From an uncultured delta proteobacterium (lineage in GTDB: Bacteria > Desulfobacterota > Binatia > DP-6), in contig CAWKPA010000003.1 in assembly GCA_963851365.1 (NCBI GenBank), positions 64,390 to 128,389 on the forward strand: a stretch of DNA of 64,000 nucleotides. Direction: 5' to 3'. Numbering within the stretch: position 1 is the stretch's first letter; the number at the start of each line of letters is the position of its first letter. Both the position numbers and the translations under genes were made by a program. Positions 1 through 64,000 of this stretch are shown one piece after another. The notes below the pieces were generated by a model, which was given only the letters and a program-made list of their open reading frames with translations, searched no databases and had not been told where the DNA came from.

Positions 1-1183
1 AGTCGTTGCACAGGAGCCCCGCCAGCAAACACTCCCGTGCGGCGACGTTGTCGGCCAGGGCGGGGCCCTGCCGGCTCACGCACTGGACCTCGCCGAGCGG
101 CTCGTAGCCGCTGCCGGACACCTCGTAGACCGCGTCTCCCGCCAGGATCTCTCTCACGGTCATCTGGTTGACGGTGAGCGTGCCGGTCTTGTCCGAACAG
201 ACGATCGTGGTGCTTCCCAGAGTCTCGACGGCGGGCAGCTTGCGGATGATGGCTCGACGGCGAGCCATCCGCGCGACGCCGATCGACAGCGTGATCGTGA
301 CCGCCGCCGGCAACCCTTCCGGAATCGCTCCGACCGCCAGGGCCACTGCCGCCATGAAGATATCGAACGCTCCTTGCCCGCGTAACCACCCGACGGCGAA
401 CGTCACGCTCGCCAGCCCCAGAATCACCACCAGGAGAAGACGGCTGAACTTCGCGATCTTGCGAGTCAGCGGCGTCTCAAGCACGTCGGCAGTGGAGATC
501 AACTTCGAGATGTGGCCCACCTCTGTGCTGGCGCCGGTCGCGAAGACCACGCCCCGCGCCTGACCGTAGGTCACGAGCGTGGAGGTGTAGGCCAGGTTAC
601 GGCGCTCCGCGAGCGAGACATCACCAGTCATGACGTCCACGTGTTTGCTCACCGGGACGGATTCACCAGTCAGAGCCGACTCGTCGACTTGGAGGTCGCG
701 GCAGCGAAAGAGGCGGAGGTCGGCCGGCACCTTGTCGCCCGACTGCAAGACGACGATGTCCCCCGGCACGAGTTCGGTGGAGGAGATCCGCCGCATCTGA
801 CCAGCTCGCAGGACGCTGGCTTCCGTGAGCGTCGTCTGGGCCAGCGCCGCCAGCGCTTTCGCGGCACTGGACTCCTGCAGGAACCCGATGACACCGTTCA
901 CGAGGACGACGCCAAAGATCACCCCCGAGTCGACCCACTCATGCAGAAACGCCGTGATCGCTGCCGCCGCCAGCAGGATGTACACCAACGGTGTGTGGAA
1001 CTGCAGCAAGAACCGTATCCACGGCCCGCGCGCTGTGGCAGCGGGAATGACATTGGGTCCGAATCGCGCCTGACGCGCCTGAAGCTCCAGGATGTCGAGC
1101 CCTTTTTCGGCGTCCGTTCCCAGCAACTGCAGGACTTCGGCCGCGGGGAGTTGGTGTAGGTTCTCTCTGACGAGCACGTCCAC
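1..1183 (-). CDS. P-type cation-transporting ATPase, P2-type (Ca2+/Mg2+-like), N-terminal ~394 aa; C-terminus lies beyond the window start
   Basis: Minus-strand translation gives a Cation_ATPase_N-like start (LDILELQARQARFGPNVIP), the TGES actuator motif (ALTGESVPV) and the phosphorylation motif CSDKTGTLT. A GTG start at about 1183 follows a GAGGA RBS. The ORF is open to position 1. Confidence 0.85.
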   Translation of the reverse strand, partial: MDVLVRENLHQLPAAEVLQLLGTDAEKGLDILELQARQARFGPNVIPAATARGPWIRFLLQFHTPLVYILLAAAAITAFLHEWVDSGVIFGVVLVNGVIGFLQESSAAKALAALAQTTLTEASVLRAGQMRRISSTELVPGDIVVLQSGDKVPADLRLFRCRDLQVDESALTGESVPVSKHVDVMTGDVSLAERRNLAYTSTLVTYGQARGVVFATGASTEVGHISKLISTADVLETPLTRKIAKFSRLLLVVILGLASVTFAVGWLRGQGAFDIFMAAVALAVGAIPEGLPAAVTITLSIGVARMARRRAIIRKLPAVETLGSTTIVCSDKTGTLTVNQMTVREILAGDAVYEVSGSGYEPLGEVQCVSRQGPALADNVAARECLLAGLLCND

Positions 1184-1395
1184 GGTTTGTCATCCTCGGA
1201 TTCGTCGGGAGTCGGTGACGGCAGTCGCCGCATGCGACACGCCACCGGCCTGTCGTCGGCACTCTTACATTGTGTGCCCCGCTTCCGGCTTCCTCCCGCG
1301 GCTTTCCTCCGTCCCACGCGGGCATGCGCAACTCCTGCGCCCCGGGGAGCCGGCGGAGGGCGAGAACGGCCGGCGCGGCGGCGCGTTCCTCATGC

Positions 1396-1644
1396 TCACC
1401 GTCCGTCGAAGACCTCGTCCGGCAAGCCGGTAGCGTACTCGACGTTGCGGAGGACGATACGGCTCGACGTGCGCTCTGGAACGACCTCCATCGTGATCTC
1501 GACCGGCGTAGGGTGGCCGGCGATGGACTCCACGCAATCGATCGTGCGAATCTTGTAGAGCATGCCGTTGGGCGCGAAGTGTTCGGTGCGCCGCGGTAGA
1601 AAATCCTGCTTGTCGAGGCACCGGATGACGCGACCGTACCACAC
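1396..1644 (-). pseudogene. C-terminal fragment of an unknown protein (possibly LolA-like outer-membrane lipoprotein-sorting family), N-terminus lost
   Basis: An 82-aa ORF ending in ...RNVEYATGLPDEVFDGR. It abuts the truncated IS256 transposase directly and has no upstream coding continuation. The family assignment is from memory of LolA_like C-termini and is weak. Confidence 0.3.
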
Positions 1645-1649
1645 TCAGC

Positions 1650-2294
1650 CGTGGCGCGCATGTGACCGGCGAGGATGGCGCGGGGTGGCTGGCCTTCGTG
1701 CGCGGCCTGGTCGCGCGGGGCCTCGCCGGCGTGCAGCTCGCGATCTCGGACGCACATCCGGGCTTGCGGGCGGCGCTTGGGGCGACGTTGCCCGGCGCCG
1801 CGTGGCAGCGGTGCCGCACCCATGCCATGCGCAACCTACTGACGAAGGTGCCGAAGAGCGCGCAGGGGCTGGTGGCGACGCTGGTGCGCACGATCTTCGC
1901 GCAGCCCGATGCCGAGCTCACGCGGGCGCAGCTTGCGCGCGTCGTCGAGCAACTCACGGCGCGCTGCCCCGACGCGGCCCACCTCTTGGCCGACGCCGTC
2001 GAGGACCTGCTGGCCTTCACGGCCTTCCCGAAAGAACACTGGCGGCAGATCTGGTCGAACAACCCGCAGGAGCGGCTCAACCGCGAGCTGAAGCGGCGGA
2101 CGGACGTCGTCGGCATTTTCCCGAACCGCGCTGCCGTTGTGCGGCTGGTCGGGGCGGTGCTGGCGGAGCAGCACAACGAGTGGGCGGTGGTGCGGCGCTA
2201 CCTGACCGTGGACGGGCTGCCCAAGCCGACGCCGGTGTCGCTGCCTGCGCCGGAGTCGCCGGAGGAGACGGTGAAGACCACGCGCGCCGCGTAG
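1650..2294 (+). pseudogene. IS256-family transposase, C-terminal ~210 aa only (N-terminal half missing)
   Basis: The translation ISDAHPGLRAALGATLPGAAWQRCRTHAMRNLLTKVPK...FPKEHWRQIWSNNPQERLNRELKRRTDVVGIFPN is the conserved C-terminal region of IS256/mutator-type transposases. Full-length proteins are about 400 aa. Confidence 0.8.
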
Positions 2295-2560
2295 CGATCA
2301 CCGGAGGGTGCCGCGAGGCGCCCGTACACCACTTGCGCGGACGTGGCCCCCCGGCTGCCTGTATCGTGCGATGGCCAGCGATCGGGCGCGGTAGAACTGG
2401 TCGAAAGGCATCCATGGCGGAGCACGATCGGGCTGTACTCCCTCCAGGACCGAACGGCCACATAGACGGTCTACGCCTCCACGATCATCTGCGAGTCTCT
2501 GGAGGAGCGGTTCCCCCCCCTGCTCGACCCCGTCATGGACGGGCATGTGCACGAGGCCGT

Positions 2561-3400
2561 TCAGATCGGCTCGCGGATCCGCTCCAGGCCCCGCGCGATG
2601 AGACCCACGTCCGCCGGATCGCTCCAGTGGCTGAACCCCGGACCAAGAAACCGGGGCAGTTTTGCCGCGACTCGCCACAGCAGCCCCGGAGACACGTACA
2701 GGTAGCGCCAGTGCTCGAGGCGTCTGCCGGCCATGATCGGCCGCTCAGGCTCCAGTAGCACCTCTTGAATCCCCCCCATCGCGCTGACGAGCACGCGGCA
2801 GGCCTTCGCCAAGGCACGCGCGTGCCGCAGACGATCGCGCAGGCCGGTACCATACAGATGCTCGTACACTTCGGAGGCGACCGATTGGTGCTCCATCTCC
2901 TCGAGGCAATGCCACTCCATGAGGCGTCTCACCTCGGGCACCATGCCCGCCAGCACCGCCGGGGACTCGAGCACCGTCTTCGCGATGGCATAGATCGCGT
3001 ACTCGCCGACGATCACGAACGTCAGCGCACCGCGCACATCGTCTTCGTCCGTCAACGTGCGTAGTCTCTCCTCGGCGAGTGCCGCGGCGCGCTCGACATC
3101 GTAACCGAGCGACGCAAGCCGCGCGTTGAGGCTGGCGTGGTGACGCGAGTGCAACGCTTCCTGCACCAGGAAAGACTCCACCTGCGCTCGCAGCGCAGGA
3201 TCCGTGACCTTCGGGCGGGCCTTCTTCATGGCACGGATCAGGAACCCCTCCGTCTTCGGTGCCAAAATCGAGAGCGCGTTCCAGAGATGGCTCGTGTACG
3301 GGTTGCCACCGCAGTGCAGCGCGGGGGTATCGTCGAACGAAAACTCGAGACCATGCCGTACGGGGATCCTGAAGGGCGTCTTTGCCGCCGCAGTCGTCAT
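2561..3400 (-). CDS. predicted metal-dependent hydrolase (COG3687 / PF10118-like)
   Basis: 279 aa with SHLWNALSILAPKTEGFLIRAM...VQEALHSRHH, the signature of this family. It overlaps the upstream TetR gene by 4 nt (ATGA). Confidence 0.6.
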   Translation of the reverse strand: MTTAAAKTPFRIPVRHGLEFSFDDTPALHCGGNPYTSHLWNALSILAPKTEGFLIRAMKKARPKVTDPALRAQVESFLVQEALHSRHHASLNARLASLGYDVERAAALAEERLRTLTDEDDVRGALTFVIVGEYAIYAIAKTVLESPAVLAGMVPEVRRLMEWHCLEEMEHQSVASEVYEHLYGTGLRDRLRHARALAKACRVLVSAMGGIQEVLLEPERPIMAGRRLEHWRYLYVSPGLLWRVAAKLPRFLGPGFSHWSDPADVGLIARGLERIREPI

Positions 3401-4023
3401 CGTCTGTTCTCCTTTCCGATCGCTGCGCTCCGACGCGTCTCGACCAGTAACGCCAGGGTCGAGCCGATCTCACCCAGCCGCCGGTCCAACCCGTCATCGT
3501 CTTGATCCAGGTGATGCTGCAGCGCCGCGCCTTGCAGAAGGCCGAGGGCCGTTTGTGCCAGCTGATCGACGTCGCGCACGGGACCCGACACCTCTTCGAT
3601 TGCGCGCGAAATGATCGCGCGGGACCGCTGCATGACTCGCTGGAGCGCCGCACGAATGGCGGGCACGGAGCCGGCACTGTCCAGCTGCAGCCGGATCAGC
3701 AGCCGGATCGGCGTGTGTGGGGTGAGGATGAGGGCCCGCCAACCGCGGAGCCCAGCTGCCAGCCGCTGTGGGAACGACGCCACCGGAGCGACGGCCGCTT
3801 CCAGCTCGTCAAGCCACGCGTCGACCATCGTCTCGACCACGGCCGCGATCAGCCCTTCCTTGTTCCCATAGTGGTAGTAGAGGGTTGGAGGCTGCACACC
3901 CGCCCGCCGGCAGATTTCGTTCACGGTGGCTCCCGCATAGCCGCCATGGGCGAGCAGCTCCGTAGCGGCCTCGAGGAGACGGGCTTTTCCCCCACTCTCG
4001 CTCGAAGTCTCCCTGCTGGGCAT
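3397..4023 (-). CDS. TetR family transcriptional regulator
   Basis: N-terminal HTH ARLLEAATELLAHGGYAGATVNEICRRAGVQPPTLYYHY. The in-frame ATG is at 4021-4023. It forms an operon with the downstream hydrolase. Confidence 0.8.
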   Translation of the reverse strand: MPSRETSSESGGKARLLEAATELLAHGGYAGATVNEICRRAGVQPPTLYYHYGNKEGLIAAVVETMVDAWLDELEAAVAPVASFPQRLAAGLRGWRALILTPHTPIRLLIRLQLDSAGSVPAIRAALQRVMQRSRAIISRAIEEVSGPVRDVDQLAQTALGLLQGAALQHHLDQDDDGLDRRLGEIGSTLALLVETRRSAAIGKENRR

Positions 4024-4453
4024 ATAGTGAGCACTACATACACTAAAGCGGCTTGTCAAAGGGCCCGCAGTTCCAAGCCGAGCGCGACGCGGGCGCGCAG
4101 TCTCGGCAGCCTCGGGATCCTGGTCATGGCGATTGCGCCGAGTCTGTTCGCGAGTCGGCTGATCCCGCGCTGGGTCAGCAACTCTTCCGCGATGGAATAC
4201 CCCACGGTGTAGGGGTTGAGCGTGTCGTCCTCCCCTTCGCCGTGCACGGCCCGCGCGACGTGACCTTCTCGAAGTCTGGTAGCTGCCAGCGCTCGTCGAA
4301 AAACGCCCCGGTCGGGCTGTACGATCGGCGGGACGCGCAACCGATACGTGTTGGCGCCGTTCAGCCAATTGCCAGCGCTGGCAACCCCGACGTGCGGCGC
4401 CGCCCGCTCCGGAACCACTGGGCACGGCCGTCGTTCTCGGCTATCGCCAATCG

Positions 4454-5389
4454 ATGCGCATTCCCTCCCCGTTCTTCGCCCTCCTGGGCGTCGTCCCCGC
4501 GCTCATGGCTTTACACCTCGCCCCGCCGGCCGCGCGCGCGGAGACCGTGCCGGCCGCTACCGGCGCACCGTCCCTCGACGAGCTGAAGAACGCCACGTTC
4601 AGAGGCTTCGACGAGCCTGCGGGGCCAGTCACCCTCTCCGGTGGTCGGTGGGAAGGGAAGCCGTACGTGCAGGGGGGCGCCTCGCTGCCCGTAGTGACGC
4701 TGGCGGACGACTTCCGGCTCGTCGGCGACCTGGACGGCGACGGCAGCGAGGAGGCGGTGGTGCTGCTGGCGCAGAGCAGCGGCGGCACCGGCGAGTTCAT
4801 CTATCTTGCCGCCGTCGATCGCAAGGACGGACAGCCGCACAACGTCGCCACCACGCTCCTCGGCGATCGCGTGGACGTGCGGGACGGCAAGATCGAGAAG
4901 GGGCGCATCACCCTCGACGTGGTACAGCCGGGCGACAGGGACGCCCGGTGCTGCCCCGGTGACCTCGTGACGCGGAGCTGGACGCTCGCGAGCGCCAAGC
5001 TGAAGGAAGGCACCCCGGCGCGCACCGGACGGCTGTCGCCCGACACCCTGGCCGGTACGGAATGGGTCCTGCGGCGTTGGGCCTGGAACGAGTCGGCCCC
5101 GGGCGAGCCAGGCATCACGCTGCGGTTCGCGGACGGCCGCTTCGCGGGTAGCGCGGGCTGCAACTCGTATACGGCGTCGGTGCAGGCCGGCAAGCAGCCA
5201 GGCGACATCTCCGTCGGACCGGCGGCCGCAACGCGCAAGATGTGCCCAGAGCCCGCCATGGGCATCGAGTCCCGCTTCCTGTCCGCGCTCGGGGCCGTCG
5301 AGCAGTTCTCGTTCCGCGACGGACGGCTGGTACTGACCTACCCCCCCGACGGCAAGACTCTGCTGTTCGACCGCGCGCCGGCCCGGTAG
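4454..5389 (+). CDS. secreted protein with C-terminal META/HslJ-like (DUF306) domain
   Basis: Signal peptide MRIPSPFFALLGVVPALMALHLAPPAARA. C-terminal AGSAGCNSYTASV...ATRKMCPEPAMGIESRFLSAL matches the META/HslJ domain. Confidence 0.6.
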   Translation: MRIPSPFFALLGVVPALMALHLAPPAARAETVPAATGAPSLDELKNATFRGFDEPAGPVTLSGGRWEGKPYVQGGASLPVVTLADDFRLVGDLDGDGSEEAVVLLAQSSGGTGEFIYLAAVDRKDGQPHNVATTLLGDRVDVRDGKIEKGRITLDVVQPGDRDARCCPGDLVTRSWTLASAKLKEGTPARTGRLSPDTLAGTEWVLRRWAWNESAPGEPGITLRFADGRFAGSAGCNSYTASVQAGKQPGDISVGPAAATRKMCPEPAMGIESRFLSALGAVEQFSFRDGRLVLTYPPDGKTLLFDRAPAR

Positions 5390-5512
5390 CCGCACCGCAA
5401 CCCTTCCGGGCTTGCCGCCCGTCCTCGCGATTGGGAGGGTCGCGAAAGCCACGAAGGCACCGGCCTCCGCGACACGCCGAAGAACTGGGCAAAGCTGGAG
5501 GCTCGAGCCACC

Positions 5513-6330
5513 GTGATGTCTCTGGAGATCGCCGAGGGAACCTTCGACTACATGCGGTGGTTCCCTGAGGGGAACAAGGCCGCCCTCTACCGACCACCGG
5601 AAGCAGCGCCAGCGCCCCGGATCCCCACGGTTTCAGAGTACGCGGAGCACACCTGGCTGCCGCGGAAGGTTCCCCCGACCGTGCGTGCGAGCCTCGCCGA
5701 CACCTACCGGTGGGCGCTTCGGCACATCCTGGGTGGCCGACGAAGGTCGATCCCGAGCCCGACCCCTTCACCGAGGAGGAGCAAGACCTGCTCATCGACT
5801 ATTTCACCAACCGGAACCAGCATTATCTGGCCCTCGTCGTGACGATGTTCCGCACCGGGCTCCGGACGGGGGAAGCATGCGGCCTGCGGTGGGGGGACAT
5901 CGACCTGCGCGGCAGGAAGTTGACCGTGCGTCGGTCCCGCACCATGGGCGAGGACAACCCGCCGAAGACCCGGAAGAGCCGTCGGACGATCACTCTGCTG
6001 GAGAACGTCGTCGCAATGCTCAGGCGCGTGCAGCCGCTCCATGCCGGCCCGGACACCTTCGTGTTCGCCACGCAGCAGGGCACCCCACTCGACGGGGAGC
6101 GATTCGTGGAGAAACACTGGAGGCGGGCGCTCCGCGCGACCGGCGTGCGACCCCGGAAGTTCTACGCCACCCGCCACACGTTCATTTCGCTGGCCCTCAC
6201 GTGGGGTTTGAACCTCAAGTGGCTGGCCGACTACTGCGGAACGTCGGTGGAGATGATCGAGCGCCACTACGGCCGGTTCATGAACGCCGACTCGGGGCAG
6301 CTCGCGATTCTGGCAGGTCGCGGCGGATCG
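5513..6330 (+). pseudogene. tyrosine recombinase / phage integrase remnant (N-terminally truncated, one frame shift, apparent internal deletion)
   Basis: Frame 2 carries the SAM-like N-domain (EYAEHTWLPRKVP...ADTYRWALRHILG). Frame 1 carries the catalytic domain (RTGEACGLRWGDIDL, KSRRTITL, HATRHTFISLALTWG...MIERHYGRF). About 80 aa between the two domains are absent. It reads toward the tRNA-Ser 3' repeat at 6468-6494. Confidence 0.7.
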
Positions 6331-6467
6331 GGAGGACCGAGCGGCGAGCGTCAACCAATGGCAGCGACGGCGGGGCGTTCAACCCGTCCGGCGCGCGATT
6401 CCGCGCTCAAGACCGGAACCTTTGCCGGAACCTTTCGGAAGCCGCGCGTAACCTCGCGATCTACCAA

Positions 6468-6494
6468 AGCGGAGGGGGGGAGATTCGAACTCCC
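6468..6494 (-). repeat. 27-bp direct repeat identical to the 3' end of tRNA-Ser (T-arm plus acceptor 3' strand), the distal att site of the island
   Basis: agcggagggggggagattcgaactccc is identical to 35242-35268. No matching acceptor 5' strand (cccctcc) lies upstream, so it is a fragment and not a second tRNA gene. Imperfect similarity continues about 30 bp further left. Confidence 0.8.
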
Positions 6495-6882
6495 TTATCA
6501 GAAGATGCCGAGACGCGCCGGAAACGCTGGAAACCGTTGTGCCGCATGGGTTTCTTGCATCGCGAAGCCATTGGCCGAAAGAGGCCGAAAGCGGCCATTC
6601 TTGACCTAGAAGAGTGCACAAAAGGTGCACAGCAGCGACCGGATACGTGGCTCGTACCCACCCGGAATGAGCTCATGCCGCCCAAGATGCAGGCTGAAAC
6701 GAAGGGCTCGCACAGTGGTCGTCGCCTTGTGCAGGACGTCCTCGGACGCGACGAACTACATGGGGCAGGTGAGCTAGTCGCCACGGCATCCTACATGACA
6801 CTCGCCCCGAAACGACCAGCAAAAGTAGTCGAGGCGCAGGCTGCAGTGCTGCCGCCTGTGCGGGGTTGATCGGGACGGAGCA

Positions 6883-7125
6883 GTGGGGTCGATGCGGTGT
6901 GGCGGGATGACCATCCTCGATGCGCTCGCCGACCCGGCGTTGTTCGCGCCGCACTTCCGGATGCCGACGTGGGCGCCGTGGCGGACCGCCTCATCGAAGT
7001 TCTTATCCGCCCTCCCACATGATCGCGCGCAAATCCGGCCGGTCCACCGCGACGACGAAGCGCGGAAGACCATCTGCCTCGACGTCGCGCCGGAGCAGAA
7101 CGACGGCCAGCCCTGTTTGCCTTGA
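6883..7125 (+). other. short ORF with a possible phage terminase-large-subunit-like N-terminal motif; degraded
   Basis: MTILDALADPALFAPHFRMPTWAPWRTASSKFLSAL resembles the N-terminal segment of the terminase at 33154 (VVCDPVRFARGLL...). Downstream frames are broken and there is no clear domain. Confidence 0.15.
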
Positions 7126-8289
7126 AATCCTTGTCTGCCTCGTTCCCCTTGCGGATGATCCCGATGGTCACGTCCTGTGGGCGCTGACGAACTCGATGGT
7201 GACTGGTTGGACGTTGATCAACCTGGCGGCATCCTCCGAACAGACCCGCAGCTCGGTGGAGTTCAGCGGAGAAGGATACCAACCGCGATAGGCTCGTTCG
7301 ACGAGATGGCGGGACTGCACGAGGTCGTTCCAGATGGCGGCGGGGATATGTACACAGGCGACGCCCCCCTCATCGGGACCTCCGCGTACCAGGGCATTTG
7401 CGGAATGATTGTAGACCGTATCGAGGCGGCCGCGGGATCACGCGACATCAGTCCGCCGGCGCCGACGTCTTGCGATCGCAGGAACTGACCGGCCACCAAG
7501 CGCACATTGCTCTGCACACCCCGATAGACGAGCATCTTTGTGCCGATGCAGGGCGGCGGTGGCGTCAGCAGCCAGATTGGTGGCGGGCTTTCGCTCGGCC
7601 GCAGCGGGCGTAAGGGCATGACGACCTCCGCGTCAGGATTTCGTCGCAGCCTAGCAAGCGAGAAGGCGTCCCCACAACTCATCCTCGTCATCCGGAGGAT
7701 TGTCAGCCACCTCGGGCTCCCCTGATGGCCGACGCATCCTCGTCGGAACACCCTGCCCGCCCCGCCCGCCCACGACTCGACGCAGCTCGCGGCGCACCTG
7801 CAATCGCTGCTCATGGACCTCGGGCTGGAACGCCGGGCGAAGCCGGTGCCCGACTTGCAGTCCTAGCTCGCGGCGAAGGGCACCGGCGGGGAGCCGATCT
7901 CGAGACCCGGGTCGTGCAGCGCACCGGCAGCATCGTCTTGGTCGCGCACTGGGAGCCCGGCGTGGTGGAGTTCGCCGTCTACGACGAGGCGGTCCAACCC
8001 GAGCGGGTCGAGCACTGCGGAGCGGGCATTGCGGACTGGCGGATCGACCCGCGCGCACCGGTGTTCCGTCGCTGGCAGTGATTTCTGGGATCGCGGAACC
8101 GCTCACCGACCGCGTGTATGAGCTCTCGCCGCGCCGCCCACTGATTGCACCTGGCCATCGCTGGCCTCCTCGGTCCCGCTGGTAGCGGATTCCGTGAGGC
8201 AACGGCCCGCGCTCGGTAACGAATCAGCTGCGGCAATGCGATGGAGAGATGTAATTGTCGCTCGGCGCCCCTCGCGCGACTGAGCTTCT

Positions 8290-8697
8290 CTACATGACGC
8301 GCTTGCAGTCGAAGGTGTCGCCAGACTCCAGCGAATGCCATGTCATGGTCTTAGCCCTCACATCGAAGAGCGAGAACGCGTACCCGTCCTCCAACGTGAT
8401 CCGAAAATCGGGGCCCTCTGGCCCGTCAGACTCCGACCGCTCAACCTTCTGAATTCGTATCGGGCCGCTATCGGTGCCGACCCGGTAGTGCGTGGTGCTG
8501 AACGTGAACTCAGACACCTCGCAATCCCACGTCCCGACGAAGGGGTACGCTTCGGCAACAGATATCGAAGCCACCTGTCTCACATTCGGGTCGGGGCGAG
8601 CAGGACCGGCAACACCCCCTCCGAGACATGCAACGAGCACGATAGCGCAGGCCATGGCGGACGCGCTTCCCGAGATATGCCATTGGCCCCTACGCAT
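8290..8697 (-). CDS. small lipoprotein, hypothetical
   Basis: MRRGQWHISGSASAMACAIVLVAC has a lipobox (LVAC). About 135 aa. It lies in a locally AT-richer patch. Confidence 0.45.
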   Translation of the reverse strand: MRRGQWHISGSASAMACAIVLVACLGGGVAGPARPDPNVRQVASISVAEAYPFVGTWDCEVSEFTFSTTHYRVGTDSGPIRIQKVERSESDGPEGPDFRITLEDGYAFSLFDVRAKTMTWHSLESGDTFDCKRVM

Positions 8698-9030
8698 TGC
8701 GGGCGCAGCGCGCAAAGGGCGGTCGTGGAGTATGGTTGCAGGAGCCGTCGAGGTGGCACCCAACTGCCCCGGAAATCGGACCTTTCAACCCGCCCGCCGG
8801 GGTCATGATTGCACGCCGAAGGGGGTCAAACTTCGCCGCCGATTCACAGTGATGCCAGCCGGAATCATGGGCGCCCCCTAGAACAACCCGTCGCGGACGG
8901 CAATCCGGCCCTCTGGTCTGCAGCAACCGGAGTCTGCGCGGAACAACGGAGCCGACCGGCCAGGTGGCGGATCGTGCAGCGAGAGAGCCGGGCCGCCCCC
9001 GGCTCCACTTCCGCCTCGCCGAACATCCTT

Positions 9031-10023
9031 CTAGACCAGAACTCGACAATCAGACGTGGGCCCGCCTAGGCTAGCGGGCGCAGCGGAAGCCGAAGTCGAC
9101 GAGCTGCGCACGACGGCTCGAAGAGCCGTAGACGACGAGCGGGCCGGCAACGGCCCGCCGTCGAAGAGGAAGTCGCCGCCGCGCAGCAGCGCACCGGGCT
9201 CCCCCGTCGTGGCCGCCCCCGCCAGGCACTGGTAGTCGCCCGTCGGGCTCACGCCGGCGCTCCACGTCCCGCACGCCGTCGAGCGCGGCACCCAGTCCGC
9301 CACCCACTCGTAGAGGTTCCCCACCATGTCGAACGCCCCGCGCGCCGACTTGCAGCTGCTGCGCGACCCGGTGGGGACCGCCGAAAGGCAGCTGCGCGTG
9401 TTGCAGTCCGTCGTGCCGTTGTCCGGCCCTGGGTCCGGCGTCCCGATCACCGCCGCCTGCCACTCCGCGTTCGACGGCAGCCGCTTGCGCGCGTTCTCGC
9501 ACGCCGCCTGCGCCTGGAACCAGGTGATGTACGCCGACGGCGTCACCCCCGGCAGGCTCACCGCGTAGATGTCGTCGGTGCAGTTCTGCCCGCTGTCGGC
9601 GCACGGCGCGTAGTCGTCGGTGAAGCCGATCCCGAGCTGCGTCGCGCCGCCCGCCACGAGATCAACGAGCGTCGCGGTGCCCCCCTGAACTTGCTGCACA
9701 AGCGTCGTGGCACCCGGCGGGATCCGCCACACGCTGGCTTCGTACTTGTCGATGCAGATGTCGCCGGATCGGACCGAGTCCGGTGGGCACGGGCGTTCCC
9801 ACTCCCATACCAACGGCCCCGGCTCCCCTGGGTCTCCCTTGTCGCCCTTTGGTCCTTGCAGACCGAGGGCCACGGGATCGAGCTGCGTTTCCGTTGGTCG
9901 GCACGCTTCGCGCAGCTTGATCGAGGTGTTGTAGGTGCCGTCGCTGCGGGGCTTGGCACAGAGCACCACCGCGTCGGCTGCGGATACGCCGAGCACGGCA
10001 GAGAGCAGCATCGTCGCCAACAA
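9031..10023 (-). CDS. secreted protein with collagen-like G-X-Y repeat and FGE-sulfatase (SUMF1-like / C-type-lectin-fold) domain
   Basis: Signal peptide MLATMLLSAVLGVSAADA. GPKGDKGDPGEPGP collagen triplets. C-terminal CENARKRLPSNAEWQAAV...FDMVGNLYEWVADW is the FGE-sulfatase domain signature. Confidence 0.65.
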   Translation of the reverse strand: MLATMLLSAVLGVSAADAVVLCAKPRSDGTYNTSIKLREACRPTETQLDPVALGLQGPKGDKGDPGEPGPLVWEWERPCPPDSVRSGDICIDKYEASVWRIPPGATTLVQQVQGGTATLVDLVAGGATQLGIGFTDDYAPCADSGQNCTDDIYAVSLPGVTPSAYITWFQAQAACENARKRLPSNAEWQAAVIGTPDPGPDNGTTDCNTRSCLSAVPTGSRSSCKSARGAFDMVGNLYEWVADWVPRSTACGTWSAGVSPTGDYQCLAGAATTGEPGALLRGGDFLFDGGPLPARSSSTALRAVVRSSSTSASAAPASLGGPTSDCRVLV

Positions 10024-10063
10024 GAGTTCATCGACGCCCCCCTATCTCTCGGCGTGAGGCCGG

Positions 10064-10990
10064 CTACGGCTCCACCGGCACCGGCCGGCAGACGTCGTCC
10101 GCTGGGTTCGCTCGGTCCACGCGGTCCACGAAGCAGTCGGCGTCGCGGCCGCGCATTGTCGGCTCGTCGTTTCTCCAGTCTGCCTTCTTGCAGGCGCGCG
10201 CACCCGTTCGCGTTGTCACATCGATCCGGGCGCAGAACTGGGTGACCGAGCAGCCGGCGTCGTCCACCGGGTCTCCAGCGGCAGTGCCAGGGCAGCGGTC
10301 GGTGGCGTTGGTCTCCCCGTCACCGTCGGCGTCAGGCAGAGGCTGAGACTCACACGCCGCAAGGTCCTGTTGGCAGATGCCGAGATTCGTCTCGCACTGC
10401 GCCTGCTCGTTGTCGCGGTCGTTGGGGAAGGGGTCGCAGGCGTCACCGATCAGATCGAATCTGCGTCCTCCTGGCTGGGGTTCGGTTCGTTCGGGCAATT
10501 GTCAGCGTAGTCGGGTACACTATCGTTGTCGGTGTCTGGTGAACTGGTCGACTCCGCATTCACAAAGATTGTGGAGAAGCCGCTGATGGTTAGGTTCTCC
10601 GTGGACAATTGAACCTGATTCCCAGCCTCATCCCTCAATATAAGCAACAGGATCGTATAGGGTCCAAGCGGACTGTACTGCGGCAACGTGACTCTGCAGT
10701 TCTGAACCGAATCCAGGACGGTCCCCGATACGATCACGCAGAAAGGTGCTCCAGACCCGCCCCCAATTGGGCTTCGGTACACCCAACCCGCGTTGTCACC
10801 CGTAAAGCCGGAGAGATTGTCGAGAATCTCAATCGGTAAGGAGATGTCGGCGGGTCCGTTGGTCGTATCCACTACTGGGGTGTTGATGACCAGATCGGAC
10901 CAGCACCGGCGGCGTCGTGTCCTCCTGCGCCTCCACGCGAAGCGGCGCGATCAGGCTAACCGCCAGCAGGACTGCCAAGGAGCGTTCGGG
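10064..10990 (-). CDS. secreted thrombospondin type-3 repeat (TSP3) protein; reading frame broken at least twice (probable indel errors)
   Basis: TSP3 Ca-binding repeats DTDNDSVPDYADNCPNEPNPSQEDAD and DADGDGETNATDRCPGTAAGDPVDDAGCS. A signal-peptide-like LAVLLAVSLIAPLRVEAQ sits near 10960 in an adjacent frame. Confidence 0.5.
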
Positions 10991-11010
10991 TCATCGGCAT
11001 GCCCTCCCTT

Positions 11011-12094
11011 TTAGCGCGTCAGGAGCCACCCCGCACCGCGCGAACGCAGGTTGGGACTCCGTCTTGAAGCCCGCGTCGACGCTCCCGTCGCCGAAGTACA
11101 CGTCCCACGCGACTCCGGGTCAGCCTGGTAGGTAGTGGACGACCAGTAGTAATCGGACTGCGTGCACGAACACGTCATCACCGTGCACGCCGCGACGCAG
11201 CCCGTGTTGAACGCGGCGACACGGACGGGTTCACCGCCCCGTAGTTCACGAGGCTCTGCAGTTCGTTCACGTTCGGCAGCCGCCAGTCGGTGTAGCCCGC
11301 GAAGCCGCCGCCCGCCGTTCAGCGCCGCCACCTTGTCGCGAACGCGTTCGCCCAGGTGTACGTCGTGTCCTTGTCGTGGATGCTGCCGTCGTCCGACAGC
11401 TTCTCCCACATGAGCCCGGTCTTCGTGTCGGTGATCGTGCCGTCGCCGTTGTCCACGTAGGCGCGCGCGAGCCCCTTCTGCAGCTCGCCGTCCTGGCCCG
11501 TGCCGGCGCACGCGATGACCGCGCCGGCCGCGTCCCAGCACTGCGTCTGGCCGGTCTTCAGCCGCTGCCCCTGCGGCGCGGCCTGGCAGGTCGCCAGGTC
11601 GTTCTGGCAGGCGTCAGGTGCCGTGCAGGCGTGAGGCTGCCCTGCGTCGCGGTGAGGTCGATCTGGCAGGTGCCGAGATCGCCCGTGCAGTGCCGAGGTC
11701 GCCCTGACAGCGCGAGCAGGTCGCCCGGGCAGTCCGGCAGCACCCCGCCCGCCAGCGCCGTCGCCACGTTCGTCGTGTGCGTGTCGATCGCCCCCTGGAT
11801 CGCCTCTTGGTCGCCGGTGGTCTGGCACATCCCGCCCGCCTTCGACTCCAACAGCGGCCACTTCACGGCAAGCTTATAGGCGCACTTCTCCAGCGCGAGC
11901 TGGTAGGCGGCCGCGTCGCCCCTGGTGGCGAACCTCGCCTCGGCCTTATAGCGGCAGTTGGCGTAGCGGCCAGCTTCTTTGTTCTTGCTCGCCTGGCACG
12001 TCTGCGCGGGACTCACGGCGTCCGCCACGCGGGCTACTGCGCCGAGCCCCAGCACGAGCACGAGCATCGCGCCGACGCGCACCCTGGTTGCCAT
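11011..12094 (-). CDS. secreted DUF1566 (Lcl C-terminal domain) protein; split over three frames
   Basis: N-terminal signal [29 protein letters not shown]1566 core [31 protein letters not shown]...DYYWSSTTY. The ORF track splits it at 11011-11541, 11319-11861 and 11558-12364. Confidence 0.5.
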
Positions 12095-12110
12095 CGCACC
12101 CTCCCGTCGG

Positions 12111-12212
12111 GAGCGTAGGCGCGATAAAGCGGCGAAGGGCGACATAACGCCCGAACCCGGACGTTGGCGGTCCTGTCCCGCCCTGTCTCCCCTCACCCCC
12201 CCGGTTGCCGCG
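12111..12212. repeat. REP-X: ~100-bp GC-rich interspersed repeat with two 5-bp stem hairpins (copy 1, intact)
   Basis: agcgtaggcgcgataaagcggcgaagggcgacataacgcccgaacccggacgttggcggtcctgtcccgccctgtctcccctcacccccccggttgccgcgg. It recurs at 16064-16165. Copies at 20893 and 26380 are split by an IS. Confidence 0.7.
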
Positions 12213-12283
12213 GAATGGTCTGGCAGTGGATCGCCGTCGCGGTCACCTGATCGATCGGCATGCGAAGCGCCTCGATGTCCGCC

Positions 12284-12370
12284 GCCGTCACCGTCGCCGT
12301 CGTTACGGAAGGGCAGCGGTCGGGTAGACGCGCCGGGCGGCAGGCTGGTAGGGGTTGAGGGCAACTCGCC
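12284..12370. repeat. ~85-bp inverted repeat, left copy, flanking sulfatase/hydrolase module 1
   Basis: gttacggaagggcagcggtcgggtagacgcgccgggcggcaggctggtaggggttgagggcaactcgcccttttgaatcctct is the reverse complement of 15250-15335. A shorter relative is at 12412-12470. Confidence 0.7.
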
Positions 12371-12479
12371 CTTTTGAATCCTCTATCGGCTTTCGCCGAG
12401 AGCCGATGTGCGGTCGCTATTACGGAACGGCAGCGATCGGGTAGACGCGCCGGGCGGCAGGTTCGTAGCGACCGCCGCC

Positions 12480-13481
12480 TCAGACGCTGCGATAGCCGCC
12501 GTTCACCCAGGCAAGCAGCATCTCGGCGAACTCCTCGGCGTTGTCCTGGTAGCTGAAGTGGCCGCAGCGTTCGAAGATGCGCAGTTGACTGCGCTTCAGC
12601 CGCTGGTGCAGGCGCCGGGCATTCTCTTCAAGCAAAAACACGTCGAGGTCACCCCAGAAGATCTGCACCGGAAGGTCGAGGCCGGCCAGGTGGGGGTCCA
12701 CGGTTGCCAGGTTCTCGGGGTAGGTCTTGAACCAGTAGGTGATCGGACCCATCCGGCCGTCGTAGGAAGCGACGTAGTCGGCCACCTCGGCGGCATGGGG
12801 CACGTAGTTCACGCAGGCCAGACGGTAGGCCCCTTCGACAAAGGCCTGGGCGCCCGCGACACGGAAGATCGTGCGCCAGAAGCCGGAGTCGACGGCCTTG
12901 TTGATGATGCTGCCGTTGCTCGTCGGCAGGATGCCCGGGCCGTCACCAATCAGCAGGCTGGCCAGCTCGTGCTTCTGGTGGATCGCGTAGTGCAGCGCGG
13001 CGGCCATGCCGACGTCGGGCCCTACCATGTGGATATGCTTGAGCCCGAGCTCGCGCACGAACTCGACGAGGAAGCGGCTCTGCGCCTCGAAGCTCATGAA
13101 CTCCAGCCCGCCGCTGCTGCGGCCGAAGCCGGGCAGGTCGAGCGCGACCAGCCGGCAATGCGGCGCGAGCGTGCCCCAGATCGCGTCGAAGCACAGGATG
13201 CTCTGCGGCAGCGGGCACAACAACAGCACGACCGGCCCGTCCTTCCTTCCGCCCTGCGCGATGCGCACCTGGGTGCCGGCCACCGTGCGCATCTCGGTCT
13301 TCATGGTGAACCGGGCCGGGCGCGATTCGGCCCGGCCGGCGCCGGGGCGTGCCGCCTGCTTGATCTGCGAGAACTCCGGTGTCACGGCGAGCAGCACGCC
13401 GGCGTTGAGCTTGCCGAAAGGTCCGATCGGGTCGGGGGTGGTTTCCATGCGCGTCTCGATCTCTGGGATGGAGCGGATCAA
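12480..13481 (-). CDS. alpha/beta hydrolase fold protein (paralog 1)
   Basis: 333 aa: LLLCPLPQSILCFDAIWGTLAPHCRLVALDLPGFGRS...HMVGPDVGMAAALHY...ERCGHFSYQD. About 80% identical to the protein at 25347-26315. Confidence 0.75.
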   Translation of the reverse strand: MIRSIPEIETRMETTPDPIGPFGKLNAGVLLAVTPEFSQIKQAARPGAGRAESRPARFTMKTEMRTVAGTQVRIAQGGRKDGPVVLLLCPLPQSILCFDAIWGTLAPHCRLVALDLPGFGRSSGGLEFMSFEAQSRFLVEFVRELGLKHIHMVGPDVGMAAALHYAIHQKHELASLLIGDGPGILPTSNGSIINKAVDSGFWRTIFRVAGAQAFVEGAYRLACVNYVPHAAEVADYVASYDGRMGPITYWFKTYPENLATVDPHLAGLDLPVQIFWGDLDVFLLEENARRLHQRLKRSQLRIFERCGHFSYQDNAEEFAEMLLAWVNGGYRSV

Positions 13482-15248
13482 GGCTTACGGCCATCGGGCT
13501 CGATGAAGCCGTGCCACGGGCTCCAGTTGTCGGCGACCGGCACGAGGCCCTTCTGGGCAGCGAACTGGTCGTAGATGGCGATCAGCTTCTTCAGCCGCTC
13601 GGGTTGCGCGGCGTCGAGCGGCTGCGTTTCGCCCGGGTCGTTGCGAATGTCGTACAGGTGCCACTGGCCGTCGCCGTACATGCCCGGTCGCACCCGCATC
13701 GCCTTGTAGTCGCCGGCCACGACATAGCCGTTGCCGAACAGCTCGAAGACCACTGGCTGCGCTTCGGTGCGCGGCTGCTCGGCCCGGCCTTCGAGGAAGC
13801 TGCGCATCGAGACGCCAGAAGGCGCGGCGATCTTGCGGCCCCGGTAGCCCTGCGGCGCCGGCTGGACCCCGGCGTAGTCCAGGATCGTCATCGGCAGGTC
13901 CTTGACGTTCGCGTACTCGGCGCTCAACTGCCCGCGACGTGGGGACGGCTGGCTCCGCGGCGGGACCACGATCAGCGGCGTGCGCACGCCGCCTTCACCG
14001 ATGAACCACTTCCACCACGACAGGCCGCCGGTCACGGCATTGGCGAAGTCGGTGCCGATGAAGGCGTAGGAATCGCCCCAGCCGATGTGCTCGAAGGCCT
14101 GGCTGAAATTCGCGCTGCACCCACTTCGTGGCGCCCGGATTGCTGAGCGCGCCCTGGTCGTCGAAGCCCTCGGGGCCGTTGTCGGACAGGTAGACGATCA
14201 GCGTGTTGTCGAGCTGGCCGGTCTCGCGCAGGTAGTTCAGCAGCAGGCCGATGTGATGGTCCTGCGACTCCATCATCGCCGCGTAGGTGGCCATGACGCG
14301 CGCGAAGCGCCGCTTGTCGTCCTCGCTCAGCGACGACCAGCTGCGCAACAGGTGGTTCTTGCCGGCGTCGGGATACGGCGCGTCCTTCGGGAGGATCCCG
14401 AGCCGCTTCTGCGCCTCGAAGCGTTCGCGCTTCAGGCCCTCGAAGCCGAGCGCGTAGAAGTGCTGCTCGTACTTGTCGACCAGGAAGTCCGGCGCCTGCA
14501 CCGGCGCATGCGGCGTGGTGTAGGCGACGTAGGCGAAGAACGGCTTGCCGGTTGGGCGGCCCTGCTCCAGGTAGCTGAGCAGCTTGGCCGTGTACAGGTC
14601 GTCGGAGAAGATGCCCGTGGGGCGCACGACCCGCTCGCCGTTCTCGAAGTAGGGCTCCCTCGGGATCCTTCCGGCCTTGACGTCGGCGGCGGCTTGCGGG
14701 TCCTCGAGGTCGACGTGGAACACGCCGTCGTTCCAGTGGTTCGCGCCGCCGGTATAGATCCCGTAGCTGCGGTCGAAGCCCCACTGGGCAGGCGGCTCGC
14801 CGCCGTGGCGCGTGCCACCGAGGTGCCATTTGCCGACCATGTAGGTGCGGTAACCGGCGTCTTTCAGCAGCTCGGCGATGGTGGCCGTGGTGCGGGTCAG
14901 GTAGGCCTCGTAGCCGCGCTTGCCCTTGGCGCCGGGATAGAGCGAGTAGTCGAACGCGGCGAGCCCGATCTCAACCGGGTTGTTGCCCGTCAGCAGCATG
15001 GCGCGCGTGACCGAGCAGACCGGCGAGGCATGAAAGCGCGTGAACGTGGTCCCGTGCTGGGCCAGACGGTCGATGGTCGGCGTGCGAGTCGCCGCTCCGG
15101 TGAAACCGAAGTCTCCGAACGCGGCGTCGTCGGCGACGATCAGCAGGACGTTCGGCCTCGTTTCCGACGCTGTCTGTGCGTGCGCGGGCGCTGTTGGGGT
15201 GCAGAAACAGGCCCACGCGGCCAACAAAAACAGGGTCAAGGATCTCAT
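13478..15248 (-). CDS. sulfatase-family (alkaline-phosphatase superfamily) enzyme, paralog 1; split across two frames near 14000-14050
   Basis: Signal peptide, then NVLLIVADDAAFGDF...FTRFHASPVCSVTRAMLLTGNNP...YMVGKWHLGG. The C-terminal half is in ORF 13478-14035. About 80% aa identical to 23551-25311. The active-site pentapeptide is C-S-V-T-R, not the canonical C-x-P-x-R. Confidence 0.75.
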
Positions 15249-15249
15249 C

Positions 15250-15335
15250 GGGAGCGGATAGAGGATTCAAAAGGGCGAGTTGCCGTCAACCCCTACCAGC
15301 CTACCGCCCGGCGCGTCTACCCGATCGGTGCCCTT
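15250..15335. repeat. ~85-bp inverted repeat, right copy
   Basis: Reverse complement of 12284-12370. Confidence 0.7.
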
Positions 15336-15608
15336 CCGTAACGGAAGTTGGAGAGCGGTCTGCCGATTCGAGCTCGCGGGAACAGCGGTCGGCATACAGC
15401 AAGAGTCTCGATCTCGAGCTTGGCCCCCGCATTCCTTTGGGGCCGGGATGCGGAGCTTCAGCTCGAGGGCCCCTTTGCCACGCGCTTCGCGACGCGTCTG
15501 AGCTCGATATCACCTTGCCCCCTATGGACGTGCCCCGGTACCATTACACGGTAGCCACCCAGCCAGAGGTGTACAATGCCTAGATGCAGTCCCCGGACCG
15601 CCTCCTGC

Positions 15609-16070
15609 ATGGCTCGCGGCGCAGTCGCCCTCGCGATCGTCTGGTTCGTAGCAGTGTCGGGACAGGCTCGGGCGATTCCTCTGACGGATTGCACGGAGCG
15701 TATGGAGGGCGTTTTCACAAGCGCGAGTGGGGCGCGCAATCCGCTGCGACTCCGCATCGTGGTCACGGGCCCCGGGTTCGCCCTGTCGGGACGTTTCCGC
15801 TGCCGGCGCGGCTCCGCCGGTCGATGTGTAGTGCCGGTGGCGAGCGTCGACGGTCACCTGGTCGGGGATGCCGCGACGACGCGTTATCAGGTGTCCTTGT
15901 CTCGCGGCCACGGGGACGCGTATCGGCTGCTCTGCCGGCTGGACGGCACGGCACCGTTTCTCTTCGGCCTCTACCTCCCAGCTCTTGAGGGTACCTACAC
16001 CTGCGATGACGGTGGGGGATTGAGTGACCGGGGCACGTTTCAGCTCGTGGGTGTGGGCCGGGGTGCGTAG
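15609..16070 (+). CDS. hypothetical small secreted protein
   Basis: MARGAVALAIVWFVAVSGQARA is a signal peptide. Cys-rich, about 150 aa. No recognised domain. Confidence 0.3.
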   Translation: MARGAVALAIVWFVAVSGQARAIPLTDCTERMEGVFTSASGARNPLRLRIVVTGPGFALSGRFRCRRGSAGRCVVPVASVDGHLVGDAATTRYQVSLSRGHGDAYRLLCRLDGTAPFLFGLYLPALEGTYTCDDGGGLSDRGTFQLVGVGRGA

Positions 16071-16165
16071 GCGCGATAAAGCGGCGAAAGGCGACATAAC
16101 GCCCGAACCCGGACGTTGGCGGTCCTGTCCCGCCCTGTCTCCCCTCACCCCCCCGGTTGCCGCGG
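16064..16165. repeat. REP-X copy 2 (intact)
   Basis: Near-identical to 12111-12212. Confidence 0.7.
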
Positions 16166-16416
16166 TCGTGCGCTTCCACGGCCGTCGGCGCGAGACGTGG
16201 ACCAGGCCAGGCGTCGGCACGACCGAGCGCTTCCGCCACCGCTACACGGACGCGGAGCTCTCGGAGTGGGTTCCGCGCCTCCGCGCGCTGGCGGCCTCCA
16301 CGGGCCGCGTCTACGCCCTCATGAACAACTGCCACGGGGACGACGCGGTACGAGGAGCGAAGGATCTTGCCAGGCTCCTTGCAGAGGAAGAGGGCGGTTT
16401 TCTATAGGTACCAGTC

Positions 16417-19400
16417 ATGGTCCGGTTGTCGATTCGTCTCGAGGTTCTCATCGGTCTGCTCTCGCTCGTCCTCTTCGCGCCCATCCGGGGCATCGCCGCC
16501 GTCGAGTGTCCTCCGGCGCGCTATCTCGTACCGGACGGCTCGCCGGCCGCCGTGATCGAAGTGCTGGACGACGGCACGGTGGCGGTCGAAGGCGTGTGTC
16601 CTCCCATTCCTGCGAAGCTGAAGGGCAAGCGGCGCGTGCAGAAGGTGCGCGCCACGTGGCCCAAGGATGCGTGCCAGGGGCTTACCGGCAAGGTGAAGCT
16701 CAGGGCGAAGATCGACGAGACGTGTGGTACGCTTCGCGGCAAGCTACGCGCGAAGAAGCTTCGGCAGAAGTTCCTCGCGTCGGTCTCCCGATGCGACGAT
16801 GGTTTGCTCGATCCGCCGGTCGATGGAGCCTGTCCGCTGCTGGAGGGTCCGGGCGATGCGCTCGCGGTGGACGCGGTGCTCGACATGGATCGCGAGGACG
16901 GCGTGCCCGACGCCGAGCTGGAAGGCGACGAGGCCGACGGAATGGTCGCCCGCACGCGGCTCGAGGTCGAGATCATGCCGGACGCGACGGTCGGGCAGGT
17001 GAACGCCGCGATCGCCGAGGTGAGCGGCGAGGTGCTGCTCTCGATCCGCGGCATGCCGTTTCTCCTCGTTCGCATCCCCGACCCGGGAACCCGTGCGGCG
17101 CTGGATGACGTGGTCGCCACCATGGCGGGCATGCCTGGCATCGCGACGGTCTTGCCTGGTGCGGTGCCCGGCCCCGATGCGCTCCCGGCGAACTACGCGC
17201 CGATCACCGGCGCGGACCTCGGGCGCATCGACCATCATCTCGCCGTCCGGGCGCCCGCGGCGTGGAACGCGCAGGCGGCTGCGGTGGCGAACGTGAACGT
17301 CGTCGTGGCGGACCTGTTCGGGGGCGGTCCTCCGAACGGCGATCTCACCGCGACCATCACGTCGGCGGACTTCGCGACGGGTGCGCTCAGGGATCACGGC
17401 TACCATGTCTCCGGCATCGTCACGGGACGTTTCGGTGGGACGGCGTGTACGGGCGCGATCGGAACCACCGGCGCCGCCGGACGCGGCTGCGTGACCGGGA
17501 TGTATCCGGGGACGCCGCGGCTGCCCGTGGTCGATCTCCGGCTCGGCCTGACCGACCTCGCGGTGCAGAAACGCATTCTGGATCGCGTGTCGCTCGCGAC
17601 GGGGCCCGTCGTGGTCAACACGAGCCTCAACGACTGCGGGGACGGCGCGTGCGGCAACGCGGCGATCGCGGCCATTCTCGCGCGCCGGTGGGTCACCCTG
17701 GTGCGCGACATGGGGCTCGAAGAGCGGTTCCTGCACGTCACGACCTCGGGAAACATCAAGCTGCAGGCGCCGAGCGTCATCGACGCGCAGACGAACAGCG
17801 CGTACAGCGCGGCGGCGCTGCTGCCCGGTCTCACCACGGTGTTCGGCTTCGAGCTTCCGAACCTCACGAACCTCCTCGTCGTCGACAACGTCGCGAACGG
17901 TCCGGGGCCCGATTTCGCCCCGGTGTGCATGGACGAGACGTCGAAACGGGGCGGAACCATCAGCGGGATCGGCGCGGGGACCGGCGCGGGCTCCGGCGAC
18001 GACGTCTGGTCGTTCGCCGATGCGACACAGGCGAGCCGCTTCGCCGGTGGTACGTCGATGGCCGCGCCGCAGGTGAGCGGTCTCGCGGCATACCTCTGGA
18101 GCGTCGATCCAGGCATGACGGTCGCGGAGATGCAGTCGGCGTTGCTCCAGACGGCGCGTCCCGTCGTGCCGTCCACGACGGCCGGCGACTGCGCCGCCGC
18201 GGGCGTGGTGCCGGCGCCCATCATCGACGCCTACGACGCCATCCTCTCGCTCGATGCCGCGGAGCCGCCCGATCCGATCGTCGCGACCGTGCGCCACGCC
18301 ATCATGGATCACGACGGCGACGGGCGGTTCGACGACGCCGACGTGCGGGCGTTTCTGACCGCGTACTTCGATGGCTTCGTGTCGGCCGAACAGCCCGGTG
18401 CGCCCGTCGAGCCGATCGACCGGACCTTCGGTCGCGAAGATCTGAACGGCGACGGTTTCGTCGGCGGTGCGCGCACCGATGCCTTCGATCTCGATCGCGT
18501 GGACTCGGTGCAGTACGGCGTGAGCGGGTACGGTCTCGTCCAGCAGGGCGTCGAGAACGGGGTCGCGACCTTCGACGAGGCCGCGGTGACCGACCTCGAC
18601 GTCCTGTGCTTCTACGCGTACTCGGACCTCTACGAGGGAGCGTCCGCCGCCCGCACGACGCTCCTCGGGTCGGCGATCTGCAATCCCATCCGGCTGCTGA
18701 TCGGCTTTCCGTCCACGGTCGAGGTCGCCGTCCCCGAGGTGCTCTCCGTCGAGGTGCTCCGCGAGGATCCGCAGCTCGGCAGCGTGCCGCTCGCGGGGGC
18801 GCTCGTCGAGATCGACGTGCTCGGGGGGAACGCGCTGGCCGGCGACGGCGTGACGGACGGGCAAGGGCGGTTCGAGACGGAAGTGGCCGCGGACGGTAGC
18901 GCCTCGCCGATGCGGATCGTGGCGCGCGTTCGTGACGTTCCCGAGGGGCCGGTGCTGGTCGAGGGCTTCGTCGATGCGACGATCGCGACGACCACCACGA
19001 CCACGTCGACCACGCTCCCGCCGGGCAGCTCCTTCGTGTGTCACGATGCAGAAGTAGCCGAGCGCGAGGTGCCGTGGCAGGGATTCGGTGAAGACTGCGA
19101 TCCGTTTCCCGGCTGCGGATGCGAGGAGCGCTGCAGCCCCAGCCCGGACATCGAGCTCGAGGTCACCCAAGACGAGACGGAGCTGGTGGCCGCGTTTCGA
19201 AGGCGCTCCGGGGCAAGCCCCATCGCATTTTCCGGTGGCGCCGTGGAAAACGTCCTCACGATGGATCAGGTCGACGGGGACCTGCATCTCGTGGCAACAC
19301 TGCGATCCGACGGCGTGCTGGCCGGGCGGATCGATCGGGACTTCTTGTGCAACGGGTTCGTCTGTAAGAACGGTTGGGACTTCGAGCTCGGCTGCGGGGC

Positions 19401-20148
19401 CTCCCCGACGACGACGTCGAGCACGACGCTCGCCACGACCACCACCACCACCAGCAGCACCACCACCACGTCGACGACGGAGACGACGACCCCCACCACC
19501 AGTACGACGACGACCACGACGGCGACGTTGCCGCCGGGCGCCGGCTTCGACTACCGGCTCTACCCGGCCACGGGGCCCGACGCGCCCTCGGTCACCCTCG
19601 TCGACGAGTTCCGCAACGAGACCGTCGACCTCGATGCCGTCGACTTCCACCTGGCGCCGTCCGGCATTGGCGGGGCGTTCCCGGTCGATCCGAGGTCGGA
19701 CCTCACATGCTACCAGCACCCGGGCGCGGTCTTCTCCGGGAGCGCGAGCGTGGTGAATCGCTTCTCGGCGAATACGCAGGCGCTCACGCTGACGGGCCCG
19801 ATCGCGACCTGCGTGCCACGGGACGATGCGCTGGTGCAGGTGGATCATTTCACCTGCTATGGAGCGAGCGGGTCCAGCGTCGATACGCCGCTCACGATCT
19901 TCGATCGATTCCAGAGCGAGAGCGTGACCGTCGGTGCGCCGACGCTCTACTGCACGCCGACGGACAAGAACGGCGAGGGCGTGCTCGTCCCACCGACGCC
20001 GCAGGTCGTCTGCTATGGGGCGACGCCCCAGGGTGCGGCTCCAGGCGGGTTCGAGGTGACCAACCAGTTCCACACGGCGCCGCTGGACCTCGCCGCTCCG
20101 GCGGCGCTCTGCGTCAGCTCCTTCGTCGAGAGCGTGAGCGGGAGCTGA
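16417..20148 (+). CDS. large secreted subtilisin-like serine peptidase (S8 family), 1243 aa, with Thr-rich linkers and dockerin/EF-hand-like Ca-binding repeats
   Basis: Catalytic motifs: Asp NVVVADLF, His HGYHVSGIVTG, Ser GTSMAAPQVSG. N-terminal signal. Poly-Thr linkers (ATTTTTTSTT, TTTSSTTLATTTTTTSSTTTTSTTETTTPTTSTTTTTT). DHDGDGRFDDADVRAF and NGDGFVGGARTD repeats. Confidence 0.85.
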   Translation: MVRLSIRLEVLIGLLSLVLFAPIRGIAAVECPPARYLVPDGSPAAVIEVLDDGTVAVEGVCPPIPAKLKGKRRVQKVRATWPKDACQGLTGKVKLRAKIDETCGTLRGKLRAKKLRQKFLASVSRCDDGLLDPPVDGACPLLEGPGDALAVDAVLDMDREDGVPDAELEGDEADGMVARTRLEVEIMPDATVGQVNAAIAEVSGEVLLSIRGMPFLLVRIPDPGTRAALDDVVATMAGMPGIATVLPGAVPGPDALPANYAPITGADLGRIDHHLAVRAPAAWNAQAAAVANVNVVVADLFGGGPPNGDLTATITSADFATGALRDHGYHVSGIVTGRFGGTACTGAIGTTGAAGRGCVTGMYPGTPRLPVVDLRLGLTDLAVQKRILDRVSLATGPVVVNTSLNDCGDGACGNAAIAAILARRWVTLVRDMGLEERFLHVTTSGNIKLQAPSVIDAQTNSAYSAAALLPGLTTVFGFELPNLTNLLVVDNVANGPGPDFAPVCMDETSKRGGTISGIGAGTGAGSGDDVWSFADATQASRFAGGTSMAAPQVSGLAAYLWSVDPGMTVAEMQSALLQTARPVVPSTTAGDCAAAGVVPAPIIDAYDAILSLDAAEPPDPIVATVRHAIMDHDGDGRFDDADVRAFLTAYFDGFVSAEQPGAPVEPIDRTFGREDLNGDGFVGGARTDAFDLDRVDSVQYGVSGYGLVQQGVENGVATFDEAAVTDLDVLCFYAYSDLYEGASAARTTLLGSAICNPIRLLIGFPSTVEVAVPEVLSVEVLREDPQLGSVPLAGALVEIDVLGGNALAGDGVTDGQGRFETEVAADGSASPMRIVARVRDVPEGPVLVEGFVDATIATTTTTTSTTLPPGSSFVCHDAEVAEREVPWQGFGEDCDPFPGCGCEERCSPSPDIELEVTQDETELVAAFRRRSGASPIAFSGGAVENVLTMDQVDGDLHLVATLRSDGVLAGRIDRDFLCNGFVCKNGWDFELGCGASPTTTSSTTLATTTTTTSSTTTTSTTETTTPTTSTTTTTTATLPPGAGFDYRLYPATGPDAPSVTLVDEFRNETVDLDAVDFHLAPSGIGGAFPVDPRSDLTCYQHPGAVFSGSASVVNRFSANTQALTLTGPIATCVPRDDALVQVDHFTCYGASGSSVDTPLTIFDRFQSESVTVGAPTLYCTPTDKNGEGVLVPPTPQVVCYGATPQGAAPGGFEVTNQFHTAPLDLAAPAALCVSSFVESVSGS

Positions 20149-20213
20149 CGAGGAGCACGATTTCGGTTGACGGCGGGGGCATCCAGAAACTAGACACCCT
20201 GTAAGGTTTTCGG

Positions 20214-20828
20214 ATGGCCCGCGCCGCGAAGCACGCTCCGCGTCCCTATCTGCCGGCTCCTGAGCGCCGGGAGCAGCTGCTCGAGACCGCGGGACGGCTC
20301 GTGCGGAGGAGTGGGTGGGCCGGGCTGTCGATGCAGGGCCTCGCCGCCGCCGCGGGGGTGAGCCGCCAGCTCGTCTACGAGCACTTCGCCACGGCCGACG
20401 ACCTCTACGTCGCGACGCTGATCCATCTGTTCGAGCGCGCGTACGCGAGCACCGAGACGATCGTCAGGCGCGGCGAGTCGGTGGAGGACACGGTTCGCCA
20501 GGCGGTGATCGTGTTCCTCGACTTGCCGGCCGAGGAGCGCCGCGCGCTGCGCGCGCTCGCGTCGGAGACCGATCCGGGACGTCCCAGCCTCGCCCGCGCG
20601 CGCGCGCGGCTTCGCGCACGCATCGCCGAGCTCTGGGTTGGATACGTACGGGCACAGACGGGCGCGAGCGACGCGGAGAGCACCGCGCTCGCGTGGATGC
20701 TGACGACGGCGCTCTGGGGCCTCTCGGACACCATCGCCGACGGTACGATCGATCGCGACGACGCGACGGACCTGTTCGTGGGGTTCGTCGGTCGGACGCT
20801 CGCCACGTGGAAGGGAGACGACAGATGA
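20214..20828 (+). CDS. TetR family transcriptional regulator
   Basis: PAPERREQLLETAGRLVRRSGWAGLSMQGLAAAAGVSRQLVYEHF is an HTH. 204 aa. It lies 66 bp downstream of the subtilase gene. Confidence 0.8.
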   Translation: MARAAKHAPRPYLPAPERREQLLETAGRLVRRSGWAGLSMQGLAAAAGVSRQLVYEHFATADDLYVATLIHLFERAYASTETIVRRGESVEDTVRQAVIVFLDLPAEERRALRALASETDPGRPSLARARARLRARIAELWVGYVRAQTGASDAESTALAWMLTTALWGLSDTIADGTIDRDDATDLFVGFVGRTLATWKGDDR

Positions 20829-20946
20829 AACGGGATCTGCTTCGCATCGGTCTGCTGCTCGGCGTCGTGGGCATCGCCCCATGGGTGAGCGGAGCGTAGG
20901 CGCGATAAAGCGGCGAAGGGCGACATAACGCCCGAACCCAGACGTT

Positions 20947-22440
20947 GACGTGTAGGCCCCAAGTGCAAATGTCCGGTTTCTCCAAAGTAGAGATGTCCGC
21001 CTGGACCCCACAGTGCCGGGTGCCATGGCGACGACCGTGGGGCTGACCATGGGGGAACTGGACCGCCTGCAGATCCTGACCCGGCTCGCCGAGCGGCGGC
21101 TGACGCAGCGCGCGGGCGGCCGCGCTGCTCGCGGCTGAGCGAGCGCCAGGTGCGGCGGCTCTATCGGCGCGTTCCAGGACGACGGCGCGGCGGCGCTGGC
21201 CTCGCGGCGGCGCGGTCGCCCGAGCAATCGGCGGCTGCCCGCGCGCGTCCGCGACCGGGCACTGCGCGCTGGTCCGCGCGCGCTACGCCGACTTCGGGCC
21301 GACCTTCGCGCACCAGAAGCTCACCGAGGACCACGACCTCGTCCTGTCGGTCGAGACGCTGCGCGGCTGGATGATCGCCGCCGGGCTCTGGGTGCCGCGC
21401 GTCCAGCGCGCCCGCCGGAGCTATCCGCCGCGGCCGCGCCGCGCGTGTCCCGGCGAGCTCGTCCAGATCGACGGCTCCGACGCACGCCTGGTTCGAAGAC
21501 CGCGGGCCCGTCTGCACGCTGCTCGTCTACGTCGACGACGCCACCAGCCGGCTGATGGAGCTCTGCTTCGCCGACGGTCGAGTCGACGTTCGACTACTTC
21601 CGCGCGACGCGCCGCTACCTCGAGCGCCACGGCAAGCCGATGGCCTTCTACAGCGACCGGCTGAGCGTCTTCCACGTCCAGGCCCGCGACCGCGCCCAGG
21701 GCGGCGCCCGGGCTGTCGCAGTTCGGCCGGGCGTGCAGGCCCTCAACATCGACCTCTGTGCGCCAACAGCCCGGAGGCCAAGGGCCGCGTCGAACGCGCC
21801 AACGGCACGCTGCAGGACCGGCTCGTGAAGGAGCTGCGGCTCCGCGGGCTCAACGATCCCGTCGCGGCCACGCCGTTCCTCCCCGCGTTCATGGCCGACT
21901 ACAATCGCCGCTTCGCCAAGCCGCCCGCCGTCGCCTACGACGCGCATCGGCCGCTGCGCCCGGCGGACGACCTCGACCAGGTCTTCACGCTGCAGACGAC
22001 GCGCCGGATCAGCCGCCAGCTCACCGTGCACTACAAGCGCGACCTCTACGTGCTCACCGACACCGTCGCGACTCGCCGCCTGCGCGGGGCCACCGTGGAC
22101 GTCCGCGAGGCGGAGGACGGCACCGTCACGTTGCACGCCCAGGGCGCGTCCGCTGGCGGCCCGCCTCTTCCCGAAAGATCACGCGCAGATCGCTCCGGGA
22201 GCCGTCGTCGCGTACCCGCATCTCGACGGCGCCTTCGACCTGGATCGCGGCGCAGCAGCGCGAGCGCGACCAGGCGCGGCTCGCCAATCCCAAGCTCAGC
22301 GCGGCGCGAGAAGCAGCGGCTGCGCGCGGGCCGGCCGCTGCGTGTCCCGGCCTCCCCCACGGAGTGAAACCGGACATCTCTACTTGGGGCAAAGGCGGAC
22401 ATTTCTACTTTGTGTTGACATGACATGACATGACATGACG
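20947..22440 (+). mobile_element. ISNCY-family (IS1202-like) insertion sequence, copy A; transposase reading frame heavily disrupted
   Basis: The ends are shared with copy B: left gacgtgtaggccccaagtgcaaatgtccg..aaagtagagatgtccg, right ...ctactttgtgttgac(atgac)4. Transposase fragments MATTVGLTMGELDRLQILTRLAERRL, GELVQIDGSDA, FYSDRLSVFHV, AKGRVERANGTLQDRLVKELRLRGL sit in several frames (21025-22367). It is inserted inside a REP-X copy (20893-20946 and 22441-22471). Confidence 0.7.
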
Positions 22441-22648
22441 ACCCTACCTCCCCCCCCGGGGCTGCCGCGGACGAAGACGCAGGCGATGCTGCCGAGCGAG
22501 GACGCGGTGCTCTTGCTCCTCTTCGGCCTCCTGATGAGCGGGCAGATTCGCTCGCGCAAGATCGACGGCTGGCAGGAGCTGCCGGCGGTCATGGCGACGC
22601 GGAGAAAGGCTGCGTAGCCGCGGATATCAACTCGGACTCACGCGCGGA

Positions 22649-23563
22649 GTGATGACCGGACCTTTTCCACACGTTGACAGACACGACCGCATGGCGTACG
22701 CGCCTACCGTGCAGGCGGAGGCGGGGTTCACCCACCATGCACTGCGGCACTTCTCCGGAAATCTCGGTGCCCCGCAGACCGATCCGTTGTCGCACGCCGA
22801 CGTGTACGCTGGCCTGCAGGCAGCCATCGGCGTGCTGGCTGCATTGCGCCAGCGCGAGCGCACCGGCCGCGGCCAGCACATCGACGTCGCGATGGCAGCC
22901 ACGATCATGGCCATCAATGAGCGTGCACACGTTGACCTGAGCGGCCTGGACATCGGGGACGAGCCCGCAATTCTCGGCGCGACCGACGGCTCGTTCTTCA
23001 AGGGGCCCGGCGTCGAGACCTTCGTTTCGGCCATCAGCCTGGTCGGAACGATCACGTTCCGTTTCTTCATGGCTGCAATGCGACGGCCGGACCTTGCGCA
23101 GGACACGCGTTTTACCACCCCGGGTGCGCGACGGGCGAACCTGGATGCGTTGAGGGCGATCGTGCAGGCGTGGATCTACTCGTTCCCGGACCTCGCGGCG
23201 CTGGATGCGCAGCTCGACGAGGCGAAGATCGCCATCGGCGAGATCCGCTCACCCGAGCACGTGGCGGACAGCGAGTGGGCCGAGTACTGGACGGCCACGC
23301 ATCGCGTCTCCGACCGCAATGGTGGCGATTTCCGCCTGCCCGGGCGGCCCTGGAAGTTCTCGGCCGCGGAACTCGATCCCCCAGGTGAGCCCGCGCTGCA
23401 GGGCGAGCACAACGCAGAGGTCTGCACGCTGCTCGGCCTCGATGCGCAGGAAACGGAGCGGCTCGCGCACTCCGGAGCGCTGGTCGGGAATTTCGCGGCG
23501 CAGATGATTGCGGTGGTTCTCGGTGAATCGAATTCTGCTGGAGCGACTGAATGCGAACATTGA
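22649..23563 (+). pseudogene. CoA-transferase family III (CaiB/BaiF-like), N-terminally truncated
   Basis: GLQAAIGVLAALRQRERTGRGQHIDVAMAATIM... matches the central and C-terminal regions of family III CoA transferases. The expected ~100-aa N-terminal glycine-rich region is absent. It starts just downstream of IS copy A. Confidence 0.55.
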
Positions 23564-25311
23564 TCCTGTCCTGTATTGCCGCCGGCGTGATCGCAGGGAC
23601 GGTGTCTCCGTACGCCCGGGCGGAGAAGCCCGTAAAACGGCCAAATGTCCTGTTGATAGTCGCCGATGACGCGGCACTGGGCGATTTCAGTTCTACCGGC
23701 GCCGTGACCCGAACGCCGAACATAGATCGCATCGCGCAAGAAGGGATCACCTTTACGCGATTCCATGCCTCACCGGTGTGCTCGATCACGCGGGGCATGT
23801 TGCTGACCGGAAACAACCCGGTGGAAATCGGTCTCGGCGCCTTCGACTACTCGCTCTATCCGCCGGCGGAGGGCAAGCCGGGCTACGAGGCCTACCTGAC
23901 CCGAACGACGGCCACGATTTCCGAACTGCTGCGCGACTCCGGCTACCGCACCTACATGGTCGGCAAGTGGCACCTCGGCGGGACCCGTCACGGCGGCGAT
24001 CCGCCGATCGAATGGGGATTCGATCGCAGCTACTCGATCTACACCGGTGGCGCCAATCACTGGAACGACCAGGTATTCCACATCGACATGCACGACCCGG
24101 AAGTTGCCGAGCAGGTCAAGGCCGGCAAGATCCCGGCTGAGCCGTACTATGAGGACGGCAAGCGCGTCGCGCGGCCCACGGGCGTCTTCTCGGACGAGCT
24201 CTTCACGACCAAGCTGCTCGAATACCTCGAGACGGACCGCGAGAGCGGCAAGCCGTTCTTCGCCTACGTCGCCTATACGACTCCGCACGCACCGGTGCAG
24301 GCGCCGGACTTCCTCATCGACAAGTACGAGCAGCACTTCTACGAACTCGGCTTCGATGGCCTCAAGCGCTCTCGTTTCGAGGCCCAGAAGAAGCTCGGCA
24401 TCATCCCGCAGGACGCAAAGTACCCCGACACGAGCAAGAACCACCTGCTGCGCGCCTGGTCGTCATTGAGCGAAGAAGACAGGCGCCGGACGGCGCGCGT
24501 CATGGCCACCTACGCGGCCATGCTGGAATCGCAGGACTACAACGTGGGCCTGATCCTCAACTATCTTCGCGAGACCGGCCAACTCGACGATACGCTGATC
24601 GTGTACCTGTCCGACAACGGGCCCGAAGGTACGGACGTCCAGGGTGAGCTGAGCAACGCTGCTGCCACACAGTGGGTGCAGAATAACTTCAGCCAGGCCT
24701 TCGACGACATCGGGGACGGCAACGCGTTTTCATTCATCGGTACAGATTTTGCCAATTCCGTTACCGGTGGCCTGTCATGGTGGAAGTGGTTCATCGGCGA
24801 AGGCGGTATCCGCACGCCGCTGATCATCGTTCCGCCCACCAACCGGGCATTTGCCCGCAAGGGCGACAAGACCTCCGAGTACGCCAACGTCAAGGACGTG
24901 CCGACCACGATCCTTGACTACGCCGGAGTCGAGCCGGCCCCGCAGGGGTACCAAGGTCGGAAGATCGTCGCGCCGTCCGGAGTGTCGATGCGCAGCTTTC
25001 TCGAAGGCAAGAGCGAGCGCCCTCGCACGGAAAACCAGTGGGTCGCGTTCGAGCTGTTCGGCAACAGTTTCGTCGTCGCGGGTGACTACAAGGCAATGCG
25101 CGTCCGGACAGGCATGTACGGCGACGGCCAGTGGCACTTGTATGACATTCGCAACGATCCCGCTGAAACCACTCCGCTCGACGGTGCGCAGCCCGAGAGG
25201 CTCGAGCGAATGATCGCGATCTACGACAGTTACGCAAAAGAGAAGGGCATCGTGCCCGTCGCCGAAAACTGGAGTCCCTGGCACGGCTTCATCGACGAAA
25301 AGAATCCCTGA
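23551..25311 (+). CDS. sulfatase-family enzyme, paralog 2 (intact, 586 aa)
   Basis: Signal peptide. NVLLIVADDAALGDF...FTRFHASPVCSITRGMLLTGNNP...YMVGKWHLGG. C-terminal WHLYDIRNDPAET. The active-site pentapeptide is C-S-I-T-R. Confidence 0.85.
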   Translation: MRTLILSCIAAGVIAGTVSPYARAEKPVKRPNVLLIVADDAALGDFSSTGAVTRTPNIDRIAQEGITFTRFHASPVCSITRGMLLTGNNPVEIGLGAFDYSLYPPAEGKPGYEAYLTRTTATISELLRDSGYRTYMVGKWHLGGTRHGGDPPIEWGFDRSYSIYTGGANHWNDQVFHIDMHDPEVAEQVKAGKIPAEPYYEDGKRVARPTGVFSDELFTTKLLEYLETDRESGKPFFAYVAYTTPHAPVQAPDFLIDKYEQHFYELGFDGLKRSRFEAQKKLGIIPQDAKYPDTSKNHLLRAWSSLSEEDRRRTARVMATYAAMLESQDYNVGLILNYLRETGQLDDTLIVYLSDNGPEGTDVQGELSNAAATQWVQNNFSQAFDDIGDGNAFSFIGTDFANSVTGGLSWWKWFIGEGGIRTPLIIVPPTNRAFARKGDKTSEYANVKDVPTTILDYAGVEPAPQGYQGRKIVAPSGVSMRSFLEGKSERPRTENQWVAFELFGNSFVVAGDYKAMRVRTGMYGDGQWHLYDIRNDPAETTPLDGAQPERLERMIAIYDSYAKEKGIVPVAENWSPWHGFIDEKNP

Positions 25312-25346
25312 GTCACGTCATTCAACCCAATGGAATTCACGCAGCC

Positions 25347-26315
25347 ATGAATACAACTTCCGATCCGATTGGTTTTCTCGGCCGGCTGAACGCCAGTGTG
25401 CTGCTCGCGGTTACGCATGAGTATGCTCAGGTCAGGAATGCCGCGCGTCCCGGCGCCGGGCGTGCCGAGTCCCGCGCGGTGCAGTTCAGTATTCGTCCCG
25501 AGTTTCGCAGCATCGATGGCGTCAAGGTTCGCTTTGCCCAGGGTGGAAAGCAGGATGGTCCCGTCGTGCTGCTGCTGTGTCCGCTGCCGCAGAGCATCCT
25601 GTGCTACGAGCCGATCTGGGACAAGCTTGCACAGCACTGCCGGCTGGTCGCGCTGGACCTGCCCGGATTCGGACGCAGCGAAGGCGGCCTCGAGTTCATG
25701 GGCTTCGACGCCCAGAGCCGCTTCCTGGACAAGTTCATCCGCACACTGGGACTCAAGCAGGTTCACATCGTCGGCCCGGACGTCGGCATGCCGGTGGCAC
25801 TGCATTACGTGATATACCGTCAACACGACGCAGCCAGCGTGATCGTGGGTGACGGTCCGGCCATTGCGCCCTCGACCAACGGCAGCATCATCGACAAGAT
25901 GGTGGACTCCGGGTTCTGGCGCATGATGTTCGCCGTTACCGGATCCAAGGCTTTTGTGGAAGGCGGCTGTCGCCTCGGCTGCGTGAACTACGTTCCCAGC
26001 ACCGCGGAAGTCGCGGATTACGTCGCGAGTTATGCCGGGCGCATTGGCACGGTGACGCAATGGTTCAAGGCCTATCCCGAGAACCTCGCAACGGTCGACC
26101 CGCACCTCGCCAGCCTCGACCTGCCGGTGCAGCTCTTCTGGGGCGATCTCGACCAGTTCCTGCTCGTCGACAACGCCCACCGCTTGCAGCAGCGGCTCAA
26201 GCGCAGTCAATTGCGGGTGTTCGAGCGCTGCGGGCACTTCTCTTACCAGGACAAGCCCGAGGAATTCGCCGAGATGCTGCTCACCTGGGTGGGCGGCGGG
26301 TATCGCGGCGTCTGA
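25347..26315 (+). CDS. alpha/beta hydrolase fold protein (paralog 2)
   Basis: 322 aa, about 80% identical to 12480-13481. LLLCPLPQSILCYEPIWDKLAQHCRLVALDLPGFGRS...HIVGPDVGMPVALHY. Confidence 0.8.
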   Translation: MNTTSDPIGFLGRLNASVLLAVTHEYAQVRNAARPGAGRAESRAVQFSIRPEFRSIDGVKVRFAQGGKQDGPVVLLLCPLPQSILCYEPIWDKLAQHCRLVALDLPGFGRSEGGLEFMGFDAQSRFLDKFIRTLGLKQVHIVGPDVGMPVALHYVIYRQHDAASVIVGDGPAIAPSTNGSIIDKMVDSGFWRMMFAVTGSKAFVEGGCRLGCVNYVPSTAEVADYVASYAGRIGTVTQWFKAYPENLATVDPHLASLDLPVQLFWGDLDQFLLVDNAHRLQQRLKRSQLRVFERCGHFSYQDKPEEFAEMLLTWVGGGYRGV

Positions 26316-26433
26316 GCGGGCGCACCAGCTCTGTACAAACATAGAGGCAGCATGACCGATACGTACCAGACTGATTCGGAGCGTAGGCGCGATAAAGCGG
26401 CGAAGGGCGACATAACGCCCGAACCCAGACGTT

Positions 26434-27918
26434 GACGTGTAGGCCCCAAGTGCAAATGTCCGCTTTCCCCAAAGTAGAGATGTCCGCCTGGAGCCCCCAG
26501 AGGTGGCGCCATGGCGGACACGCTGGGGCTGACCATGGGGGAGCTGGACCGACTGCAGATCCTGACTCGGCTCGCGGAGCGCCGGCTGACCCAGCGCCGG
26601 GCCGCCGCGCTGCTCGGGCTGGGCACGCGCCAGGTGCGGCGACTCTCCCGCGCTTTCCAGGGCGACGGCGCCGCGGCGCTGGCCTCGCGCCGGCGGGGTC
26701 GCCCGAGCAATCGGCGGCTGCCCGCGCGCGTCCGCGACCGGGCACTGCGCCTGGTCCGCGCGCGCTACGCCGACTTCGGGCCGACCTTCGCGCACCAGAA
26801 GCTCACCGAGGACCACGGCCTCGTCCTGTCGGTCGAGACGCTGCGCGGCGGGCTCATCGCCGCCGGGCTCTGGCTGCCCCGCGCCCAGCGCGCCCGCCGC
26901 AGCTACCCGCCGCGGCCGCGCCGCGCGTGTCCCGGCGAGCTCGTCCAGATCGACGGCTCGGAGCACGCCTGGTTCGAAGACCGCGGGCCGGCCTGCACGC
27001 TGCTCGTGTACGTCGACGACGCCACCAGCCGGCTGATGGAGCTGTGCTTCGCCGAGGTCGAGTCGACGTTCGACTACTTCCGTGCGACGCGCCACTACCT
27101 CGAACGACACGGGAAGCCGATGGCCTTCTATAGCGACCGGCTGAGCGTCTTCCACGTCCACGCGCGCGACCGCGCCCAGGGCGGGCCCGGGCTGTCGCAG
27201 TTCGGCCGGGCGTGTCGGGCCCTCAACATCGACCTGCTGTGCGCCACCAGCCCGGAAGCCAAGGGGCGCGTCGAACGGGCCAATGGCACCTTGCAGGACC
27301 GGCTCGTGAAGGAACTGCGGCTGCGGGGGCTCAACGATCCCGTCGCGGCCACGCCGTTCCTCCCCGCGTTCATGGCCGACTACAATCGCCGCTTCGCCAA
27401 GCCGCCCGCCGTCGCCTACGACGCGCATCGGCCGCTGCGCCCGGAGGACGACCTCGACCAGGTCTTCACGCTGCAGACGACGCGCCGGATCAGCCGCCAG
27501 CTCACCGTGCACTACAAGCGCGACCTCTACGTGCTCACCGACACGCGTCGCGACCCGCCGCCTGCGTGGGGCCACCGTGGACGTCCGCGAGGCGGAGGAC
27601 GGCACCGTCACGTTGCACGCCCAGGGGCGTCCGCTGGCGGCCCGCCTCTTCCCGAAAGATCACGCGCAGATCGCTCCGGGAGCCGTCGTCGCGTACCCGC
27701 ATCTCGCCGGCGCCTTGACCTGGATCGCGGCGCAGCAGCGCGAGCGCGACCAGGCGCGGCTCGCCAATCCCAAGCTCAGCGGGCGCGAGAAGCAGCGGCT
27801 GCGCGCGGGCCGGCCGCTGCGTGTCCCGGCCTCCCCCACGGAGTGAAACCGGACATCTCTACTTGGGGCAAAGGCGGACATTTCTACTTTGTGTTGACAT
27901 GACATGACATGACATGAC
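26434..27918 (+). mobile_element. ISNCY-family (IS1202-like) insertion sequence, copy B, with near-intact transposase (26511-27846, one frame break near 27560)
   Basis: A 463-aa ORF with MADTLGLTMGELDRLQILTRLAERRLTQRRAAALLGL (HTH), GELVQIDGSEHAWFEDRGPACTLLVYVDDATSRL, FYSDRLSVFHV, ATSPEAKGRVERANGTLQDRLVKELRLRGLND, FMADYNRRFA. The true C-terminus ...RVPASPTE is in ORF 27577-27846. Imperfect ~45-bp terminal IRs. It is inserted in a REP-X copy (26380-26433 and 27919-27951). Confidence 0.8.
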
Positions 27919-28179
27919 GCCCCGACGCCCCTCCCCCCCCGGCTGCCGCGGCGAAGCCACAACGAGGAACGGCCGCATCGGGCGCTGGGGCGGAAGCCCC
28001 CACGCACTTTCTCCCGCGGCCGTCGGAACCCCGAGAGTCCAGGAATGCGGTGTCTACTTGACGGGGCTGACTACGCCTCGGCCGGCCTGTTGGCGAACAC
28101 GTAGTCGTACGACTCGACTGACGGATTCGGTGCGCGAGGGCCAACGCGAGGCATCCTCAGATGATCCGAGAGGCTGGAG

Positions 28180-29223
28180 TCAGTCCGCCAGCATAGGCGT
28201 CAGGAGCTTTCGCAACCGTGCAATCCAGTCCTTGTCGGTGACCTCAAGATAGTGGAAACTCTCATCCACGGCCTGTCGGAGCTTAGCCTGGAATAGGCTG
28301 CCGTGCTGGTAGGATTCGACCAAGAAGATGACCGCCTGGTCACCCTCGATCGCATGACAGTAGTACCCGAAACCGTTCGGAGGCTGCGTGTAGAAATGGC
28401 CCGGCTGCAAGACAGTATCGAACCGTAGGGCTCCCTCGAACGTCCAGTCGGCACCCGTGACGACGTTCTGGTGCCTGTAGGTGATCATCATGCGCGCAAA
28501 CACGTTGGGGTCGAGACGATTGTCTTTGCCCATGACGCGCGCTTCCTGAACTTCACAGTCGAAGGACACGCGCTTGACCTTTGCTTCATTCTCAAGGGCG
28601 CGACCGGTGGCTAGTACCGGCTCCGGGAATACCCACTCCTTGGAGAAATTCGTCTGCTTGACTGGAGGAATACGATCGTCGTGAGTAAGCACGTCAATCA
28701 CACGCTCGACGGTCATCGACTCGCCCGTACCCTGCAAGAGTGTGTTCCTTATCTGGAAGTGTAGGCGCGTCGGCTCCTCGGAGAGAACGATAGGTGGTCC
28801 GTCGACTACCTCAAGGCGCACGTTGCGGATGAAGAGCGCGGGGACAGTCCTGTCTTGTACGCCCGAAGGCGATGCCGGGGCAGCCTCACTGATCGTAACG
28901 AGATCAATGCCGTGGCGGCGAGCTACCGTGATCGCACCGTCCTGGAACCCGGACGTCGATACCATGATCGCCTTGTTCGCGTGGACGTCGTGCGACTTCG
29001 TCACAAAGGCATCGACGTCCAATGCCTTGACGGCCTGACTGGGCTGATCCCTACATTCGACGACCACGAGATAGTGATAGCCACCGGCATCGAACCGAAC
29101 CGTAACGTCGAACTGCCGATCCGAAATCTCCTCGTCCCACGTGACCACCGCGCCGTGATGTTCGGCGCGTTGAATCGCCGCGATGAGCTGTTCAAAGGCT
29201 CGCCAACCCGACGCCGTGATCAA
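28180..29223 (-). CDS. protein with N-terminal restriction-endonuclease-like (Mrr_cat / PD-(D/E)xK) domain fused to a ~230-aa C-terminal domain of unknown function
   Basis: 347 aa. N-terminus GWRAFEQLIAAIQRAEHHGAVVTWDEEISDRQFDVTVRFDAGGYHYLVVVECRDQPS...AIMVSTSGFQDGAITVARRHGIDLVTI matches the Mrr catalytic-domain pattern. The C-terminal region has no family I recognise. Local GC is well below the window average. Confidence 0.55.
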   Translation of the reverse strand: MITASGWRAFEQLIAAIQRAEHHGAVVTWDEEISDRQFDVTVRFDAGGYHYLVVVECRDQPSQAVKALDVDAFVTKSHDVHANKAIMVSTSGFQDGAITVARRHGIDLVTISEAAPASPSGVQDRTVPALFIRNVRLEVVDGPPIVLSEEPTRLHFQIRNTLLQGTGESMTVERVIDVLTHDDRIPPVKQTNFSKEWVFPEPVLATGRALENEAKVKRVSFDCEVQEARVMGKDNRLDPNVFARMMITYRHQNVVTGADWTFEGALRFDTVLQPGHFYTQPPNGFGYYCHAIEGDQAVIFLVESYQHGSLFQAKLRQAVDESFHYLEVTDKDWIARLRKLLTPMLAD

Positions 29224-29904
29224 GACGCGATCCTCCAGCGGACGCTTGTCGAGGAAAGTACGAGATGCGCGGAGCGCATAGACGTAGCAATGAAGACGAG
29301 CTGCCCTCCGCCGCGATAGGGTTCGCGGTGGACCACGGGGTCAACCGAGACGGTGCCCCAAAACAGCGAGGAGGGCAGCCCGATGGAATGCTACGTGGGA
29401 TTGGACGTGCACAGCAGTGGGCCACGCGTGCGAGGAGGTCGCCTGCCGCTGCGGTCACGGCACGTTCATAGCAGACTGTGTGTAGAATGCAAGAGATGTG
29501 ACGGTGCTAGGTCACGCCGCGCTCCGTGTTGGGCGCGGGACACCCTGGAGCAAGCGTGCGAGCTCGGCGCCGTCGATCCGTACGCCTGGACCGTCGCCGA
29601 GCAAGAGTTCGCGGTCAATTGTCCGCTTCCCCTGGCTCACGCCGCCTCATATCCGTCGCACCCCACGATCTGGAGGGGGTGCTTCCTGTTCGTCGACTCG
29701 CGGTTTCTGCTCCCCGCTTCTTTCAGCGCCAGCCTCGCGACCGGACCGGTCTCCCGGCTTCTTCGCCTTGCGGTTCGCTCGAGGTCACTGCGATCAACTC
29801 CCTCCAGGATTTTCACCCGTTCATCACCTCCCTGCTGGGCACACAACTAAGCCGCTTCGCGGCAGGCCGGAGCTCGCCGCGCAGGCGCAGGGGGGCCATA
29901 CACG

Positions 29905-30530
29905 CTACGGTCCCGCGATGAGCCTGCCCATGAAGGTTATCGTCCCCCCGAAGGTGGCACCGCCCCCGAGCCGCGAGAAGGTAACCGTCTCTCCCGACGC
30001 GAAGCTGATTCCAGCGTTGAAGGACTGAGCGCCCGGCGAGTTGGGAATGGCGGTCCAAGTGAGACGAGTTCCCGAACTATCCCTGAGCTGCCATTGCCCG
30101 CAGGGCCAGACTGAACAGCCGCTGTCGCCGTACACTCCGTGAATGTCGGTCAGGACGAGCCGACGCCCAACTGGTACCGTCACAACGTCCAGCGAGCCCG
30201 GTCCAGGGGAACCCATCGAATAGGTAACGTCGAACAGCTGCTCTGTCGCTGGGGAAGCAGGGTTTGTGACCTCAACTGGGATAGGCGTCGGTAGACTTGT
30301 AACCTGTACGGGTTGCGCAGCAGGGAAGTTCGCCACCTCTACCCTCGCCGGACTGACCCCGAACAGAACGTTCCCAAACTGATCTACAACCGCCGACAGC
30401 TTAGCTTTTCCCCGAGTTGGGAAAGTCACCGGCACTGTCAACGTCCAAGCAAGCCCCGGCGCTCAGCACCAAGCCGAGCGCCAGCAATGACACACCTGCC
30501 CTATTTCGCATTTGCTTGCTCCTTCGGTTC
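29905..30530 (-). CDS. small lipoprotein, hypothetical (1-nt frame break between signal peptide and mature domain)
   Basis: MRNRAGVSLLALGLVLSAGAC ends in a lipobox at the tail of ORF 30401-31531. The mature beta-rich domain continues in ORF 29905-30441. Low GC. Confidence 0.4.
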
Positions 30531-30621
30531 AATGCTGCCGACCTCAGAGTGCAAGAAGAGTGCCTCGACATCAACAGCCGCCGAGCACCGGACACGTCCC
30601 GAGCCAGGGGGTGGTCTGCAA

Positions 30622-31257
30622 TCAGGGCGCCACGGCCAAGTGCGCGGTCTTGGCCGTCGCTTCGGCCACGGCGGCCGCCGGCGCGATGTGCTGGAGGTAG
30701 ACGCTCGTCGTGTGCAGCGAGCGGTGCCCGAGGAGCTGTTGGATCGCGTTCAGCGACGTCCCGCTCTGCACCTGGGCAAGCGCCCAGCCGTGGCGGAGGC
30801 CGTGCGGGTGGACGCGCTTCTCGATGCCGGCTTTCGCCGCGAGCCGCTTGCAGAGCGTCCTGACGTAGGAGTCCCACAGCGGCTCGCCGCGGAGCGTGCA
30901 AAAGAGCGGATGCCGACCCGTGAGCCGGAGCCGCTTCCGGCAGTCGAGCCAGCGGTCTACCGCCTCGGCCGCGTCGCTGGGCAGCGGCGCCGTGCGCGCC
31001 TTGTCGCCCTTCCCGTGGAGGATGCGGAGCGAGCCACCTGCGGGGTCGAGGTCTTTCGGAAAGAGCGCCAGCGCCTCCGAGATGCGCAGCCCGCTCCTGA
31101 ACAGCACAGCCAACAGGGCGCGGTTGCGGATGCCGGTCGGCGCACGCCGCGAGCAGGCGGCACGGAGCGCCTCGACGTCGGCGAGGCCGAGCGGTTCGGC
31201 GGGGAAGCGGCGGGTCGGTTTCTTCCGTCGGGGCGCGGGGGTGCGTTTCCTGGGCAT
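30622..31257 (-). CDS. tyrosine recombinase (XerD-like small integrase)
   Basis: 211 aa: RNRALLAVLFRSGLRISEALALFPKDLD...ILHGKGDKARTAPL...HPHGLRHGWALAQVQSGTSLNAIQQLLGHRSLHTTSVYL. It carries the R, K, H-x-x-R, H and Y catalytic residues. Confidence 0.8.
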   Translation of the reverse strand: MPRKRTPAPRRKKPTRRFPAEPLGLADVEALRAACSRRAPTGIRNRALLAVLFRSGLRISEALALFPKDLDPAGGSLRILHGKGDKARTAPLPSDAAEAVDRWLDCRKRLRLTGRHPLFCTLRGEPLWDSYVRTLCKRLAAKAGIEKRVHPHGLRHGWALAQVQSGTSLNAIQQLLGHRSLHTTSVYLQHIAPAAAVAEATAKTAHLAVAP

Positions 31258-31356
31258 CGGGCCTCTCTTGCGAGCTGAGTGTCGGTTCTCCTTCGTTTCG
31301 ACACTCTATGGGGCGTCTACACCCGCTCGGGCCGACTGCGCAAGAGAAACGACACT

Positions 31357-33154
31357 CTATGGCGTTGATCGGGGCTGCGGGTTCTCTTGCCCGGTGTCCA
31401 CCGTCGGCGCCGGTACCGGCGGCACGGCGGATGCGGCCGGACACCGGCCAGCCGGGCGGGGCCGGCGTGACCCCGCCCCTACGGCGGACCCGGTCTGCGG
31501 GGATCGGCGCAGAGACCTCGCACGCGGGCACGCCGCGTCCCAGTCACTCAGGCGCCGGGTCCAACCACCACAGCCAATGTCCGCGGCCGTGACGAGCAGG
31601 TGGCGCAGGGCACAGCGCGTGCCGCCACTCCGATCCCGCGTGAGGGAGCTGCAGTCGGCACACGTCAGGCGGTCCTGGGAGTCGAGGTCGAACGGCAGCG
31701 CGTTCCGAAGCTGCCGATCATACGGGCGCAGCACCTGGCCGACGGCCTCGCTCGGGTCCCCCATCAACAGCAACTGGCTCGTCACCGGGCGAGCCAACGC
31801 CAGCATGACCGCCTCCGCCCGATCCGGGCTCTTCACGCCGCGCTTCCGGGCGTCCTCCTTGCGTTCGATCTCGATCTGGCCGCGCGCGGTGTGCCGGTAG
31901 CGGATGCCGGCCAACTGCGCGATGGTGCGCTCGTCGGTCAGCCCGGCGACGTCGCCGTCCTGGAAGCGCGTGCCGGAGCCCCCAGTAGAGCTCGGCCTTG
32001 AGGTTCGCGATACCGCTCGCGATCGCTCGACCGCTCGCCGACGTTCACGAAGCGCACGGGGTAGCCCAGATCTTCCAGATGCTTGGCGAAGTAGTGCCCG
32101 ATCCCGGCGACGTCGACGTTCACGGCCTCCAAGGCGGTCGCCGATAGGGGGCCAGGGTGGCGGCGACGGCGCCCCGAGGGTCGGCCTTGCCCACGCCTGC
32201 AACGTCGAGGATCGCCCGGCCTCCGCGAGTCACGAGCACGGTTTCGTCCTCGCCCGGACCCGCCACGTCCAGGCCCGCCGTACAGCCGGCCCGCCGCAGT
32301 CGGCACGCTGGCCGGCGGGCCGCCTCGTCGAGCCAGGCGAGCGAGATCAGGGCATCGTCGGCCTGCGTCGGGAACTGCCCGAGGACGCGCGCCTCCCAAG
32401 CGGGTGACCTGGCCCCCATTCCGCATACTTCTCCCGCACCCAGCGGCGCGTGACGAGGTAGGGACGGGGGCAGTCATCCAGCGCGGGATCGGAGCAGGGC
32501 GAGCGACTCGTCGAGGTTCAGCCCGGCGAGATTCGGACTGTCGAACGCGGAGATCGTGAACGTGCACCAGCCGTCCCGGTTGCTCGTGAAGGCGTCGTAG
32601 AACGGCCCGCTCGCGATCGTCGGGTTCCCGAGCGCGAGCACGCGCACGTCGCCGCCCGCGCGAATGCCCTCGATCGCCTCCCAGATCTCGGCCTTCACCC
32701 CCGGCGCCTCATCGACGACGATGAGGATGCGGCCATGGAAGCCCTGAAACCGCACGCCCTCGTTCGTGGACAGGCCGATGGCGTAGTTGCCGGGGCCGAT
32801 CCGCAGTTCGGTCTTGTTCAGCGGCGGAAAGGCGATGCGGCTGGCCTGCGCGGCGCGGTGAATCTCGCCCCACAGCAGCTTCTCCACCTGCGTCCACGTC
32901 GGCGCCGTCGTGACGACGACGCCGTCCCGGTAGCGGGTCACGAACCAGAGGACGGCCAGGGCGGCGACGAAGGTCTTGCCGCTCGCATGGCACGCCTTGA
33001 CGGCGGTGCGGGGCCGGCGCGCCACCGCACGGAGGATGGCCTCCTGGAGGGGCCAGACGTTCTGGCAGAGCAGGCCGCGGGCGAACCGGACCGGGTCGCA
33101 CACGACGGCCGCGAGGGCGGCGGCCTCGTCAGCCTGTCCCGGCGCGCTCGGCAT
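31357..33154 (-). CDS. phage terminase large subunit (prophage remnant); split over three or more frames
   Basis: N-terminal ATPase domain with P-loop VKACHASGKTFVAALAV (ORF 32474-33679). C-terminal nuclease-domain segments VLVTRGGRAILDVAGVGKADPRG (32120-32419) and ...RKEDARKRGVKSPDRAEAVMLALA (31357-32202). Confidence 0.6.
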
Positions 33155-33471
33155 CCGCCACCACCGCCTGGACGAGCGTCGAGCGACAACGTCTCGCCGT
33201 CCTTCCCCGCTAGCTCCAGCCCCTGCGTGGGCCTGCCGAAGCCGCGATCGGCGAGCCAGGTGGCCGCCTCGAGGCGGTCGCGCAGCTTCACGCCTTCGAC
33301 CTCGCCCCGGAAGACGCGCACGACGAACGCGACCAGCTCCTCCCCCTCGCGCGTCTGCGCGCGGATGGCGCTGACGATGCCCTTGGGGCGACCGCCGGGG
33401 TTCCCGGAGTGCCCCTTCGGGAACGGGCGCCCCGGGCCCCGGCGCGCTGTTTCGGCGCTGTTTTGAGCCAA
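33154..33471 (-). CDS. DUF5681-like small phage protein (putative terminase small subunit / packaging partner)
   Basis: MAQNSAETARRGPGRPFPKGHSGNPGGRPKG is the characteristic N-terminal motif of DUF5681 proteins, which precede terminase large subunits. The 3' end is uncertain because the ORF runs out of frame into the terminase gene. Confidence 0.5.
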
Positions 33472-33602
33472 CTGGCCCCCCGTACGCGATCACAAGCATA
33501 GGCGAAAACAACGCGAAACTCCAGAGGACGTACAAAGCACCGAGGTCCTTCGCAGGGGGAGGTGTTTCGGAGCCACCAGCCGGTGGAACACGCCGAAGCT
33601 TG

Positions 33603-33747
33603 AGCGTGTAGAACCCGCTTCGACGGTAGCCTCGCCGGTGCCCGACCGCTGGGCAAAGGACGCCGTGATCCGTGGTCACAACGCCCCCCTGAACCGGCCA
33701 AAGCCCGGCTAAAGCGTAAGATTCAGCCGTAAGTACTTGAATCTACG
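33603..33747. repeat. ~145-bp imperfect direct repeat (copy B), about 90% identical to the sequence immediately 3' of tRNA-Ser
   Basis: agcgtgtagaacccgcttcgacggtagcctcgccggtgcccgaccgctgggcaaaggacgccgtgatccgtggtcacaacg...cttgaatctacg is paralogous to 35097-35241. It lacks the tRNA 3' segment. Confidence 0.7.
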
Positions 33748-33762
33748 CGCAGGACAGCGGAG

Positions 33763-34718
33763 ATGGGCGAGTGGAGCTTCCCGACCTGGCAGACCGCGCC
33801 TTGCAATTGGCCAGACGTCCCCGCACCAGTTCTTCACCTCATGCCTTCCTCGCCGCCGGACGGGTCGTTCCACGTTCCGGACGACCATGACTCAGCCATC
33901 CTGAGAGTTGCCGACCCGCTACTCGACGAGGTCGTGAACTTTGGCTTGGTACTCCACGGGCGGGTTTCCAACGTCCCCGGCCAGCAGGAGCACCACTTGG
34001 CCGTGCACTTTCTCTACCGACGAAACTTCTGGATCTCACCGACGCCTTCCGCCTCCTCGCGCGGGAGTTTGCTGCAGGTCCGGGCAGACTTCAGCTCCGG
34101 GCGGTTTTCGAAGCGGTCCTGGGCCTTGAGTGGATCGCGAGCGAGAATTCGGAGTGTCGCGGCATCGCATACCTCGTCGGGGACACCCTAACGCAGCTCG
34201 CTTTCTGGGACAGAATCATCGAATCGTCTATCGGGAACAAGCTGCCGGAGACTTTCTCGACTATGATGGCCACTGTGACTGCGAGGCTGGAGCGGCCAGG
34301 GTGGGCGGAGGCGTATCAGGAGTTCATCGCCGAGCGTGGTCGGCAGCGGAAGAGGCCACGCCCTCGATGGTGGCCGCCTTGGTACTCGCTCGGCGGTGGC
34401 CCGTCCGATATCGCAGGGCTCGCCGCTCGTTGCGGGCGATCGGGCGACTACGACCGACTCTACAGACACTGGTCACAGGCCACTCACGCGGTTGACGTCG
34501 TGTGGCAGATGAAGCCAACGGGCGATGGACTCCGTCCGCTTCGCTCTCCGATTCTCTTAGCCCCCGCCGTAAGTCTCGCCGTCGAATTCGCCACCAACGC
34601 GATGAAGTTGACGCTCCACTCGTTCGGATTGTCAGACAGGGAGGCTATTGTCCAAGAGTGGCTGGTGCGCGAAGGGATCAACGCCCGACTCTCAACTGCT
34701 CGAGTCAATGGCGCCTGA
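33763..34718 (+). CDS. hypothetical protein (about 318 aa if the two frames are joined near 34020)
   Basis: ORFs 33763-34191 and (34020)-34718 join into one plausible protein (...FEAVLGLEWIASENSECRGIAYLVGDTLTQLAFWDRIIES...HWSQATHAVDVVWQMKP...). No family recognised. GC is lower than the surroundings. Confidence 0.3.
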
Positions 34719-35096
34719 CGTAACGTAAATCCTGGACTCCACACGAGGCCGTCAGTCGCGACTTTGCTCGCCGTCCGCGCGGCACCGCGCGGCGCTCGAG
34801 GCCGAGGTCGCGAAGCACACCCTGGAGGTGGTTCGCGAGCGCCGTCCGCTCCTTCACAACGGGCAGCACAGACTTCGTCTTCAAGTTCACCAGCGACCTC
34901 TGCGCGAGCAACCACGCGTCGAGGGAATCGAGGAGCAGCTTGGTTCCGCACCGCCATCTCGACGAGTTGCTGCTGCGCCGTCGAGGGGTTGCCACCGAGG
35001 TCGCGGATCAGCTCGGCCCGCCAGGCGGCCAGCTACTTACCGAGGGTGGTTCGGCGATCGATCACCCTCGGCCCGAGCTGTCGTAGCGTCGCCTTT

Positions 35097-35241
35097 AGCG
35101 TGCAGAGACCCGCTGCGACGATAGCCGCGCCGGCGCCCGACCACCGGGCCAAGGACGCCGTGATCCGTGGTCACAACACCCCCCGAGCCGGCCAAAGCCC
35201 GGCCAAAGCATAAGCTTCAGCCGTAAGTGCTTGAATCTACG
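35097..35241. repeat. ~145-bp direct repeat (copy C) abutting the 3' end of tRNA-Ser
   Basis: Paralogous to 33603-33747. Its tRNA-proximal ~30 bp also resemble the bases left of the 27-bp att copy at 6440-6467. Confidence 0.7.
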
Positions 35242-35243
35242 AG

Positions 35244-35330
35244 CGGAGGGGGGGAGATTCGAACTCCCGAGGACTTGCGCCCTGGCGGTTTTCAAGACCG
35301 CTGCCTTAAACCGGACTCGGCCACCCCTCC
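35244..35330 (-). tRNA. tRNA-Ser (anticodon UGA), class II with long variable arm
   Basis: Minus-strand sequence GGAGGGGTGGCCGAGTCCGGTTTAAGGCA GCGGT CTTGAAA ACCGC CAGGGCGCAAGTCCTCG GGGAG TTCGAAT CTCCC CCCCTCC G. Acceptor stem 7 bp, D-arm GCCGAG..AAGGC, anticodon stem 5 bp with loop CTTGAAA (TGA), T-loop TTCGAAT. Coordinates may be off by 1. Confidence 0.85.
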
Positions 35331-35465
35331 GGGGGAGAGCGGCAAGACGCCACGTTCCGGTGTCGGCTTAGCACGCCGCCCGGCGATTGTAACGCGGCCG
35401 CCGTCTGGTCGACCGCCGCGTGCTGCGTGCGGCGCATCGCCGCATGCGCACTGCCGCGCCGGCGC

Positions 35466-36335
35466 TCACGCCCCCGCCAGCAGCGCCCGCAACTCCTCCT
35501 CCTCCACCACGTACCGGGCGCTGCAGAACTCGCAGGTCGCCTCGGCGCGACGCTCCGACGCCAGGACGTCCTCGATCTCCGCGCGCCCCATGGCGAGGAT
35601 GGCCGTGTCCACGCGCTCCCGGCTGCAGCGGCAGCGGAAGCGGACCTCGCGCTCCTCGAGCAGCGCCACCCCCTCGCCCGCCACGGCGTGGAGAATGCCC
35701 ACCGGGCCGAGTCCGTCGCGCACCAACTGCGACGGCGCGGCGGCGCGATCGACGCGGTCGGCGACGTCGTCCAGCGCCTCCTGCGTCACGCCGGGTAGGC
35801 CCTGCACCAGATAGCCGCCGGCGGCGACGACGCGGCCGTCGCCGTCCACGTAGACGCCCACCCCCACCGCCGCGGGCGTCTGCTCCGACGACCGCAGGTA
35901 TTCGGCCAGGTCGGCGCCGATCTCGCCCGAGGCCAGCGGGACCACGCTGCGGTAGAGCTGTCCGCCGGCGATCGGCACGCGCATGACGCAAAGCACGCCC
36001 TCCCCCAGCGCGCCGCCGACGTCGAGCTTTCCCGCGCGCGGCGGCAGGTGCGTCGCCGGGCGCGTCACGAACCCGCGCACGTCGCCGTCGGGCGTGGCGT
36101 CCACCAGCACGCCGCGGAGCGGACCGTCGCCGCTGAACTCGAGCGACAGCCGCTCGTCGCGCTTGATCGTCGCCGCCAGCAGCAGGGCGCCGGTGAGCGC
36201 GCGGCCCAGCGCCGCCGTGGCGGTCGGGGCGGTCCCGTGTCGCCGGCGCGCCTCCTCCACCAGATCCGTGGTGACGGCGGCCAGCACGCGCACGGTGCCG
36301 TCGTGCGCCAGCGCGCGGGCCAGCCGGTCAGCCAC
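35466..36335 (-). CDS. hslO: Hsp33 redox-regulated chaperone
   Basis: 289 aa. C-terminal zinc centre CRCSRERV...CEFCSARY. The N-terminal domain is conserved. Confidence 0.9.
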   Translation of the reverse strand: MADRLARALAHDGTVRVLAAVTTDLVEEARRRHGTAPTATAALGRALTGALLLAATIKRDERLSLEFSGDGPLRGVLVDATPDGDVRGFVTRPATHLPPRAGKLDVGGALGEGVLCVMRVPIAGGQLYRSVVPLASGEIGADLAEYLRSSEQTPAAVGVGVYVDGDGRVVAAGGYLVQGLPGVTQEALDDVADRVDRAAAPSQLVRDGLGPVGILHAVAGEGVALLEEREVRFRCRCSRERVDTAILAMGRAEIEDVLASERRAEATCEFCSARYVVEEEELRALLAGA

Positions 36336-38013
36336 GTTCGGCGCCCGCGGCGTCGCGCAGGCCGGCCGCGAACTCGTCGGCCGGCACGAACCCGATGAAG
36401 CGACGGCGCTCGCGACCGTCGGGACCGAGGAGAACGTACGTCGGCACGCCGGGCACCTGCCAGCGCGTCATCAGCGCTTCCGCGGCCGCGTCCTGCTCGG
36501 TGACGTCGGCCTTCAGCGTGGCGAAGTGCCGCGCCGCGTGCACCACGTCGGGATCGCGGAACGTCGTCCGTTCCATTTCGCGGCACGGCAGGCACCAGGC
36601 CGCCTGGAAGTCGATCAGCACCGGCTGGCCACCGTCCGTCGCCTGCGCGAGCGCCTGCTCCGAGAACGGCGCCCAGGCGAGCCCGCTCTCGGGCTCGCGC
36701 GCCGTCAGCCCCGCCAGCCCGACCACGATGGCCCCGACGCCCGCGGTCCGCCGGAACCACCGGTAGCCCACCGGCTCGCCCTCCACCGCGCCGAGGAAGC
36801 CGAGCACGATACCCGCCACCACCAGCAGCGCGGTCCACAGCCCCTGCACGGCGACGGCCGGCAGCAGCGGCGTGACGAAGTGGAGCGCGATGCCCAGCAG
36901 CACGAAGCCGAAGAGCCGCTCCACCCAGATCAGCCAGGCGCCCCCGCGCGGCAGCCGGCGCAACCGACCGGCGACCGCCGCCAGCGCCAGGTAGGGCAGC
37001 CCGAGGCCCAGCCCCAGCGTGAAGAACAGCGCGAAACCCAGCGTGGCCGACTGCTGCGCGCCCACGTAGAGCAGGAGCGCCGCCACGATGGGTCCGATGC
37101 ACGGCGCCCCGACCACGCCCATGGTGAGCCCCATGAAGAACGCGCCGAAGGCGCCCTCGCCGCCCCGGCCGGCCGCCTGCATCAGCGCGGCCGGCATGCG
37201 GAGCTGGTAGAGGCCGAAGTTCGACAGCGCCAGCGCCACCATGAGCAACGCGATGCCCCACAGCACGGCCGGTTGCTGCATGGCGGCGCCAAAGAGGGAG
37301 CCGGTGAGCGCCGCGGCGACGCCCAGCAGGGAGAACGTGAGGCAGATGCCCAGCACGTAGAGCAGCGCGTGGCCGAGCCGCGTGCTCTCGGCCGCGGTGC
37401 GGCCGCCGAAGAACGCCACCGTGACCGAGATCATCGGGTACACGCACGGCGTGAGGTTGAGCGCGAGACCGAGCAGGCCCACCCACAGGAACGTGGCGCC
37501 CCAGCCCCAGCGCGCGACGAAGTCGGCGACGGCGTTGCCCTGCACGCCGGCCGCGGCCGGACCGCCCCCACCGGAGGTCAGCTCCACCGAGCGCGGCGGC
37601 AGGCAGGTGGTGTCGTCGCACGCCTGGTAGCGGAGCGTCGCGCGCAGCGGCGCGTCCGGGTCGGCGGGCGTGCCGCCGAGCGGCGCCGCGAGGTGCAGCG
37701 TCCCCTCGTAGAGGAGCAGCGGCGCACCGGGCGAGAACGCCAGCGTGCGCTCCACCGGCGCGGGCCAGGCGACGGCGCCGACGGTCCTGCCGGGAGGCGG
37801 CGCGAACGCCAGCGTGGTGGGGATCAGGAACTCGTCACGCGGCTGGTGCGCGTTCACATGCCAGCCTGGCTCGATGACGACCTCCACGACGGCTTCGGTC
37901 GCGGTGGTGCGCAGCGTGGCGCGCAACGGCTCCTGGGCGGCACGCGCGACCACGGCCGCCACCACGACGAGCAGTGCCGGCAGCAGCCGGCCGGTAGACC
38001 GCGCCAGCGTCAC
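36328..38013 (-). CDS. dsbD: thiol:disulfide interchange protein DsbD (DsbD-alpha domain + CcdA-like membrane core + C-terminal thioredoxin)
   Basis: Signal peptide, then the N-domain with CDDTTC, the membrane core with LTPCVYPMI and GAPCIGP, and the C-terminal thioredoxin WCLPC. A GTG start overlaps the ribBA stop. The 3' end overlaps the hslO start. Confidence 0.85.
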   Translation of the reverse strand: MTLARSTGRLLPALLVVVAAVVARAAQEPLRATLRTTATEAVVEVVIEPGWHVNAHQPRDEFLIPTTLAFAPPPGRTVGAVAWPAPVERTLAFSPGAPLLLYEGTLHLAAPLGGTPADPDAPLRATLRYQACDDTTCLPPRSVELTSGGGGPAAAGVQGNAVADFVARWGWGATFLWVGLLGLALNLTPCVYPMISVTVAFFGGRTAAESTRLGHALLYVLGICLTFSLLGVAAALTGSLFGAAMQQPAVLWGIALLMVALALSNFGLYQLRMPAALMQAAGRGGEGAFGAFFMGLTMGVVGAPCIGPIVAALLLYVGAQQSATLGFALFFTLGLGLGLPYLALAAVAGRLRRLPRGGAWLIWVERLFGFVLLGIALHFVTPLLPAVAVQGLWTALLVVAGIVLGFLGAVEGEPVGYRWFRRTAGVGAIVVGLAGLTAREPESGLAWAPFSEQALAQATDGGQPVLIDFQAAWCLPCREMERTTFRDPDVVHAARHFATLKADVTEQDAAAEALMTRWQVPGVPTYVLLGPDGRERRRFIGFVPADEFAAGLRDAAGAERG

Positions 38014-39206
38014 GTGCCGCGCAGCGGGACGACCTTGGTCGCCCCGGGCTCCTCCGGGCGCGCGCCCGCATCGTCGCTGAGCGGCACCCACTCGACGATC
38101 TCGAGGCCGTACCCGGGCAGACTCACCAGCCTGAGCGGGTTGTTGGTGAGCCAACGGATCTTGCGGACTCCGATGTCGCGGAGGATCTGCGCGCCGATCC
38201 CGAAATCGCGGAAGATGCTGGAGCGCGGCGACGCGAAGCCGGTGCTGGGCGCGGCGGGGCTGCCGGCCTCCGGCACGTCGAAGACGTCGACGCCGCGGCC
38301 CGGGCGCCGCAGATAGAGGATCACGCCGCGCCCCTCGGCGGCGATGCGCTCCATCGAGCGGTGGAGCAGCGTGCGCGTGTCGCGCGGCGCGTAGCCGAAG
38401 ATGTCGCCGGGCAGGTATTCCAGGTGCGGGCGCACCAGGACGGGTTCGGGACCCGTGACGTCGCCCTTCACCAGCACCAGGTGCTCGTTGTCGTCGATGT
38501 CGGTAGTGTAGACGAGCGCCCGGAACTGCCCGCCGTAGATGGTGGCGAGCGGCGCCTCCGCGGCGCAGTGCACCAGCTTGTCGTGCTGGCTGCGGTACGC
38601 GATCAGGTCCGCGATGGTGGCGATCTTGAAACCGTGCCGGCGGGCGTAGCCCTCCAGATCGGGGAGGCGCGCCATCGCGCCGTCCTCGCGCATGATCTCG
38701 CAGATGACGCCGGCGGGCGCGAGCCCGGCCAGCCGCGCCATGTCGACGGCGCCTTCGGTCTGACCCGCCCGCACCAGCACGCCACCGCGGCGGGCCCGCA
38801 GCGGGAAGACGTGGCCCGGCGTGACGACGTCGGCGGAGCTGGCGTCCGGCCGGATGGCCGTGCGGATGGTGGCGGCGCGCGCGGCGGCGGAGATGCCGCG
38901 GCCCAGACCGTTCCGCGCGTCGATCGACACCGTGAACGCGGTACCGAGCGGGGAGCGGTTCTCGCGCACCATCATGGGCAGCCCGAGTCGGTCGCACTGG
39001 CTTTGCGTGAGCGACAGGCAGATCAGGCCGCGGCCGTGAGTGGCCATGAAGTTGATGTGCTCGGGCGTGACGCGGTCGGCGGCGACGAGGAGATCGCCCT
39101 CGTTCTCGCGATCCTCGTCGTCCATGAGGATGATCATCCGCCCGGCGCGGATCTCGTCGAGCGCCTCCTCGATGGGGACGATGCTGGAGCCGGAACGCCT
39201 GGGCAT
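38010..39206 (-). CDS. ribBA: bifunctional 3,4-dihydroxy-2-butanone-4-phosphate synthase / GTP cyclohydrolase II
   Basis: 398 aa. DHBP synthase region (MDDEDRENEGDLLVAADRVTPEHINFMATHGRGLICL) and GTP cyclohydrolase II region (LVKGDV...VLVRPHLEYLPGDIFGY...GRG). Confidence 0.95.
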   Translation of the reverse strand: MPRRSGSSIVPIEEALDEIRAGRMIILMDDEDRENEGDLLVAADRVTPEHINFMATHGRGLICLSLTQSQCDRLGLPMMVRENRSPLGTAFTVSIDARNGLGRGISAAARAATIRTAIRPDASSADVVTPGHVFPLRARRGGVLVRAGQTEGAVDMARLAGLAPAGVICEIMREDGAMARLPDLEGYARRHGFKIATIADLIAYRSQHDKLVHCAAEAPLATIYGGQFRALVYTTDIDDNEHLVLVKGDVTGPEPVLVRPHLEYLPGDIFGYAPRDTRTLLHRSMERIAAEGRGVILYLRRPGRGVDVFDVPEAGSPAAPSTGFASPRSSIFRDFGIGAQILRDIGVRKIRWLTNNPLRLVSLPGYGLEIVEWVPLSDDAGARPEEPGATKVVPLRGT

Positions 39207-39303
39207 CTGTCCGGAGGATACCGCCGCCCCCCGGGCGAGGCCAGCGGCGAGGCCGGGGCCACCGCCAGAACCTTCGCGGGTCGATGGTGGGCGGACTGAC
39301 GGG

Positions 39304-39558
39304 TCAGTCGGCGGGCGCGGAGCGCGGGCGCGCGCCGTCGGACCCGAGGGGTGGCGCGAACGGCGGCGCCACGTTCGACCGCCGCATCAGCATCCAGCCG
39401 GCGCCGCCGATCGCCCCCATGACGGCGAACGGCAGGAGCGAGAGGACGAGCGTGCTCCACCAGTAGGCGCGCAGGCTGGCGGCCTCGTTGCCGAAGCAGA
39501 CCGGGCAAGCCTGGGCGCCGGTAGCCGCCGCGACCAGCAGCGCGACGACGACCCTCAC
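39304..39558 (-). CDS. small single-pass membrane protein with CPVC motif, hypothetical (cytochrome-oxidase-associated)
   Basis: About 84 aa: VRVVVALLVAAATGAQACPVCFGNEAASLRAYWWSTLVLSLLPFAVMGAIGG. A GTG start overlaps the stop of the upstream subunit-III-like gene (GTGA). Confidence 0.3.
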   Translation of the reverse strand: MRVVVALLVAAATGAQACPVCFGNEAASLRAYWWSTLVLSLLPFAVMGAIGGAGWMLMRRSNVAPPFAPPLGSDGARPRSAPAD

Positions 39559-40184
39559 CACAAGTACACCAGGGTGTAGAGGATCGGCCAGATGCCGACC
39601 ACGAAGAACCAGTAGAGACCGACCGCGGTCGTCACCGGCTCCAGCCGGTCGGTGAGCTTCCCCTGCCAGACCAGCAGCCAGGCGACCAGCAAGGTGAGGA
39701 CACCACCGAGCACGTGGACGCCATGCACGCCGATCAGCGCGGAGAAGAGTCCGCCGTAGATGCCCGGGGAGATCGCCAGGCCGTGGCCGACCAGCCGGAC
39801 CCACTCGACCCCCTGCACCAGCAGGAAGAGCGCGCCCAGGCCCGCCGTGACGCCGATCCAACGCTCGACCTCCGACTCGACGCCGCGCCGTGCCGCCCGC
39901 AGCGCGCGCCACATGGTCCAGCCGCTCGCCAGCAGCACCACGGTGTTGATCGCGGTGATCCCGACCGGGAACCGTGGCTGCCCGGGGGGCGGCCACTCCG
40001 GCACCTGCGACCGCAGCACGAGGAAGGCGCTCACCAGCCCGGCGAACAGCATCACCTCCGAACCGATGAAGAGCAGCATCCCGAAGACGGCGTTCGACGC
40101 CGTCCGTGCGGTCGCCACCGGCGGGGGCGGCGGCTCGCCCGGTCGCCTGGGACCGGGCGCGATCACGGTGAGCCTCGGTTTCAC
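39555..40184 (-). CDS. heme-copper oxidase subunit III family protein (second, short subunit-III-like)
   Basis: 209 aa, 5 predicted TM helices, HGVHVLGGV motif. Confidence 0.7.
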   Translation of the reverse strand: MKPRLTVIAPGPRRPGEPPPPPVATARTASNAVFGMLLFIGSEVMLFAGLVSAFLVLRSQVPEWPPPGQPRFPVGITAINTVVLLASGWTMWRALRAARRGVESEVERWIGVTAGLGALFLLVQGVEWVRLVGHGLAISPGIYGGLFSALIGVHGVHVLGGVLTLLVAWLLVWQGKLTDRLEPVTTAVGLYWFFVVGIWPILYTLVYLW

Positions 40185-40465
40185 CGGAAGGCGATGTCCG
40201 GCATCAACGTGAGCACCATGCCGATGGCCAGCAGCAGCGGCGCCACGAGCAGCGCATAGAGCATCGGAGGGACGTTGTGCAGGTGCATGAAGTTGCGCAG
40301 CACGAGCACCGCCTTCACCGCCGCGATGCCGAAGATCAGCAGCAGTGCCGCCGTCTTCGACAGGTGGAGCTCGAAGACGAGCATGCCGAGGACCAGGAGC
40401 GCCACCAGCGCGCCCCAGATCCAGACGTACAACCGGGTGTTGTGATGGGCGGGGGCGTGGGTCAT
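40181..40465 (-). CDS. cytochrome c oxidase subunit IV (prokaryotic COX4 family)
   Basis: 94-aa, 3-TM protein. It sits directly downstream of ctaE with a 4-nt overlap to the next gene. Confidence 0.6.
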   Translation of the reverse strand: MTHAPAHHNTRLYVWIWGALVALLVLGMLVFELHLSKTAALLLIFGIAAVKAVLVLRNFMHLHNVPPMLYALLVAPLLLAIGMVLTLMPDIAFR

Positions 40466-40472
40466 CGCGTCC

Positions 40473-41069
40473 TCACGAGAGATAGAGCAGCGGAAAGAGG
40501 AATATCCAGACCACGTCGACGAAATGCCAGTACAGGCCGGCGTACTCCACCCGCTGCCGGATGGCGTGCCAGGTGGGCCGACCGATGGCGACGCCCACCG
40601 CGAAGATCCAGATCACCCCGATCAGCACGTGGAGCCCGTGCAGGCCGGTCATGCCGTAGTAGTACGACCAGAACGTCGAGGTGGCCGGCGTATAGCCGTG
40701 GTGGATCTCGGTCGAGTACTCGTAGGCCTTGTTGCAGAGGAAGACGAGGCCGAGGGCCGCCGTGACGAAGAGGAAGCGCTGGGCGCGCTTGTTGTCGCCC
40801 GCATCCGCGGCGGCATGCGCCTGGACGATGGTGAGGCTGCTCGTCACCAGCACCAGCGTATTGATGGCCGCGATGGTGGCGTTGAGATGCGTCATCTCCT
40901 CCGTCCATCCGCCATGCGCGATCCGCGAGAGGATGTACGCGCCGAGGAGTCCGCCGAACACCATGATCTCCGAGCTGAGGAACCACCACATGCCCACCCG
41001 ACCGATGGGCAATTCGCTCAACGTCCGGGGATGACCCGACGCCGCGTGGGGCTGGGACGTGGCCGTCAT
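40473..41069 (-). CDS. ctaE: cytochrome c oxidase subunit III
   Basis: MTATSQPHAASGHP...MWWFLSSEIMVFGGLLGAY...YYGMTGLHGLHVLIGVIW. Confidence 0.85.
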   Translation of the reverse strand: MTATSQPHAASGHPRTLSELPIGRVGMWWFLSSEIMVFGGLLGAYILSRIAHGGWTEEMTHLNATIAAINTLVLVTSSLTIVQAHAAADAGDNKRAQRFLFVTAALGLVFLCNKAYEYSTEIHHGYTPATSTFWSYYYGMTGLHGLHVLIGVIWIFAVGVAIGRPTWHAIRQRVEYAGLYWHFVDVVWIFLFPLLYLS

Positions 41070-41088
41070 GACGCGCACCTCCTCCGGT

Positions 41089-42831
41089 TCAGGACGCGGT
41101 GGCCGCAGCCGGAACGGTCTGCGGGATGTAGTCGGCCGTCTCGCCCGGCACGCTGTACTCGTACGGGTCCCGGTAGACCACCGGCACGGCGTGGAAGTTC
41201 CCGTGCGGCGGGGGCGACGACGTCTGCCACTCGAGCGTGTTGGCATGCCAGGGATTCGCGGGCGCCTTCGCGCCGGCCACCAGGCTCCACACCACGTTCA
41301 CCAGCAGCACCAGCTGGGAGAGGATCAGCACGATCGCCGCCACCGTCACGAAGGCGTGGATGGGCTGCGTCGGCTGCAGGAAGTCGTACTGGTAGGGGTT
41401 GTAGATGCGCCGGTGGTGCCCGCTCATCCCGACGAGGAAGAGCGGGATGAACACAAAGTTGAACGAGATGGTGGTGAGCCAGAAGTGCAGCTTGCCGAGC
41501 GGCTCGTTCAGCATCCGCCCGAACATCTTGGGGAACCAGAAGTAGAGCCCGGCGAGCCCGCCCAGGATCACGGACGGGAACAACGTGTAGTGGAAGTGCG
41601 CGACCACGAAGTAGGTGTCGTGCAGGTAGATGTCGACCGCCGCCGACCCGAGCGCGATGCCGGTGACGCCGCCGATCAGAAAGGTGGCGACGGTGCCCAG
41701 CGCGAAGAGCATCGGCGTGGTGAACTGGATCGACCCGCCGTAGAGCGTCGCGATCATGGCGAACATCATCACGGCGAACGGCACCGAGATCAGGATGGTG
41801 GTGATGCTGAACGGCGTGGCCAGCCGCGCGTCGATGCCGGAGATGAACATGTGGTGCGCCCACACGATGAAGCTGAGGGCGCCGGCCGCGATGGTGGCCC
41901 AGATGATGGCGCGGTAGCCGAACAGCGGCTTCCGCGCGAACACCGGCAGGATCTCCAGGATGATGCCGAAGCCGGGCAGCAGGATGACGTACACCTCGGG
42001 ATGCCCGAAGAACCAGAACAGGTGCTGCCAGAGCAGCGGGTCGCCGCCCCGGTCCGGCAGGAAGAAGCCCGTCCCGGCGACGCGGTCCAGCAGCATCATG
42101 ATGGCGCCGGCCACGAGCGGGCCCACCGACAGCATGAAGAGGACGGCCGCGGTGAGCTGCATCCACACCAGCATCGGCATGCGCATCAGGGTCATGCCCG
42201 GCGCCCGCATGTTGATCGCGGTGGTGAGGAAATTGACGCCGCCCATCAGGAACGACGCGAACTCGAGCGCCAGCGCGATGAGCCAGAGGTTGATGCCCCA
42301 GTTCGACGCCCGTGTAGGCGGCTTTCGCCGACAGCGGCGGATAGGCCGTCCACCCGCCCGCCGCCGCGCCGCCCTCGACGAAGAAGCGACGCCAGCAGCA
42401 CCAGCGACGCGAGTCCGAGCGTCCACACCGACATCATGTTGAGCCGCGGGAAACGCCATGTCCGGCGCGCCGACCATGATCGGCAGCAGGAAATTGCCGA
42501 AGGCGCCGAGCAGGATCGGCATGGCGGCGAAGAACACCATGATGGTGCCGTGCATCGTCACCAGCGAGATGTAGAACTCCGGCGGCACGATGCCTTCGTA
42601 CATGGTGGGCTCGGGCACCCAGCCCATGAGCGGCACCGCCGTCTCCGGCCAGGCCAGCTGCCAGCGCATCAGGTAGGCGGCGATGCCGCCGAGCACCGCC
42701 ATGAACGTGCCGATGCCGAGGTACTGCTTGCCGATCACCTTGTGATCGACGGAGAAGACGTATTTCGACCAGAATGTGGTGGGTTCGGGGTGTTCCGCGT
42801 GGTGCGGAACATGTGTGGCTGGCGTGCTCAT
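41089..42831 (-). CDS. ctaD: cytochrome c oxidase subunit I (aa3/caa3 type); contains a ~48-codon out-of-frame stretch near 42300-42450
   Basis: 580 aa from MSTPATHV. Canonical HGTIMVFF, WFFGHPEVYVILLPGFGI, HHMF, VAHFHY motifs. Residues 129-176 are non-homologous, consistent with paired indels. Confidence 0.9.
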   Translation of the reverse strand: MSTPATHVPHHAEHPEPTTFWSKYVFSVDHKVIGKQYLGIGTFMAVLGGIAAYLMRWQLAWPETAVPLMGWVPEPTMYEGIVPPEFYISLVTMHGTIMVFFAAMPILLGAFGNFLLPIMVGAPDMAFPAAQHDVGVDARTRVAGAAGVASSSRAARRRAGGRPIRRCRRKPPTRASNWGINLWLIALALEFASFLMGGVNFLTTAINMRAPGMTLMRMPMLVWMQLTAAVLFMLSVGPLVAGAIMMLLDRVAGTGFFLPDRGGDPLLWQHLFWFFGHPEVYVILLPGFGIILEILPVFARKPLFGYRAIIWATIAAGALSFIVWAHHMFISGIDARLATPFSITTILISVPFAVMMFAMIATLYGGSIQFTTPMLFALGTVATFLIGGVTGIALGSAAVDIYLHDTYFVVAHFHYTLFPSVILGGLAGLYFWFPKMFGRMLNEPLGKLHFWLTTISFNFVFIPLFLVGMSGHHRRIYNPYQYDFLQPTQPIHAFVTVAAIVLILSQLVLLVNVVWSLVAGAKAPANPWHANTLEWQTSSPPPHGNFHAVPVVYRDPYEYSVPGETADYIPQTVPAAATAS

Positions 42832-42862
42832 GCGACCGTCCCTCCCCTGCTCGCTTGCCGGT

Positions 42863-43540
42863 TCACTTGGCGGCTCGCGCGATGCGGTCGGCGACCCATT
42901 GCTTGTAGTCGTCCGGCCTGTGGACCTCCAGGAAGCCCCGCATCGTGTAATGCCCGAAGCCGCACAGCTCCGCACACGGCAGCTCGTAGCGGCCCGGCAC
43001 CGTCGCGTTGAACCAGCCCTTGATGGCGCGGCCCGGCACGACGTCCTGCTTGAGCCGCACCGTCGGGATGAAGAAGCTGTGGAGGACGTCCTCCGAGGTG
43101 AGCGTGAAGTGGACGTTCTCGCCCGCCGGCACGTGGAGCTCGTTGTCCATCGCGAAGTCGTCGTCGGTGCCGAGCTTGCCGTCGGCACCGGGATACTTGA
43201 AGGCCCAGTTGAACTGTTTGCCGACCACGCCGACCTCGACGCCGCCGGCCGGCGCGTGCTCCTTGATCTTCGCCCAGACGGGCGCGCCGAGGCCGTCGAG
43301 CCAGAGGTCCAGCCCGAGCACGATCGTGGCCGGGACCAGCACCCACGCCAGCTGCGACCAGTTCTCGCCGCGGACGTACGCCGCCCGGACGCCCGGCTTC
43401 CGGCGGTAGCGCAGGATGAACCACAGCAGCACCACCTCGGCGGCAATGAACCATGCGCCGACCACGTAGTAGATGGTGGCGAACACACGGTCGATGTCCC
43501 CTCCGAACGTGGAGATGTTCGATGGCAACCAGCTCATCAT
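42863..43540 (-). CDS. coxB: cytochrome c oxidase subunit II (CuA centre)
   Basis: Two N-terminal TM helices and CuA ligands H...CAELCGFGHYTM. Confidence 0.85.
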   Translation of the reverse strand: MMSWLPSNISTFGGDIDRVFATIYYVVGAWFIAAEVVLLWFILRYRRKPGVRAAYVRGENWSQLAWVLVPATIVLGLDLWLDGLGAPVWAKIKEHAPAGGVEVGVVGKQFNWAFKYPGADGKLGTDDDFAMDNELHVPAGENVHFTLTSEDVLHSFFIPTVRLKQDVVPGRAIKGWFNATVPGRYELPCAELCGFGHYTMRGFLEVHRPDDYKQWVADRIARAAK

Positions 43541-43696
43541 GCGCGACTGGCCTCCTCGTTCCGATCTCGTCCTCGAGCAAGCACCTTCCCGAGAGCGGGC
43601 GCCTTCCTAGCATCGAGTGCCCTCGGGGGTCCACACCGGGGCGGGGCGCCCGGCGGCTTGACGCGGGCGCGGGCCCGTTGCTAGCGACCCCGGGGC

Positions 43697-44509
43697 GTGA
43701 GCGTCGGACACCGTCCATCGCGCGCCGAGATCGACGCGGCGCGGCTTTTGCTGGCGCCATGGCGCTGGCTGACCGCGCCGCAGTTCGAGGGGGTCGAGCA
43801 CGTGCCCCGCGACCGCCCCTTCCTGCTGGCCGGCAACCATACCCTGATGGGCGTGCTCGATTCGCCGCTCCTCGTCTTGGGCCTCTGGGAACGATGCGGC
43901 GTCTTCGTCCGGTCGCTGGGCGACCACCTGCACTTCCAGGTGCCGCTCTGGCGGGACCTGCTGAACCGCTTTGGCGTGGTCGACGGCACGCCCGAACACG
44001 TGCACGCGCTCATGGCCGGGGGCGAGTCGATCCTGGTGTTCCCCGGCGGCGGGCGCGAGGTCTTCAAGCGCAAGGGCGAGAGCTACACGCTGATCTGGGG
44101 GCGGCGCACCGGCTTCGCCCGTCTGGCGGTGGAGCACGGGTATCCCATCGTCCCGGTCTCGGCCGTCGGCGCCGACGACGCCTTCGACATCCTGGCCGAC
44201 GCCGACGACCTGCTGGCGTCGCCGCTCGGGCCGCTCATCCGGCGGCTCGCGCCCCGCCCCGACGTCGTGCCCCCGGTGCTCCGCGGGATCGGCCCGACCG
44301 CGCTGCCACGCCCCGAGCGCTTCTACTTCCGCCTCGCGCCACCGATCGAGACCGCGCACCTGGGCGGGGCGGCGGCCGACGAGGCCGCGGTCTTCGCCGT
44401 GCGCGAGGCGGTGCGGTGCGCCATCGAGGAGGGCCTGGTCGCCCTCCTGGTCGAGCGCGAACGCGACCCCGACCGCGCGCTCCTGCCGCGCATGTTGCAC
44501 CGCCGCTGA
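43697..44509 (+). CDS. lysophospholipid acyltransferase family protein (PlsC-like)
   Basis: [11 protein letters not shown] (the NHxxxxD motif) and VFPGGGREV (an FPEGTR-like motif). Confidence 0.6.
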
Positions 44510-44520
44510 GGCGGGCGGTC

Positions 44521-46355
44521 CTACTCGACCGTCACGCTCTTCGCCAGGTTGCGCGGCTGGTCGACGTCGGTGCCGCGGTAGACCGCCACGTGGTACGCCA
44601 GCAACTGGAGCGGCAGGGTCAGCAGGATCGGGGTCAGCAGCTCGTTGGTGGCGGGCACCTCGAGCACTTCCCACGCGACGTCTTCCAGGTCCTCGGTGCG
44701 GCGCGTCGGTCACCACGATGATGCGGCCGCCGCGGGCTTCGACTTCCTTCAGGTTCGAGAGCGTCTTCTCGAACACGGCGTCGTGCGGGATCAGCACCAC
44801 CACCGGCATCTCGTCGTTGATGAGCGCGATCGGACCGTGCTTCATCTCGCCCGCCGGGTAGCCCTCGGCGTGGATGTACGAGATCTCCTTCAGCTTGAGC
44901 GCGCCCTCGAGCGCGACCGGGTAGTTGACGCCGCGGCCGAGGTAGAGAATGTCCTGCGCCTGGCCGTACTTCTTCGCGACGCGCTCGATCAGCTTCTCGC
45001 GGCCGAGCGCCTCCTTCACCAGCGCCGGCAAGGCCACCAGGTCGCTCAGCAGCTGGCGGCCACGGTCCGCGTCGATCGCGCCGCGCTGACGCCCGAGGTA
45101 GAGCGCCAGCAGGTAGAGCGCGGTGAGCTGGGTCGTGAACGCCTTGGTGCTGGCGACGCTGATCTCGGGACCGGCGTGGGTGTAGAGCACGCGCGTCGCG
45201 CGACGCGCGATCGACGAGTCGACGACGTTGCAGATCGCCAGGACCGGCACGCCGCGCTCGCGGCCGGCTTCCACGGCGGCCAGCGTGTCGGCCGTCTCGC
45301 CGGACTGCGACACGACGATCAGCAGCGTGCCGGGCTCGAGGACCGGGTCGCGGTAGCGGAACTCGCTGCCGTAGTCGACCTCGCACGGGATGCCGGCGAG
45401 CCGCTCGATGAGGAACTTGCCGACCAGGCAGGCGTGCCAGGCCGTGCCGCAGGCGACGAGCACGCAGCGCTTCGACCTCCGCCGGCAGACTGTTGCCGTG
45501 ACCTCGACGTCGAGCTGGACGTCGCCCTCCTCCTGCAGGATGCGGCCGCGCATGGTGTCGATGATCGCCTGCGGCTGCTCGTGGATCTCCTTCAGCAGGA
45601 AGTGCTTGTAGCCGCCCTTCTGCGCCGTCACGGCGTCCCAGGCGACCGACCTTCGGCTCCCGCTCGACCGGCGCGCCGTCGAAGGTGGTGATGACCGCCC
45701 GATCGGCCGTCAACTCCGCGATCTCACCGTCCTCCAGGAAGACGACGTCGCCGCGTGTGCTCGAGCATGGCGGGGATGTCGGAGGCCACGAAGTTCTCGC
45801 CGTCGCCGAGCCCGAGCACGATCGGCGTGGCGCTCTTGGCGGCGATCAGCGGTCCGGTTCGCGTCTCGGAGAGCACGACGATCGCGTACGAGCCCTGCAG
45901 CTTCGCGATGGCGCGGCGGGTCGCCTCGGCGAGGCCGAGCCCTTCGCCCACGAGCTCGTCGATCAGGTGCGAGATGACCTCGGTGTCGGTCTCCGACGCC
46001 ATGGCGCGACCCGCGCTGCCAGCGCGTGCGCGCAGCTCGAGGAAGTTCTCGATGATCCCGTTGTGGATGACCACGACCTTCGCCCGCGCGATGCGGGTGG
46101 GCGTTCTGCTCCGACGGCCGCCCGTGCGTCGCCCAGCGGGTGTGGCCGATGCCCGGCGTGCCCGGCAAGCGGCTGTTCGCGCAGCATCGCGTCCAGGTTG
46201 TCGAGCTTGCCGACGCAGCGCCGGACGTCGATGCGCCCGCCATGGATGGTGGCCAGCCCGGCCGAATCGTAGCCCCGGTACTCGAGCTTGCGCAGCCCCG
46301 CCACGAGAACGGGAGTGGCCTCCCGATGACCGACGTATCCGACGATTCCACACAT
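44521..46355 (-). CDS. glmS: glutamine--fructose-6-phosphate aminotransferase; reading frame split across 3-4 ORFs (indel errors)
   Basis: N-terminus MCGIVGYVG...[10 protein letters not shown] (45963-46355). Glutaminase domain middle (45724-46353). Isomerase SIS domains (about 44520-45631). It ends ...TVE. Confidence 0.9.
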
Positions 46356-46367
46356 GACGTTTGGTCT

Positions 46368-47783
46368 CTACTTCCCTTTGCGCTGGCGGGCGCGGAAGCG
46401 CTCCACCCAGCCTTCGATGAGCTTGATCGGCGTGCGGCTGACGGCCAGCGCCCCCGCGGGCACGTCACGCGTCACCGTGGTGCCCGCCGCCACGTACGCG
46501 TCGTCCGCGACGTGCACCGGCGCCACGAGCTGCGTGTCGCTGCCGATCTGCACGCGGGCGCCGATCGTCGGTCCGATGCTTCGCGAACCCGTCGTAGTTG
46601 CAGGTGATGGTGCCGGCGCCGACGTTGGTGTCCGGCCCGATCTCGCAGTCGCCCAGGTAGGTCAGGTGGTTCGCCTTCGTCCCGGCGCCCACCACGGCCT
46701 TCTTGGTCTCGACGAAGTTGCCGATGTGCACGCGTTCCGCCAGCTCCGTCCCCGGCCGCAGGCGGGCGATAGGGACCGATGACGGCGTCGGCGCCGACCT
46801 GCGCCTCGTGGACCCAGCAGCCGAACAGCAGGTGGACGCCGTCGCCGAGGGTGGCGTCGAGCAGCCAGGACGTGCCGTCGAGCCGGCAGCCGCGGCCGAT
46901 CCGCGTGCGGCCGCGGATCGTCACGTTCGGCCCGACGACCGTGTCGGGTTCGATCTCGACGTCGGGGCCGACGTAGGCGGTCGCCGGGTCTTCGAACGTC
47001 ACGCCGGCCGCCATGAGGCGCTCGACGGTCTCGCAGGCGGAGCGCCGTCTCGACGCGGGCCAGCTCCGCGCGGGTGTTGATGCCCGCCACCTCGTTGGGC
47101 CGGTCCGTCTCGACGCGCGATCACGCGCCGGCCACCGCTCGCCGCCAGCCCGACGATGTCCGTGAGGTAGAACTCGCGCTGCGCGTTGTCGTCGCGCAGC
47201 GCCGCCGACCAGCTCGCGCAGGACGGGCGCGCGCACGCAGTAGAAGCCGGGATTCACCTCGGTGATGGCGCGTTCCGCCGGCGTGGCGTCGCGCTCCTCG
47301 ACGATGCCCCGCACGCGCCCATCGGGTTCCCGCACGATGCGCCCGTACCCCGTGGGATCGGCGTACCGCACGGTCAGGAGGGACAGATCGGCCCGCTCGG
47401 CGCGGTGCGCCTCGACGAGGCCCTGGAGGGTGTCGGCCCGGATGAGGGGCGCGTCGCCATAGAGGACGAGGACGTCGCCCTCCCCGCCGTCCAGCGCCGG
47501 CAAGGCGCAGCGGACCGCATGCCCCGTACCGCGCTGCTCCTCCTGGAGCACGCTACGGATGCCCGGCCCGGCCGACGCTTGGGCGGCCCGGCGGACGGCG
47601 TCGGCCTGGTGGCCGACCACCACGACCACGGGCGCCGCCCCGACCGCCCGCAGCGCGGTCAGCGGGTAGTGGAGGAGCGGCCGGCCCCCGAGCTCGTGGA
47701 GCACCTTGGCCCGGCGTGGAGTGCATCCGGGTTCCGAGGCCGGCGGCGAGCACGATCGCCCCAACAGGGTCCTGTCCCATCAC
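46368..47783 (-). CDS. glmU: bifunctional UDP-N-acetylglucosamine pyrophosphorylase / glucosamine-1-phosphate acetyltransferase; frame-split
   Basis: N-terminus [12 protein letters not shown] (47553-47783). Central region in ORF 46472-47764. C-terminal left-handed beta-helix hexapeptide repeats (46368-46553). Confidence 0.9.
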
Positions 47784-47857
47784 GGTCGCCGCGACCTATC
47801 ACATTCCCCGCACTGCTGCATGACCGGGGTTGCTCAAACCCCGGGCTTTACGGGAAA

Positions 47858-48454
47858 ATGGGACGCATGGTGCGGGGAATCCGTGTCGCGGCGACGTGGC
47901 TGGCGGTGGTGGGTCTGGTCGGGGTGTTGGGCGCCGGGTGCGCGGGCACCAAGCGACAACGGATACTGGCCGACGAGGATCGGCTCGACTGGGCCCGCAA
48001 CGAGCCCAGCTTCGTGGTGATCCGGAAGTCGTGCAAGACGCTCGACGTGTATCGCTACGGCGAGCGCGTGCGCAGCTACCCCGCGGTGTTCGGGCAGGCC
48101 GGCGCCAAGGGCGGGCGGAAGCTGTTCGAAGGCGACATGCGAACGCCGACGGGTCTCTACGCGATCATCGCCGACCGCTGGCACGATCGCTGGGAACACT
48201 TCTTCCTGCTCGACTACCCGAACGCCGCCGACGCGCAGCGCTACCGTGTCGCCATGTCGCAGGGCCAGATCCCGGTGCGCGGCGCGCAGCCCGTCGGCAT
48301 CGGCAGCGCCATCGGCATCCACGGCAGCGACAAGCCCTGGCTGAACCGCCAGGGCATCGACTGGACGTGGGGGTGTATCTCGATCGACAGCGCCGCCGCG
48401 CGCGAGCTGAAGTCCTACGCCGGCGCCGGCACGCCGGTGCTGATCCTCGAGTGA
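47858..48454 (+). CDS. L,D-transpeptidase (YkuD domain) lipoprotein
   Basis: Signal peptide with Cys, GDMRTPTGLY, catalytic HG...GTWGCISI. Confidence 0.8.
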   Translation: MGRMVRGIRVAATWLAVVGLVGVLGAGCAGTKRQRILADEDRLDWARNEPSFVVIRKSCKTLDVYRYGERVRSYPAVFGQAGAKGGRKLFEGDMRTPTGLYAIIADRWHDRWEHFFLLDYPNAADAQRYRVAMSQGQIPVRGAQPVGIGSAIGIHGSDKPWLNRQGIDWTWGCISIDSAAARELKSYAGAGTPVLILE

Positions 48455-48501
48455 CCGCGGGCGCCGGCGCGCCCGCGGCTCCGCGCCGCGCGCGCCGCCC
48501 G

Positions 48502-49114
48502 CTACAGCCGCTCGCGCACCGCCCGCGTCACCGCGCTGGCGCCCAAGCCGAAGAAGTGATCCGCACCGTCCACGAGGACGAGGTCCGCGCCCGTGGCCGC
48601 CAGCAGCGCGTCGAGCCGGTCGCGCGGGCAGAAGGTGTCCCGTTCGCCCACCACCACGGTGAGCGGCGCGCCCATGTCGGCCGCGAAGGTCCACGGAAAG
48701 ACGCGGAGCGGCGGGGCGATGGCGATCACCCGGCGAACGCCAGGCAGCGCCATCGCGGCCTGCGCCCCGACCCAGGCCCCGAACGAGTACCCGAGGATGG
48801 CGAGCGGCGCGTCCGCCGGCAGCGCGTCGCGGAGCGCCGCGGCGGCCGCACGGGCGTCGCGCACCTCCTCGACGCCACCGGTGTACCCGCCCCCGCTCGC
48901 GCCTACGCCGCCGAAGTTGAACCGCAGCGCGCTCCAGCCGGCCTCGACGCAGCCGCGGACGGCCGCGAGGACGACGTGGCTGTCCATGTCGCCGCCGTAT
49001 TCGGGGTGTGGGTGGCAGACCACCGCCCCACCGCGCGGCGGCGCACCCGGCTCGGCGAGCCGCGCCTCGAGCAGCCGGGGCGCGGCGCCGATGGTGAGCG
49101 GACGGTCGCGCAGG
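48502..49114 (-). CDS. alpha/beta hydrolase (dienelactone-hydrolase-like); start codon unresolved
   Basis: AVVCHPHPEYGG, GYSFGAWVG nucleophile elbow, DHFF. There is no canonical start near the SCP2 stop. Confidence 0.55.
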
Positions 49115-49115
49115 G

Positions 49116-49673
49116 TCAGGCGGTGAGCGCGGCCACCTGCATCATGAACGCCATGTCGCCCTCGATGCGGAGCCGGCCGGTCATGAACGCTTCCTGCCCG
49201 TTCAGCTTGCCTTCCTGCATGGCCACGAAGTCGGCGAGCTTCATCTTGAGGACGGTGCGCGGGCTCTCGGCGCCGTTGAACTTCATCTCGAGCTTGAAGG
49301 GATCGGCGCCGTCCCGCGCCAGCTCCTGGGCGATCGTGCCCTTCAACATCTTGGCGCGGCCGCTGGTGTCGGGCCGCCCGGGGCGGCTCGCGGGAAGCAA
49401 CACCGTGGGCGCCGCCCCGTTGCGGGAGTGGATGGCGTCCAGGAAATCGTCGAGCGAGAGGGTGAAGGTGAGGATCGCCTCGCCCGTCCCCTGCTTGGTG
49501 ATCATGGCGCCGTCCGTGATCGCGACGTGCCACGCGCCGCCGCCGTCACCCTGCACGTGGTACTGCATGCTGAAATCCTGCGGGACGGCGTTGCCGACTT
49601 CCTTCTGCGCGGCGAATCCCGCGGGGAGCAGCTGCTCGAAGAACTGCTGCGGCGTGACCTGTTCCTCTGCCAT
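49116..49673 (-). CDS. SCP2 sterol-binding domain protein
   Basis: 185 aa. FKLEMKFNGAESPRTVLKMKLADFVAMQEGKLNGQEAFMTGRLRIEGDMAFMMQV. Confidence 0.75.
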   Translation of the reverse strand: MAEEQVTPQQFFEQLLPAGFAAQKEVGNAVPQDFSMQYHVQGDGGGAWHVAITDGAMITKQGTGEAILTFTLSLDDFLDAIHSRNGAAPTVLLPASRPGRPDTSGRAKMLKGTIAQELARDGADPFKLEMKFNGAESPRTVLKMKLADFVAMQEGKLNGQEAFMTGRLRIEGDMAFMMQVAALTA

Positions 49674-49817
49674 GGGCGATCTCCTTTGCGGGCCCGTTCA
49701 TGCCACTGGCGACACATCCTCGGCAAACGCTCGCGGGCGAGCCGCCGGAAGGCCGGCGCGATTGGCACGAACCCGCCGCCCAACGGAACCGCCCGAGCCG
49801 CCCGGCGCGCGGCCGGC

Positions 49818-50663
49818 TCACTCCACGAGGCGCACCCGGCTCCGATGCACGTACCCCGCCACGCCCTGCCGGGTGGTGACGGGCCACCAATCCCCGGGCG
49901 AGACCCTGGTGGTGAAGGGCTCGCCCTCGACGATCCGGGTGACGACGCCGAACGCGGCCCCCGGTCCGGACCGGACGTTGGTGAAGCCGTCCGGATCGTT
50001 GATCACCGCGCGCGCGCTCCCGGGCTCGACCGGCGCCGGCGCGGTCGCCGGCGGCGAGGTCGGCGCCGGGCCCCGCTCCGGCGCCGCCGGCGGGGGTGGA
50101 ACGGGCGCCGGCACGGGCCGTTCCCGCCCGCGCATGGAGAGTCCCGCCACGAGCGCGGCGCCGAGGGCGACGGCGCCCGCGATGGCCGGCCATCCGGCAC
50201 GGCCACCGGGTCGGGGTGGCGCGGACGCCGGCGGCGGGGTTCGCGGGGTGTCCGGCGGCGACTTCGAGCGACCACGCGCGAGCAGCCGCCCGATGTCGTC
50301 CGCCAGCTGGTCGAACTCCGGCGACGCCTCGCCGGGGGTCCAGCGTCGCAGGTCCGCCGTCTGGATCTCCCGGAAGCCTCGCGGCGGCGCGACGTCGTCG
50401 AGCAGGACCGGCACCAGGACCCCGCGCTGCTTGGCGTCCTCGGCCTCCTCGGACACCCAGCTCGAGCCGGTCGAATCGCGCGACCAGGCGACGAGCACGC
50501 AGCGCGCCTCCTCGAGCGCCGTCCCGATGTAGCTGCGCCAGGTTTCTCCGGCGGGAATCCGCCGGTCCCAGAACACCGACCACCCCCGCCGTTCCAGCCC
50601 GGCGATGAGCGGCTGGATCCGCGCGGCGTCCTCCCGGGCGTAGCTGACGAAGATGTCGGTCAT
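49818..50663 (-). CDS. TIR-domain protein with a central TM helix and C-terminal bacterial SH3 (SH3b) domain
   Basis: 281 aa. N-terminal TIR_2-type domain MTDIFVSYAREDAARIQPLIAGLERRGWSVFWD...VLVAWSRDSTGSSWVSEEAEDA. Pro-rich linker. TM WPAIAGAVALGAALVAGL. C-terminal SH3_3-like INDPDGFTNVRSGPG...GDWWPVTTRQGVAGYVHRSRV. Confidence 0.75.
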   Translation of the reverse strand: MTDIFVSYAREDAARIQPLIAGLERRGWSVFWDRRIPAGETWRSYIGTALEEARCVLVAWSRDSTGSSWVSEEAEDAKQRGVLVPVLLDDVAPPRGFREIQTADLRRWTPGEASPEFDQLADDIGRLLARGRSKSPPDTPRTPPPASAPPRPGGRAGWPAIAGAVALGAALVAGLSMRGRERPVPAPVPPPPAAPERGPAPTSPPATAPAPVEPGSARAVINDPDGFTNVRSGPGAAFGVVTRIVEGEPFTTRVSPGDWWPVTTRQGVAGYVHRSRVRLVE

Positions 50664-50899
50664 GACGCCTCCCCCGCCAACATCGCCCGCAGCCGCGTCT
50701 CGAGCTGCGGCAGCCAATCGTCGAGCGGGGTCTCGGCGTCGACGACGATCTCCACCTTGCCGTTCGGCAGCGTGCGGACGGTGCCGGGCGAAGCGGGCTT
50801 CAGCGGGATCACCACCGCCTCGCGCGACAGGCCGAGCCGATCGAGCACCTCGAAGATGCGCTGGATCACGGGCAGCGTGACGGCAGTGAGCGCAGCCAT
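50660..50899 (-). CDS. small protein of unknown function, translationally coupled to the TIR gene
   Basis: 79 aa: MAALTAVTLPVIQRIFEVLDRLGLSREAVVIPLKPASPGTVRTLPNGKVEIVVDAETPLDDWLPQLETRLRAMLAGEAS. Its stop overlaps the TIR start as ATGA. Confidence 0.45.
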   Translation of the reverse strand: MAALTAVTLPVIQRIFEVLDRLGLSREAVVIPLKPASPGTVRTLPNGKVEIVVDAETPLDDWLPQLETRLRAMLAGEAS

Positions 50900-50968
50900 C
50901 GCGCGTGTGTAGCCGGTCCGTCGCGCTCCGGGCAACTTGACTCCCGGCCGTCCCGGCCGGCAGACGGG

Positions 50969-52684
50969 GTGGCCGTGAGCCTCGCCGTCCTCGCCGGATC
51001 CGTGATCGCCGCCCTGATCGTCGCCTACGCGGTCTACGGGCGCTTCGTGGCGGCGCAATACGGACTCGACGCCGGCGTGGTCACGCCGGCGGTCGCGCTG
51101 CGCGACGGCATCGACTACGAGCCCACGCCGCCCTTCTACCTGTTCGGCCAGCACTTCAGCGCCATCGCGGCGGCGGGGCCCATCGTGGGGCCGATCGCCG
51201 CCTGCCTGCAGTTCGGCTGGCTGCCGTGCCTCCTCTGGATCGCGCTCGGCGGCATCTTCATCGGCGCGGTGCACGACTTCAGCGCGCTGGTCGCCAGCGT
51301 GCGCCATCAGGCGCGTTCGATCGCCGAGATCGTGAAGGAGAACCTGAGCCGGCGCGCCTGGGTCGCGCTCATGTGCTTCATCTGGCTGGCGCTGGTCTAC
51401 GTCATCGTCGCCTTCACCGACGTCACGGCCAGCACGTTCCTCGGCCGCATCGAAGAGCTCGACGGCGTGCCGGTGGCGTTCGACGCCGGGGGCGCGGTGG
51501 CCTTCGCCAGCGCGGCCTACCTGACGATCGCCCTGGTGATGGGCGTCTGGCAGCGCGTCGCGCACCCGCCGCTCTGGCTGCTCACCACGATCTTCGTCCC
51601 CGCGACGCTCGGCGTGGTGTGGCTCGGCACGCAGTGCTCCGGCGTGCTCGCACTCCAGGGACCCGCGGCGCAGAAGACGTGGGGCGTCGTGCTGTTGATC
51701 TACTGCTTCGTCGCCTCGCTGTTGCCGGTGTGGTTGTTGCTCCAGCCCCGGGGGTACCTGGGCGGCTTCGTGCTCTACCTGGTGCTGGCGGCCGGCGTCG
51801 TCGGGGTCTTCGCGGGGGACTTCACCATCGCGCAGCCGGCCTTCAAGGGCTTCGACGTCGGGGGCCCCACGGGCGCGCTGTTCCCCTTCCTCTTCGTCAC
51901 CATCGCCTGCGGGGCGTGCAGCGGATTCCACGGGCTGGTGTGCGGCGGCACCACGTCGAAGCAGATCGCCCGGGAAACGCACTGTCGGCCGGTGGGCTAC
52001 GGCGCCATGCTGTGCGAGACTTTCGTGGCGCTGATCGCGCTCGTCACCGTGATGATCGCGAACCCCGCGGTGCGCGCGCCGGCCGGGGCGATCTACGGCC
52101 AGGGGATCGGCCAGTTCGTCGCGGTGGCGTTCGGGCGGGAGCATCTGCTCTTCGCCACGGTTTTCGGGTCGATGGCGTTCTCGACGTTCGTGTTCGACAC
52201 GCTCGACGTCGCCACCCGGCTCGGCCGGTACATCCTGCAGGAACTGTTCGACTGGCGGAGCCGCACCAGCGGCGTGCTGGCCACCCTGGCGACGGTCGGC
52301 GCGCCGCTGCTGTTCCTCGTGAGCGCCGATCCGCCCGCGCCCGGCAAGCCGCCGACCTACATGGCGTTCTGGACGCTCTTCGGCACGTCGAATCAGCTGC
52401 TGGCCGCGCTCACGCTGGTGAGCGTCACGGTGTGGCTCAAGCGACAGGGGCGCGCGTCGTGGTTCACCTGGGGCCCCATGCTGTTCGTGCTCGTGGTCAC
52501 GGTGTGGGCGCTGCTGCTGCAGGCGTACGCCGGCTTGACCGCGCCGCCCGCCGCCGGGCTCCTGGCGCGCGTGAACGGCTGCGTGGCGGTGGCGCTGCTC
52601 GGCCTCGCGTCGCTGGTGGTGGTCGAGGCGCTCCGCGCGCTGCAACGCCCGCGCGAACCGGCGGTCGGATCGATCGCCGCCTGA
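50969..52684 (+). CDS. cstA: carbon starvation protein A
   Basis: 571-aa polytopic membrane protein with the conserved CstA N-terminal domain. Confidence 0.9.
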   Translation: MAVSLAVLAGSVIAALIVAYAVYGRFVAAQYGLDAGVVTPAVALRDGIDYEPTPPFYLFGQHFSAIAAAGPIVGPIAACLQFGWLPCLLWIALGGIFIGAVHDFSALVASVRHQARSIAEIVKENLSRRAWVALMCFIWLALVYVIVAFTDVTASTFLGRIEELDGVPVAFDAGGAVAFASAAYLTIALVMGVWQRVAHPPLWLLTTIFVPATLGVVWLGTQCSGVLALQGPAAQKTWGVVLLIYCFVASLLPVWLLLQPRGYLGGFVLYLVLAAGVVGVFAGDFTIAQPAFKGFDVGGPTGALFPFLFVTIACGACSGFHGLVCGGTTSKQIARETHCRPVGYGAMLCETFVALIALVTVMIANPAVRAPAGAIYGQGIGQFVAVAFGREHLLFATVFGSMAFSTFVFDTLDVATRLGRYILQELFDWRSRTSGVLATLATVGAPLLFLVSADPPAPGKPPTYMAFWTLFGTSNQLLAALTLVSVTVWLKRQGRASWFTWGPMLFVLVVTVWALLLQAYAGLTAPPAAGLLARVNGCVAVALLGLASLVVVEALRALQRPREPAVGSIAA

Positions 52685-52708
52685 GGGCCCGGCCCCGCAC
52701 GCCGCCGG

Positions 52709-53533
52709 TCAGTCGCCGATGCGGCCGAAGCGAGGGGGGCGCTTCTCGAGGAAGGACGTCACGCCCTCCCGGAAGTCGGGCCGCTCGAAGCTCTCGAGCA
52801 TGAGCGTCACGGCCTCGCGTTCGGCGACGTCGAGTCCGGCCGTCCAGTGCTGCCACACCTGGCGCTTCATGATGGCCATCGACGCCGGCGAGCAGTTGGC
52901 GGCCAGATCCTGCACGTAGGCATGGACGAACGGCAACAGCTCGTCGTGCGGCACGATCCGGTTCACGAGCCCGATCCGTTCGGCCTCGGTCGCGTCGACC
53001 TTGCGCGCCGAGAACAGCAGGTCGAGCGCGTGCGCCGTGCCGACGACCCGCTCGAGCAGCCAGCTGATCCCCCACTCGGCGATCAGCCCGCGGCGCGAGA
53101 ACGCGGTGGTGAAGCTGGCGCGGTCCGAGGCGAAGCGGAGGTCGCACGCCAGGACGATCGGCACCGCCATGCCGGCCACCGGTCCGTTGACGGCCGCGAT
53201 GACCGGCTTCCGCAGCGACGCGAACCAGGTGTAGCTGCCGCGGAACTCCGTCATCGCCGGATCGCCCGGGTTGGCCGCCAGCTCGGCCGGCGGCGCGGCC
53301 TGCTGACCGCCCTCGGTGATGCTCTTCAGGTCCTTGAGATCGGCGCCGGCGCAGAAGCCGCGGCCGGCCCCGGTGATCACCACGGCGACCACGCGCGCGT
53401 CACGCTCGGCCGCCGCCAGGGCGTGCTGCACCTCCGCTCCCATGCGCGTGGTCCACGCGTTCAACACGGTGGGGCGATTCAGCGTGACGGTGGCGACCGG
53501 GTCGCGCACCTCGTAGGCGATCTCGGCGTACAT
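52709..53533 (-). CDS. enoyl-CoA hydratase/isomerase (crotonase) family protein
   Basis: VVITGAGRGFCAGADLKDL oxyanion-hole motif. Confidence 0.85.
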   Translation of the reverse strand: MYAEIAYEVRDPVATVTLNRPTVLNAWTTRMGAEVQHALAAAERDARVVAVVITGAGRGFCAGADLKDLKSITEGGQQAAPPAELAANPGDPAMTEFRGSYTWFASLRKPVIAAVNGPVAGMAVPIVLACDLRFASDRASFTTAFSRRGLIAEWGISWLLERVVGTAHALDLLFSARKVDATEAERIGLVNRIVPHDELLPFVHAYVQDLAANCSPASMAIMKRQVWQHWTAGLDVAEREAVTLMLESFERPDFREGVTSFLEKRPPRFGRIGD

Positions 53534-53603
53534 GCGGCGGTCCCTCCCGTGCGCCCCATAGCATCACGTGGAGGGCTCGCGCAGCCCCACGGCGCGCGGG
53601 CCC

Positions 53604-54047
53604 TCAGGCGCCCCGCAGCAGGTTCGTGTACCGCCGCTGCATCTCGTCGGGCGCCACCGCCTCGATGCTGTGGCCGATGTTCCAGCAATGGCCGAAAGGG
53701 TCGCGGATGCGGCCGGAGCGCTCGCCGTAGAACTGGTCCTGCGGCGCGATCTGCACCTGGGCGCCCGCCGCGACGGCGCTGGCGATCACCGCGTCGGCGT
53801 CGTCGACGTGCAGGTGGATCGTCACGGCCGACCCGCCGATCGTCTCCGGGCCGGTGATGCCGTACTCCGGAAACTCGTCCGCCAGCATGAGGGTGGCACC
53901 GCCGAACTCGAGCTCGGCGTGCCCGATGCGGCCGCTCGGCTCGGTCAGGCGGAACTTCTCGCGCGCGCCGAAGGCCTGCACGTAGAAGTCGATCGCCTTG
54001 GCCGCCCCACGGACGCAGAGATAGGGAAACAGTTCATGGACGCTCAT
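53604..54047 (-). CDS. VOC (glyoxalase/bleomycin-resistance) family protein
   Basis: 147 aa. HAELEFGGATLMLADEFPE...HLHVDDADAV. Confidence 0.8.
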   Translation of the reverse strand: MSVHELFPYLCVRGAAKAIDFYVQAFGAREKFRLTEPSGRIGHAELEFGGATLMLADEFPEYGITGPETIGGSAVTIHLHVDDADAVIASAVAAGAQVQIAPQDQFYGERSGRIRDPFGHCWNIGHSIEAVAPDEMQRRYTNLLRGA

Positions 54048-54061
54048 CGGAGGGCTCCTCT

Positions 54062-54330
54062 CATGGCGGGCACCTTTAGCGCCGATCCGCGCCGCGGTCT
54101 TGTACGAAATCGACCTCGCGGACGGCCACGTGGTGCGGGAACCGCGGTGAGGCGCGGCGGTACTCCCCCGGGGTGATGCCGGCCAGCTCGCGGAACTCGC
54201 GATTCAAGTGCGGCTGGTCGCTGTACCCCGCGTCCATTGCCAGGTCAGCCCACGACGCGGTCGGGCACGCCGCGACGCGGTCGAGCAGGCGCCCGCAGCG
54301 CCGGCTTCGATCGGGGGCCAGGCGGTGTCA
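54062..54330 (-). pseudogene. AraC-family regulator, C-terminal HTH fragment only
   Basis: ...LLDRVAACPTASWADLAMDAGYSDQPHLNREFRELAGITPGEYRR is the second HTH of AraC. The in-frame ORF opens only about 82 aa upstream. A secreted-protein gene starts 40 bp further up. Confidence 0.4.
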
Positions 54331-54368
54331 CCCGCCCGGCCCCCGTGATGCTGGGACTGGATGCCGGC

Positions 54369-55172
54369 TCAGTTGAGCGGGCAGCCGATCTCGTTCATGC
54401 CGGCGAACATGTCCTTGAACTTCTCGTACTCGCCGCTGTCGAACGCCTGCTGGAAGAGCGAGACGACCTGGGAGCTCGTGTACGGATAGTTCACGCTCGC
54501 GTTCGACCCGTTCAGCAGCGCCGCCGTCGCGTGCCGCATGAGGGCCACCAGGCCGCCACCCCGCCCCCTGAGCGCGTCGAGGAGCGTCGGGTTCCCCGGC
54601 ACGTCGCGGCCGAAGACGGTCTCGAACAACCCGTCGGGCGAATAGCCGACCCACGAATCGAAGTGCTGGCTCTGCTTCCAGTACCCGGGCGTACACCCGG
54701 CGAACACCTCGACCTCGCAATCCACCGGGATGCTCGTGCCGCCGGCGCCGTCGGTGAGGGGCACCGTGTTGTACTGGACGCCATCCTGGAACAGCGTCGC
54801 GGACCCGCTCAGATCACAGGTCCGGCCCGCCAGGGCGTCCGCGGCCTGCGTGACCGTGAGGTCGAAGGTCCCCGCCAGGGCGTTCGGCGGGTTGTTGACG
54901 ACCGTGCCGTTGGCCGTGCCCGTGATCGGCGGAATGGCCGGGCCGCCGTCCAGACAGGTGACCGTGATGGAATACGGGATGGAGAACGGGCCGTTCTCCA
55001 TGTACTGGCCGGTGAAGCGGAGCCCGATCGTCTTGGTCTCGCAGTCGGGCGTCGCCACCGCCGCCAGCAGCTCGTGCGCCTGCGACGCCCGAGCGCCCAT
55101 CAGCAACACGATCGCGGCCATCGCCGCGGCCCGCCCGAGCTTGCGGGCGGAAGGGAAGGAAGTGTGTGTCAT
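54369..55172 (-). CDS. secreted hypothetical protein
   Basis: Signal peptide MTHTSFPSARKLGRAAAMAAIVLLMGARASQA. Cys-containing, about 267 aa. No family recognised. Confidence 0.45.
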   Translation of the reverse strand: MTHTSFPSARKLGRAAAMAAIVLLMGARASQAHELLAAVATPDCETKTIGLRFTGQYMENGPFSIPYSITVTCLDGGPAIPPITGTANGTVVNNPPNALAGTFDLTVTQAADALAGRTCDLSGSATLFQDGVQYNTVPLTDGAGGTSIPVDCEVEVFAGCTPGYWKQSQHFDSWVGYSPDGLFETVFGRDVPGNPTLLDALRGRGGGLVALMRHATAALLNGSNASVNYPYTSSQVVSLFQQAFDSGEYEKFKDMFAGMNEIGCPLN

Positions 55173-55352
55173 CTGCTGTCTCCTCTCCGGGTGCAAGATT
55201 CTCTTTCAAGCCTGCCCACAGACTGCCGCCGCCTGTCAAGGTAGTAGTGGGGTCTGCCGGACGCGCGGCCTGCCCTCGGCATGTCACTTGAGATGGCACG
55301 AGCCACCAGGGGCGCCCCCGCTGCGCGTCCGGGCGCGCCTTGACGGGCGGGA

Positions 55353-57086
55353 GTGCCCGTAATAGCCCGCTCGAGCCGAACCCCCGGGGGTCCCGTGGCT
55401 TCAGATCGTCCGCCTCCCACCGATCGCCGTTCCGCGGGCGCCCACGCCGTGCTGGTCGCCGTCGCGGGCGCCGCCTCCGCCGGCCTCGCGCTCGCCGTCT
55501 ACGCGAGAATCGCCTGGTGGTCCGTCCCCATCGGCTGGATCGGTCTCGTGCCCTGGCTGCTCGTCCTGGACCGGACGCGGTCCATCGGCGGAGCGCTCGG
55601 CGCCGGGGTCATGATGAGCATCGCGTTCGTGATGGCCGTCCTGCCGTGGCTGCCCCGGATGATCGGGGACTACACGGGGACGCCCTGGCCGATCTGCCTC
55701 TTGTTGGCGCCGATCCTGGCGCCGGTTCTGGAGCCGCAATTCCTCAGCTTCGCGGCGGCACGCCATCTGGCCCGCCAACCGGGCGGCACGGGCTGGTGGC
55801 TGCCGGCGCTCGTCGGCGCTGGGGTCTACGTGGGCACCGAATGGGCGTGGCCGAAGGTCTTCGCCGACACGCTCGGGCACGGCCTGTATGCGTCGCCGCG
55901 GCTCCGGCAGGCCGCCGACCTGATCGGCGCGCACGGCCTCACCTTCGCGACGATCCTCGGGAACGAGTGCGTGCTGGCCGCGTTCCGCGCGCTGCGGGCG
56001 CCCCGGCCGCTCGCCGCCGCCGGACGTGCGCGCGGGTGGACGGCGGGCGTCCTGCCGCCCGCGGCGTGCCTCGTGCTGCTCGCCGGCGGCCTGGCCGCCT
56101 ACGGCGCCGCCCGCCTGGCGCAGCTCCGCGACTCGAGCGCCGGCCAGCCGATCGCGGTCGCCAGCATCCAGGCGAACCTCGCGCACTATGATCGCCTGCG
56201 GCTCGAACTCGGCACCTACGAGACGGTCCGGCGCATCCTCGAGAGCCACTTCACGCTCTCCCGGAAGGCGCTGCGGCGACACCGGCTCGATCTGCTCGTG
56301 TGGCCGGAGACGATCTACCCGACGACGTTCGGGACGCCGCTGACCCCGGAGGGGGAGGACTTCGATCGCGCGATCGCCCGCTTCGTCGCGGACGCCGGCG
56401 CACCGCTCCTCTTTGGCGCCTACGCGACCGACGGCGCGACGCAGTTCAACGCCGCCCTGTTGCTCCAGACCCCGGCCCCTGGGCGGCTGAGCGGCGACAC
56501 CTATCGCAAGACGCGACTGTTCCCGTTCACGGAGTATCTCCCGGGTCCGCTCGACTCGGCGCGCGTCCGGCGGTGGCTACCGTGGGCCGGCACGTGGGCG
56601 CCGGGCGACGGCCCACGCGTCCTGACGATCGGGGCGCGCGGCGCCAAGCCGACGCGCATCGCGCCGCTCATCTGCTACGACGCGCTGGACACCGACTTCG
56701 TCGTCGGAGCGGTGCGGCAGGGCGCGGAGCTGCTCGTCACCCTGTCGAACGACTCCTGGTTCGCCTTCCCCGGCGTGCAGCGGTTCATCCTGATCATGGC
56801 GGCGTTTCGCAGCGTCGAGACCCGTCGGCCCCAACTGCGGTCGACACCCACCGGGGTGTCGGCGCTGATCGACGACACCGGCGCCGTGACGGCGTCCCTC
56901 GACGTCGGCGTGCGTGGCGTACTGTCGGGCACCCTCCGCCCGGCGACCACCCGGACGCTGCTCCTCGCCTGGGGCAACTGGCTACCGCCCGCGGCGTTGG
57001 TCGGCGCCCTGCTGCTGCTGCCCGCCGCCCGTCGCCGCGCTGCGCGTGAGGCGCCGCCACCGGTCGAACGCCGGCAGCGCGCCTAG
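55353..57086 (+). CDS. lnt: apolipoprotein N-acyltransferase
   Basis: N-terminal polytopic membrane domain plus CN-hydrolase domain (VWPETIYPT, RKTRLFPF, ICYDAL). Confidence 0.85.
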   Translation: MPVIARSSRTPGGPVASDRPPPTDRRSAGAHAVLVAVAGAASAGLALAVYARIAWWSVPIGWIGLVPWLLVLDRTRSIGGALGAGVMMSIAFVMAVLPWLPRMIGDYTGTPWPICLLLAPILAPVLEPQFLSFAAARHLARQPGGTGWWLPALVGAGVYVGTEWAWPKVFADTLGHGLYASPRLRQAADLIGAHGLTFATILGNECVLAAFRALRAPRPLAAAGRARGWTAGVLPPAACLVLLAGGLAAYGAARLAQLRDSSAGQPIAVASIQANLAHYDRLRLELGTYETVRRILESHFTLSRKALRRHRLDLLVWPETIYPTTFGTPLTPEGEDFDRAIARFVADAGAPLLFGAYATDGATQFNAALLLQTPAPGRLSGDTYRKTRLFPFTEYLPGPLDSARVRRWLPWAGTWAPGDGPRVLTIGARGAKPTRIAPLICYDALDTDFVVGAVRQGAELLVTLSNDSWFAFPGVQRFILIMAAFRSVETRRPQLRSTPTGVSALIDDTGAVTASLDVGVRGVLSGTLRPATTRTLLLAWGNWLPPAALVGALLLLPAARRRAAREAPPPVERRQRA

Positions 57087-57898
57087 TGCACCTCGGCGCC
57101 GCCCGCGACGGTGAGCGTGATGCCGGTCACGTTCTCCGCCCGGCAGAGATACACGGCGGCGTCCGCGATCTCCTCCGGGGTTTGCTCGCGCTTCAGGAAC
57201 GTGGCCCGCTGAACGAAGTCCTCGAACACGCGGTCGAGCGGCACGCCCGTCATCTCCGCGAGGACGGGGTTCAGCACCTCGGTCCACATCGCGGTGCGGA
57301 TGAACCCCGGGCACAGCGCGTTCACCGCGACGTTCGCCGGCCCCAGCTCTTCGGCCAGCGACTGCGTGAACGAGATCACCGCGGCCTTCGACGCGCAATA
57401 CGCCGACAACCCGGCGCGTCCCGTCTTGCCCGCGACCGACGCCACGTTGACGATGCGCCCGCTGCCGCGCGCCACCAGCAGCGGCACCGCGGCGCGCGCG
57501 CACAGGAACACGCCCTTCACGTTCACCGCGAAGACGCGATCCCATGCCGTCTCCTCCATCGCCGCCACCGGCGCGGCTGCGATGACGCCCGCGTTGGCGA
57601 TCAGCACGTCGAGCCCGCCCAGCCGCTCCGCCACGGCACGCACGAGCAGGTCGACGTCGGACGCGAAGGTGACGTCGGCCGGCACCGCCACCGCGCGACG
57701 GCCGACCCGTTCGACCGCGGCGGCCGTGTCCTCGAGGTCGTCGCCCGAGGCCAGGCGGTAGGGCGTCGCCGCGTCGCGGTCGCGCGCGATGTCCGACACC
57801 GCGACGTCGCAGCCCGCCCGCGCCAGCGCGACGGCGATGGCCCGGCCGAGACCCCGCCCCGCGCCGGTCACCAACGCGATCTTGCCGTCGAGGTCCAC
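57083..57898 (-). CDS. SDR family oxidoreductase
   Basis: ALVTGAGRGLGRAIA Rossmann motif. NAG, Y-x3-K. Confidence 0.85.
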   Translation of the reverse strand: MDLDGKIALVTGAGRGLGRAIAVALARAGCDVAVSDIARDRDAATPYRLASGDDLEDTAAAVERVGRRAVAVPADVTFASDVDLLVRAVAERLGGLDVLIANAGVIAAAPVAAMEETAWDRVFAVNVKGVFLCARAAVPLLVARGSGRIVNVASVAGKTGRAGLSAYCASKAAVISFTQSLAEELGPANVAVNALCPGFIRTAMWTEVLNPVLAEMTGVPLDRVFEDFVQRATFLKREQTPEEIADAAVYLCRAENVTGITLTVAGGAEVH

Positions 57899-57963
57899 GC
57901 GCGGGCCTTACGTCATGAGCGGCGCAGCCGTCCAGTCCACGGCTTCCTGGCCGGCACGACGCC

Positions 57964-60414
57964 ATGCTACGTTCGCGCATGTCCGTTCGCCCGCCGATGT
58001 GCGCGGCCGCGCTCATCCTGGCCCTTGGCGTCGTACCGGCGGGACACGCCGCGCAGCTCGCGAAGCTGGTCAACGTCTTCACCGGCGCCGAGGCCGGCGG
58101 CGGCGACTTCCAGACCGGAGGTGGGGCTGGCAACACCTTTCCCGGCGCCGTGCTCCCGTTCGGGATGCTCGCGTGGAGCCCGGACACGGTGCCGGGCACG
58201 GTGAACCACCCGGGCGGGTATTCCTGGGGCGACCAGCAGGTCCGCGGCTTCAGCCTGACGCACGTGAGCGGCGCCGGCTGCGGCACGCATCAGGACTTCC
58301 CGATCCTGCCGACGACCGTCCCCGTGACGACATCCCCAGCGGTCGCCGGGTCGTACGACGTCGCCCCGGCCTTCGTGCCGTCGTTCACGCACGATCGCGA
58401 ACGGGCCGAGCCGGGCTTCTATCGCGTCGACCTCGACCCGGGCACCCCGCGCGAAATCGGGGTGGAACTGGCCGCGACCACCCGCGCCGGGATCGGACGC
58501 TTCGAGTTCCCCCGCGCGGAGACCGCCAGCGTGCTGGTCAATGCGGGCGGGAGCTCCATGGCCAACGGCCTGGCCATGTTCACGGTGGCCCCCGGACGCC
58601 GCGAGATCACGGGCACCGTCGAGAGCGGCCAGTTCTGCTATCACCTCAATCGCTACACCATCCACTTCGCCGCCGAGTTCGACCGGCCCTTCGCGGCCTG
58701 GGGCACGTGGCGGAAGCAGGCGCTGCTCCCGCGCGGGACCACGACCGCAGACCGGGCGGCGATGCCGTTCCACCTCCGCCCCATCTCGGCGGCGCCCTTC
58801 GCCACCTCCGCCAGCAACGGGGCGCAGGCCGGCGCCTGGGTCACCTTCGACACGCGCGGCGACCGCCGGGTGCTGATGCGCGTGGCCGTCTCGTACGTGA
58901 GCGTCGAGAACGCGCTCGACAACCTGCGGCGCGAGCAGCCCGCCTGGCACTTCGGGCGCACACGGCGCGATGCCCGGCGCGCGTGGAACCGTGCGCTCGG
59001 CACGGTCCGCGTGCGCGGCGGATCGGCTGCCGACCGGCGCACGTTCTACACCATGCTCTACCATGCGCTGCTCGGCCCCACGGTCTTCAGCGACGCCAAC
59101 GGCGACTACCTGGGCATGGACGGCGCCGTGCGGTCGGCCGGCGAGCGGACACGGTACACGACGTTCTCCGGGTGGGACGTCTACCGCAGCCAGATCCCGC
59201 TGCTCGCCCTGCTGGCTCCGGATCGGGCCAGCGACATGATGCAGTCCCTGGTGCGCAACGCGCAGGAGAGCGGGTGGCTGCCACGGTGGTCGATCGCCGC
59301 CGCCCACACCAACGTCATGGTGGGCGATCCCGCGCCGGCCATGATCGCCGGTGCGCACGCCTTCGGGGCGCGCGATTTCGACGAGACCGCCGCCCTGGCC
59401 GCCATGCTGAAGGGCGCCACCGACCCCGTCCTGCAGAACGGGCACGTGCAGCGGCAGGGGCTCGCGGGCTATCTCGCGCACGGCTGGGTGCCGCACGACG
59501 GCACCGAGACCAGCTCCGGCGCGTCGTCGTCGATGTTCGGCACGCCGGACGGCGTGTGGGGATCGGCGGCCACCACGCTCGAGTACGCCACGGCCGACTT
59601 CGCCATCGCCCGTTTCGCCGCCGCGCTCGGCGACGGGGCCACGTGCCGCACCTACCTGGCGCGCGCCGGCGGCTGGGCTTCCCTCTTCAATCCCGCCACC
59701 GGCTACCTGCAGCCGCGGCATGCCGACGGCAGCTTCCCGGCCGCGTTCGACCCGGCGGCCCGCGAGGGCTTCGTCGAAGGCAACGCGGCCCAGTACCTGT
59801 GGATGGTGCCGCACGACGTCGGCCGCCTGACGGCGCTGTTGGGTGGGCCCGCCGCCGCCACCGCGCGACTCGACGAGTTCTTCCGGTTCCTGAACGCCGG
59901 CGACGAGGAACCCTACGCGTACCTCGCCAACGAGCCGTGCGCGCTCACCCCCTGGCTCTACGCATGGCTCGGCCAGCCCGCGAAGACCCAGGACACCGTG
60001 CGCCGGGCGATGCTGGAACTCTTCGACGACTCGCCGGCGGGCTACGCCGGGAACGACGATCTCGGCCAGATGTCGGCCTGGTACGTCTTCGGCGCGCTCG
60101 GCCTCTACCCGGCGATTCCCGGCACCGACGTGCTCGCGATCGGCAGCCCGCTCTTCCGTCGCGCCAGGCTCGACTGGGGTGGCGGCACGCTGACGATCGT
60201 CGGCCGCGGCGCCCGGCGCGACCGGCCGTACGTGCGGCGCCTCGTGGTGGACGGCCAGGCGCACGACCGCCCGTGGCTGCGCGCCCGCGACCTCCGCCGC
60301 GACGCCACGCTGCGCTTCGAGCTGGCCGCCGCGCCGACGGCCTGGGCGACGCGCCCCGACGGCGCGCCGCCGTCGTTCCCGCCGGACGCCGCCACGACCT
60401 GCGACACGCCCTGA
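57964..60414 (+). CDS. glycoside hydrolase family 92 (alpha-1,2-mannosidase-like), secreted
   Basis: Signal peptide. GH92 N-terminal signature NVFTGAEAGGG...GNTFPGAVLPFGMLAWSPDT. 816 aa. Confidence 0.8.
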   Translation: MLRSRMSVRPPMCAAALILALGVVPAGHAAQLAKLVNVFTGAEAGGGDFQTGGGAGNTFPGAVLPFGMLAWSPDTVPGTVNHPGGYSWGDQQVRGFSLTHVSGAGCGTHQDFPILPTTVPVTTSPAVAGSYDVAPAFVPSFTHDRERAEPGFYRVDLDPGTPREIGVELAATTRAGIGRFEFPRAETASVLVNAGGSSMANGLAMFTVAPGRREITGTVESGQFCYHLNRYTIHFAAEFDRPFAAWGTWRKQALLPRGTTTADRAAMPFHLRPISAAPFATSASNGAQAGAWVTFDTRGDRRVLMRVAVSYVSVENALDNLRREQPAWHFGRTRRDARRAWNRALGTVRVRGGSAADRRTFYTMLYHALLGPTVFSDANGDYLGMDGAVRSAGERTRYTTFSGWDVYRSQIPLLALLAPDRASDMMQSLVRNAQESGWLPRWSIAAAHTNVMVGDPAPAMIAGAHAFGARDFDETAALAAMLKGATDPVLQNGHVQRQGLAGYLAHGWVPHDGTETSSGASSSMFGTPDGVWGSAATTLEYATADFAIARFAAALGDGATCRTYLARAGGWASLFNPATGYLQPRHADGSFPAAFDPAAREGFVEGNAAQYLWMVPHDVGRLTALLGGPAAATARLDEFFRFLNAGDEEPYAYLANEPCALTPWLYAWLGQPAKTQDTVRRAMLELFDDSPAGYAGNDDLGQMSAWYVFGALGLYPAIPGTDVLAIGSPLFRRARLDWGGGTLTIVGRGARRDRPYVRRLVVDGQAHDRPWLRARDLRRDATLRFELAAAPTAWATRPDGAPPSFPPDAATTCDTP

Positions 60415-60430
60415 CGCGCGGGCGGGCGAC

Positions 60431-60670
60431 TCATTCCTTCGACTTGAGGCGATCCGCGTTGTCGCGGATGAAGGCGCGAATGTCGTCCGCCATGTCGAGC
60501 AGCCGGAGCCACTGCTCCTTGTAGAGGGTCACCGGGAAGCGCCCGAGCCCGTAGACGGACACCCCGCCCTTCTCCGACACCCGGAGCGATCCGCCCCGCG
60601 CGGCGGCCTGTTTGAGCCGCTCGTTCTCCGCCCGCAGGCGTTCGAGCTCCGAGGCCTCGTCGTCCGACAT
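60431..60670 (-). CDS. small coiled-coil hypothetical protein
   Basis: 79 aa: MSDDEASELERLRAENERLKQAAARGG... Downstream of acyl-CoA dehydrogenase. Low confidence. Confidence 0.3.
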   Translation of the reverse strand: MSDDEASELERLRAENERLKQAAARGGSLRVSEKGGVSVYGLGRFPVTLYKEQWLRLLDMADDIRAFIRDNADRLKSKE

Positions 60671-60780
60671 GACCGGAGCAGATACCAAGCGATCGGCCGC
60701 GGAACCAGTCGCCGGCGGCGGCGCGACCTCGGCGGGCGCGGTAACGACTCTGCCGGGGCCGGCGACGAACAGGCCGTCGC

Positions 60781-61951
60781 TCAGCGGATGGCGTCGCACC
60801 CCGTGACGTCGCGGCCCACGATGAGCGTGTGCATGTCGCACGTCCCCTCGTAGGTGTTCACCGTCTCCAGGTTCATCATGTGCCGGATCACCGGGTACTC
60901 GTTCACGATGCCGCTGGCGCCGAGCACGTCGCGGGCGAGGCGCGCGATCTCGAGCGCGTGCCCCACGTTGTTGCGCTTGGCGAGCGACACCTGCTCCGGC
61001 CGCACGGTGCCCGCGTCCTTCAGCACGCCGAGGCGCCAGGCCAGCAGCTGCGCTTTGGTGATCTCGTTCAGCATGTGGACCAGCTTCGCCTGCACCAACT
61101 GGAAGCCGGCGAGCGGCTTGTCGAACTGCGTGCGCGTCTTGGCGTAGTCGAGCGCCGTCAGGTAGCAGGTGCGCGCGGCGCCCACGGCGCCCCAGACGAT
61201 GCCGTAGCGCGCCTGGTTGAGGCACGAAAACGGGCCGCCGAGCCCCTTCGCCTCGGGCAGTATGGCCGACGCCGGCACCCGCACGTCCTCCAGCACCAGC
61301 TCCGAGGTGATCGACGCGCGGAGCGAGAACTTGCCCTTGATGTCGGGCGCGCTGAAGCCCGGCGTGCCGCGCTCCACCAGGAAGCCGCGGATGTCGCCCG
61401 CGTCGTCCTTCGCCCACACCGTCGCGATGTCGGCGATCGAGCCGTTGGTGATCCAGCGCTTGGTGCCGTTGAGCACCCAGTGCGCGCCGTCGCGGCGGGC
61501 CCGCGTCTCCATGCCGCCGGGGTCCGAGCCGTGGTCGGGCTCCGTGAGCCCGAAACAGCCGATCGCGCGGCCAGCCGCCATCTCCGGCAACCAGCGCCGC
61601 TTCTGCTCCTCGCTGCCCCAGCGCCAGATGCTGAACATGGCCAGCGAGCCCTGCACCGACGCCATGGAGCGCAGGCCCGAGTCGCCCGCTTCCAGCTCCT
61701 GACAAATGAGGCCGTACGCGACCGCCGACAGCCCGGCGCAGCCGTACCCGTGCAAGATGAGCCCCGAACAGCCCGAGTTCCGCCATGCGGGGGATCAACT
61801 GGCGCGGGAACTCCTCGCGGGCATGGCACCCTTCGATGAGGGGTAGCGCCTCCCGCTCGACGAAGGCGCGCACGGTCGCGGCGGTCATCCGCTCCTCGGG
61901 CGCGAGCAGCTCATCGATCTGGTAGTAGTCGACCTGTGTGGGAGTGGTCAT
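60781..61951 (-). CDS. acyl-CoA dehydrogenase (glutaryl-CoA-dehydrogenase-like); N-terminal ~65 codons in a different frame
   Basis: N-terminus MTTPTQVDYYQIDELLAPEERMTAATVRAFVEREALPLIEGCHAREEFPRQLIPRMAELGLFGAHL. Core CFGLTEPDHGSDPGGMETRA...YEGTCDMHTLIVGRDVTG. Confidence 0.8.
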
Positions 61952-62097
61952 CGGCCCATCGTCCTCCGGCCCGGAACCCTAGACCATGACGCGGGGCAGA
62001 TGCGAGGCCGGGCCCGAGGGGGCAGCCGAACCTTGCACCATCCGGCGCCACACCCTATGAGGAGCGGTCGTTCTCGGCCGGCGATCCATTAGCCGAC

Positions 62098-62976
62098 ATG
62101 CATCTCGAAACCCTCAAAGTCTTCTGCGACGTCGTCGAGACCAAGAGCTTCTCGGCCGCCGCCTCCCAGAACTTCGTGACCCAGTCCGCCGTGAGCCAGC
62201 AGGTGCGCATGCTGGAAGACCGCTGGGGGCGCCGCCTGCTCGAACGGACGCGCGGCAATGTCCAGCTCACGCCGGCGGGCGAGATCCTCTACCAGGCCAG
62301 CAAGGACATCGTGCAGCGCTTCCAAGACATGGAGACGCAGCTGCAGGCCAGCGCCAACGTGGTGGGCGGTTCGGTGCGGATCGCCACCGTGCATTCCATC
62401 GGTCTCTACGAGCTGTCGGCGTCGCTCAAACGCTACATGAAGGCATTCCCGCAGGTCCAGTTGCACCTCGAGTACAGCCGGTCCAGCAAGATCTACGACG
62501 ACGCGCTGAAGGGCCACATCGACATCGGCATCGTCGCCTTCCCCACCAAACGCCCCGGCATCACCGTCATCCCCTTCCGCCAGGATCGCCTGGTGCTGGT
62601 CACGCCGCCCGGCCACCCGCTCGCACGCCACCGTTCCGTGTCCATCCGCAAGCTGTCGGGCGAGGCGCTGGTCGGCTTCGAGCGCGACATCCCGACCCGC
62701 AAGGAGACCGACCGCGTCCTGCGGCGCCACGGCGCTGAGGTCCGGTACGTGATGGAGCTGGACAACGTCGAGACCATCAAGCGGGTGGTGGAGATCGGCC
62801 ACGGGCTCGCCATTCTCCCGGAGCCCGCGGTGCGGCCGGAGGTGAAGCAGAAGGCGCTGGCCGTGGTGCAGCTCGCGGACGAGACGCTGTGGCGCCCGCT
62901 CGGCATCATCCATCGCCACGGCAAGCACTTCTCGCCGGCGGCCGAACGGTTCATCGAGTTCCTGCGGACCGACTGA
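62098..62976 (+). CDS. LysR family transcriptional regulator
   Basis: MHLETLKVFCDVVETKSFSAAASQNFVTQSAVSQQVRMLE is an HTH. 292 aa. Confidence 0.9.
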   Translation: MHLETLKVFCDVVETKSFSAAASQNFVTQSAVSQQVRMLEDRWGRRLLERTRGNVQLTPAGEILYQASKDIVQRFQDMETQLQASANVVGGSVRIATVHSIGLYELSASLKRYMKAFPQVQLHLEYSRSSKIYDDALKGHIDIGIVAFPTKRPGITVIPFRQDRLVLVTPPGHPLARHRSVSIRKLSGEALVGFERDIPTRKETDRVLRRHGAEVRYVMELDNVETIKRVVEIGHGLAILPEPAVRPEVKQKALAVVQLADETLWRPLGIIHRHGKHFSPAAERFIEFLRTD

Positions 62977-63023
62977 CCGCCGCAGATTGACTGGTCCCAC
63001 GGGCGCCGCGATACTCCTCCGCC

Positions 63024-64000
63024 ATGCGAAGGCGGCGAGTCGCGGTCGTGGGCGCAACCGGCATCGCCGGCCAGCAGGCGCTGGTGGCGCTGGCGGAGCA
63101 CCCCTGGTTCGAGATCGCGACGGTCGCCGCCTCGGCGCGGTCGGCGGGCCGCCCCTACGGCGAGGCCATTCGCGACGCCGGCGGCGCCCGGCTGTGGTGG
63201 TGCCGCGAGGAACCTCCTGAATCCGTCCTGAACCTCCCGGTGATCGAGGCGCAGCACCTCGACCCCGGCTCGGTCGACCTCGTCCTGTCGCTGATCGAGT
63301 CCGACGCCGCCCGGGAGCTCGAGCCGCGCTTCGCCGCCGTCGTGCCCACGCTGAGCAGCGCGTCGGCGTATCGCTACGAGACCGACGTCCCCATCCTGGT
63401 GCCCGGCGTCAACATGGTGGCACACCTGCCGCTGATCGAGCACCAGCGCCGGCAGCGCGGATGGAAGGGGTACCTGCTGCCGCAGTCGAACTGCACGGTG
63501 GTCGGGCTGGTGGTGTCGCTCAAGCCGCTGGTGGATGCCTTCGGCGTCCGCCGCGTGCTGCTCACCACCATGCAGGGTCTCTCCGGCGCCGGCCGGGCGG
63601 GCGGCGTCCTCGCGCTCGACGTGGTCGACAACCTGGTCCCCTACATCCCCAAGGAGGAGGAAAAGGTCGCCACCGAAGCCGGCAAGATCCTGGGCCGGCT
63701 CGGCGAAGGCCAGGTCCAGCCCTATCCGGCGGTGGTGGGCGCCACCTGCACGCGGGTCCCCGTGCTCGACGGCCACACGGCCGCCGTCGCCGTCGAAACC
63801 GAGCGGCCCTGCAGCCCCGAGGCCGCCGCCGAGGCGATGCGGGCTTTCACCGGCGACTACGGCGCGTTCGACCTGCCGAGCGCACCGCGCCAGCCCATCG
63901 TCGTCCACGACGATCCGTTCCGCCCGCAGCCGCGCCTCGACCGCGATGCCGACGGCGGCATGGCCACCAGCGTCGGCCGGCTCCGTCCCGAGCCCGCGCT
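63024..64000 (+). CDS. asd: aspartate-semialdehyde dehydrogenase (3' end beyond window)
   Basis: RVAVVGATGIAGQ Rossmann motif, active-site region QSNCTVVGL, open to the window end. Confidence 0.9.
   Translation, partial: MRRRRVAVVGATGIAGQQALVALAEHPWFEIATVAASARSAGRPYGEAIRDAGGARLWWCREEPPESVLNLPVIEAQHLDPGSVDLVLSLIESDAARELEPRFAAVVPTLSSASAYRYETDVPILVPGVNMVAHLPLIEHQRRQRGWKGYLLPQSNCTVVGLVVSLKPLVDAFGVRRVLLTTMQGLSGAGRAGGVLALDVVDNLVPYIPKEEEKVATEAGKILGRLGEGQVQPYPAVVGATCTRVPVLDGHTAAVAVETERPCSPEAAAEAMRAFTGDYGAFDLPSAPRQPIVVHDDPFRPQPRLDRDADGGMATSVGRLRPEPA

Follow-up and report, generated by a model that had tools for sequence, protein, structure and literature searches.

Tandem array of integrated elements, with a displaced integrase pseudogene, probably present at a tRNA-Ser(TGA) gene of an uncultured Candidatus Binatia genome

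We analysed a window of 64,000 nucleotides (the whole stretch of DNA considered here) from an uncultured Candidatus Binatia genome, on a contig that is probably metagenome-assembled. The window has a GC content of 69% and contains one tRNA gene, a tRNA-Ser(TGA), with a copy of the 3' end of this gene lying at a distance of 28.7 kb from it (Table 1). The results of our repeat search showed that the two copies are identical over 27 bp (6468-6494 and 35242-35268); the same repeat was also scored as a 27-mer with one mismatch (6469-6495 and 35243-35269), and the number of matches expected for the 27-mer, from 100 shuffles, was 0. The repeat begins with the 5' strand of the T stem and covers the tRNA as far as its 3' end, and its two copies are direct repeats. 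At one end of the segment that they bound is the intact tRNA and, at the other, the direct repeat of its 3' end, which is the layout of an island integrated into a tRNA gene. These two are the only full copies of the core within the window. A search of positions 1-5390 for a third att copy returned none with three mismatches or fewer, and none by short-word BLAST.

Table 1. Features of the tRNA-Ser(TGA) locus and of its left flank (positions in the window).
Feature	Position	Strand	Basis
P-type ATPase N-terminus, running off the window	1-1183	minus	Pfam
Mosaic left flank, not attributable to the old element on present evidence	1-5389		Pfam, GC3, synteny
LolA-like fragment	1396-1644	minus	Pfam
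IS256-family transposase, C-terminal fragment	1662-2294	plus	Pfam
Metal_hydrol	2561-3400	minus	Pfam
TetR	3397-4023	minus	Pfam
META-domain protein	4454-5389	plus	Pfam
Integrase pseudogene, N-terminal part: putative arm-DNA-binding domain and start of core-binding domain; start codon region degenerate	5390-5728	plus	tblastn, family HMM, translation, DNA alignment to L004
Integrase pseudogene, C-terminal part: other reading frame, complete catalytic domain	5734-6330	plus	Pfam PF00589, tblastn, family HMM
Tandem GGAACCTTT motif (12-nt period) in the arm between integrase and tRNA fragment; putative integrase-binding site of the old att	6415-6435	plus	Motif search and relatives
27-bp copy of the tRNA-Ser(TGA) 3' end; putative internal att core between old element and 28.7-kb segment	6468-6494	minus	Repeat search
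28.7-kb repeat-bounded segment	6495-35241		Pfam, PHROG, family HMM, GC
Distal arm of the 28.7-kb segment; GGCCGAAAG x2 (6573-6591), GTGCACAAAAGGTGCAC (6614-6630)	6495-6640		Motif counts, short matches to the L085 att region
Inner copy of the 152-bp arm, carrying CCGGCCAAAGC	33599-33750		88% identical to 35093-35244
tRNA-proximal arm of the innermost element; CCGGCCAAAGC x2 (at 35188 and 35199); ends at the tRNA 3' end	35093-35244		Motif counts, repeat
Intact tRNA-Ser(TGA), putative shared integration target	35243-35330	minus	ARAGORN

Outside the repeat-bounded segment, on the far side of the distal 27-mer and reading toward it, lies a tyrosine-integrase pseudogene (~5390-6330, plus strand), hereafter the remnant. 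Our tblastn searches showed that residues 8-118 of the homologue P0004 match positions 5399-5728 with 66% identity and that residues 190-383 match positions 5734-6315 with 74% identity in a different frame. A family HMM, built from 90 full-length homologues, matched the remnant at profile positions 18-118 and 183-383, with a score of 345 bits, and positions 119-182 were missing. The lesion is a single internal deletion of ~208 nt (about 71 codons) accompanied by a frameshift, and translation revealed no in-frame stop in either of the two segments. The earlier note had described this integrase as frameshifted and internally deleted, as the tblastn and HMM results agree, and as reading toward the tRNA fragment from outside the repeat-bounded segment, with which its coordinates and strand are in accord; of the span proposed there, 5513-6330, the end holds, while the start has to be moved about 120 nt further left, to ~5390. 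The coding sequence begins directly after the META stop codon (5387-5389), and its first ~7-17 codons are degenerate, with no recognisable start codon.

The Phage_integrase profile (PF00589) was matched in the ORF at 5710-6609 (1.6e-16; profile positions 4-165 of 172), its 61 bits exceeding the cut-off of 27.1. In the 5513 frame, the last part of Arm-DNA-bind_2 (PF12167) was matched with 17.1 bits, which is below the cut-off of 22. Inspection against the invariant columns of 11 intact homologues showed that the catalytic residues (Arg, Lys, Arg, His and the Tyr nucleophile) are kept in the remnant, in the motifs TGLRTGE, PKTRKS, ATRHTF and ERHY. The 5710-6609 ORF (299 aa) is identical to the database protein P0001 and continues through the att fragment. 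The coding sequence is thus spread over two frames instead of the single intact frame of about 380-430 codons, and by this anatomy the remnant is a pseudogene, and not a working member, of an arm-binding tyrosine integrase family.

The 28.7-kb segment carries genes for sulfatases, hydrolases, an S8 peptidase and an Mrr nuclease, two IS copies and several gene fragments. An apparently intact tyrosine recombinase of 211 aa, consisting of the catalytic domain only, is found at 30622-31257 (minus), 4 kb from the tRNA, and is adjoined by a frameshifted remnant of a large terminase (about 31357-33100, minus). No integrase of the remnant's family was detected in 6495-35242 with the family HMM (six frames, filters off), and the ORFs at 6673-8202 gave no Pfam match; neither att end of the segment has an integrase of the segment's own beside it. 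An ORF of 401 aa (32474-33679) was considered as a novel integrase and rejected, its C-terminal half being the ATPase domain of a large terminase.

The two IS copies, of ~1.5 kb, are direct (20890-22457 and 26377-27936), about 85-100% identical across aligned blocks and mostly 92-98%, with terminal inverted repeats of ~25 nt and an HTH-type transposase, disrupted in the first copy and intact in the second (26511-27902). Between them lies a 4-kb block (CoA-transferase fragment, sulfatase, hydrolase), in a composite-transposon-like arrangement. A sulfatase and alpha/beta-hydrolase pair is present twice in inverted orientation (12473-15157 and 23639-26322) with 76-80% identity, and the left sulfatase of this inverted pair is split into two ORFs.

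Each end of the segment has a repeated arm motif. The distal arm has GGCCGAAAG at 6573 and 6583, and the GGCCGAAAG/CCGGCCAAAGC motifs, which are similar to the arm of an element on another metagenome contig (locus L085, described below), are essentially confined to the ends of the segment. The tRNA-proximal arm belongs to a 152-bp sequence that is present in two direct copies enclosing 1.34 kb of small ORFs, one of them DUF5677-like; no tRNA core was found after the inner copy. This duplication may be the arm or end of a third, mostly deleted layer, or the product of an unequal crossover. The motif of these arms is absent from the arm of the remnant, to which the arms of the segment are unrelated, and this supports the reading that the 28.7-kb segment would derive from a different element, or elements, than the remnant.

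We then compared the remnant with its intact relatives, which are 384-470 aa long and have arm-binding, core-binding and catalytic domains, and inspected the genomic context of five of them; intact integrases of 384-431 aa share 60-74% identity with the remnant. At loci L001-L003 (74% identical) and L004 (67% identical), a complete tRNA-Ser(TGA) faces the intact integrase in convergent orientation, and the integrase ORF extends to the 3' end of the tRNA. Among the 120 best homologues, at least 30 have an ORF whose tail is a translation of the reverse-complemented tRNA-Ser 3' end, with all three frames represented, and an integrase that reads into tRNA-Ser is therefore the norm of the family. 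At L001, the tRNA-Ser is flanked immediately on its 5' side by a second, unrelated integrase (5441-6541, minus; 366 aa; Int_N and Phage_integrase) and on its 3' side by the family integrase, which abuts it.

L001 and L004 carry a tandem motif, GAAACCTTT x2, with a period of 12 nt, located 30-55 nt before the tRNA end. The corresponding GGAACCTTT motif of the window occurs at 6415 and 6427 and nowhere else in it, and its distance to the tRNA end is as in L001 and L004. This motif is translated as ETFxETF, KPFxKPF or GTFxGTF, depending on the homologue; since the homologues read it in different frames, it is the DNA that is conserved and not the peptide. The conserved motif is likely to be an arm site bound by the integrase, and we infer the same function for the motifs of the other arms.

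Comparison of the junction in the window with those of L001 and L004 showed that they are identical through the 26-nt core and diverge exactly where the body of the tRNA should continue. Given this collinearity, positions 5390-6494 constitute a canonical tRNA-proximal end of a family element that has become separated from its tRNA. Together with its arm and the 27-mer, the remnant would be the end of an older, small integrative element that was cut off from the tRNA by a later integration. The 27-mer has the features of an att copy internal to a tandem array, with the canonical integrase-arm junction of another element on its far side.

The intact elements of this family are small. Those of L004 and L087, where both limits can be estimated, are about 6-8 kb long, and that of L085 is cut by the start of its contig. 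Directly upstream of the integrase, L004, L085 and L087 have HTH_17 and/or replication (primase/helicase-type) genes. No far-end repeat was found for the elements of L001, L004, L085 and L087; the contigs of L001, L004 and L085 begin inside or near the elements. A search of IMG/VR with the arm motif gave matches that were all unrelated, and the integrase profile retrieved relatives at 22-36% identity only; known viral contigs thus include no member of the family.

A parallel to the window was found in L085, an unrelated metagenome contig, and in L086, which has the equivalent array in an independent assembly. The order at these loci is an intact family integrase (P0014), an arm, a 29-nt fragment of the tRNA-Ser 3' end, a second arm and a truncated family integrase that reads toward the fragment, lacks its first 136 residues and covers residues 137-396. 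This order is that of an independent tandem array, and it gives the same picture as the window, with a truncated integrase immediately beyond the att fragment of its neighbour. The two family integrases of L085 converge on the one 29-nt fragment (3788-6116; JGI 3300005538, Ga0070731_10002317). A motif of 17 nt, GTGCACA(A/G)AAGGTGCAC, is near-identical in the att arms of the window (6614-6630) and of L085 (5242-5259); in the window it lies toward the newer island, in L085 toward the truncated integrase.

The integrase of L085 int1 and that of L087 are co-directional with the tRNA fragment, an attP design opposite to the convergent design of the remnant in the window. The tRNA-derived core accordingly occurs in both orientations within the family (L085 4985-5183 and L087 11296-11374 versus L001 5260-5430 and L004 7880-8046). 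The T-loop sequence of the tRNA at the likely crossover, TTCGAA, is palindromic, and a crossover there might permit both designs.

The presence of an integrase at the distal end of an element, beside the tRNA fragment, in L085 int1 and L087, together with the lack of a family integrase in the island, raises the alternative that the remnant was originally the integrase of the 28.7-kb island and was moved outside the repeat by an inversion or another rearrangement. We regard this as very improbable. In order and orientation, the integrase, the GGAACCTTT arm and the reverse complement of the tRNA end agree with the intact junctions at every base up to the end of the core. After an inversion, the fragment would point the opposite way to the tRNA, yet the copies are direct repeats; and both arms of the island share the other motif, which the arm of the remnant lacks. 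The layout calls for no inversion, and the possibility raised in the earlier note, that the remnant belongs to the right-hand island through such an event, did not materialise. Its proposal of serial integration, with the remnant as part of a separate and earlier element at the same tRNA-Ser, agrees well with the collinearity of integrase, arm and 27-mer with the intact relatives and with the different arms of the segment.

We also examined the composition of the window and its synteny with relatives. The GC content of the 28.7-kb segment is 60-71%. To the right of the tRNA it is 71-76% in most of the 1-kb windows; the exceptions there are the region at 40-43 kb (66-67%) and a few windows at 67-69%. 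To the left of the tRNA, GC and GC3 are everywhere below the core values, the GC3 being 0.84 for the left genes, 0.81 for the island genes and 0.92 for the core genes. Six Binatia relatives, found through Hsp33 (72-82% identical), are syntenic with the window to the right of the tRNA. None of the six has a match to 1-35243 beside Hsp33, and all lack the tRNA there. The 28.7-kb segment, then, is unlike the core in composition and is absent from the same place in relatives, which are also without the tRNA at that place.

In the absence of a tRNA beside Hsp33 in the relatives, no empty site could be demonstrated, and neither such a site nor an intermediate arrangement was seen among the six. The Hsp33 relatives (loci L005-L011) differ among themselves directly downstream of Hsp33. 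The adjacency of tRNA-Ser and Hsp33 (35331-35465) is peculiar to this genome, and the group is variable at this site. Further to the right, genes for cytochrome c oxidase subunits I, III and IV lie in a block (39200-44700; GC about 66% at 40-43 kb) that is absent at this position in all the Binatia relatives, and synteny resumes on both sides of it.

The left flank bears on the extent of the old element. The earlier note had this element still extending leftward over the META protein, the TetR-hydrolase pair, the IS256 fragment and the P-type ATPase, and if it did so it would be a large element closed by a third att beyond the window. The closeness of the left GC3 to that of the island, the lack of synteny of 1-35243 with the relatives, and the fact that the conserved block that follows Hsp33 in the relatives is not reached within the window are all compatible with such an element. 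However, the intact members of the family are far shorter, at 6-8 kb, and no HTH_17 or primase/helicase-type gene was found by Pfam to the left of 5390; the remnant abuts the META stop codon; and the LolA-like and IS256 genes are mutually truncated, abutting fragments. Relatives of the ATPase (84-87% identity) lie in a Usp/CsrA/CNNM cluster without an integrase, a tRNA or the other genes of the window, and those of the META protein, on metagenome contigs (the best 58% identical), have no common context and no integrase neighbour. With no att-like repeat in 1-5390 either, we consider a surviving large element unlikely; the leftward extension lacks support, and the region is a mosaic. The left region is probably foreign or rearranged and may consist of debris from older islands. 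Most likely, the old element lost its body, up to the start of the integrase, by deletion.

An artefact of assembly, that is, a chimeric join of strains or loci at the tRNA-derived repeat, has also to be weighed, given that the 515-kb contig is probably from a metagenome-assembled genome and that its nearest relatives in the genome collection searched are all MAGs. Logan short-read contigs from two other samples (ERR15459714 and ERR12037369) contain the hydrolase, TetR and META genes followed by an ORF at the position of the remnant, so that the left junction is not confined to a single assembly. In these samples the contigs end within the remnant and at the IS fragment, which would fit an artefact. 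A repeat of 27 bp, however, is below the usual k-mer size of assemblies, two independent samples carry the META-remnant side as well, and the equivalent array of L085 and L086 was recovered in two independent assemblies. A chimeric origin of the locus seems to us highly unlikely.

These results make it likely that integrated elements are arrayed in tandem at one tRNA-Ser(TGA) in this locus. In this explanation, a small integrative element, with its attP at and just beyond the 3' end of its integrase gene, would have entered the 3' end of the tRNA, giving the layout of a tyrosine integrase with an arm-binding domain, an arm with GGAACCTTT x2, and the tRNA. One or two elements of another att-arm type (CGGCCAAAG-type motifs) would later have entered the same core, each newcomer contributing a tRNA 3' end of its own. 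The old integrase-arm junction would have been left with only the 27-bp old tRNA end, now 28.7 kb from the tRNA. The displaced element would then have decayed, through loss of the body upstream of the integrase and through the ~208-nt deletion and the frameshift in the integrase, and the newer segment would also have lost its integrase to become an att-bounded, non-autonomous island.

The repeat, the anatomy of the pseudogene, the collinearity of the junction, the different arms of the newer segment and the parallel of L085 are the observations on which the array stands. Against it are the absence from 1-5390 of a third, leftmost att copy, which the old element should have and which would bring the number of copies to at least three, and the lack in the 28.7-kb segment of a family integrase that would account for the segment's own integration. 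The missing outer copy may lie outside the window or may have been deleted. A rearrangement at the tRNA is a conceivable alternative, since the relatives have no tRNA beside Hsp33.

That the old element came first is what is usually inferred from such a layout, and the final topology, which would be identical for either order, does not prove it. The reverse would be that the 28.7-kb island was already at the tRNA-Ser when the element of the remnant entered the island's distal 27-bp att fragment. The 27-mer holds the whole T-arm and the 3' strand of the acceptor and may suffice as an attB, and the 28.7-kb segment, without an integrase and with its two IS copies and many gene fragments, looks at least as decayed as the remnant, which has a single lesion and no in-frame stops. 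In L085, the sole parallel case, it is nevertheless the element on the tRNA side that has the intact integrase, the truncated one lying beyond the fragment, and we hold the reversed order to be unlikely.

The locus is a clean example of a tRNA gene that collects successive mobile elements while the displaced integrases decay, in a poorly studied uncultured phylum (Binatia). For annotation, it is to be described as a pseudogene with att sites, and software that finds islands must allow for integrases outside the repeat-bounded segments. The locus is also a pointer to a family of tRNA-Ser(TGA)-specific integrases with a recognisable att signature. Taken jointly, the observations could be read as a widespread, undescribed family of small, non-phage, tRNA-Ser(TGA)-specific elements, with arm sites in the 3' coding end of the integrase and two mirror-image attP designs, convergent (L001, L004, window) and co-directional (L085 int1, L087), of which the 28.7-kb segment would be cis-mobilizable cargo. 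This joint reading is speculative, and we would give it little chance of being right in full; if it were true, the integrase-less segment could still be moved by incoming family members.

In att-int modules of the lambda and pSAM2 style, the att site includes arm-type sites and the integrase gene reads toward attP. The modules described here resemble them in the N-terminal arm-binding domain, in the transcription toward att and in the repeated short arm motifs beside the core. They differ in that the tandem motif, a putative site, is inside the 3' coding end of the integrase and in that the ORF often runs into the tRNA.

Accretion in tandem at the 3' end of one gene, with decay of the older members into att-bounded or integrase-less remnants, is established for the streptococcal tandems of ICEs, IMEs and cis-mobilizable elements (CIMEs); examples are elements related to ICESt1/ICESt3 in Streptococcus thermophilus and IME/CIME tandems at tRNA genes (PMC5704250). 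The locus resembles these tandems in the successive integrations into the 3' end of one gene with an internal att between elements, and in the decay of the older members, whose integrases are lost or broken while their att sites persist. Unlike them, it belongs to an uncultured Binatia host, no conjugation or mobilization genes were seen in it, and its oldest member is reduced to an integrase pseudogene and an arm.

Tandem genomic islands are also found downstream of ssrA in Dehalococcoides (PMC3146451). The likeness here lies in islands stacked at one small-RNA gene with direct repeats of ~20 bp of its 3' end, in a crossover in or near the T-loop, in an integration module beside the repeat and in the presence of some members without integration genes. 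The Dehalococcoides islands involve a serine recombinase and a tmRNA, in contrast to the tyrosine integrase and tRNA-Ser of our locus, where, unlike in Dehalococcoides, only two full repeats are visible in the window. Accretion at tRNA and tmRNA genes being already established, no concept is changed by these findings; the phenomenon is ordinary and known, and the locus is a new instance of tandem accretion in an uncultured Binatia lineage.

Follow-up and report, generated by a model that had tools for sequence, protein, structure and literature searches.

A tRNA-Ser(UGA) integration site beside hslO in an uncultured Binatia-type bacterium, probably occupied by a decayed tandem array

Lambda-type integrases possess an N-terminal arm-binding domain, with arm-type sites lying in attP (Pfam PF12167, PF14659, PF00589), and the CIME-type elements of streptococcal ICEs are integrase-less, att-flanked elements that accrete beside an integrase-bearing one. 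Genomic islands anchored in tRNA genes have been mapped by Islander and TIGER (Hudson, Lau and Williams, 2015, PMC4383910; Mageeney et al., 2020, PMC7192596), and 1836 of the 3919 Islander islands belong to the T-stem sublocation class (PMC4383910). Repeated integration is documented to produce tandem arrays at tRNA genes (PMC7192596, PMC4383910); Islander lists 125 tandems and calls them only if each member has its own fragment and integrase (PMC4383910), and "Tandem IGE arrays" are treated in PMC7192596. For phage Mx8 of Myxococcus xanthus, attP was reported to lie in the 3′ end of the integrase gene, integration altering the C-terminus of Int (Tojo et al., 1996, as cited in PMC4383910).

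Like Islander and TIGER islands, the locus studied here has an intact tRNA gene at one end (tRNA-Ser(tga)), a displaced cognate 3′ fragment on the same replicon and in direct orientation at the other (6468-6494), and in between a tyrosine recombinase gene, putatively an integrase gene of the island; all coordinates refer to the window, the whole 64,000-nucleotide stretch analysed (Table 1). The 28,747 bp between the two cores (6495-35241) also fall within the 2-200 kb of the TIGER/Islander resolution step (PMC7192596). Unlike those islands, the integrase family linked to the site lies outside the interval, as a dead pseudogene (5390-6300), and the machinery is largely destroyed; the recombinase within, intM, has a Phage_integrase domain, yet is of a short catalytic-only type.

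Table 1. Features of the tRNA-Ser(UGA) locus in the window
Feature	Position	Strand	Evidence or remark
Relic of earlier element (unit B): integrase pseudogene and arm	5390-6467	+	Pfam; alignment to intact homologs
Core copy 2: displaced tRNA 3′ fragment, no tRNA body after it	6468-6494	+	Exact direct repeat
DNA just inside distal core, two tandem-repeat pairs	6495-6640	.	Repeat comparison
FGE-sulfatase-domain protein, short collagen-like G-X-Y run ahead of domain	9031-10041	-	Pfam
TSP3-repeat ORFs	10064-10950	-	Pfam
Weak Lcl_C/DUF1566 ORF	11319-11861	-	Pfam
Second abhydrolase and sulfatase module, inverted relative to first	12109-16165	-	Pfam, repeats
Abhydrolase, second module	12480-13484	-	Pfam
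Sulfatase, second module, split over two frames	13478-15266	-	Pfam
S8 subtilase, 1243 aa	16417-20148	+	Pfam
TetR regulator	20214-20828	+	Gene within 16417-20828
IS-bracketed module	20890-27956	+	Repeats and Pfam
IS copy 1	20890-22476	+	94% identical direct repeat of IS copy 2
N-terminally truncated CoA-transferase	22538-23563	+	Within IS-bracketed module
Sulfatase, first module	23551-25311	+	Pfam
Abhydrolase, first module	25347-26315	+	Pfam
IS copy 2	26377-27956	+	94% identical direct repeat of IS copy 1
Mrr_cat restriction-endonuclease-domain ORF	28180-29340	-	Pfam E 7e-11
Group II intron fragment (D1-D4 piece only)	29631-29744	-	Rfam RF02001, 37.7 bits (gathering score 32)
intM, short (211 aa) catalytic-domain-only tyrosine recombinase	30622-31257	-	Pfam Phage_integrase E 7e-36; PHROG integrase
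Large-terminase pseudogene, at least 3 reading frames	31793-33130	-	PHROG phrog_2, E 1.4e-19
Second copy of proximal arm	33599-33747	.	88.7% identical; 1.5 kb further inward
Small ORF, motif ..LRDLGLERRAVP	34705-35007	-	Matches tRNA-adjacent small ORFs of L125, L148
tRNA-proximal arm of 28.7-kb unit (A)	35108-35241	.	Repeat and motif analysis
Core copy 1: 27-bp identity block within/at tRNA 3′ end	35242-35268	+	Exact match
tRNA-Ser(UGA), integration target	35244-35330	-	ARAGORN, Rfam; same tRNA adjoins hslO in L236 and L234
hslO (Hsp33), first conserved core gene on tRNA 5′ side	35466-36335	-	Pfam HSP33 E 6e-83; synteny

The tRNA gene and its displaced 3′ fragment

The only tRNA in the window, tRNA-Ser(UGA), was placed at 35243-35330 (-) by ARAGORN and at 35244-35330 (-) by Rfam RF00005 (56 bits), and its 3′ end points into the island. 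A sequence-only reading of this DNA had noticed that the last 27 nt of the gene recur exactly, and this was confirmed: the 27-mer AGCGGAGGGGGGGAGATTCGAACTCCC has exactly two copies in the window, both on the + strand and thus in direct repeat, with no further copy in the window when up to 3 mismatches were allowed and none in 100 shuffles, as expected by chance. Likewise, the 16-nt T-arm core, when up to 2 mismatches were tolerated, was found only at these two window sites. Read on the tRNA strand, the block comprises the T stem-loop (GGGAG TTCGAAT CTCCC), the 3′ acceptor strand (CCCCTCC), the discriminator G and two more nucleotides, and as it begins at the T stem it corresponds to the Islander T-stem class. 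Since identity ends abruptly on the tRNA-body side (GAGGAC versus TTATCA) and merely a loose motif goes on past the block on the opposite side, the 27-mer does not belong to a longer dispersed repeat, the alternative that the sequence-only reading had raised against itself. The tRNA and its displaced 3′ fragment form a genuine att signature, the mark left where about 28.7 kb entered a serine tRNA gene by site-specific insertion.

On the hslO side, synteny with seven Binatia-type relatives across 35466-48451 agreed with the earlier view of this flank as conserved core. The pairing of hslO with tRNA-Ser was kept in the closer relatives (HslO 87-92% identical), and no tRNA adjoined hslO in those with HslO 55-84% identical. 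In both closest tRNA-carrying relatives, similarity to the window ended at the tRNA 3′ end and the arm-bearing DNA beyond differed in each: L236 (HslO 92%) was 84.6% identical in nucleotides over window positions 35244-36506 and diverged exactly at the tRNA end, and L234 (HslO 87%) shared the tRNA and the 27-mer, beyond which lay an arm repeat of yet a third kind. Among the relatives found in a single scan of the genome collection there was no empty or singly occupied site, no uninterrupted reference site for the island, and no genome joining the tRNA to DNA from left of 6468 or left of 5390, so that no insertion event is demonstrated directly.

Composition placed the change at the tRNA as well. 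The GC content was 0.676 in 1-6467, 0.671 in the island and 0.717 in the core, and the leave-out tetranucleotide correlation with the core was 0.66-0.84 for all segments scored to the left of the tRNA, as against 0.87-0.92 within the core, with no step at 6468. Content and composition thus agree with the accessory nature claimed for the DNA between the repeats; the GC/tetranucleotide profile that had been suggested as a check also showed 1-6467 to resemble the island and not the core.

An integrase relic and attachment arms at the junctions

Unit B, directly left of the distal core, consists of an integrase pseudogene and an arm. Its arm-binding domain (5390-5731; Arm-DNA-bind_2, E 1.2e-7) and catalytic domain (5734-6300; Phage_integrase, E 1.3e-16) were detected by Pfam in different frames, and alignment of 5390-6300 to intact homologs of about 400 aa revealed a missing start codon, a frameshift and the loss of aa 125-191 (about 67 aa), the SAM-like core-binding segment, leaving no intact three-domain ORF. 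The intact homologs (from L122 and L181) carry Arm-DNA-bind_2, Phage_int_SAM_3 and Phage_integrase, as lambda-type integrases do, and align full-length to lambdoid Stx-phage integrases; the window copy departs from that type in having no core-binding domain. In 18 metagenome loci, homologs of the relic (38-65% aa identity) either have their ends no more than about 110 nt from this 27-mer or run on into it; the relative orientation was as in the window in all 18, and 17 of them, soil metagenome contigs, contained a complete tRNA-Ser. As in Mx8, the integrase frame runs through the 27-bp core in the window and seven homologous loci, encoding ..AEGGRFELP..; unlike in Mx8, other homologs read across the core in a different frame or end as much as 49 nt ahead of it, so the overlap may be fortuitous, in DNA that is GC-rich and poor in stop codons, and not conserved. 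Directly on its other side is a META/HslJ-like gene of ordinary appearance, whose stop codon the relic abuts; homologs of this gene were found in unrelated contexts, and 1-5389 may belong to the element, to other accessory DNA or to the chromosome. No distal fragment of element B was found in 1-5389 (up to 2-3 mismatches); it may lie outside the window or have been lost.

Because an integrase pseudogene and arm of a tRNA-using family lie directly left of it, and 1-6467 is island-like in composition, the left repeat is not the border between chromosome and island, and the accessory region extends leftward to at least 5390. The proposal that the repeat pair bounds an island was thus right about the att signature and wrong about the left copy as an edge of the core.

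The family's arm signature, paired tandem repeats of 11-12 bp about 55 bp from the core, was present at both junction flanks. A perfect 10/10 tandem repeat with a period of 11-12 nt at -47..-57 or -77/-78 was found in 21 of 108 tRNA-Ser 3′ flanks, including both of the window; as controls, none of 540 shuffles had such a repeat, and of 101 flanks taken from the tRNA 5′ side 6 did. Such paired repeats, at fixed core offsets and varying in sequence between elements, are as expected of arm-type sites, to which integrase would presumably bind. In the arm of unit B the repeat is CCGGAACCTTT (6413-6423 and 6425-6435); in the proximal arm of unit A it is CGGCCAAAG (35189-35197 and 35200-35208), with a GTAAGTGC..GAATCTAC motif adjoining the core. 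The latter architecture, sometimes with the identical repeat, recurs in three metagenome loci (L082, L098, L148), and elements with this arm type had no integrase near the tRNA within up to 12 kb. Just inside the distal core, GGCCGAAAG occurs twice (6573-6591) and resembles the proximal arm repeat, and GAGTGCACAAAAGGTGCACAGC (6612-6634) matches the arm repeat of L236 at 20 of 24 positions; judged from these repeats, 6495-6640 is the probable counterpart of the proximal attachment arm. The second copy of the proximal arm, after which no recognisable core was found, may be the trace of a third integration, this being only one reading of it. A broader proposal is conceivable, if doubtful: the paired repeats (at about -55 or -78) would be element-specific arm sites of a large undescribed Arm-DNA-bind_2 integrase family in soil bacteria, and a second element class, with the same arm layout and a terminase-side gene replacing the integrase next to the tRNA, would borrow those integrases in trans.

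Interior of the 28.7-kb unit

The prophage remnants noticed earlier proved to be real, on PHROG and phage or viral-contig terminase matches. The large-terminase pseudogene showed 36-41% aa identity to phage terminases and 70% nucleotide identity over 1331 nt to an IMG/VR contig (L221), with protein matches in several frames. We take the ORF at 34705-35007, from its motif alone, to be a P27-type small-terminase fragment; it gave no Pfam or PHROG match, and a second small-terminase-like fragment lies at 7762-7845 (+). No other phage structural gene was matched in the unit, the viral contigs carrying the terminase had nothing else in common with the window, and of the complete packaging, head, tail and lysis modules of an intact prophage only the large-terminase pseudogene and small-terminase-like fragment were present. 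The only integrase-type gene of the interval, intM, was 43-54% identical in amino acids to 13 of 20 matched IMG/VR viral contigs, and none of 120 tRNA-Ser loci encoded a detectable homolog. No D5/D6 was found near the group II intron fragment.

Most of the cargo named in the sequence-only reading was recovered by Pfam (two sulfatase/hydrolase pairs, the subtilase, the FGE-collagen protein and TSP3 proteins, the DUF1566 match being weak), the nuclease gene corresponded to the Mrr_cat ORF, and the IS elements to the two IS copies. The abhydrolase and sulfatase pairs at 12480-15266 (-) and 23551-26315 (+) are inverted and 77.5% identical, and the second module is bracketed both by solo IS-end copies (12109-12213, 16061-16165) and by 104-nt inverted repeats (12301-12404, 15240-15343). 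The 28.7 kb are not one coherent element but a mosaic in which a gutted prophage, modules bracketed by IS sequences and an intron fragment are combined.

History of the site and its meaning

We consider it probable that the tRNA-Ser(UGA) gene by hslO is an integration hot spot and that elements which used this tRNA lie in the window as a decayed tandem array. An element with a lambda-type arm-binding tyrosine integrase would have entered the T-arm/acceptor end of the tRNA, bringing its integrase and attachment arm directly against the gene, an arrangement preserved intact in many soil contigs. Another DNA, about 28.7 kb long and bearing an attachment site of that family, would then have recombined with the regenerated tRNA, displacing the first integrase and a 27-bp copy of the tRNA end by 28.7 kb. 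In consequence the second unit would be bounded by the perfect repeat, whose left copy would be the point where the two units meet. The first unit would have decayed to a 1.1-kb relic with a dead integrase; of the second, the duplicated arm, a small-terminase fragment, the frameshifted large terminase and the short recombinase would remain, and IS elements would have remodelled it, now bracketing the sulfatase/hydrolase modules. Observed are the repeat, the integrase family and where it habitually lies, the arm signature, the decay of the genes and the break in similarity at the tRNA in relatives; what we infer is the order of events, the integrase that moved the 28.7-kb unit, and arrival in one step or several.

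As in tandem IGE arrays, an internal core copy lies between the arm of the older element and the new element (6380-6640), and unit A has its own fragment (6468-6494) and contains intM; unlike in Islander tandems, no distal fragment of the older member lies in the window, and the integrase of that member is a pseudogene. CIMEs are resembled in that an att-bounded unit lacking an integrase from the family that uses this site stands in tandem with an integrase-bearing neighbour, and not resembled in that the unit contains the short recombinase intM; the unit's mobility is putative.

Stepwise accretion of at least three small, mostly integrase-less (satellite- or CIME-like) units and IS-borne modules between the old integrase and the tRNA, with later loss of internal cores, would refine the tandem-array model rather than contradict it. 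It would account for the inward copy of the tRNA-proximal arm, the small-terminase-like fragments near both ends in opposite orientations, the two different tandem-repeat pairs just inside the distal core, the bracketing of both sulfatase modules by IS copies or IS ends, and the loci with unit A's arm type and no nearby integrase; however, no internal core copy is left, even with 2-3 mismatches, and the arm may equally have been copied by local duplication, and we regard this history as unlikely. Still less credit is given to a single genomic island, one 28.7-kb element in tRNA-Ser with the 27-bp copies as its ends and the original chromosome left of 6468. The exact, correctly oriented direct repeat, the tyrosine recombinase gene inside, the typical size and agreement with the basic Islander criteria (PMC4383910) favour it, but the DNA left of the distal core, holding an integrase pseudogene and arm of a family that abuts tRNA-Ser, cannot be original chromosome, and 6468 shows no compositional step. 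The duplicated arm, IS-bracketed modules and intron fragment of the mosaic interior also speak against the single integrated element claimed earlier.

Both junctions are known from one metagenome assembly, and two further samples yielded short contigs of this genome that end inside the tRNA and before the left core. A chance match, dispersed repeat or chimeric join of the contig at a conserved tRNA segment is nevertheless highly improbable: these independent contigs do end near both joints, and the 27-mer, which many soil organisms share in their tRNA-Ser genes (over 120 metagenome loci), could in principle bridge contigs, but none of 100 shuffles held even one copy, the flank left of the distal copy is what adjoins this tRNA in 17 other contigs, arm-type repeats lie on both sides of that copy, and k-mers normally used for final assembly are longer than a 27-bp overlap.

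Favouring the decayed tandem array, we regard the locus as otherwise a conventional, decayed island of known kind that leaves the general view unchanged. It allows an integration hot spot to be mapped precisely in Binatia-type MAGs, an uncultured lineage that has been little studied, and illustrates that a perfect tRNA-fragment repeat can mislead on where foreign DNA ends, the repeat being here an internal joint of the array and the integrase belonging to the site lying outside the interval it bounds. The 120 metagenome loci offer natural combinations of integrase, core and arm repeat for one conserved attB and could serve work on integrase specificity. If the broader proposal on arm sites and integrases borrowed in trans were true, tRNA-Ser(UGA) in Binatia-type bacteria would be an accretion site that moves secreted sulfatase, FGE and protease modules between genomes.

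The tRNA-Ser(UGA) gene and the conserved hslO side

The only tRNA gene of the window, a tRNA-Ser(UGA), was recognised by both ARAGORN and Rfam, and a 27-mer, AGCGGAGGGGGGGAGATTCGAACTCCC, was found at 35242-35268 with an exact second copy on the same strand at 6468-6494. On the tRNA strand this 27-bp block comprises the entire T stem-loop, the 3' acceptor strand, the discriminator and two more bases. The distal copy has no tRNA body after it, and the tRNA 3' end faces the interval between the copies, which is the geometry expected of a displaced fragment. A third copy with up to 3 mismatches was not found in the window, the 27-mer count in 100 dinucleotide-preserving shuffles was 0, and a search with a 16-nt core, 2 mismatches being allowed, returned the same two window sites only. 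The sequence-only reading had described these copies as the tRNA 3'-end repeat bounding a single island of about 28.7 kb, and the repeat itself is indeed a true att signature. No match to the 27-mer was obtained among 2.9 million IMG/VR viral contigs. Both joints, at the left core and at the tRNA core, are known from a single metagenome assembly. Two other samples yielded short contigs of this genome, which break off within the tRNA and ahead of the left core; exact-protein look-ups placed HslO, as well as a META/HslJ-like protein of the left flank, in two Logan samples on 2-4 kb contigs only.

Coordinates of features in the window
Feature	Position	Strand	Basis	Remark
Tandem repeat CCGGAACCTTT x2	6413-6435			left of distal core
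Tandem repeat GGCCGAAAG x2	6573-6591			just past distal core, on the interval side; close to proximal arm repeat
Tandem repeat GAGTGCACAAAAGGTGCACAGC	6612-6634			just past distal core, on the interval side; 20/24 positions as in the arm repeat of relative L236
IS end, four copies, 60 nt, 93-97% identical	12109-12213, 16061-16165, 20890-20994, 26377-26481			two in full IS, two solo
Mrr_cat nuclease ORF	28180-29340	-	Pfam	
Group II intron D1-D4 fragment	29631-29744	-	Rfam RF02001	37.7 bits (gathering score 32)
Large-terminase gene	31793-33130	-	PHROG phrog_2	matches phage terminases
Tandem repeat CGGCCAAAG x2	35189-35208			left of tRNA core
tRNA-Ser(UGA)	35243-35330 (ARAGORN), 35244-35330 (Rfam)	-	ARAGORN, Rfam	
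HslO	35466-36335	-		

The window DNA is of about 70% G+C, and the nearest species-level relatives of its HslO among GTDB species genomes were MAGs labelled Candidatus Binatia or 'uncultured delta proteobacterium'. Since seven Binatia-type relatives share the gene order of 35466-48451, the right-hand side is conserved chromosome, as had been claimed for the hslO side. In these seven (HslO 55-82% identical), neither a tRNA within 10 kb of hslO nor any gene of window 1-35242 was found; synteny breaks there, and the DNA downstream of hslO varies among them. Such distant relatives could be taken to mean that the tRNA arrived with the island, a possibility rejected on the evidence of two closer ones found by protein search. 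In L236 (HslO 92%) tRNA-Ser(UGA) lies 99 bp after hslO, and in L234 (HslO 87%, on a 151-kb contig) hslO is followed by a small glyoxalase gene and then by tRNA-Ser(UGA) with the identical 27-mer. Because the hslO-tRNA-Ser arrangement is present in both, the tRNA gene is native to its place beside hslO within the clade.

The same two relatives were aligned with the window. L236 matched at 84.6% identity from 36506 down to 35244, the alignment ending exactly at the tRNA 3' end; L234 matched at 83% across hslO and 89% across the tRNA, with divergence about 20 nt beyond it. Past the tRNA 3' end the DNA is different in all three genomes, which supports the predicted tRNA-side boundary. An empty site, which the proposed comparison with related genomes was meant to reveal, was not found among the hslO relatives compared. 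In a relative with 84% HslO identity, a MazE-type antitoxin gene follows hslO instead of the tRNA.

The region after hslO was observed to be variable lineage-wide (L001-L007, L234, L237 and L238). A minus-strand gene of unknown family stands in L237 where L234 has the glyoxalase gene, MazE-type antitoxin genes are present in L238, and L004 and L005 have about 5.4 kb more DNA than L002; the genes of L001, L003 and L006 are unrelated. Within the conserved core, window 40001-43500 falls to a G+C of 0.66 and is only 71% identical to L234 at the nucleotide level, against 83-90% for the neighbouring stretches; a long ORF at 41089-43533 (-) shows odd codon-position G+C (first 0.56, third 0.85).

Integrase relic and putative arm repeats at the distal core

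An ORF at 5569-6609 (+) with a Phage_integrase domain (Pfam) reaches and crosses the distal core; the gene lies outside the proposed island, directly to the left of the left repeat. When a metagenome collection was scanned, the 27-mer was found in at least 120 loci, with 113 copies in complete tRNA-Ser genes, 5 cut by contig ends and 2 in longer tRNA remnants. In 18 of the 120 loci listed, a homolog of the window integrase (38-65% amino acid identity) extends into the core or terminates at most about 110 nt away; the relative orientation is that of the window in all 18, and 17 adjoin a complete tRNA-Ser. Intact homologs are of about 400 aa with the Pfam domains Arm-DNA-bind_2, Phage_int_SAM_3 and Phage_integrase, and one of them is 27.5% identical over 98% of its length to lambdoid Stx phage integrases. 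The window copy has no start codon and begins right after the stop codon of the META/HslJ-like gene; residues 125-191 (core-binding domain) are missing, and its two surviving parts are in different frames. No exact record of the ORF as delimited here was returned by exact-protein look-up. Just inside the distal core there is no integrase, as Pfam gave no match for ten ORFs in 6791-8808.

It was also observed that in the window (6300-6609) and in loci L122, L182, L179, L160, L158, L150 and L167 the integrase frame remains open across the 27-bp core, where it encodes ..AEGGRFELP... The remaining homologs cross the core in another frame or have a stop up to 49 nt earlier. In phage Mx8 the integrase C-terminus overlaps attP; a comparable overlap may exist here, although frame and end point differ among the homologs.

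To compare the junctions, 160 nt on the tRNA 3' side from several loci were aligned with both window junctions. A common layout was revealed, in which a pair of tandem 11-12-nt repeats lies about 30-60 nt from the core, and a GTAAGTGC..GAA.TTAC motif directly against the core is loosely conserved; the sequence of the tandem repeat varies from element to element. When 110 nt from the tRNA-Ser 3' side were scanned for tandem 10-mers, a perfect 10/10 repeat with a period of 11-12 nt was detected at -47..-57 or -77/-78 in 21 of 108 flanks (loci L081-L200 and the window), as compared with 0/540 shuffled flanks and 6/101 flanks from the tRNA 5' side. These repeats differ in sequence between loci but keep fixed positions, and the two junctions of the window both show the signature, as CCGGAACCTTT and CGGCCAAAG. 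Most simply, the paired repeats would be putative arm-type sites of the integrase, because the integrase family has an arm-binding domain, and they have the look of arm sites that are specific to each element within one large integrase family. The two tandem pairs just past the distal core, on the interval side, suggest that the stretch there is the other attachment arm.

Contents of the 28.7-kb unit

The DNA between the two cores is no working element. Its cargo had been listed accurately in the sequence-only reading. Two direct IS copies (94% identical) flank a truncated CoA-transferase, a sulfatase and an alpha/beta hydrolase. The second hydrolase-sulfatase pair is inverted and 77.5% identical to the first, has its sulfatase split over two frames, and has solo IS ends of this type as well as 104-nt inverted repeats on its two sides. 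The two pairs are copies of one module bracketed by IS copies or IS ends, an arrangement that suggests composite-transposon-like movement of these modules. Further cargo comprises a TetR gene, a 1243-aa subtilase, TSP3-repeat ORFs and an FGE-domain protein that includes a short collagen-like stretch. A repeat of some 59 nt, placed inverted at 12296-12354 and 15290-15343, flanks the sulfatase module that comes first along the window and occurs also in L234 (17312-17370, 81-86% identity), possibly as a small mobile or REP-like repeat common within the lineage.

A second copy of the tRNA-proximal arm (35093-35241), 88.7% identical, lies at 33599-33747. No recognisable core follows it, a degenerate-core search giving only an unconvincing 9-nt AGCGGAGAT. 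A small ORF between the arm copies shares a C-terminal motif with small ORFs beside tRNA-Ser in loci L125 and L148, and in L125 these are followed by a protein that we take, from its sequence, to be a Terminase_2-type small terminase. A second fragment of the motif, in opposite orientation, was found at 7762-7845. The large-terminase gene is spread over at least three frames and is 70% identical at the nucleotide level to an IMG/VR contig over 1.3 kb; no other genes of the terminase-sharing viral contigs were found in the window. Beside it stands a 211-aa, catalytic-domain-only tyrosine recombinase (Pfam, PHROG). Of the 20 viral contigs matched, 13 have genes that are 43-54% identical to it, whereas no homolog accompanies tRNA-Ser in the 120 loci listed. 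The group II intron fragment lies just upstream of the Mrr_cat ORF on the same strand and is probably a truncated remnant; neither D5/D6 nor a reverse transcriptase was found for it, nor a 3' part after the Mrr ORF.

Extent of the accessory region and probable order of events

The G+C content was 0.676 in 1-6467, 0.671 in 6495-35241 and 0.717 in 35331-64000. Tetranucleotide usage ratios in 4-kb windows were each compared with the core, the tested window being left out. Correlations were 0.87-0.92 for core windows and 0.66-0.84 for every window left of the tRNA, including 0.84 for 1-4000 and 0.81 for 4001-8000. A compositional step is seen at the tRNA, and none at 6468. With an integrase relic and its arm adjoining on the left as well, the left island border placed at 6468 does not hold. 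The accessory region extends to 5390 or beyond; from its composition it probably reaches the left end of the window.

The flank 1-5389 contains a partial P-type ATPase, a Mutator transposase fragment, a metal hydrolase, a TetR gene and the META/HslJ-like protein, whose homologs (best 64% identity) lie in unrelated neighbourhoods. The Mutator-family fragment at 1629-2294 (+) corresponds to profile positions 204-377 of 379. Right where it ends, at about 2280, independent Logan contigs from this genome begin, a hint that a repeated IS breaks assemblies here.

In integration at a tRNA gene, the arm beside the complete tRNA belongs to the element, and the same side of the displaced fragment is the DNA that formerly stood beside the tRNA. 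As the DNA left of the distal core consists of an integrase and an arm of the family found beside tRNA-Ser elsewhere, an older element would already have been beside the tRNA when the 28.7 kb arrived. The left repeat is not the edge of foreign DNA but probably the internal joint of a tandem, decayed array. Tandem arrays are a known outcome of repeated integration (PMC7192596; PMC4383910). Since no gap separates the relic from the META gene end to which it is fused, the rest of the older element was either lost by deletion or is contained in 1-5389. The 28.7 kb may have been inserted by the short recombinase it encodes, by an integrase since lost, or by that of the neighbour prior to decay. In loci with the same arm type as the 28.7-kb unit, no integrase was found within up to 12 kb of the tRNA, which leaves room for integrase-less, satellite- or CIME-like elements. 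The locus is of a conventional kind, in an unusual lineage; the more general by-product is the arm-repeat signature, common to many elements targeting tRNA-Ser.

Follow-up and report, generated by a model that had tools for sequence, protein, structure and literature searches.

The window, the 64,000-nucleotide stretch of DNA analysed here, contains two copies of one operon type in opposite orientations, in which a sulfatase gene is followed, after 29 to 35 nt, by the gene of an alpha/beta hydrolase. They probably represent a widely conserved, uncharacterised sulfatase-hydrolase operon with formylglycine (FGly)-based chemistry, present here as two xenologous copies borne by mobile DNA. What is new is the clade of sulfatases with a variant maturation motif; the kind of enzyme and the mobile-DNA setting are known.

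Two sulfatase-hydrolase modules in the window

The two modules consist of the following genes.

12480-15248, minus strand: module 1, sulf1 and abh1
13478-15248, minus strand: sulf1, similar to the Pseudomonas aeruginosa arylsulfatase PAS, motif C-S-V-T-R; frameshifted, repaired product of 589 aa
12480-13448, minus strand: abh1 from its most likely start, alpha/beta hydrolase of 322 aa, nucleophile elbow G-P-D-V-G-M; begins 29 nt past the sulf1 stop
23551-26315, plus strand: module 2, sulf2 and abh2
23551-25311, plus strand: sulf2, intact, 586 aa, motif C-S-I-T-R
25347-26315, plus strand: abh2, alpha/beta hydrolase of 322 aa, G-P-D-V-G-M

An earlier note on this DNA had described two opposite-facing modules of this kind, and both are indeed present, with DNA arms that are 76 to 80% identical. 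It had also read sulf1 as a single open reading frame from 13478 to 15248, but this frame is broken: the TTT run at 14106-14108 has one T too many, which causes a +1 shift and splits the gene into ORFs at 13995-15248 and 13478-14035. Given this frameshift, sulf1 is either a pseudogene or the product of an assembly error; the latter may apply since the window is part of a MAG contig of 515 kb and related MAG loci have many broken sulfatase frames. The abh1 gene was found as described except for its start, which had been put at TTG 13481. The start is most likely the ATG at 13448, since the resulting 322 aa equal the length of the second copy, abh2. No recognisable Shine-Dalgarno sequence was seen at module 1, and because of this and the frameshift, module 1 is probably in decay.

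A clade of PAS-like sulfatases with Val or Ile in the maturation motif

The sulfatase matched Pfam family PF00884 (Sulfatase) over the entire profile (positions 1-301 of 301) with 170.5 bits against a cut-off of 25, and its best match among solved structures was PAS (1HDH; E 1e-105, residues 29-571). The match is full-length and includes a C-terminal subdomain common to PAS and the window enzymes. D13, D14, C51, R55 and K113 of PAS align to D39, D40, C77, R81 and K139 of the window sulfatase, and H115, H211, D317, N318 and K375 align to H141, H246, D355, N356 and K412. These ten catalytic and calcium-ligand residues were invariant in an alignment of 22 sequences, so that the calcium ligands, the nucleophile Cys, Arg55, Lys113, His115, His211 and Lys375 are all kept. 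Judged from the alignment, the protein is a putative Cys-type, calcium-dependent type I sulfatase of the alkaline phosphatase superfamily. PAS (AtsA) is placed in SulfAtlas family S1, subfamily S1_4, and the window enzymes are likened to it by this alignment. PAS is cytoplasmic, whereas the window enzymes have an N-terminal extension of ~28 aa that by inspection looks like a Sec-type signal peptide, and they are predicted to be exported. Furthermore, the hydrolase partner is a feature of the window sulfatases; no such partner is described for atsA.

The third difference is in the maturation motif, which is C-S-P-T-R in PAS but CSVTR in sulf1 and CSITR in sulf2. A word-indexed search with the sulfatase returned 3197 proteins at E<=1e-20. 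About 113 of the 120 nearest protein clusters (90% identity) carried C-S-[V/I]-[T/S]-R in a first scan, and 5 more did so by eye: the tally was 72 CSVTR, 29 CSVSR, 8 CSITR, 3 CSISR, 1 CSATR, 1 CSPTR and 6 unmatched, five of which read CSVTR or CSITR when checked by eye. The variant was also found in more than 60 genome loci of Gamma-, Delta-, Alpha- and Betaproteobacteria, Planctomycetota, Acidobacteriota, Gemmatimonadota and Bacteroidota. When 1.84 billion representatives were searched with a profile, the top-scoring clusters had V or I, and CSPTR prevailed lower down. Val or Ile at position +2 is a clade-wide trait; being kept in near clusters, in genome loci and at the scale of the family, it is genuine and not a sequencing artefact, as the earlier note had expected.

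The proline of this motif had been called invariant, which is too strong. Across 4058 S1 sulfatases, the residue is Pro in 87%, Ala in 9% and any other in <1% each (PMC5066984), and ~18% of the PAS-like clusters at 50% identity have a residue other than Pro. The updated PS00523 pattern, C/S-x-P/A-x-R, restricts the +2 position to Pro or Ala (PMC5066984), and the window sulfatases fall outside it, with Val in sulf1, Ile in sulf2 and V or I across the clade. In the clade and its neighbours, the +2 residue varies among V, I, A, T and P; thus, the position looks tolerant and not mechanistically decisive.

Maturation and the catalytic nucleophile

FGE acts on CXPXR sulfatases, and anSME acts on SXPXR and CXAXR sulfatases (PMC2459300). 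The FGE active-site motif was absent from the window and from 79 related loci, and no maturase gene is kept beside the sulfatase-hydrolase pair in the related loci. If the Val/Ile enzymes had abandoned FGly, a thiol or an unmodified residue would be the nucleophile, or the proteins would be dead binding proteins. This would fit with a +2 residue beyond the published consensus of Pro or Ala (PMC5066984), with an FGE described for CXPXR (PMC2459300) and with the lack of a nearby FGE motif. We nevertheless consider it unlikely. Throughout the clade, there is no variation in the Cys, in the Arg or in any residue with which PAS binds the FGly hydrate, the sulfate and the calcium ion; without the standard chemistry, such constancy would be difficult to account for, and the toggling of the +2 residue speaks for tolerance. 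Moreover, genes for maturases are often located away from those of the sulfatases.

We favor retention of FGly: the Cys would still be converted, by a maturase that accepts a beta-branched residue at +2. This could be a radical-SAM enzyme of the anSME type, as for the C-x-A-x-R sulfatases, or the FGE-independent maturation system. Like the window enzymes, the C-x-A-x-R sulfatases are of the Cys type and have the +2 proline swapped for a small hydrophobic residue, and their non-FGE maturation route is extended to the window clade by analogy (PMC2459300). However, they have Ala where the window clade has the beta-branched Val or Ile, and, in contrast to anSME systems, several host lineages of the variant clade may be aerobic.

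Mobile DNA around the modules

The following features surround the two modules.

12109-12213, plus strand: miniature ISNCY derivative 1, 105 bp
12301-12387, plus strand: repeat copy A, 87 nt, inverted relative to copy C, 4 mismatches to C
12420-12468, plus strand: repeat half copy B, the first 49 nt of the unit, 92% identical to A and 90% to C
15257-15343, minus strand: repeat copy C, 87 nt; inner end 8 nt upstream of the sulf1 ATG, outer end CGTTACGG
15576-16070, plus strand: ORF of 164 aa with a signal-peptide-like start, between the two miniature IS copies
16061-16165, plus strand: miniature ISNCY derivative 2, 105 bp, in direct orientation, 2 mismatches to the first
16165-16407, plus strand: C-terminal DUF72 remnant (Pfam profile positions 158-216 of 217), severed by the miniature IS
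20890-22476, plus strand: ISNCY copy A, degenerate, no intact transposase ORF
22649-23563, plus strand: 5'-truncated CoA-transferase family III gene (Pfam profile positions 128-366 of 366), a passenger of module 2
26377-27956, plus strand: ISNCY copy B, with an intact 463-aa transposase at 26511-27902

Module 1 had been reported to lie between perfect-looking inverted repeats of ~85 bp. The repeats exist, but they have 4 mismatches in 85 to 87 nt (95% identity) and their coordinates are those listed above; when extended to 104 nt, the arms are 90% complementary. A 21-nt core of the repeat occurs 3 times, against 0.06 expected by chance. The direct half repeat is a third, partial copy of the 87-nt unit, and 11 nt separate its inner end from the abh1 stop. 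Homology to the closest relative (locus L089) breaks off within 1 nt of this end, and the repeats around module 1 do mark a rearrangement boundary. A solo copy of the repeat, 98% identical, is present in an unrelated contig (L088), which suggests a dispersed element and not a dedicated inversion site. Two direct repeats of 105 bp (12109-12213 and 16061-16165) had been overlooked; they derive from the ISNCY element that flanks module 2 in full copies. In each, ~60 nt match the left end of the IS (97% identity) and ~35 nt its right end (86%); as in a MITE or miniature IS, both ISNCY termini are kept and the internal coding part is deleted. The 164-aa ORF at 15576-16070 had no family match.

Module 2 has the layout of a composite transposon, as the earlier note had recognized. 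It is flanked by two ISNCY copies in direct orientation that are 94% identical (94 mismatches and 16 indels, 15 of them single-base and one of 2 nt), and the intact transposase of copy B scored 435 bits with NF033594 against a cut-off of 250. Also typical is that the passenger DNA is homologous to a donor-like locus only as far as the IS boundary. Unlike in a standard composite transposon, one IS copy is degenerate, and clear terminal inverted repeats and target-site duplications were not found. By inspection, no target-site duplication was seen around the module 2 unit or its IS copies, whose termini are approximate, or at the ends of the 87-nt repeat and the miniature IS copies, and transposition as a unit is only putative for this reason. 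Both modules lie within insertion-sequence-derived DNA, an ordinary mobile-DNA context.

Probable separate origins of the two copies

The modules had been taken for diverged paralogs with proteins about 80% identical. The identities are lower, 75.4% for the sulfatases (after repair of the frameshift) and 71.7% for the hydrolases, and each module is far closer to copies in other organisms than to its partner in the window. Indeed, abh1 is 96.6% identical to a metagenome protein (P0190) and repaired sulf1 is 80% identical to P0003, and the passenger DNA of module 2 is 90% identical over 3.7 kb to Gammaproteobacteria MAGs. This argues for separate acquisitions, and modules 1 and 2 would be xenologs and not the result of a local duplication. 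Mobile DNA would have carried both copies into a ~35-kb island beside tRNA-Ser; the GC content is 62% in module 2, 67% in the island and 72% in the core part of the window. Module 2 would have arrived with a piece of its native CoA-transferase neighbor, between two ISNCY copies, and module 1 would have been cut down to exactly two genes, with the 87-nt inverted repeats as tight brackets and the pair of 105-bp miniature ISNCY elements as looser ones.

A local duplication in this genome, with the 87-nt repeats as crossover sites for flipping module 1 and thereby switching its expression, would make use of the 95% identity of the inverted repeats, their spacing of 2.87 kb and their tight fit around the cassette, and two tyrosine recombinase genes are present in the window (5710-6609 and 30622-31257). 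Against it stand, besides the closer relatives of each module in other organisms and the solo 98% repeat copy in L088, that no recombinase gene adjoins the repeats, that a crossover inside the repeats leaves an identical repeat sequence before sulf1 and that a single orientation was observed. Such a switch is therefore quite improbable, and we retain separate acquisition.

Enzyme class and the hydrolase partner

The earlier note had put forward phosphonate or phosphodiester hydrolases as a candidate class. Phosphonate-monoester or phosphodiester hydrolases (PMH/PehA class) share the superfamily with the window enzymes, which matched the PehA model NF045661 weakly (79 bits) as well as the PMH structures 2VQR and 2W8S (E 1e-13 to 1e-12), and PAS itself is promiscuous toward phosphate esters (bioRxiv 10.1101/327643). 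However, the full-length match to PAS (E 1e-105) is better by ~90 orders of magnitude and the PehA score is far under the cut-off of 900 bits, so that it is very unlikely that the sulfatases really belong to this class.

The partner proteins matched the Pfam families Abhydrolase_1/6. A check of gene neighborhoods bore out the conserved pairing that had been suggested: the hydrolase is present at 51 of 55 informative loci, across phyla, and lies directly downstream on the same strand in 48 of the 51. It is absent from a Halioglobus-type subclade (51% identity, CSITR) and from a CSVSR subclade, and for one hydrolase lineage (P0259) the available flanks contain no sulfatase. The pairing is widespread but not absolute.

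The nucleophile motif G-P-D-[VI]-G-M was invariant (47/47 hydrolase sequences), C-G-H and D269 were also conserved, and in an alignment to PlaF the Asp sits where PlaF has its nucleophile Ser. At the strand end equivalent to the H-G-x-P oxyanion motif of epoxide hydrolases, the hydrolase reads C-P-L-P-Q-S, with P79, L80, P81 and S83 invariant and Q82 conserved to at least 90%. An AlphaFold model of abh2 (pLDDT 94) had dehalogenases, Cif-like and epoxide hydrolases as Foldseek neighbors (TM 0.7-0.8). Going by this model, the partner, with its invariant Asp-His-Asp triad, resembles an alpha/beta hydrolase of the kind to which haloalkane dehalogenases and epoxide hydrolases belong in structure; by inspection, it is apparently cytoplasmic. 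The elbow Asp nucleophile, the His base, a conserved acid and a helical cap are shared with dehalogenases, epoxide hydrolases and Cif-like enzymes, and the triad on a capped fold is that of haloalkane dehalogenases, but sequence identity to dehalogenases and epoxide hydrolases is only about 21%. A haloalkane dehalogenase proper was rejected: the halide-binding/oxyanion Trp that follows the nucleophile in those enzymes is Val or Ile in the hydrolase family (47/47), and the score with NF002938 was 58 bits against a cut-off of 241. With every NCBIfam dehalogenase model, the hydrolase scored far under the cut-off.

One further gene near module 1 had been proposed as a dedicated maturation partner.

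9031-10023, minus strand: FGE-sulfatase-domain ORF, signal-peptide-like start by inspection, five G-X-Y triplets, frameshifted

This ORF is present; ~2.5 kb separate it from module 1, whose hydrolase gene ends at 12480, and ~3.5 kb from the sulfatase gene. Its N-terminus, described as collagen-like, does have G-X-Y repeats, but they amount to five triplets only. The Pfam match is partial (42.7 bits, profile positions 88-225 of 255), and real FGEs were matched with an E of about 1e-3 only. A frameshift lies at ~9145-9150, and the alternative frame finishes with GFRCAR and a stop at 9071; in neither frame is the catalytic Cys-x4-Cys pair present after R-G-G-S, where the ORF reads RGGDFLFDGGP. 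With the Cys pair missing and a partial domain, the ORF was rejected as a formylglycine-generating enzyme. That either this protein, for all its closeness to module 1, or the hydrolase, tightly linked to the sulfatase in most genomes, is a dedicated maturation factor for the variant motif is hardly credible, since the former has no Cys pair, is barely similar to FGEs, frameshifted and apparently secreted, 0 of the 79 related loci have a nearby FGE motif, V/I-motif subclades without the hydrolase exist and, to our knowledge, a hydrolytic Asp-His triad is chemically unable to oxidize a thiol to an aldehyde.

Proposed function and significance

In the proposed pathway, the sulfatase would act in the periplasm and hydrolyze a small sulfate ester, using the standard FGly-hydrate mechanism. 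The hydrolase gene, 29 to 35 nt downstream, would be cotranscribed, and the enzyme it encodes would most likely process the compound left after desulfation or attack a second electrophilic group in that substrate. In gammaproteobacterial relatives, the gene order is AraC, enoyl-CoA hydratase - CoA-transferase - sulfatase - hydrolase - second hydrolase, and this neighborhood points to the catabolism of a sulfated organic acid.

A bolder reading, which we offer tentatively and hold to be rather doubtful, is that the clade combines maturation by something other than the copper FGE with an undescribed two-enzyme pathway and that the 87-nt repeat is the end of a cassette-moving element. In place of the copper FGE, a radical-SAM enzyme of the anSME type or the long-sought "third" maturation system could be at work. 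The variant sulfatases and their dedicated Asp-nucleophile hydrolase would form an undescribed pathway for environmental sulfated organic compounds, and the repeat could be a terminus of a novel type of small non-autonomous element able to cut out exact gene cassettes and carry them elsewhere.

C/S-x-P/A-x-R is the motif on which predictions of sulfatase maturation normally rely, and the Val/Ile clade, which is abundant in sediment, soil and marine metagenomes, would be missed or mis-scored by motif-based annotation. The genomic context suggests that the cassette was moved between phyla by IS-derived DNA. The conserved pairing with an Asp-nucleophile hydrolase provides a defined two-enzyme target for a new route of sulfate-ester catabolism, and the clade is a test case for the limits of FGE/anSME specificity and possibly a handle on FGE-independent maturation.

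Two sulfatase-hydrolase modules of separate origin

Two modules, each with a sulfatase gene and an alpha/beta hydrolase gene, are indeed present on opposite strands of the window, and their DNA arms are 76 to 80% identical. In Pfam, the sulfatase gene matches PF00884 with 170 bits, and the hydrolase gene matches Abhydrolase_1/6.

Genes of the two modules
15248 to 13478, minus strand, sulfatase gene sulf1 of module 1, upstream of abh1
13448 to 12480, minus strand, alpha/beta hydrolase gene abh1 of module 1, after sulf1
23551-25311, plus strand, sulf2 of module 2, counterpart of sulf1
25347-26315, plus strand, abh2 of module 2, counterpart of abh1

The gap between sulfatase and hydrolase is 29 nt in one module and 35 nt in the other. 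Alignment to module 2 revealed that the frame of sulf1 is broken by one surplus T in a TTT run (14106-14108), which splits the gene into the ORFs 13995-15248 and 13478-14035. With the sulf1 frame repaired, protein identity was 75.4% between the two sulfatases and 71.7% between the two hydrolases, and not about 80% as in the earlier note. Sulf2 was 91% identical to the related protein P0001, and abh2 was 98% identical to P0125, which is of the type found in the Gammaproteobacterial loci L001 and L002; abh1 was 97% identical to P0190, and sulf1 was 80% identical to P0003. Since each module has nearer relatives outside the window than its counterpart within it, the modules, which had been taken for diverged paralogs, are xenologs, i.e., two copies that were acquired separately.

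A sulfatase clade with valine or isoleucine in the maturation motif

The closest solved structure for the sulfatase is the Pseudomonas aeruginosa arylsulfatase (E value of 1e-105, residues 29-571). The calcium ligands and catalytic residues of that enzyme all have counterparts in the window sulfatase, and these were invariant without exception in an alignment of 22 sequences. Phosphonate monoester hydrolases of the PMH/PehA type, suggested before as a candidate identity, gave weak matches only.

At position +2 (the third residue) of the maturation motif C-x-P-x-R, both window sulfatases have V or I. When the 120 nearest clusters at 90% identity were first scanned for the motif, this residue was V or I in 112, A in 1 and P in 1; the search pattern missed the remaining 6, and inspection by eye identified V or I in 5 of them. 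The V/I motif also occurred at over 60 genome loci, which represent six phyla or more. The residue is thus a trait of the whole clade. When 1.84 billion representatives were searched with a profile, the best clusters had V or I, and CSPTR and CAPTR predominated below about 500 bits. The 139 motif-bearing sequences from this search had P (114), T (8), V (7), I, L, A and Q (2 each), or K and S (1 each) at position +2. A SulfAtlas survey of 4058 S1 sulfatases gave Pro in 87%, Ala in 9% and each other residue in less than 1% at this position, and the updated SulfAtlas pattern allows [PA] exclusively (PMC5066984). From these frequencies and this pattern, the proline that had been taken as invariant is not so, and V/I is a rare, uncharacterised variant. 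A literature search with the motif strings CSVTR, CSITR and CXVXR retrieved no relevant paper. Other, distant sulfatase genes in four of the related loci (L067, L074, L076 and L077) have the non-proline motifs C-T-T-T-R and C-T-A-G-R, and departures from C-x-P-x-R are therefore not limited to the clade studied here.

The sulfatase is paired with an Asp-nucleophile hydrolase

The proposed pairing with an alpha/beta hydrolase was borne out in other genomes: of 55 informative loci (sulfatase at least 60% identical to sulf2), 51 had the partner, and in 48 of these 51 it lay directly downstream on the same strand, mainly after a gap of 26 to 81 nt. An LtrA-family gene separates the sulfatase from the hydrolase in several Pirellulaceae. 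Isolates with the pair include Bythopirellula polymerisocia Pla144 (L012) and Tateyamaria pelophila DSM 17270 (L035). Two subclades had no partner, one with CSITR at 51% identity (Halioglobus and its relatives) and one with CSVSR, and one hydrolase lineage had no adjacent sulfatase; thus, motif and partner are not mutually dependent.

In the active site of the partner, the elbow G-P-D-[VI]-G-M is invariant, and C-G-H and D269 are conserved. An alignment with PlaF placed an Asp at the position of the nucleophile Ser. The AlphaFold model (pLDDT of 94) was most like haloalkane dehalogenases, Cif-like hydrolases and epoxide hydrolases, with TM scores of 0.7 to 0.8 at about 21% identity. Haloalkane dehalogenases have a Trp after the nucleophile, whereas the partner has no such Trp and scored below every NCBIfam cut-off. 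The partner is thus an Asp-nucleophile hydrolase.

Maturation of the sulfatase

CXPXR sulfatases are matured by FGE, and SXPXR and CXAXR sulfatases by anSME (PMC2459300). An ORF with an FGE domain on the minus strand of the window (9031-10023) had been considered as a dedicated maturation partner. Its Pfam match is partial, and real FGEs match it at an E value of about 1e-3, no better. The N terminus is signal-peptide-like and continues with five G-X-Y triplets. A frameshift lies at about 9145-9150, so that the conserved family end '...GFRCAR*' is in another frame (within 9071-9183), with its stop at 9071, and the catalytic pair R-G-G-S...C-x4-C was found in neither frame. These features speak against a role as maturase. 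A regular-expression scan of six-frame translations of the window and 79 related loci detected no FGE catalytic motif, nor was a maturase-like family found to be conserved beside the sulfatase-hydrolase pair. By analogy with the known maturases, the V/I clade may be matured by a non-FGE route or one of relaxed specificity. As both sulf1 and the FGE-domain ORF are frameshifted in this MAG contig, the question arises whether these are indel errors of the assembly or true decay of the genes.

IS elements and the genomic island

The first 35 kb or so of the window are a mobile-DNA-dense island that ends at a tRNA-Ser gene.

Mobile elements and associated features of the island
1662-2294, plus strand, Mutator-family transposase fragment (profile positions 205-377 of 379)
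5710-6609, plus strand, tyrosine-recombinase ORF (Phage_integrase)
12109-12213 and 16061-16165, miniature IS, 105-bp direct repeats with 2 mismatches between them, outside the 87-nt repeats
20890-22476, ISNCY copy A, no intact transposase ORF
26377-27956, ISNCY copy B, intact transposase of 463 amino acids (NF033594, 435 bits; cut-off, 250)
28180-29223, Mrr-type restriction endonuclease ORF, adjoining the group II intron match
29631-29744, minus strand, group II intron domain D1-D4-3 (Rfam, 37.7 bits; gathering score, 32)
30622-31257, minus strand, tyrosine-recombinase ORF (Phage_integrase)
35243-35330, minus strand, tRNA-Ser, island edge

The island character of the left half of the window is also indicated by the Mutator transposase fragment and the two tyrosine recombinases. 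Module 2 had been described as carried between IS elements, and full-length ISNCY copies do lie on both sides of it. Between copies A and B there are 94 substitutions and 16 indels (15 of one base, one of 2 nt), most of them outside homopolymer runs. The passenger (22688-26378) has unbroken 90% DNA identity to loci in three Gammaproteobacteria MAGs; this homology begins within their CoA-transferase gene and ends exactly at the boundary of copy B. The GC content is 63% in the module 2 passenger, 67% in the island and 72% in the core part of the window.

Each 105-bp repeat consists of about 60 nt of the left ISNCY end (97% identical) and about 35 nt of the right end (86%), and the repeats are miniature IS derivatives in which both IS ends are kept. 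The right-hand one (16061-16165) cuts off a DUF72 gene. No target-site duplications were seen for the IS or the miniature IS.

Direct repeats of about 150 nt (33613-33764 and 35108-35258), 84 to 90% identical and 1.49 kb apart, one of which overlaps the 3' end of tRNA-Ser, look like att-type duplications at the island edge. An ORF of 1243 amino acids (16417-20148, plus strand) encodes a protein with a subtilase S8 domain and with DUF7450 at the C terminus, and its short run of CAC/GAC-rich repeats with 12-nt spacing (about 18987-19539) codes for a low-complexity stretch.

An 87-nt repeat brackets module 1

The inverted repeat around module 1 is real, but it lies at other coordinates than first described and is not perfect: the arms have 4 mismatches in 85 to 87 nt, and are 90% complementary when extended to 104 nt.

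Copies of the repeat around module 1
12301-12387, copy A, arm of the inverted repeat
12420-12468, copy B, direct half copy of 49 nt
15257-15343, copy C, arm of the inverted repeat

The 21-nt core occurs three times in the window (0.06 expected), and the CGTTACGG ends of the repeats point outward from the module. Since copy C lies 8 nt upstream of the sulf1 ATG and the end of copy B is 11 nt past the abh1 stop, the genes are very tightly bracketed. Homology between module 1 and a 96%-identical metagenome contig (L089) stops at most 1 nt from the inner end of copy B. In L090, a relative of 80% identity, and in module 2-like loci, a CoA-transferase gene precedes the sulfatase and hydrolase genes and a second hydrolase gene comes after them; both ends of module 1 have lost this context.

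A metagenome scan with the core gave nine matches, of which eight were due to chance and lay in unrelated sequence; the opposite strand of three of these eight (L081, L082 and L084) reads 'ARRVYP' inside open reading frames. The sole true copy was a solo repeat of 91 nt, 98% identical, on the unrelated metagenome contig Ga0209253_10098550 of lower GC (L088, 2207-2297), where it follows a DUF1254/DUF1214 gene and precedes, by about 30 nt, another gene with a signal-peptide-like start. From its position at cassette junctions and this solo copy, the repeat is a discrete, dispersed unit. In 79 related sulfatase loci, Blast found no match to the repeat, the miniature IS or the IS, and a viral contig scan with the remaining half of the repeat was negative as well. 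The repeat has no terminal inverted repeats, and no target-site duplications were seen.

We considered other identities. A leader peptide was rejected: L088 has a 16-amino-acid ORF with a good Shine-Dalgarno sequence that ends within the repeat, but a start codon in this frame is missing from copy C, and no small ORF is conserved in the repeat. Read on its reverse strand, the repeat could give a hydrolase C-terminal tail ('...YQPAARRVYP..'), but hydrolase homologues lack this tail. An RNA element was dismissed with no Rfam match at gathering or E-value thresholds and no significant fold (z-scores of -1.8 to +2.0). Consensus scans of the repeat detected neither a sigma-70 promoter nor a terminator.

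A conserved operon in mobile DNA

The motif-variant type I sulfatase and the Asp-nucleophile hydrolase form a real, conserved and uncharacterised operon. The window has two copies of it, which were acquired separately in association with IS elements, and one of them is probably decaying. The sulfatase is a known kind of enzyme with a variant motif, in an ordinary mobile-DNA context. In a conserved cluster of Gammaproteobacterial relatives (L001, L002 and L023, about 6800-13740; L090), an AraC regulator gene lies next to, in this order, genes for enoyl-CoA hydratase, CoA-transferase III, sulfatase, Asp-hydrolase and a second alpha/beta hydrolase. This gene order suggests that the sulfatase-hydrolase pair serves the catabolism of a sulfated organic acid.

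Follow-up and report, generated by a model that had tools for sequence, protein, structure and literature searches.

The two insertion sequence (IS) copies in this region are explained, with a probability of roughly 0.75, as a pair of site-hunting elements of the IS1202 family that entered the dif-like core of a dispersed repeat, REP-X, and are now decaying, rather than as the arms of a working composite transposon. In the 64-kb window (the whole stretch of DNA that was analysed), two direct repeats of approximately 1.5 kb were detected, both on the + strand and 94.5% identical over 1496 aligned bases, as expected from the preliminary description, which reported two IS copies of the same orientation. 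These copies, A and B, were found inserted at one and the same position of two 104-bp REP-X repeats, again in agreement with that description. The features of the region are listed in Table 1.

Table 1. Coordinates of the IS pair, the REP-X copies and the enclosed segment in the 64-kb window
Feature	Position	Strand	Remarks
Unoccupied REP-X e1, 104 nt	12110..12213	+	core 12137-12164, followed by single TGGCG (duplicated TGACG in occupied copies)
Unoccupied REP-X e2, 104 nt	16062..16165	+	right half identical to that of e1
REP-X(A) left half	20891..20945	+	core 20918-20945: GGGCGACATAA CGCCCG AACCCAGACGT, dif-like 11-6-11
Copy A left TSD TGACG, 5 bp	20946..20950	+	
IS copy A, IS1202 family, 1470 bp	20951..22420	+	ends TGTAGG...GTTGACA; transposase broken, 13 one-base indels
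(TGACA)3, copy A	22421..22435	+	three extra pentamers between IS end and right TSD
Copy A right TSD TGACG	22436..22440	+	
REP-X(A) right half, 30 nt	22441..22470	+	C-rich, terminates ...GCTGCCGCGG
IS256-family remnant	22471..22686	+	last ~49 transposase codons, stop 22615-22617, and ~70 nt up to start of caiB homology; tblastn E about 1e-3 to annotated IS256 family transposases; no Pfam hit
5'-truncated CoA-transferase family III (CaiB-like) gene	22687..23563	+	CoA_transf_3 profile positions 128-366 of 366 only
Sulfatase paralog 2, 586 aa	23551..25311	+	intact ORF
Alpha/beta-hydrolase paralog 2, 322 aa	25347..26315	+	intact ORF
Second alpha/beta-hydrolase gene, first 8 codons (MTDTYQTD)	26352..26377	+	severed at REP-X(B) left edge; complete (312 aa) in L089
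REP-X(B) left half	26378..26432	+	core 26405-26432; same sequence as in copy A
Copy B left TSD TGACG	26433..26437	+	
IS copy B, 1462 bp	26438..27899	+	frame shifted by one extra G at 27545
(TGACA)3, copy B	27900..27914	+	same extra pentamers as copy A
Copy B right TSD TGACG	27915..27919	+	
REP-X(B) right half, 32 nt	27920..27951	+	25 matches in 32 columns against right half of copy A
Probable C-terminal remnant of rve-type (IS3-like) transposase (..NEERPHRALG..)	27952..28002	+	rve_3 E=0.0015, below Pfam cutoff; second search E 0.2; weak

The IS limits in Table 1 were set from relatives with clean 5-bp duplications; the limits first proposed, 20947-22440 and 26434-27918, ran 4 nt too far to the left and about 20 nt too far to the right. 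The pentamer run previously placed at both right ends is present, as (TGACA)4.8 at 22416-22439 and 27895-27918, but its extra pentamers lie outside the IS, between the ACA end and the right target-site duplication (TSD). Duplications anticipated at 8-9 bp at the outer ends do occur, but as 5 bp (TGACG) around each IS. Similarly, of the REP-X halves described as the same at both copies, the left halves are identical and the right ones are not (Table 1).

When its frame was repaired, copy B encoded a product of 444 aa, 95% identical to the intact protein P0001; intact 444-aa relatives exist at 95% identity. The repaired protein scored 449.9 bits against NF033594 (ISNCY_2; cutoff 250), showing the earlier assignment to an ISNCY/IS1202-like family to be correct, and was 49% identical to ISKpn21-family transposases. 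The putative DDE (RNase H-fold) catalytic residues of the predicted protein, D148, D209 and E255, showed no variation among 12 relatives with identities as low as 52%. Comparison with five intact relatives located 13 one-base indels in copy A and a single one, the extra G, in copy B, in line with the initial view of a fragmented and a nearly intact gene; the close relatives are long-read metagenome-assembled genomes (MAGs), and polishing artefacts in a multi-copy repeat could account for some of the indels and mosaicism seen in copy A.

The IS copies are 1462-1470 bp long, compared with 1455-1461 bp in intact relatives, and their terminal inverted repeats (TIR) are imperfect, matching at 18 of 26 positions. 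Each end carries two transposase-site repeats, CAAGTGCAAATGTCCGG and CAAAGTAGAGATGTCCGCC at the left and CCGGACATCTCTACTTGGGG and GGCGGACATTTCTACTTTG at the right. TGACG brackets both A and B, and the corresponding duplications in relatives are CCGCG, GCGCG, GGCCG, TCGTC and TGACT; in L001, L002, L004 and L081, the TGT...ACA ends are directly bordered by them. The short-TSD subgroup of IS1202 is delimited by a transposase of 441-457 aa, a length of about 1.5 kb, an imperfect TIR of 24-26 bp and a TSD of 3-5 bp. Judged by its sequence, the element is a previously unnamed member of this family, belonging to the short-TSD (ISAjo2/ISAba32) subgroup. It resembles ISAjo2/ISAba32-type elements (also ISKpn21, ISMex6, ISRel26 and ISBcen27) in its size of approximately 1.46 kb, in encoding one transposase of 444 aa that combines N-terminal HTH domains with a DDE core, in its 5'-TGT...ACA-3' ends with an imperfect 26-bp TIR, another inner-TIR copy close to each end and a 5-bp TSD, and in the placement of the left, transposase-proximal end relative to an 11-6-11 site (exactly 5 bp away, always in one orientation, and with repeated use of the same site possible). 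It differs from them in sharing only about 45-53% aa identity with named members or plasmid-borne relatives, in residing in an uncultured high-GC lineage (its relatives being labelled 'delta proteobacterium' MAGs and Candidatus Binatia), and in using as target the core of a dispersed, genome-specific repeat of about 104 nt, lacking a recognisable XerC arm, instead of a lone dif or a plasmid pdif.

The 64 kb contain REP-X four times (expectation from shuffles, 0), and all four copies lie within 16 kb, on the + strand and in direct orientation. The two empty copies, e1 and e2, hold a single TGGCG at the target position. Left halves are 93-100% identical among copies, and right halves diverge immediately past the core. 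In the occupied copies, the IS left end lies 5 bp from the 11-6-11 core, an offset and orientation matching those published for the subgroup. At the XerD-arm position the core reads TTATGTCGCC(C/T), retaining TTATGT and the outer GACGT. A PWM was derived from the 24 distinct target sites of the published Table 8, and with it this arm ranked 2-43 among the 127,944 positions of the window, in the expected register. With the same PWM, the XerC arm scored -11.6 bits and bore no resemblance to published sites. Hence, by sequence likeness, only the XerD-arm side of the core is dif-like; the label of Xer site is not justified for the REP-X core, since its XerC-arm half is unlike published sites, and its recognition may rest on something other than Xer-site likeness. 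Folding of REP-X as DNA gave z-scores of -0.34, -1.35 and -0.25, with no REP/REPIN-type palindrome; no TIR was seen between GGAGCGTAGG... and ...TGCCGCGG and no duplication around e1 or e2, as a MITE would have, and an Rfam search returned no match at the gathering threshold or at E<=1.

Insertions at the same position were observed in related metagenomes. In L082/L085, the IS lies at this position in a REP-X-like sequence (86% over 51 nt) with the TSD TCGCG, and in L087 it does so with TGACT. Sites at which only the core is shared are likewise occupied at this position in L002 (GCGCG), L081 (TCGTC) and L086; the IS copies of L002 and L081 are 99.9% identical and sit at two different sites, so the lineage has been active recently. 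More distant relatives (about 52% aa identity) adjoin clear dif-like sites at the same offset, as in L052 and L014, and in a Vicinamibacterales MAG the arrangement recurs with that MAG's own repeat of about 110 nt and with empty copies of that repeat. Both things that the preliminary description proposed to look for were found, empty REP-X in the window and occupied junctions in the window and in related metagenomes; the four REP-X copies examined for occupancy all lie in the 64-kb window. Same-position junctions in independent metagenomes with different 5-bp duplications, together with the two empty copies, indicate that REP-X is a preferred target of the IS and not part of it, which was one of the readings first offered. 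This agrees with the published target behaviour of the short-TSD subgroup, characterised by a 5-bp offset, fixed orientation and TGT/ACA ends (PMC10132070; bioRxiv 10.1101/2022.12.17.520857). Its members are 'site hunters', in which a TnsB-like DDE transposase sets the left end exactly 5 bp from one side, the XerC side, of a dif-like (Xer recombination site-like) sequence and duplicates those 5 bp.

The other reading first offered was duplication of the whole REP-X::IS unit. A single insertion later block-copied by segmental duplication or recombination, so that A and B would not be independent targeted insertions, is a serious possibility, though on balance an unlikely one. The 61-nt stretch preceding both IS copies is identical (20890-20950 and 26377-26437), including two substitutions not seen in the empty copies, and the TSD is the same at A and B; an identical TSD would, however, be expected anyway from fixed-offset insertion into identical targets. 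The 15-nt (TGACA)3 expansion outside the IS occurs only in A and B: none of the related junctions has it, nor does the read-through product P0121. It therefore points to shared descent or gene conversion of the right junctions. Over the 3' 570 nt of the IS, A and B agree at 97-100%, but the first ~900 columns of the alignment show only 87-96% per 100-column window, except one at 99%, and copy B is locally closer to L082 than to copy A. The right REP-X halves, too, are more different than a simple recent duplication would leave them, and no homology was found between the surroundings of A and B beyond the REP-X edges. Gene conversion between two independent insertions accounts for the same data.

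REP-X might instead be itself a recombination site, used by Xer or another site-specific recombinase and bounding exchangeable gene modules, with the IS copies as hitch-hikers; we consider this rather improbable. Between the four direct copies lie modules of about 3.8, 4.7 and 3.9 kb, and both sulfatase-hydrolase paralog sets are flanked by REP-X copies, the paralogs of the genes enclosed by the IS pair being encoded on the minus strand at 15248-12483, with 72-76% aa identity; yet the homology between the two paralog modules stops short of the REP-X edges. Near-identical left halves with right halves diverging right after the core form a hybrid-site pattern, and in L084 the REP-X homology ends exactly at the border between the XerD-like arm and the spacer, whereas the XerC-like arm is not recognisable. 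Truncated genes adjoin the outer edges of REP-X both in the window and in L084. Against this, all sites are direct, unlike those of Acinetobacter dif modules, no recombinase gene was identified nearby, and no circular or alternative arrangement was observed.

The enclosed segment of about 4 kb contains, as initially described, a truncated CaiB-family gene, a sulfatase gene and a hydrolase gene (Table 1), the truncation being at the 5' end because the profile match is limited to its later part. In L089, the segment 22687-26378 of the window has a counterpart with 88.6% identity over 3692 nt, and this homology stops at the edge of REP-X(B). The best homolog of the sulfatase (91%) is part of a normal operon that nothing interrupts, and the contig retrieved carries no IS. 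By this comparison, the passenger represents one piece of a caiB-sulfatase-hydrolase-hydrolase operon found intact elsewhere.

That the 7-kb unit works, or once worked, as a composite transposon and brought the caiB'-sulfatase-hydrolase segment to this locus appears very unlikely. The term 'composite-transposon-like' used at the outset holds for the topology: a passenger lies between two direct IS copies, whose outermost ends (IRL of A, IRR of B) are undamaged and retain both binding-site repeats. It does not hold for function. The unit contains no functional transposase, although intact 444-aa transposases in closely related or the same assemblies could act in trans. Each IS has its own TGACG pair, so that the outer pair is uninformative on movement of the unit, and the sequences searched contained the unit nowhere else. 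The passenger has a GC content of 0.631, against 0.692 for the window, but between it and the IS ends lie REP-X halves, an IS256-like remnant and a gene start that has been cut, boundaries which argue for operon decay in situ rather than capture.

The idea of a longer IS of about 1.58 kb with the REP-X halves as its subterminal parts, the empty copies being internally deleted MITE-like derivatives, was rejected as having almost no chance of being right: REP-X edges do adjoin truncated genes, as mobile-element ends would, and the sequence with which REP-X opens, CGTAGGCGCG (TGTAGGAGCG in L087), has a loose similarity to the IS terminus TGTAGGCCCC, but the 5-bp duplications border TGT...ACA and not REP-X (directly so in L001 and L004), relatives L001, L004 and L009-L012 lack REP-X entirely, the empty copies hold exactly one 5-bp target, and REP-X has neither terminal inverted repeats nor a flanking duplication.

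Dispersed intergenic repeats serve as specific, probably harmless landing pads for REP-targeting IS, such as IS1397/ISKpn1 of the IS3 family and IS110-family elements in REPs. REP-X serves as a landing pad in the same manner, but for another transposase family with another mechanism, and it is not a palindromic REP (folding z -0.3 to -1.35). In classical composite transposons of the Tn5 and Tn10 type, two copies of one IS, inverted, bracket non-IS genes. Copies A and B differ from these in being direct, in having defective transposases and a TSD each, in the REP-X halves lying between passenger and IS ends, and in showing no evidence of movement as a unit. Acinetobacter dif modules and xrs cassettes are similar to the present locus in that repeated dif-like sites border short gene modules and attract IS1202-family insertions. 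The REP-X locus is different in being chromosomal and in an environmental lineage, in its unconserved C arm, in module homology that falls short of the sites, and in that all four copies are on the + strand, the Acinetobacter sites being oppositely oriented.

For the site-hunting pair, the following history is proposed. In this genome, the landing pad would be the 28-bp core within the dispersed 104-bp REP-X, and we infer that it is recognised by the transposase or by a host Xer protein. Two insertions into neighbouring REP-X copies would have created the composite-transposon-like layout, since with four copies within 16 kb, two neighbouring insertions mimic such a transposon. Both IS copies would then have decayed, A through 13 frameshifting indels and B through one, and would have exchanged sequence, or shared descent, at their junctions, giving the identical left flank and, at the right junction, the (TGACA)3 slippage run common to both. 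The segment of 4 kb would be an operon leftover with both ends cut by mobile-element activity, and not demonstrable IS cargo. We also infer the order of these events; the anatomy, the family assignment, the insertions at the same position elsewhere, the empty sites and the truncated operon are observed. Several observations weigh against this history: the XerC-arm half of the core is unlike published sites (-11.6 bits); the common (TGACA)3 speaks against independence of the right junctions at least; truncated genes at the REP-X edges are not explained by simple IS insertion into a passive repeat; the four REP-X copies examined all lie within the 64-kb window; and long-read polishing may have contributed part of the damage in copy A.

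The truncated genes at the edges, the near-identical left and divergent right halves, and the break in L084 at the arm/spacer border leave room for a broader and distinctly speculative proposal, which we regard as improbable. REP-X and the Vicinamibacterales repeat of about 110 nt might represent a class of dispersed chromosomal repeats with a dif-mimicking core, themselves recombinogenic or mobile, that bound exchangeable gene modules in uncultured soil phyla, with IS1202-family elements as their specialised parasites. If so, REP-X-type repeats would be a chromosomal, directly oriented counterpart of the Acinetobacter dif modules.

Alignment confirmed two direct IS copies, A and B, of about 1.5 kb each (94.5% identity over 1496 bases), both in REP-X context; the 61 nt ahead of them are identical (20890-20950 and 26377-26437). 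Their limits, slightly misplaced in the preliminary description, were reset using five close relatives in public assemblies (contigs L001-L004 and L081). These have the ends 5'-TGTA(A/G)GCCCC...GTTGACA-3', and in four of the five a 5-bp duplication (CCGCG, GCGCG, GGCCG or TCGTC) lies directly at the IS ends. Copies A and B each have TGACG at the left and TGACA TGACA TGACA TGACG at the right, indicating that the target-site duplication (TSD) is TGACG and that three additional pentamers, which are outside the IS, separate its ACA end from the right-hand TSD. The terminal inverted repeat (TIR) matches at 18 of 26 positions, and its inner part is repeated at each end (left, ..AAATGTCCGG and ..AGATGTCCGCC; right, their complements). 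Alignment with five intact relatives showed 13 single-base indels in copy A and one in copy B, an additional G at 27545, without which B encodes a 444-aa protein 95% identical to the intact 444-aa database protein P0001. On a Candidatus Binatia contig (L005:1465-1476), the sequence next to a related IS end is TGACATGG; the junction there has a TGACA TGACA doublet, a shorter form of the pentamer array in the window, and the contig stops before the left flank.

Features of the window and segment-wise comparison of IS copies A and B
Feature	Position	Strand	Remark
ORF with FGE-sulfatase (sulfatase-modifying factor) domain	9031-10023	-	near sulfatase paralogs
Empty REP-X (104 nt, uninterrupted)	12110-12213	+	matches left stretch of A/B
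104-nt inverted repeat, arms	12301-12404, 15240-15343		90% complementary; brackets paralog-1 sulfatase-hydrolase pair
Partial third copy of the inverted repeat	12420-12468		beside one arm
Paralogs of enclosed genes	15248-12483	-	between the two empty REP-X copies
Empty REP-X (104 nt, uninterrupted)	16062-16165	+	matches left stretch of A/B
Subtilase-family ORF	16417-20148	+	1243 aa
CAC/GAC-rich tract	19406-19528		9-nt periodic, in the subtilase-family ORF; would encode His/Asp-rich repeats
IS copy A	20951-22420		limits transferred from close relatives
(TGACA)4.8 tandem array	22416-22439		behind A
IS copy B	26438-27899		limits transferred from close relatives
(TGACA)4.8 tandem array	27895-27918		behind B
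ORF with Mrr_cat restriction-endonuclease domain	28180-29223	-	lower-GC stretch (0.595 at 28-29 kb)
Group II intron domains D1-D4 (Rfam RF02001)	29631-29744	-	37.7 bits, gathering score 32
tRNA-Ser(TGA)	35243-35330	-	
A vs B, REP-X left half and first ~55 nt of IS			about 98% identity
A vs B, next ~850 nt of IS			mostly 87-96% per 100 columns
A vs B, last ~570 nt of IS, (TGACA)3 and TSD			97-100%
A vs B, right REP-X halves			25 matches in 32 columns

The repaired protein scored 449.9 bits on NCBIfam NF033594 (ISNCY_2; cutoff 250), and the initial family call (ISNCY, IS1202-like) was therefore correct. It has N-terminal HTH domains, residues D148, D209 and E255 are unchanged in twelve relatives down to 52% identity, and identity to plasmid-borne ISKpn21-family transposases is approximately 49%. 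The short-TSD subgroup of the IS1202 family, defined by Harmer, Pong and Hall in 2023 (PMC10132070) and by Siguier et al. (bioRxiv 10.1101/2022.12.17.520857), comprises elements of about 1.5 kb encoding transposases of 441-457 aa, with TGT/ACA ends, imperfect TIRs of 24-26 bp, a second, internal transposase site at each end, and 5-bp duplications; the transposase-proximal left end lies 5 bp off the XerC side of a dif-like site, in a single orientation. Judged from its sequence, the A/B element is a new member of this subgroup: it has the structural features of the element itself, and its left end has the published offset and orientation, here relative to a core that resembles dif on one side.

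The preliminary description had offered REP-X as either the preferred target or a subterminal part of the IS. Exactly four occurrences each of a 24-nt core pattern (shuffle mean 0.00) and an 18-nt right-end pattern (shuffle mean 0.13) were found in the 64-kb window, all on the plus strand. The two empty REP-X copies have a single TGGCG where the duplication would be, and in relatives that lack REP-X the duplications immediately adjoin TGT...ACA. These observations, together with independent sites occupied at the same position elsewhere, indicate that REP-X is the target and refute the view that it belongs to the IS.

Outward from the IS left end, the flank reads TSD CGTCA, ACGTCTGGGTT, CGGGCG and TTATGTCGCCC. 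The REP-X core thus has an 11-6-11 layout, and the position of the XerD arm opens with a conserved TTATGT. With a PWM made from 24 distinct published target sites (Table 8 of PMC10132070), the XerD arms of the four cores ranked 2nd to 43rd of 127,944 window positions, in the exact expected register; the XerC arm scored -11.6 bits, i.e., no resemblance to the published sites. By sequence comparison, only one side of the core resembles dif: what is retained is the XerD-arm-like half and an outer GACGT. An exact 20-mer of the core gave 0 matches in GTDB species genomes, and a 22-mer of the REP-X left half matched only 3 loci in JGI metagenomes, two of which are one locus.

Same-position insertions were observed in several relatives. 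On JGI contigs L082/L083 and L085 (second sample), the IS occupies the same REP-X position next to a left half that is REP-X-like (86% identity over 51 nt), and the TSDs are TCGCG/TCGCA; on JGI contig L087, where the transposase is 75% identical, REP-X is more diverged and has a C-run at the right, and the TSD is TGACT. Contigs L002, L081 and L086 have only the 28-bp core in common (consensus TGACAtAA-CcCCCg-aaGTCgGACGT). The IS copies of L002 and L081, one from a MAG and the other from a metagenome assembly, show 99.9% identity although their core-bearing sites differ (TSDs GCGCG and TCGTC), indicating that the lineage was recently active. Distant relatives (approximately 52% aa identity) in Alpha- and Betaproteobacteria adjoin unmistakable dif-like sites at the same offset, as in contig L052 (TTTTCCATAA TATATA TTATGCGATAT TTTAG|TGT).

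In the Vicinamibacterales MAG CBDFLL (contigs L006-L015 and L018), a related IS (55% aa identity) is present in at least 11 copies. The copy on L014 adjoins a near-canonical dif, and at least six others lie at the same offset within the genome's own specific repeat of approximately 110 nt, the core of which is dif-like (AGTTAACGGAA-N6-TTCTGCGACCC); empty copies of this repeat occur at L008:4436-4487 and L012:4403-4448. Insertion of IS1202-family elements into genome-specific repeats that have a dif-like core therefore occurs more than once. No description of this arrangement was seen in the IS1202 literature found, including PMC10132070 and bioRxiv 10.1101/2022.12.17.520857, where the targets noted are single dif-like sites. 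On L010 of the same MAG, two IS copies are in tandem. GC-skew profiles around L004 and L014, examined for whether the sites are termini, were uninformative at the 7-kb scale.

Duplication of the whole REP-X::IS unit, the other reading offered initially, is at most partly right. Identical TSDs in A and B are expected when identical targets are struck at a fixed offset, but the 15-nt pentamer expansion common to both is not; no other junction has it, nor does the read-through product P0121, which derives from another copy. We read the right junctions, and probably the left ones, as products of common descent or of homogenisation by gene conversion. Against duplication of the entire unit, the 5' parts and the right REP-X halves differ, and in places the middle IS segment of B is nearer to L082 than to A; we read the 5' parts as having separate histories. 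Recombination among several IS copies in the assembly would yield such an A/B mosaic. The source contig has at least four copies of the IS, with more on contigs of 703 kb and 290 kb; copies other than A and B on the 515-kb, 703-kb and 290-kb contigs are known from proteins alone. The sources of the close relatives are long-read MAGs, in which both indels and mosaics can arise when the consensus of a multi-copy repeat is polished.

The segment enclosed by A and B contains, as initially described, a truncated CoA-transferase gene (CoA-transferase III, profile positions 128-366 of 366), a sulfatase gene (586 aa) and an alpha/beta-hydrolase gene (322 aa). The best database relative of the sulfatase (91% aa identity) is on L089, a 5.7-kb contig with an uninterrupted caiB-sulfatase-hydrolase-hydrolase operon, 88.6% identical to the window over 3692 nt. 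Homology to L089 begins at 22687, within caiB; upstream lies an IS256-family remnant of approximately 215 nt, cut by the right edge of REP-X(A), for which a tblastn match of its 49-aa fragment (E about 1e-3) is the sole support, Pfam giving no match. Homology stops at 26378, the left edge of REP-X(B), eight codons (MTDTYQTD) into the second hydrolase gene, the remainder of which was not found beyond copy B, where there is a weak rve-type remnant. With these breakpoints and remnants, the enclosed 4 kb is best described, at the sequence level, as the stump of an ordinary operon lying between REP-X halves and IS debris, and not between IS ends.

The unit resembles a composite transposon in topology, as proposed, but a functional one is not supported: neither A nor B encodes an intact transposase, the two elements are each flanked by a separate duplication, and the A-passenger-B unit was not found a second time. 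Mobilisation by a transposase acting in trans is conceivable, though nothing supports it.

The 104-nt inverted repeat around the paralog-1 pair may be the trace of an inversion. Such an event would account for module 1 (the paralog-1 sulfatase-hydrolase set) being opposite to module 2 (the enclosed set) although every flanking REP-X copy is direct. In tblastn, sulfatase paralog 1 matched paralog 2 in two segments whose reading frames differ, changing at ~14103-14110; this points to a frameshift, a sequencing indel or a pseudogene.

The edges of REP-X resemble breakpoints. A gene is cut at the left edge of REP-X(B), the left edge of REP-X(A) follows a 24-codon stub which reads as signal-peptide-like, and the right edges of both adjoin transposase remnants. 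JGI contig Ga0209253_10285167 (L084:770-830) contains the first 37 nt of REP-X, as far as the XerD-like arm, between a 5'-truncated histidine-phosphatase gene without profile positions 1-74 at the left and unrelated sequence at the right, the homology breaking exactly at the border of the XerD-like arm and the spacer. Left halves of REP-X in the window are 93-100% identical, and right halves diverge directly past the core. These patterns would fit either site-specific exchange at the core or deletions via recombination between dispersed REP-X::IS units. That REP-X is itself a recombination site bounding the modules is unlikely; Pfam searches of ten mechanical ORFs from around 5-38 kb detected neither an integrase nor a Xer gene.

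Other identities considered for REP-X were rejected. Single-strand folding was not significant (z-scores -0.3 to -1.35), and the hairpin-type REP and attC readings were dropped for this reason; no R''/R' attC motifs were seen on reading the sequence. REP-X has neither the TIR nor the TSD of a MITE and no Rfam match, and it is not the coding 5' end of a histidine phosphatase, an idea raised by L084, since the Pfam match begins past the REP-X edge. Approximately 170 nt past the REP-X part of L084, GCCGCGG and a G-run resemble an inverted REP-X right end. Within REP-X, a GCGA(T/C)ATAA motif occurs twice in direct orientation, at a spacing of 21 nt. The left start of REP-X (window 12112-12121, CGTAGGCGCG; upstream of the IS in L087, TGTAGGAGCG) resembles the IS terminus TGTAGGCCCC, a likeness that may be due to chance.

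Among the ten mechanical ORFs, the FGE-sulfatase domain was the only Pfam match. The group II intron match and IS remnants suggest that a mobile-element graveyard reaches to the right of copy B, and the stretch from 10 to 35 kb is possibly a genomic island.

The mechanism here is probably the site hunting already known from the short-TSD IS1202 subgroup; the lineage is new, and so is the type of target, in that the dif-like core is half-degenerate and part of a dispersed repeat. Targeting of dif-like sites by this subgroup has so far been known mainly from Acinetobacter, Enterobacteriaceae, Burkholderia and rhizobia, with single dif or pdif sites as the documented targets. Here the behaviour is seen in uncultured soil lineages with high GC, with a genome-specific, multi-copy repeat of approximately 100 nt as the landing pad; an Acidobacteriota MAG independently showed this arrangement. 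In genome annotation, direct pairs of IS1202-family elements around genes are thus not necessarily composite transposons and can mark neighbouring copies of a target repeat. The half-degenerate cores provide a natural variant series for asking whether these transposases read the sequence, bound XerD/XerC or DNA shape.
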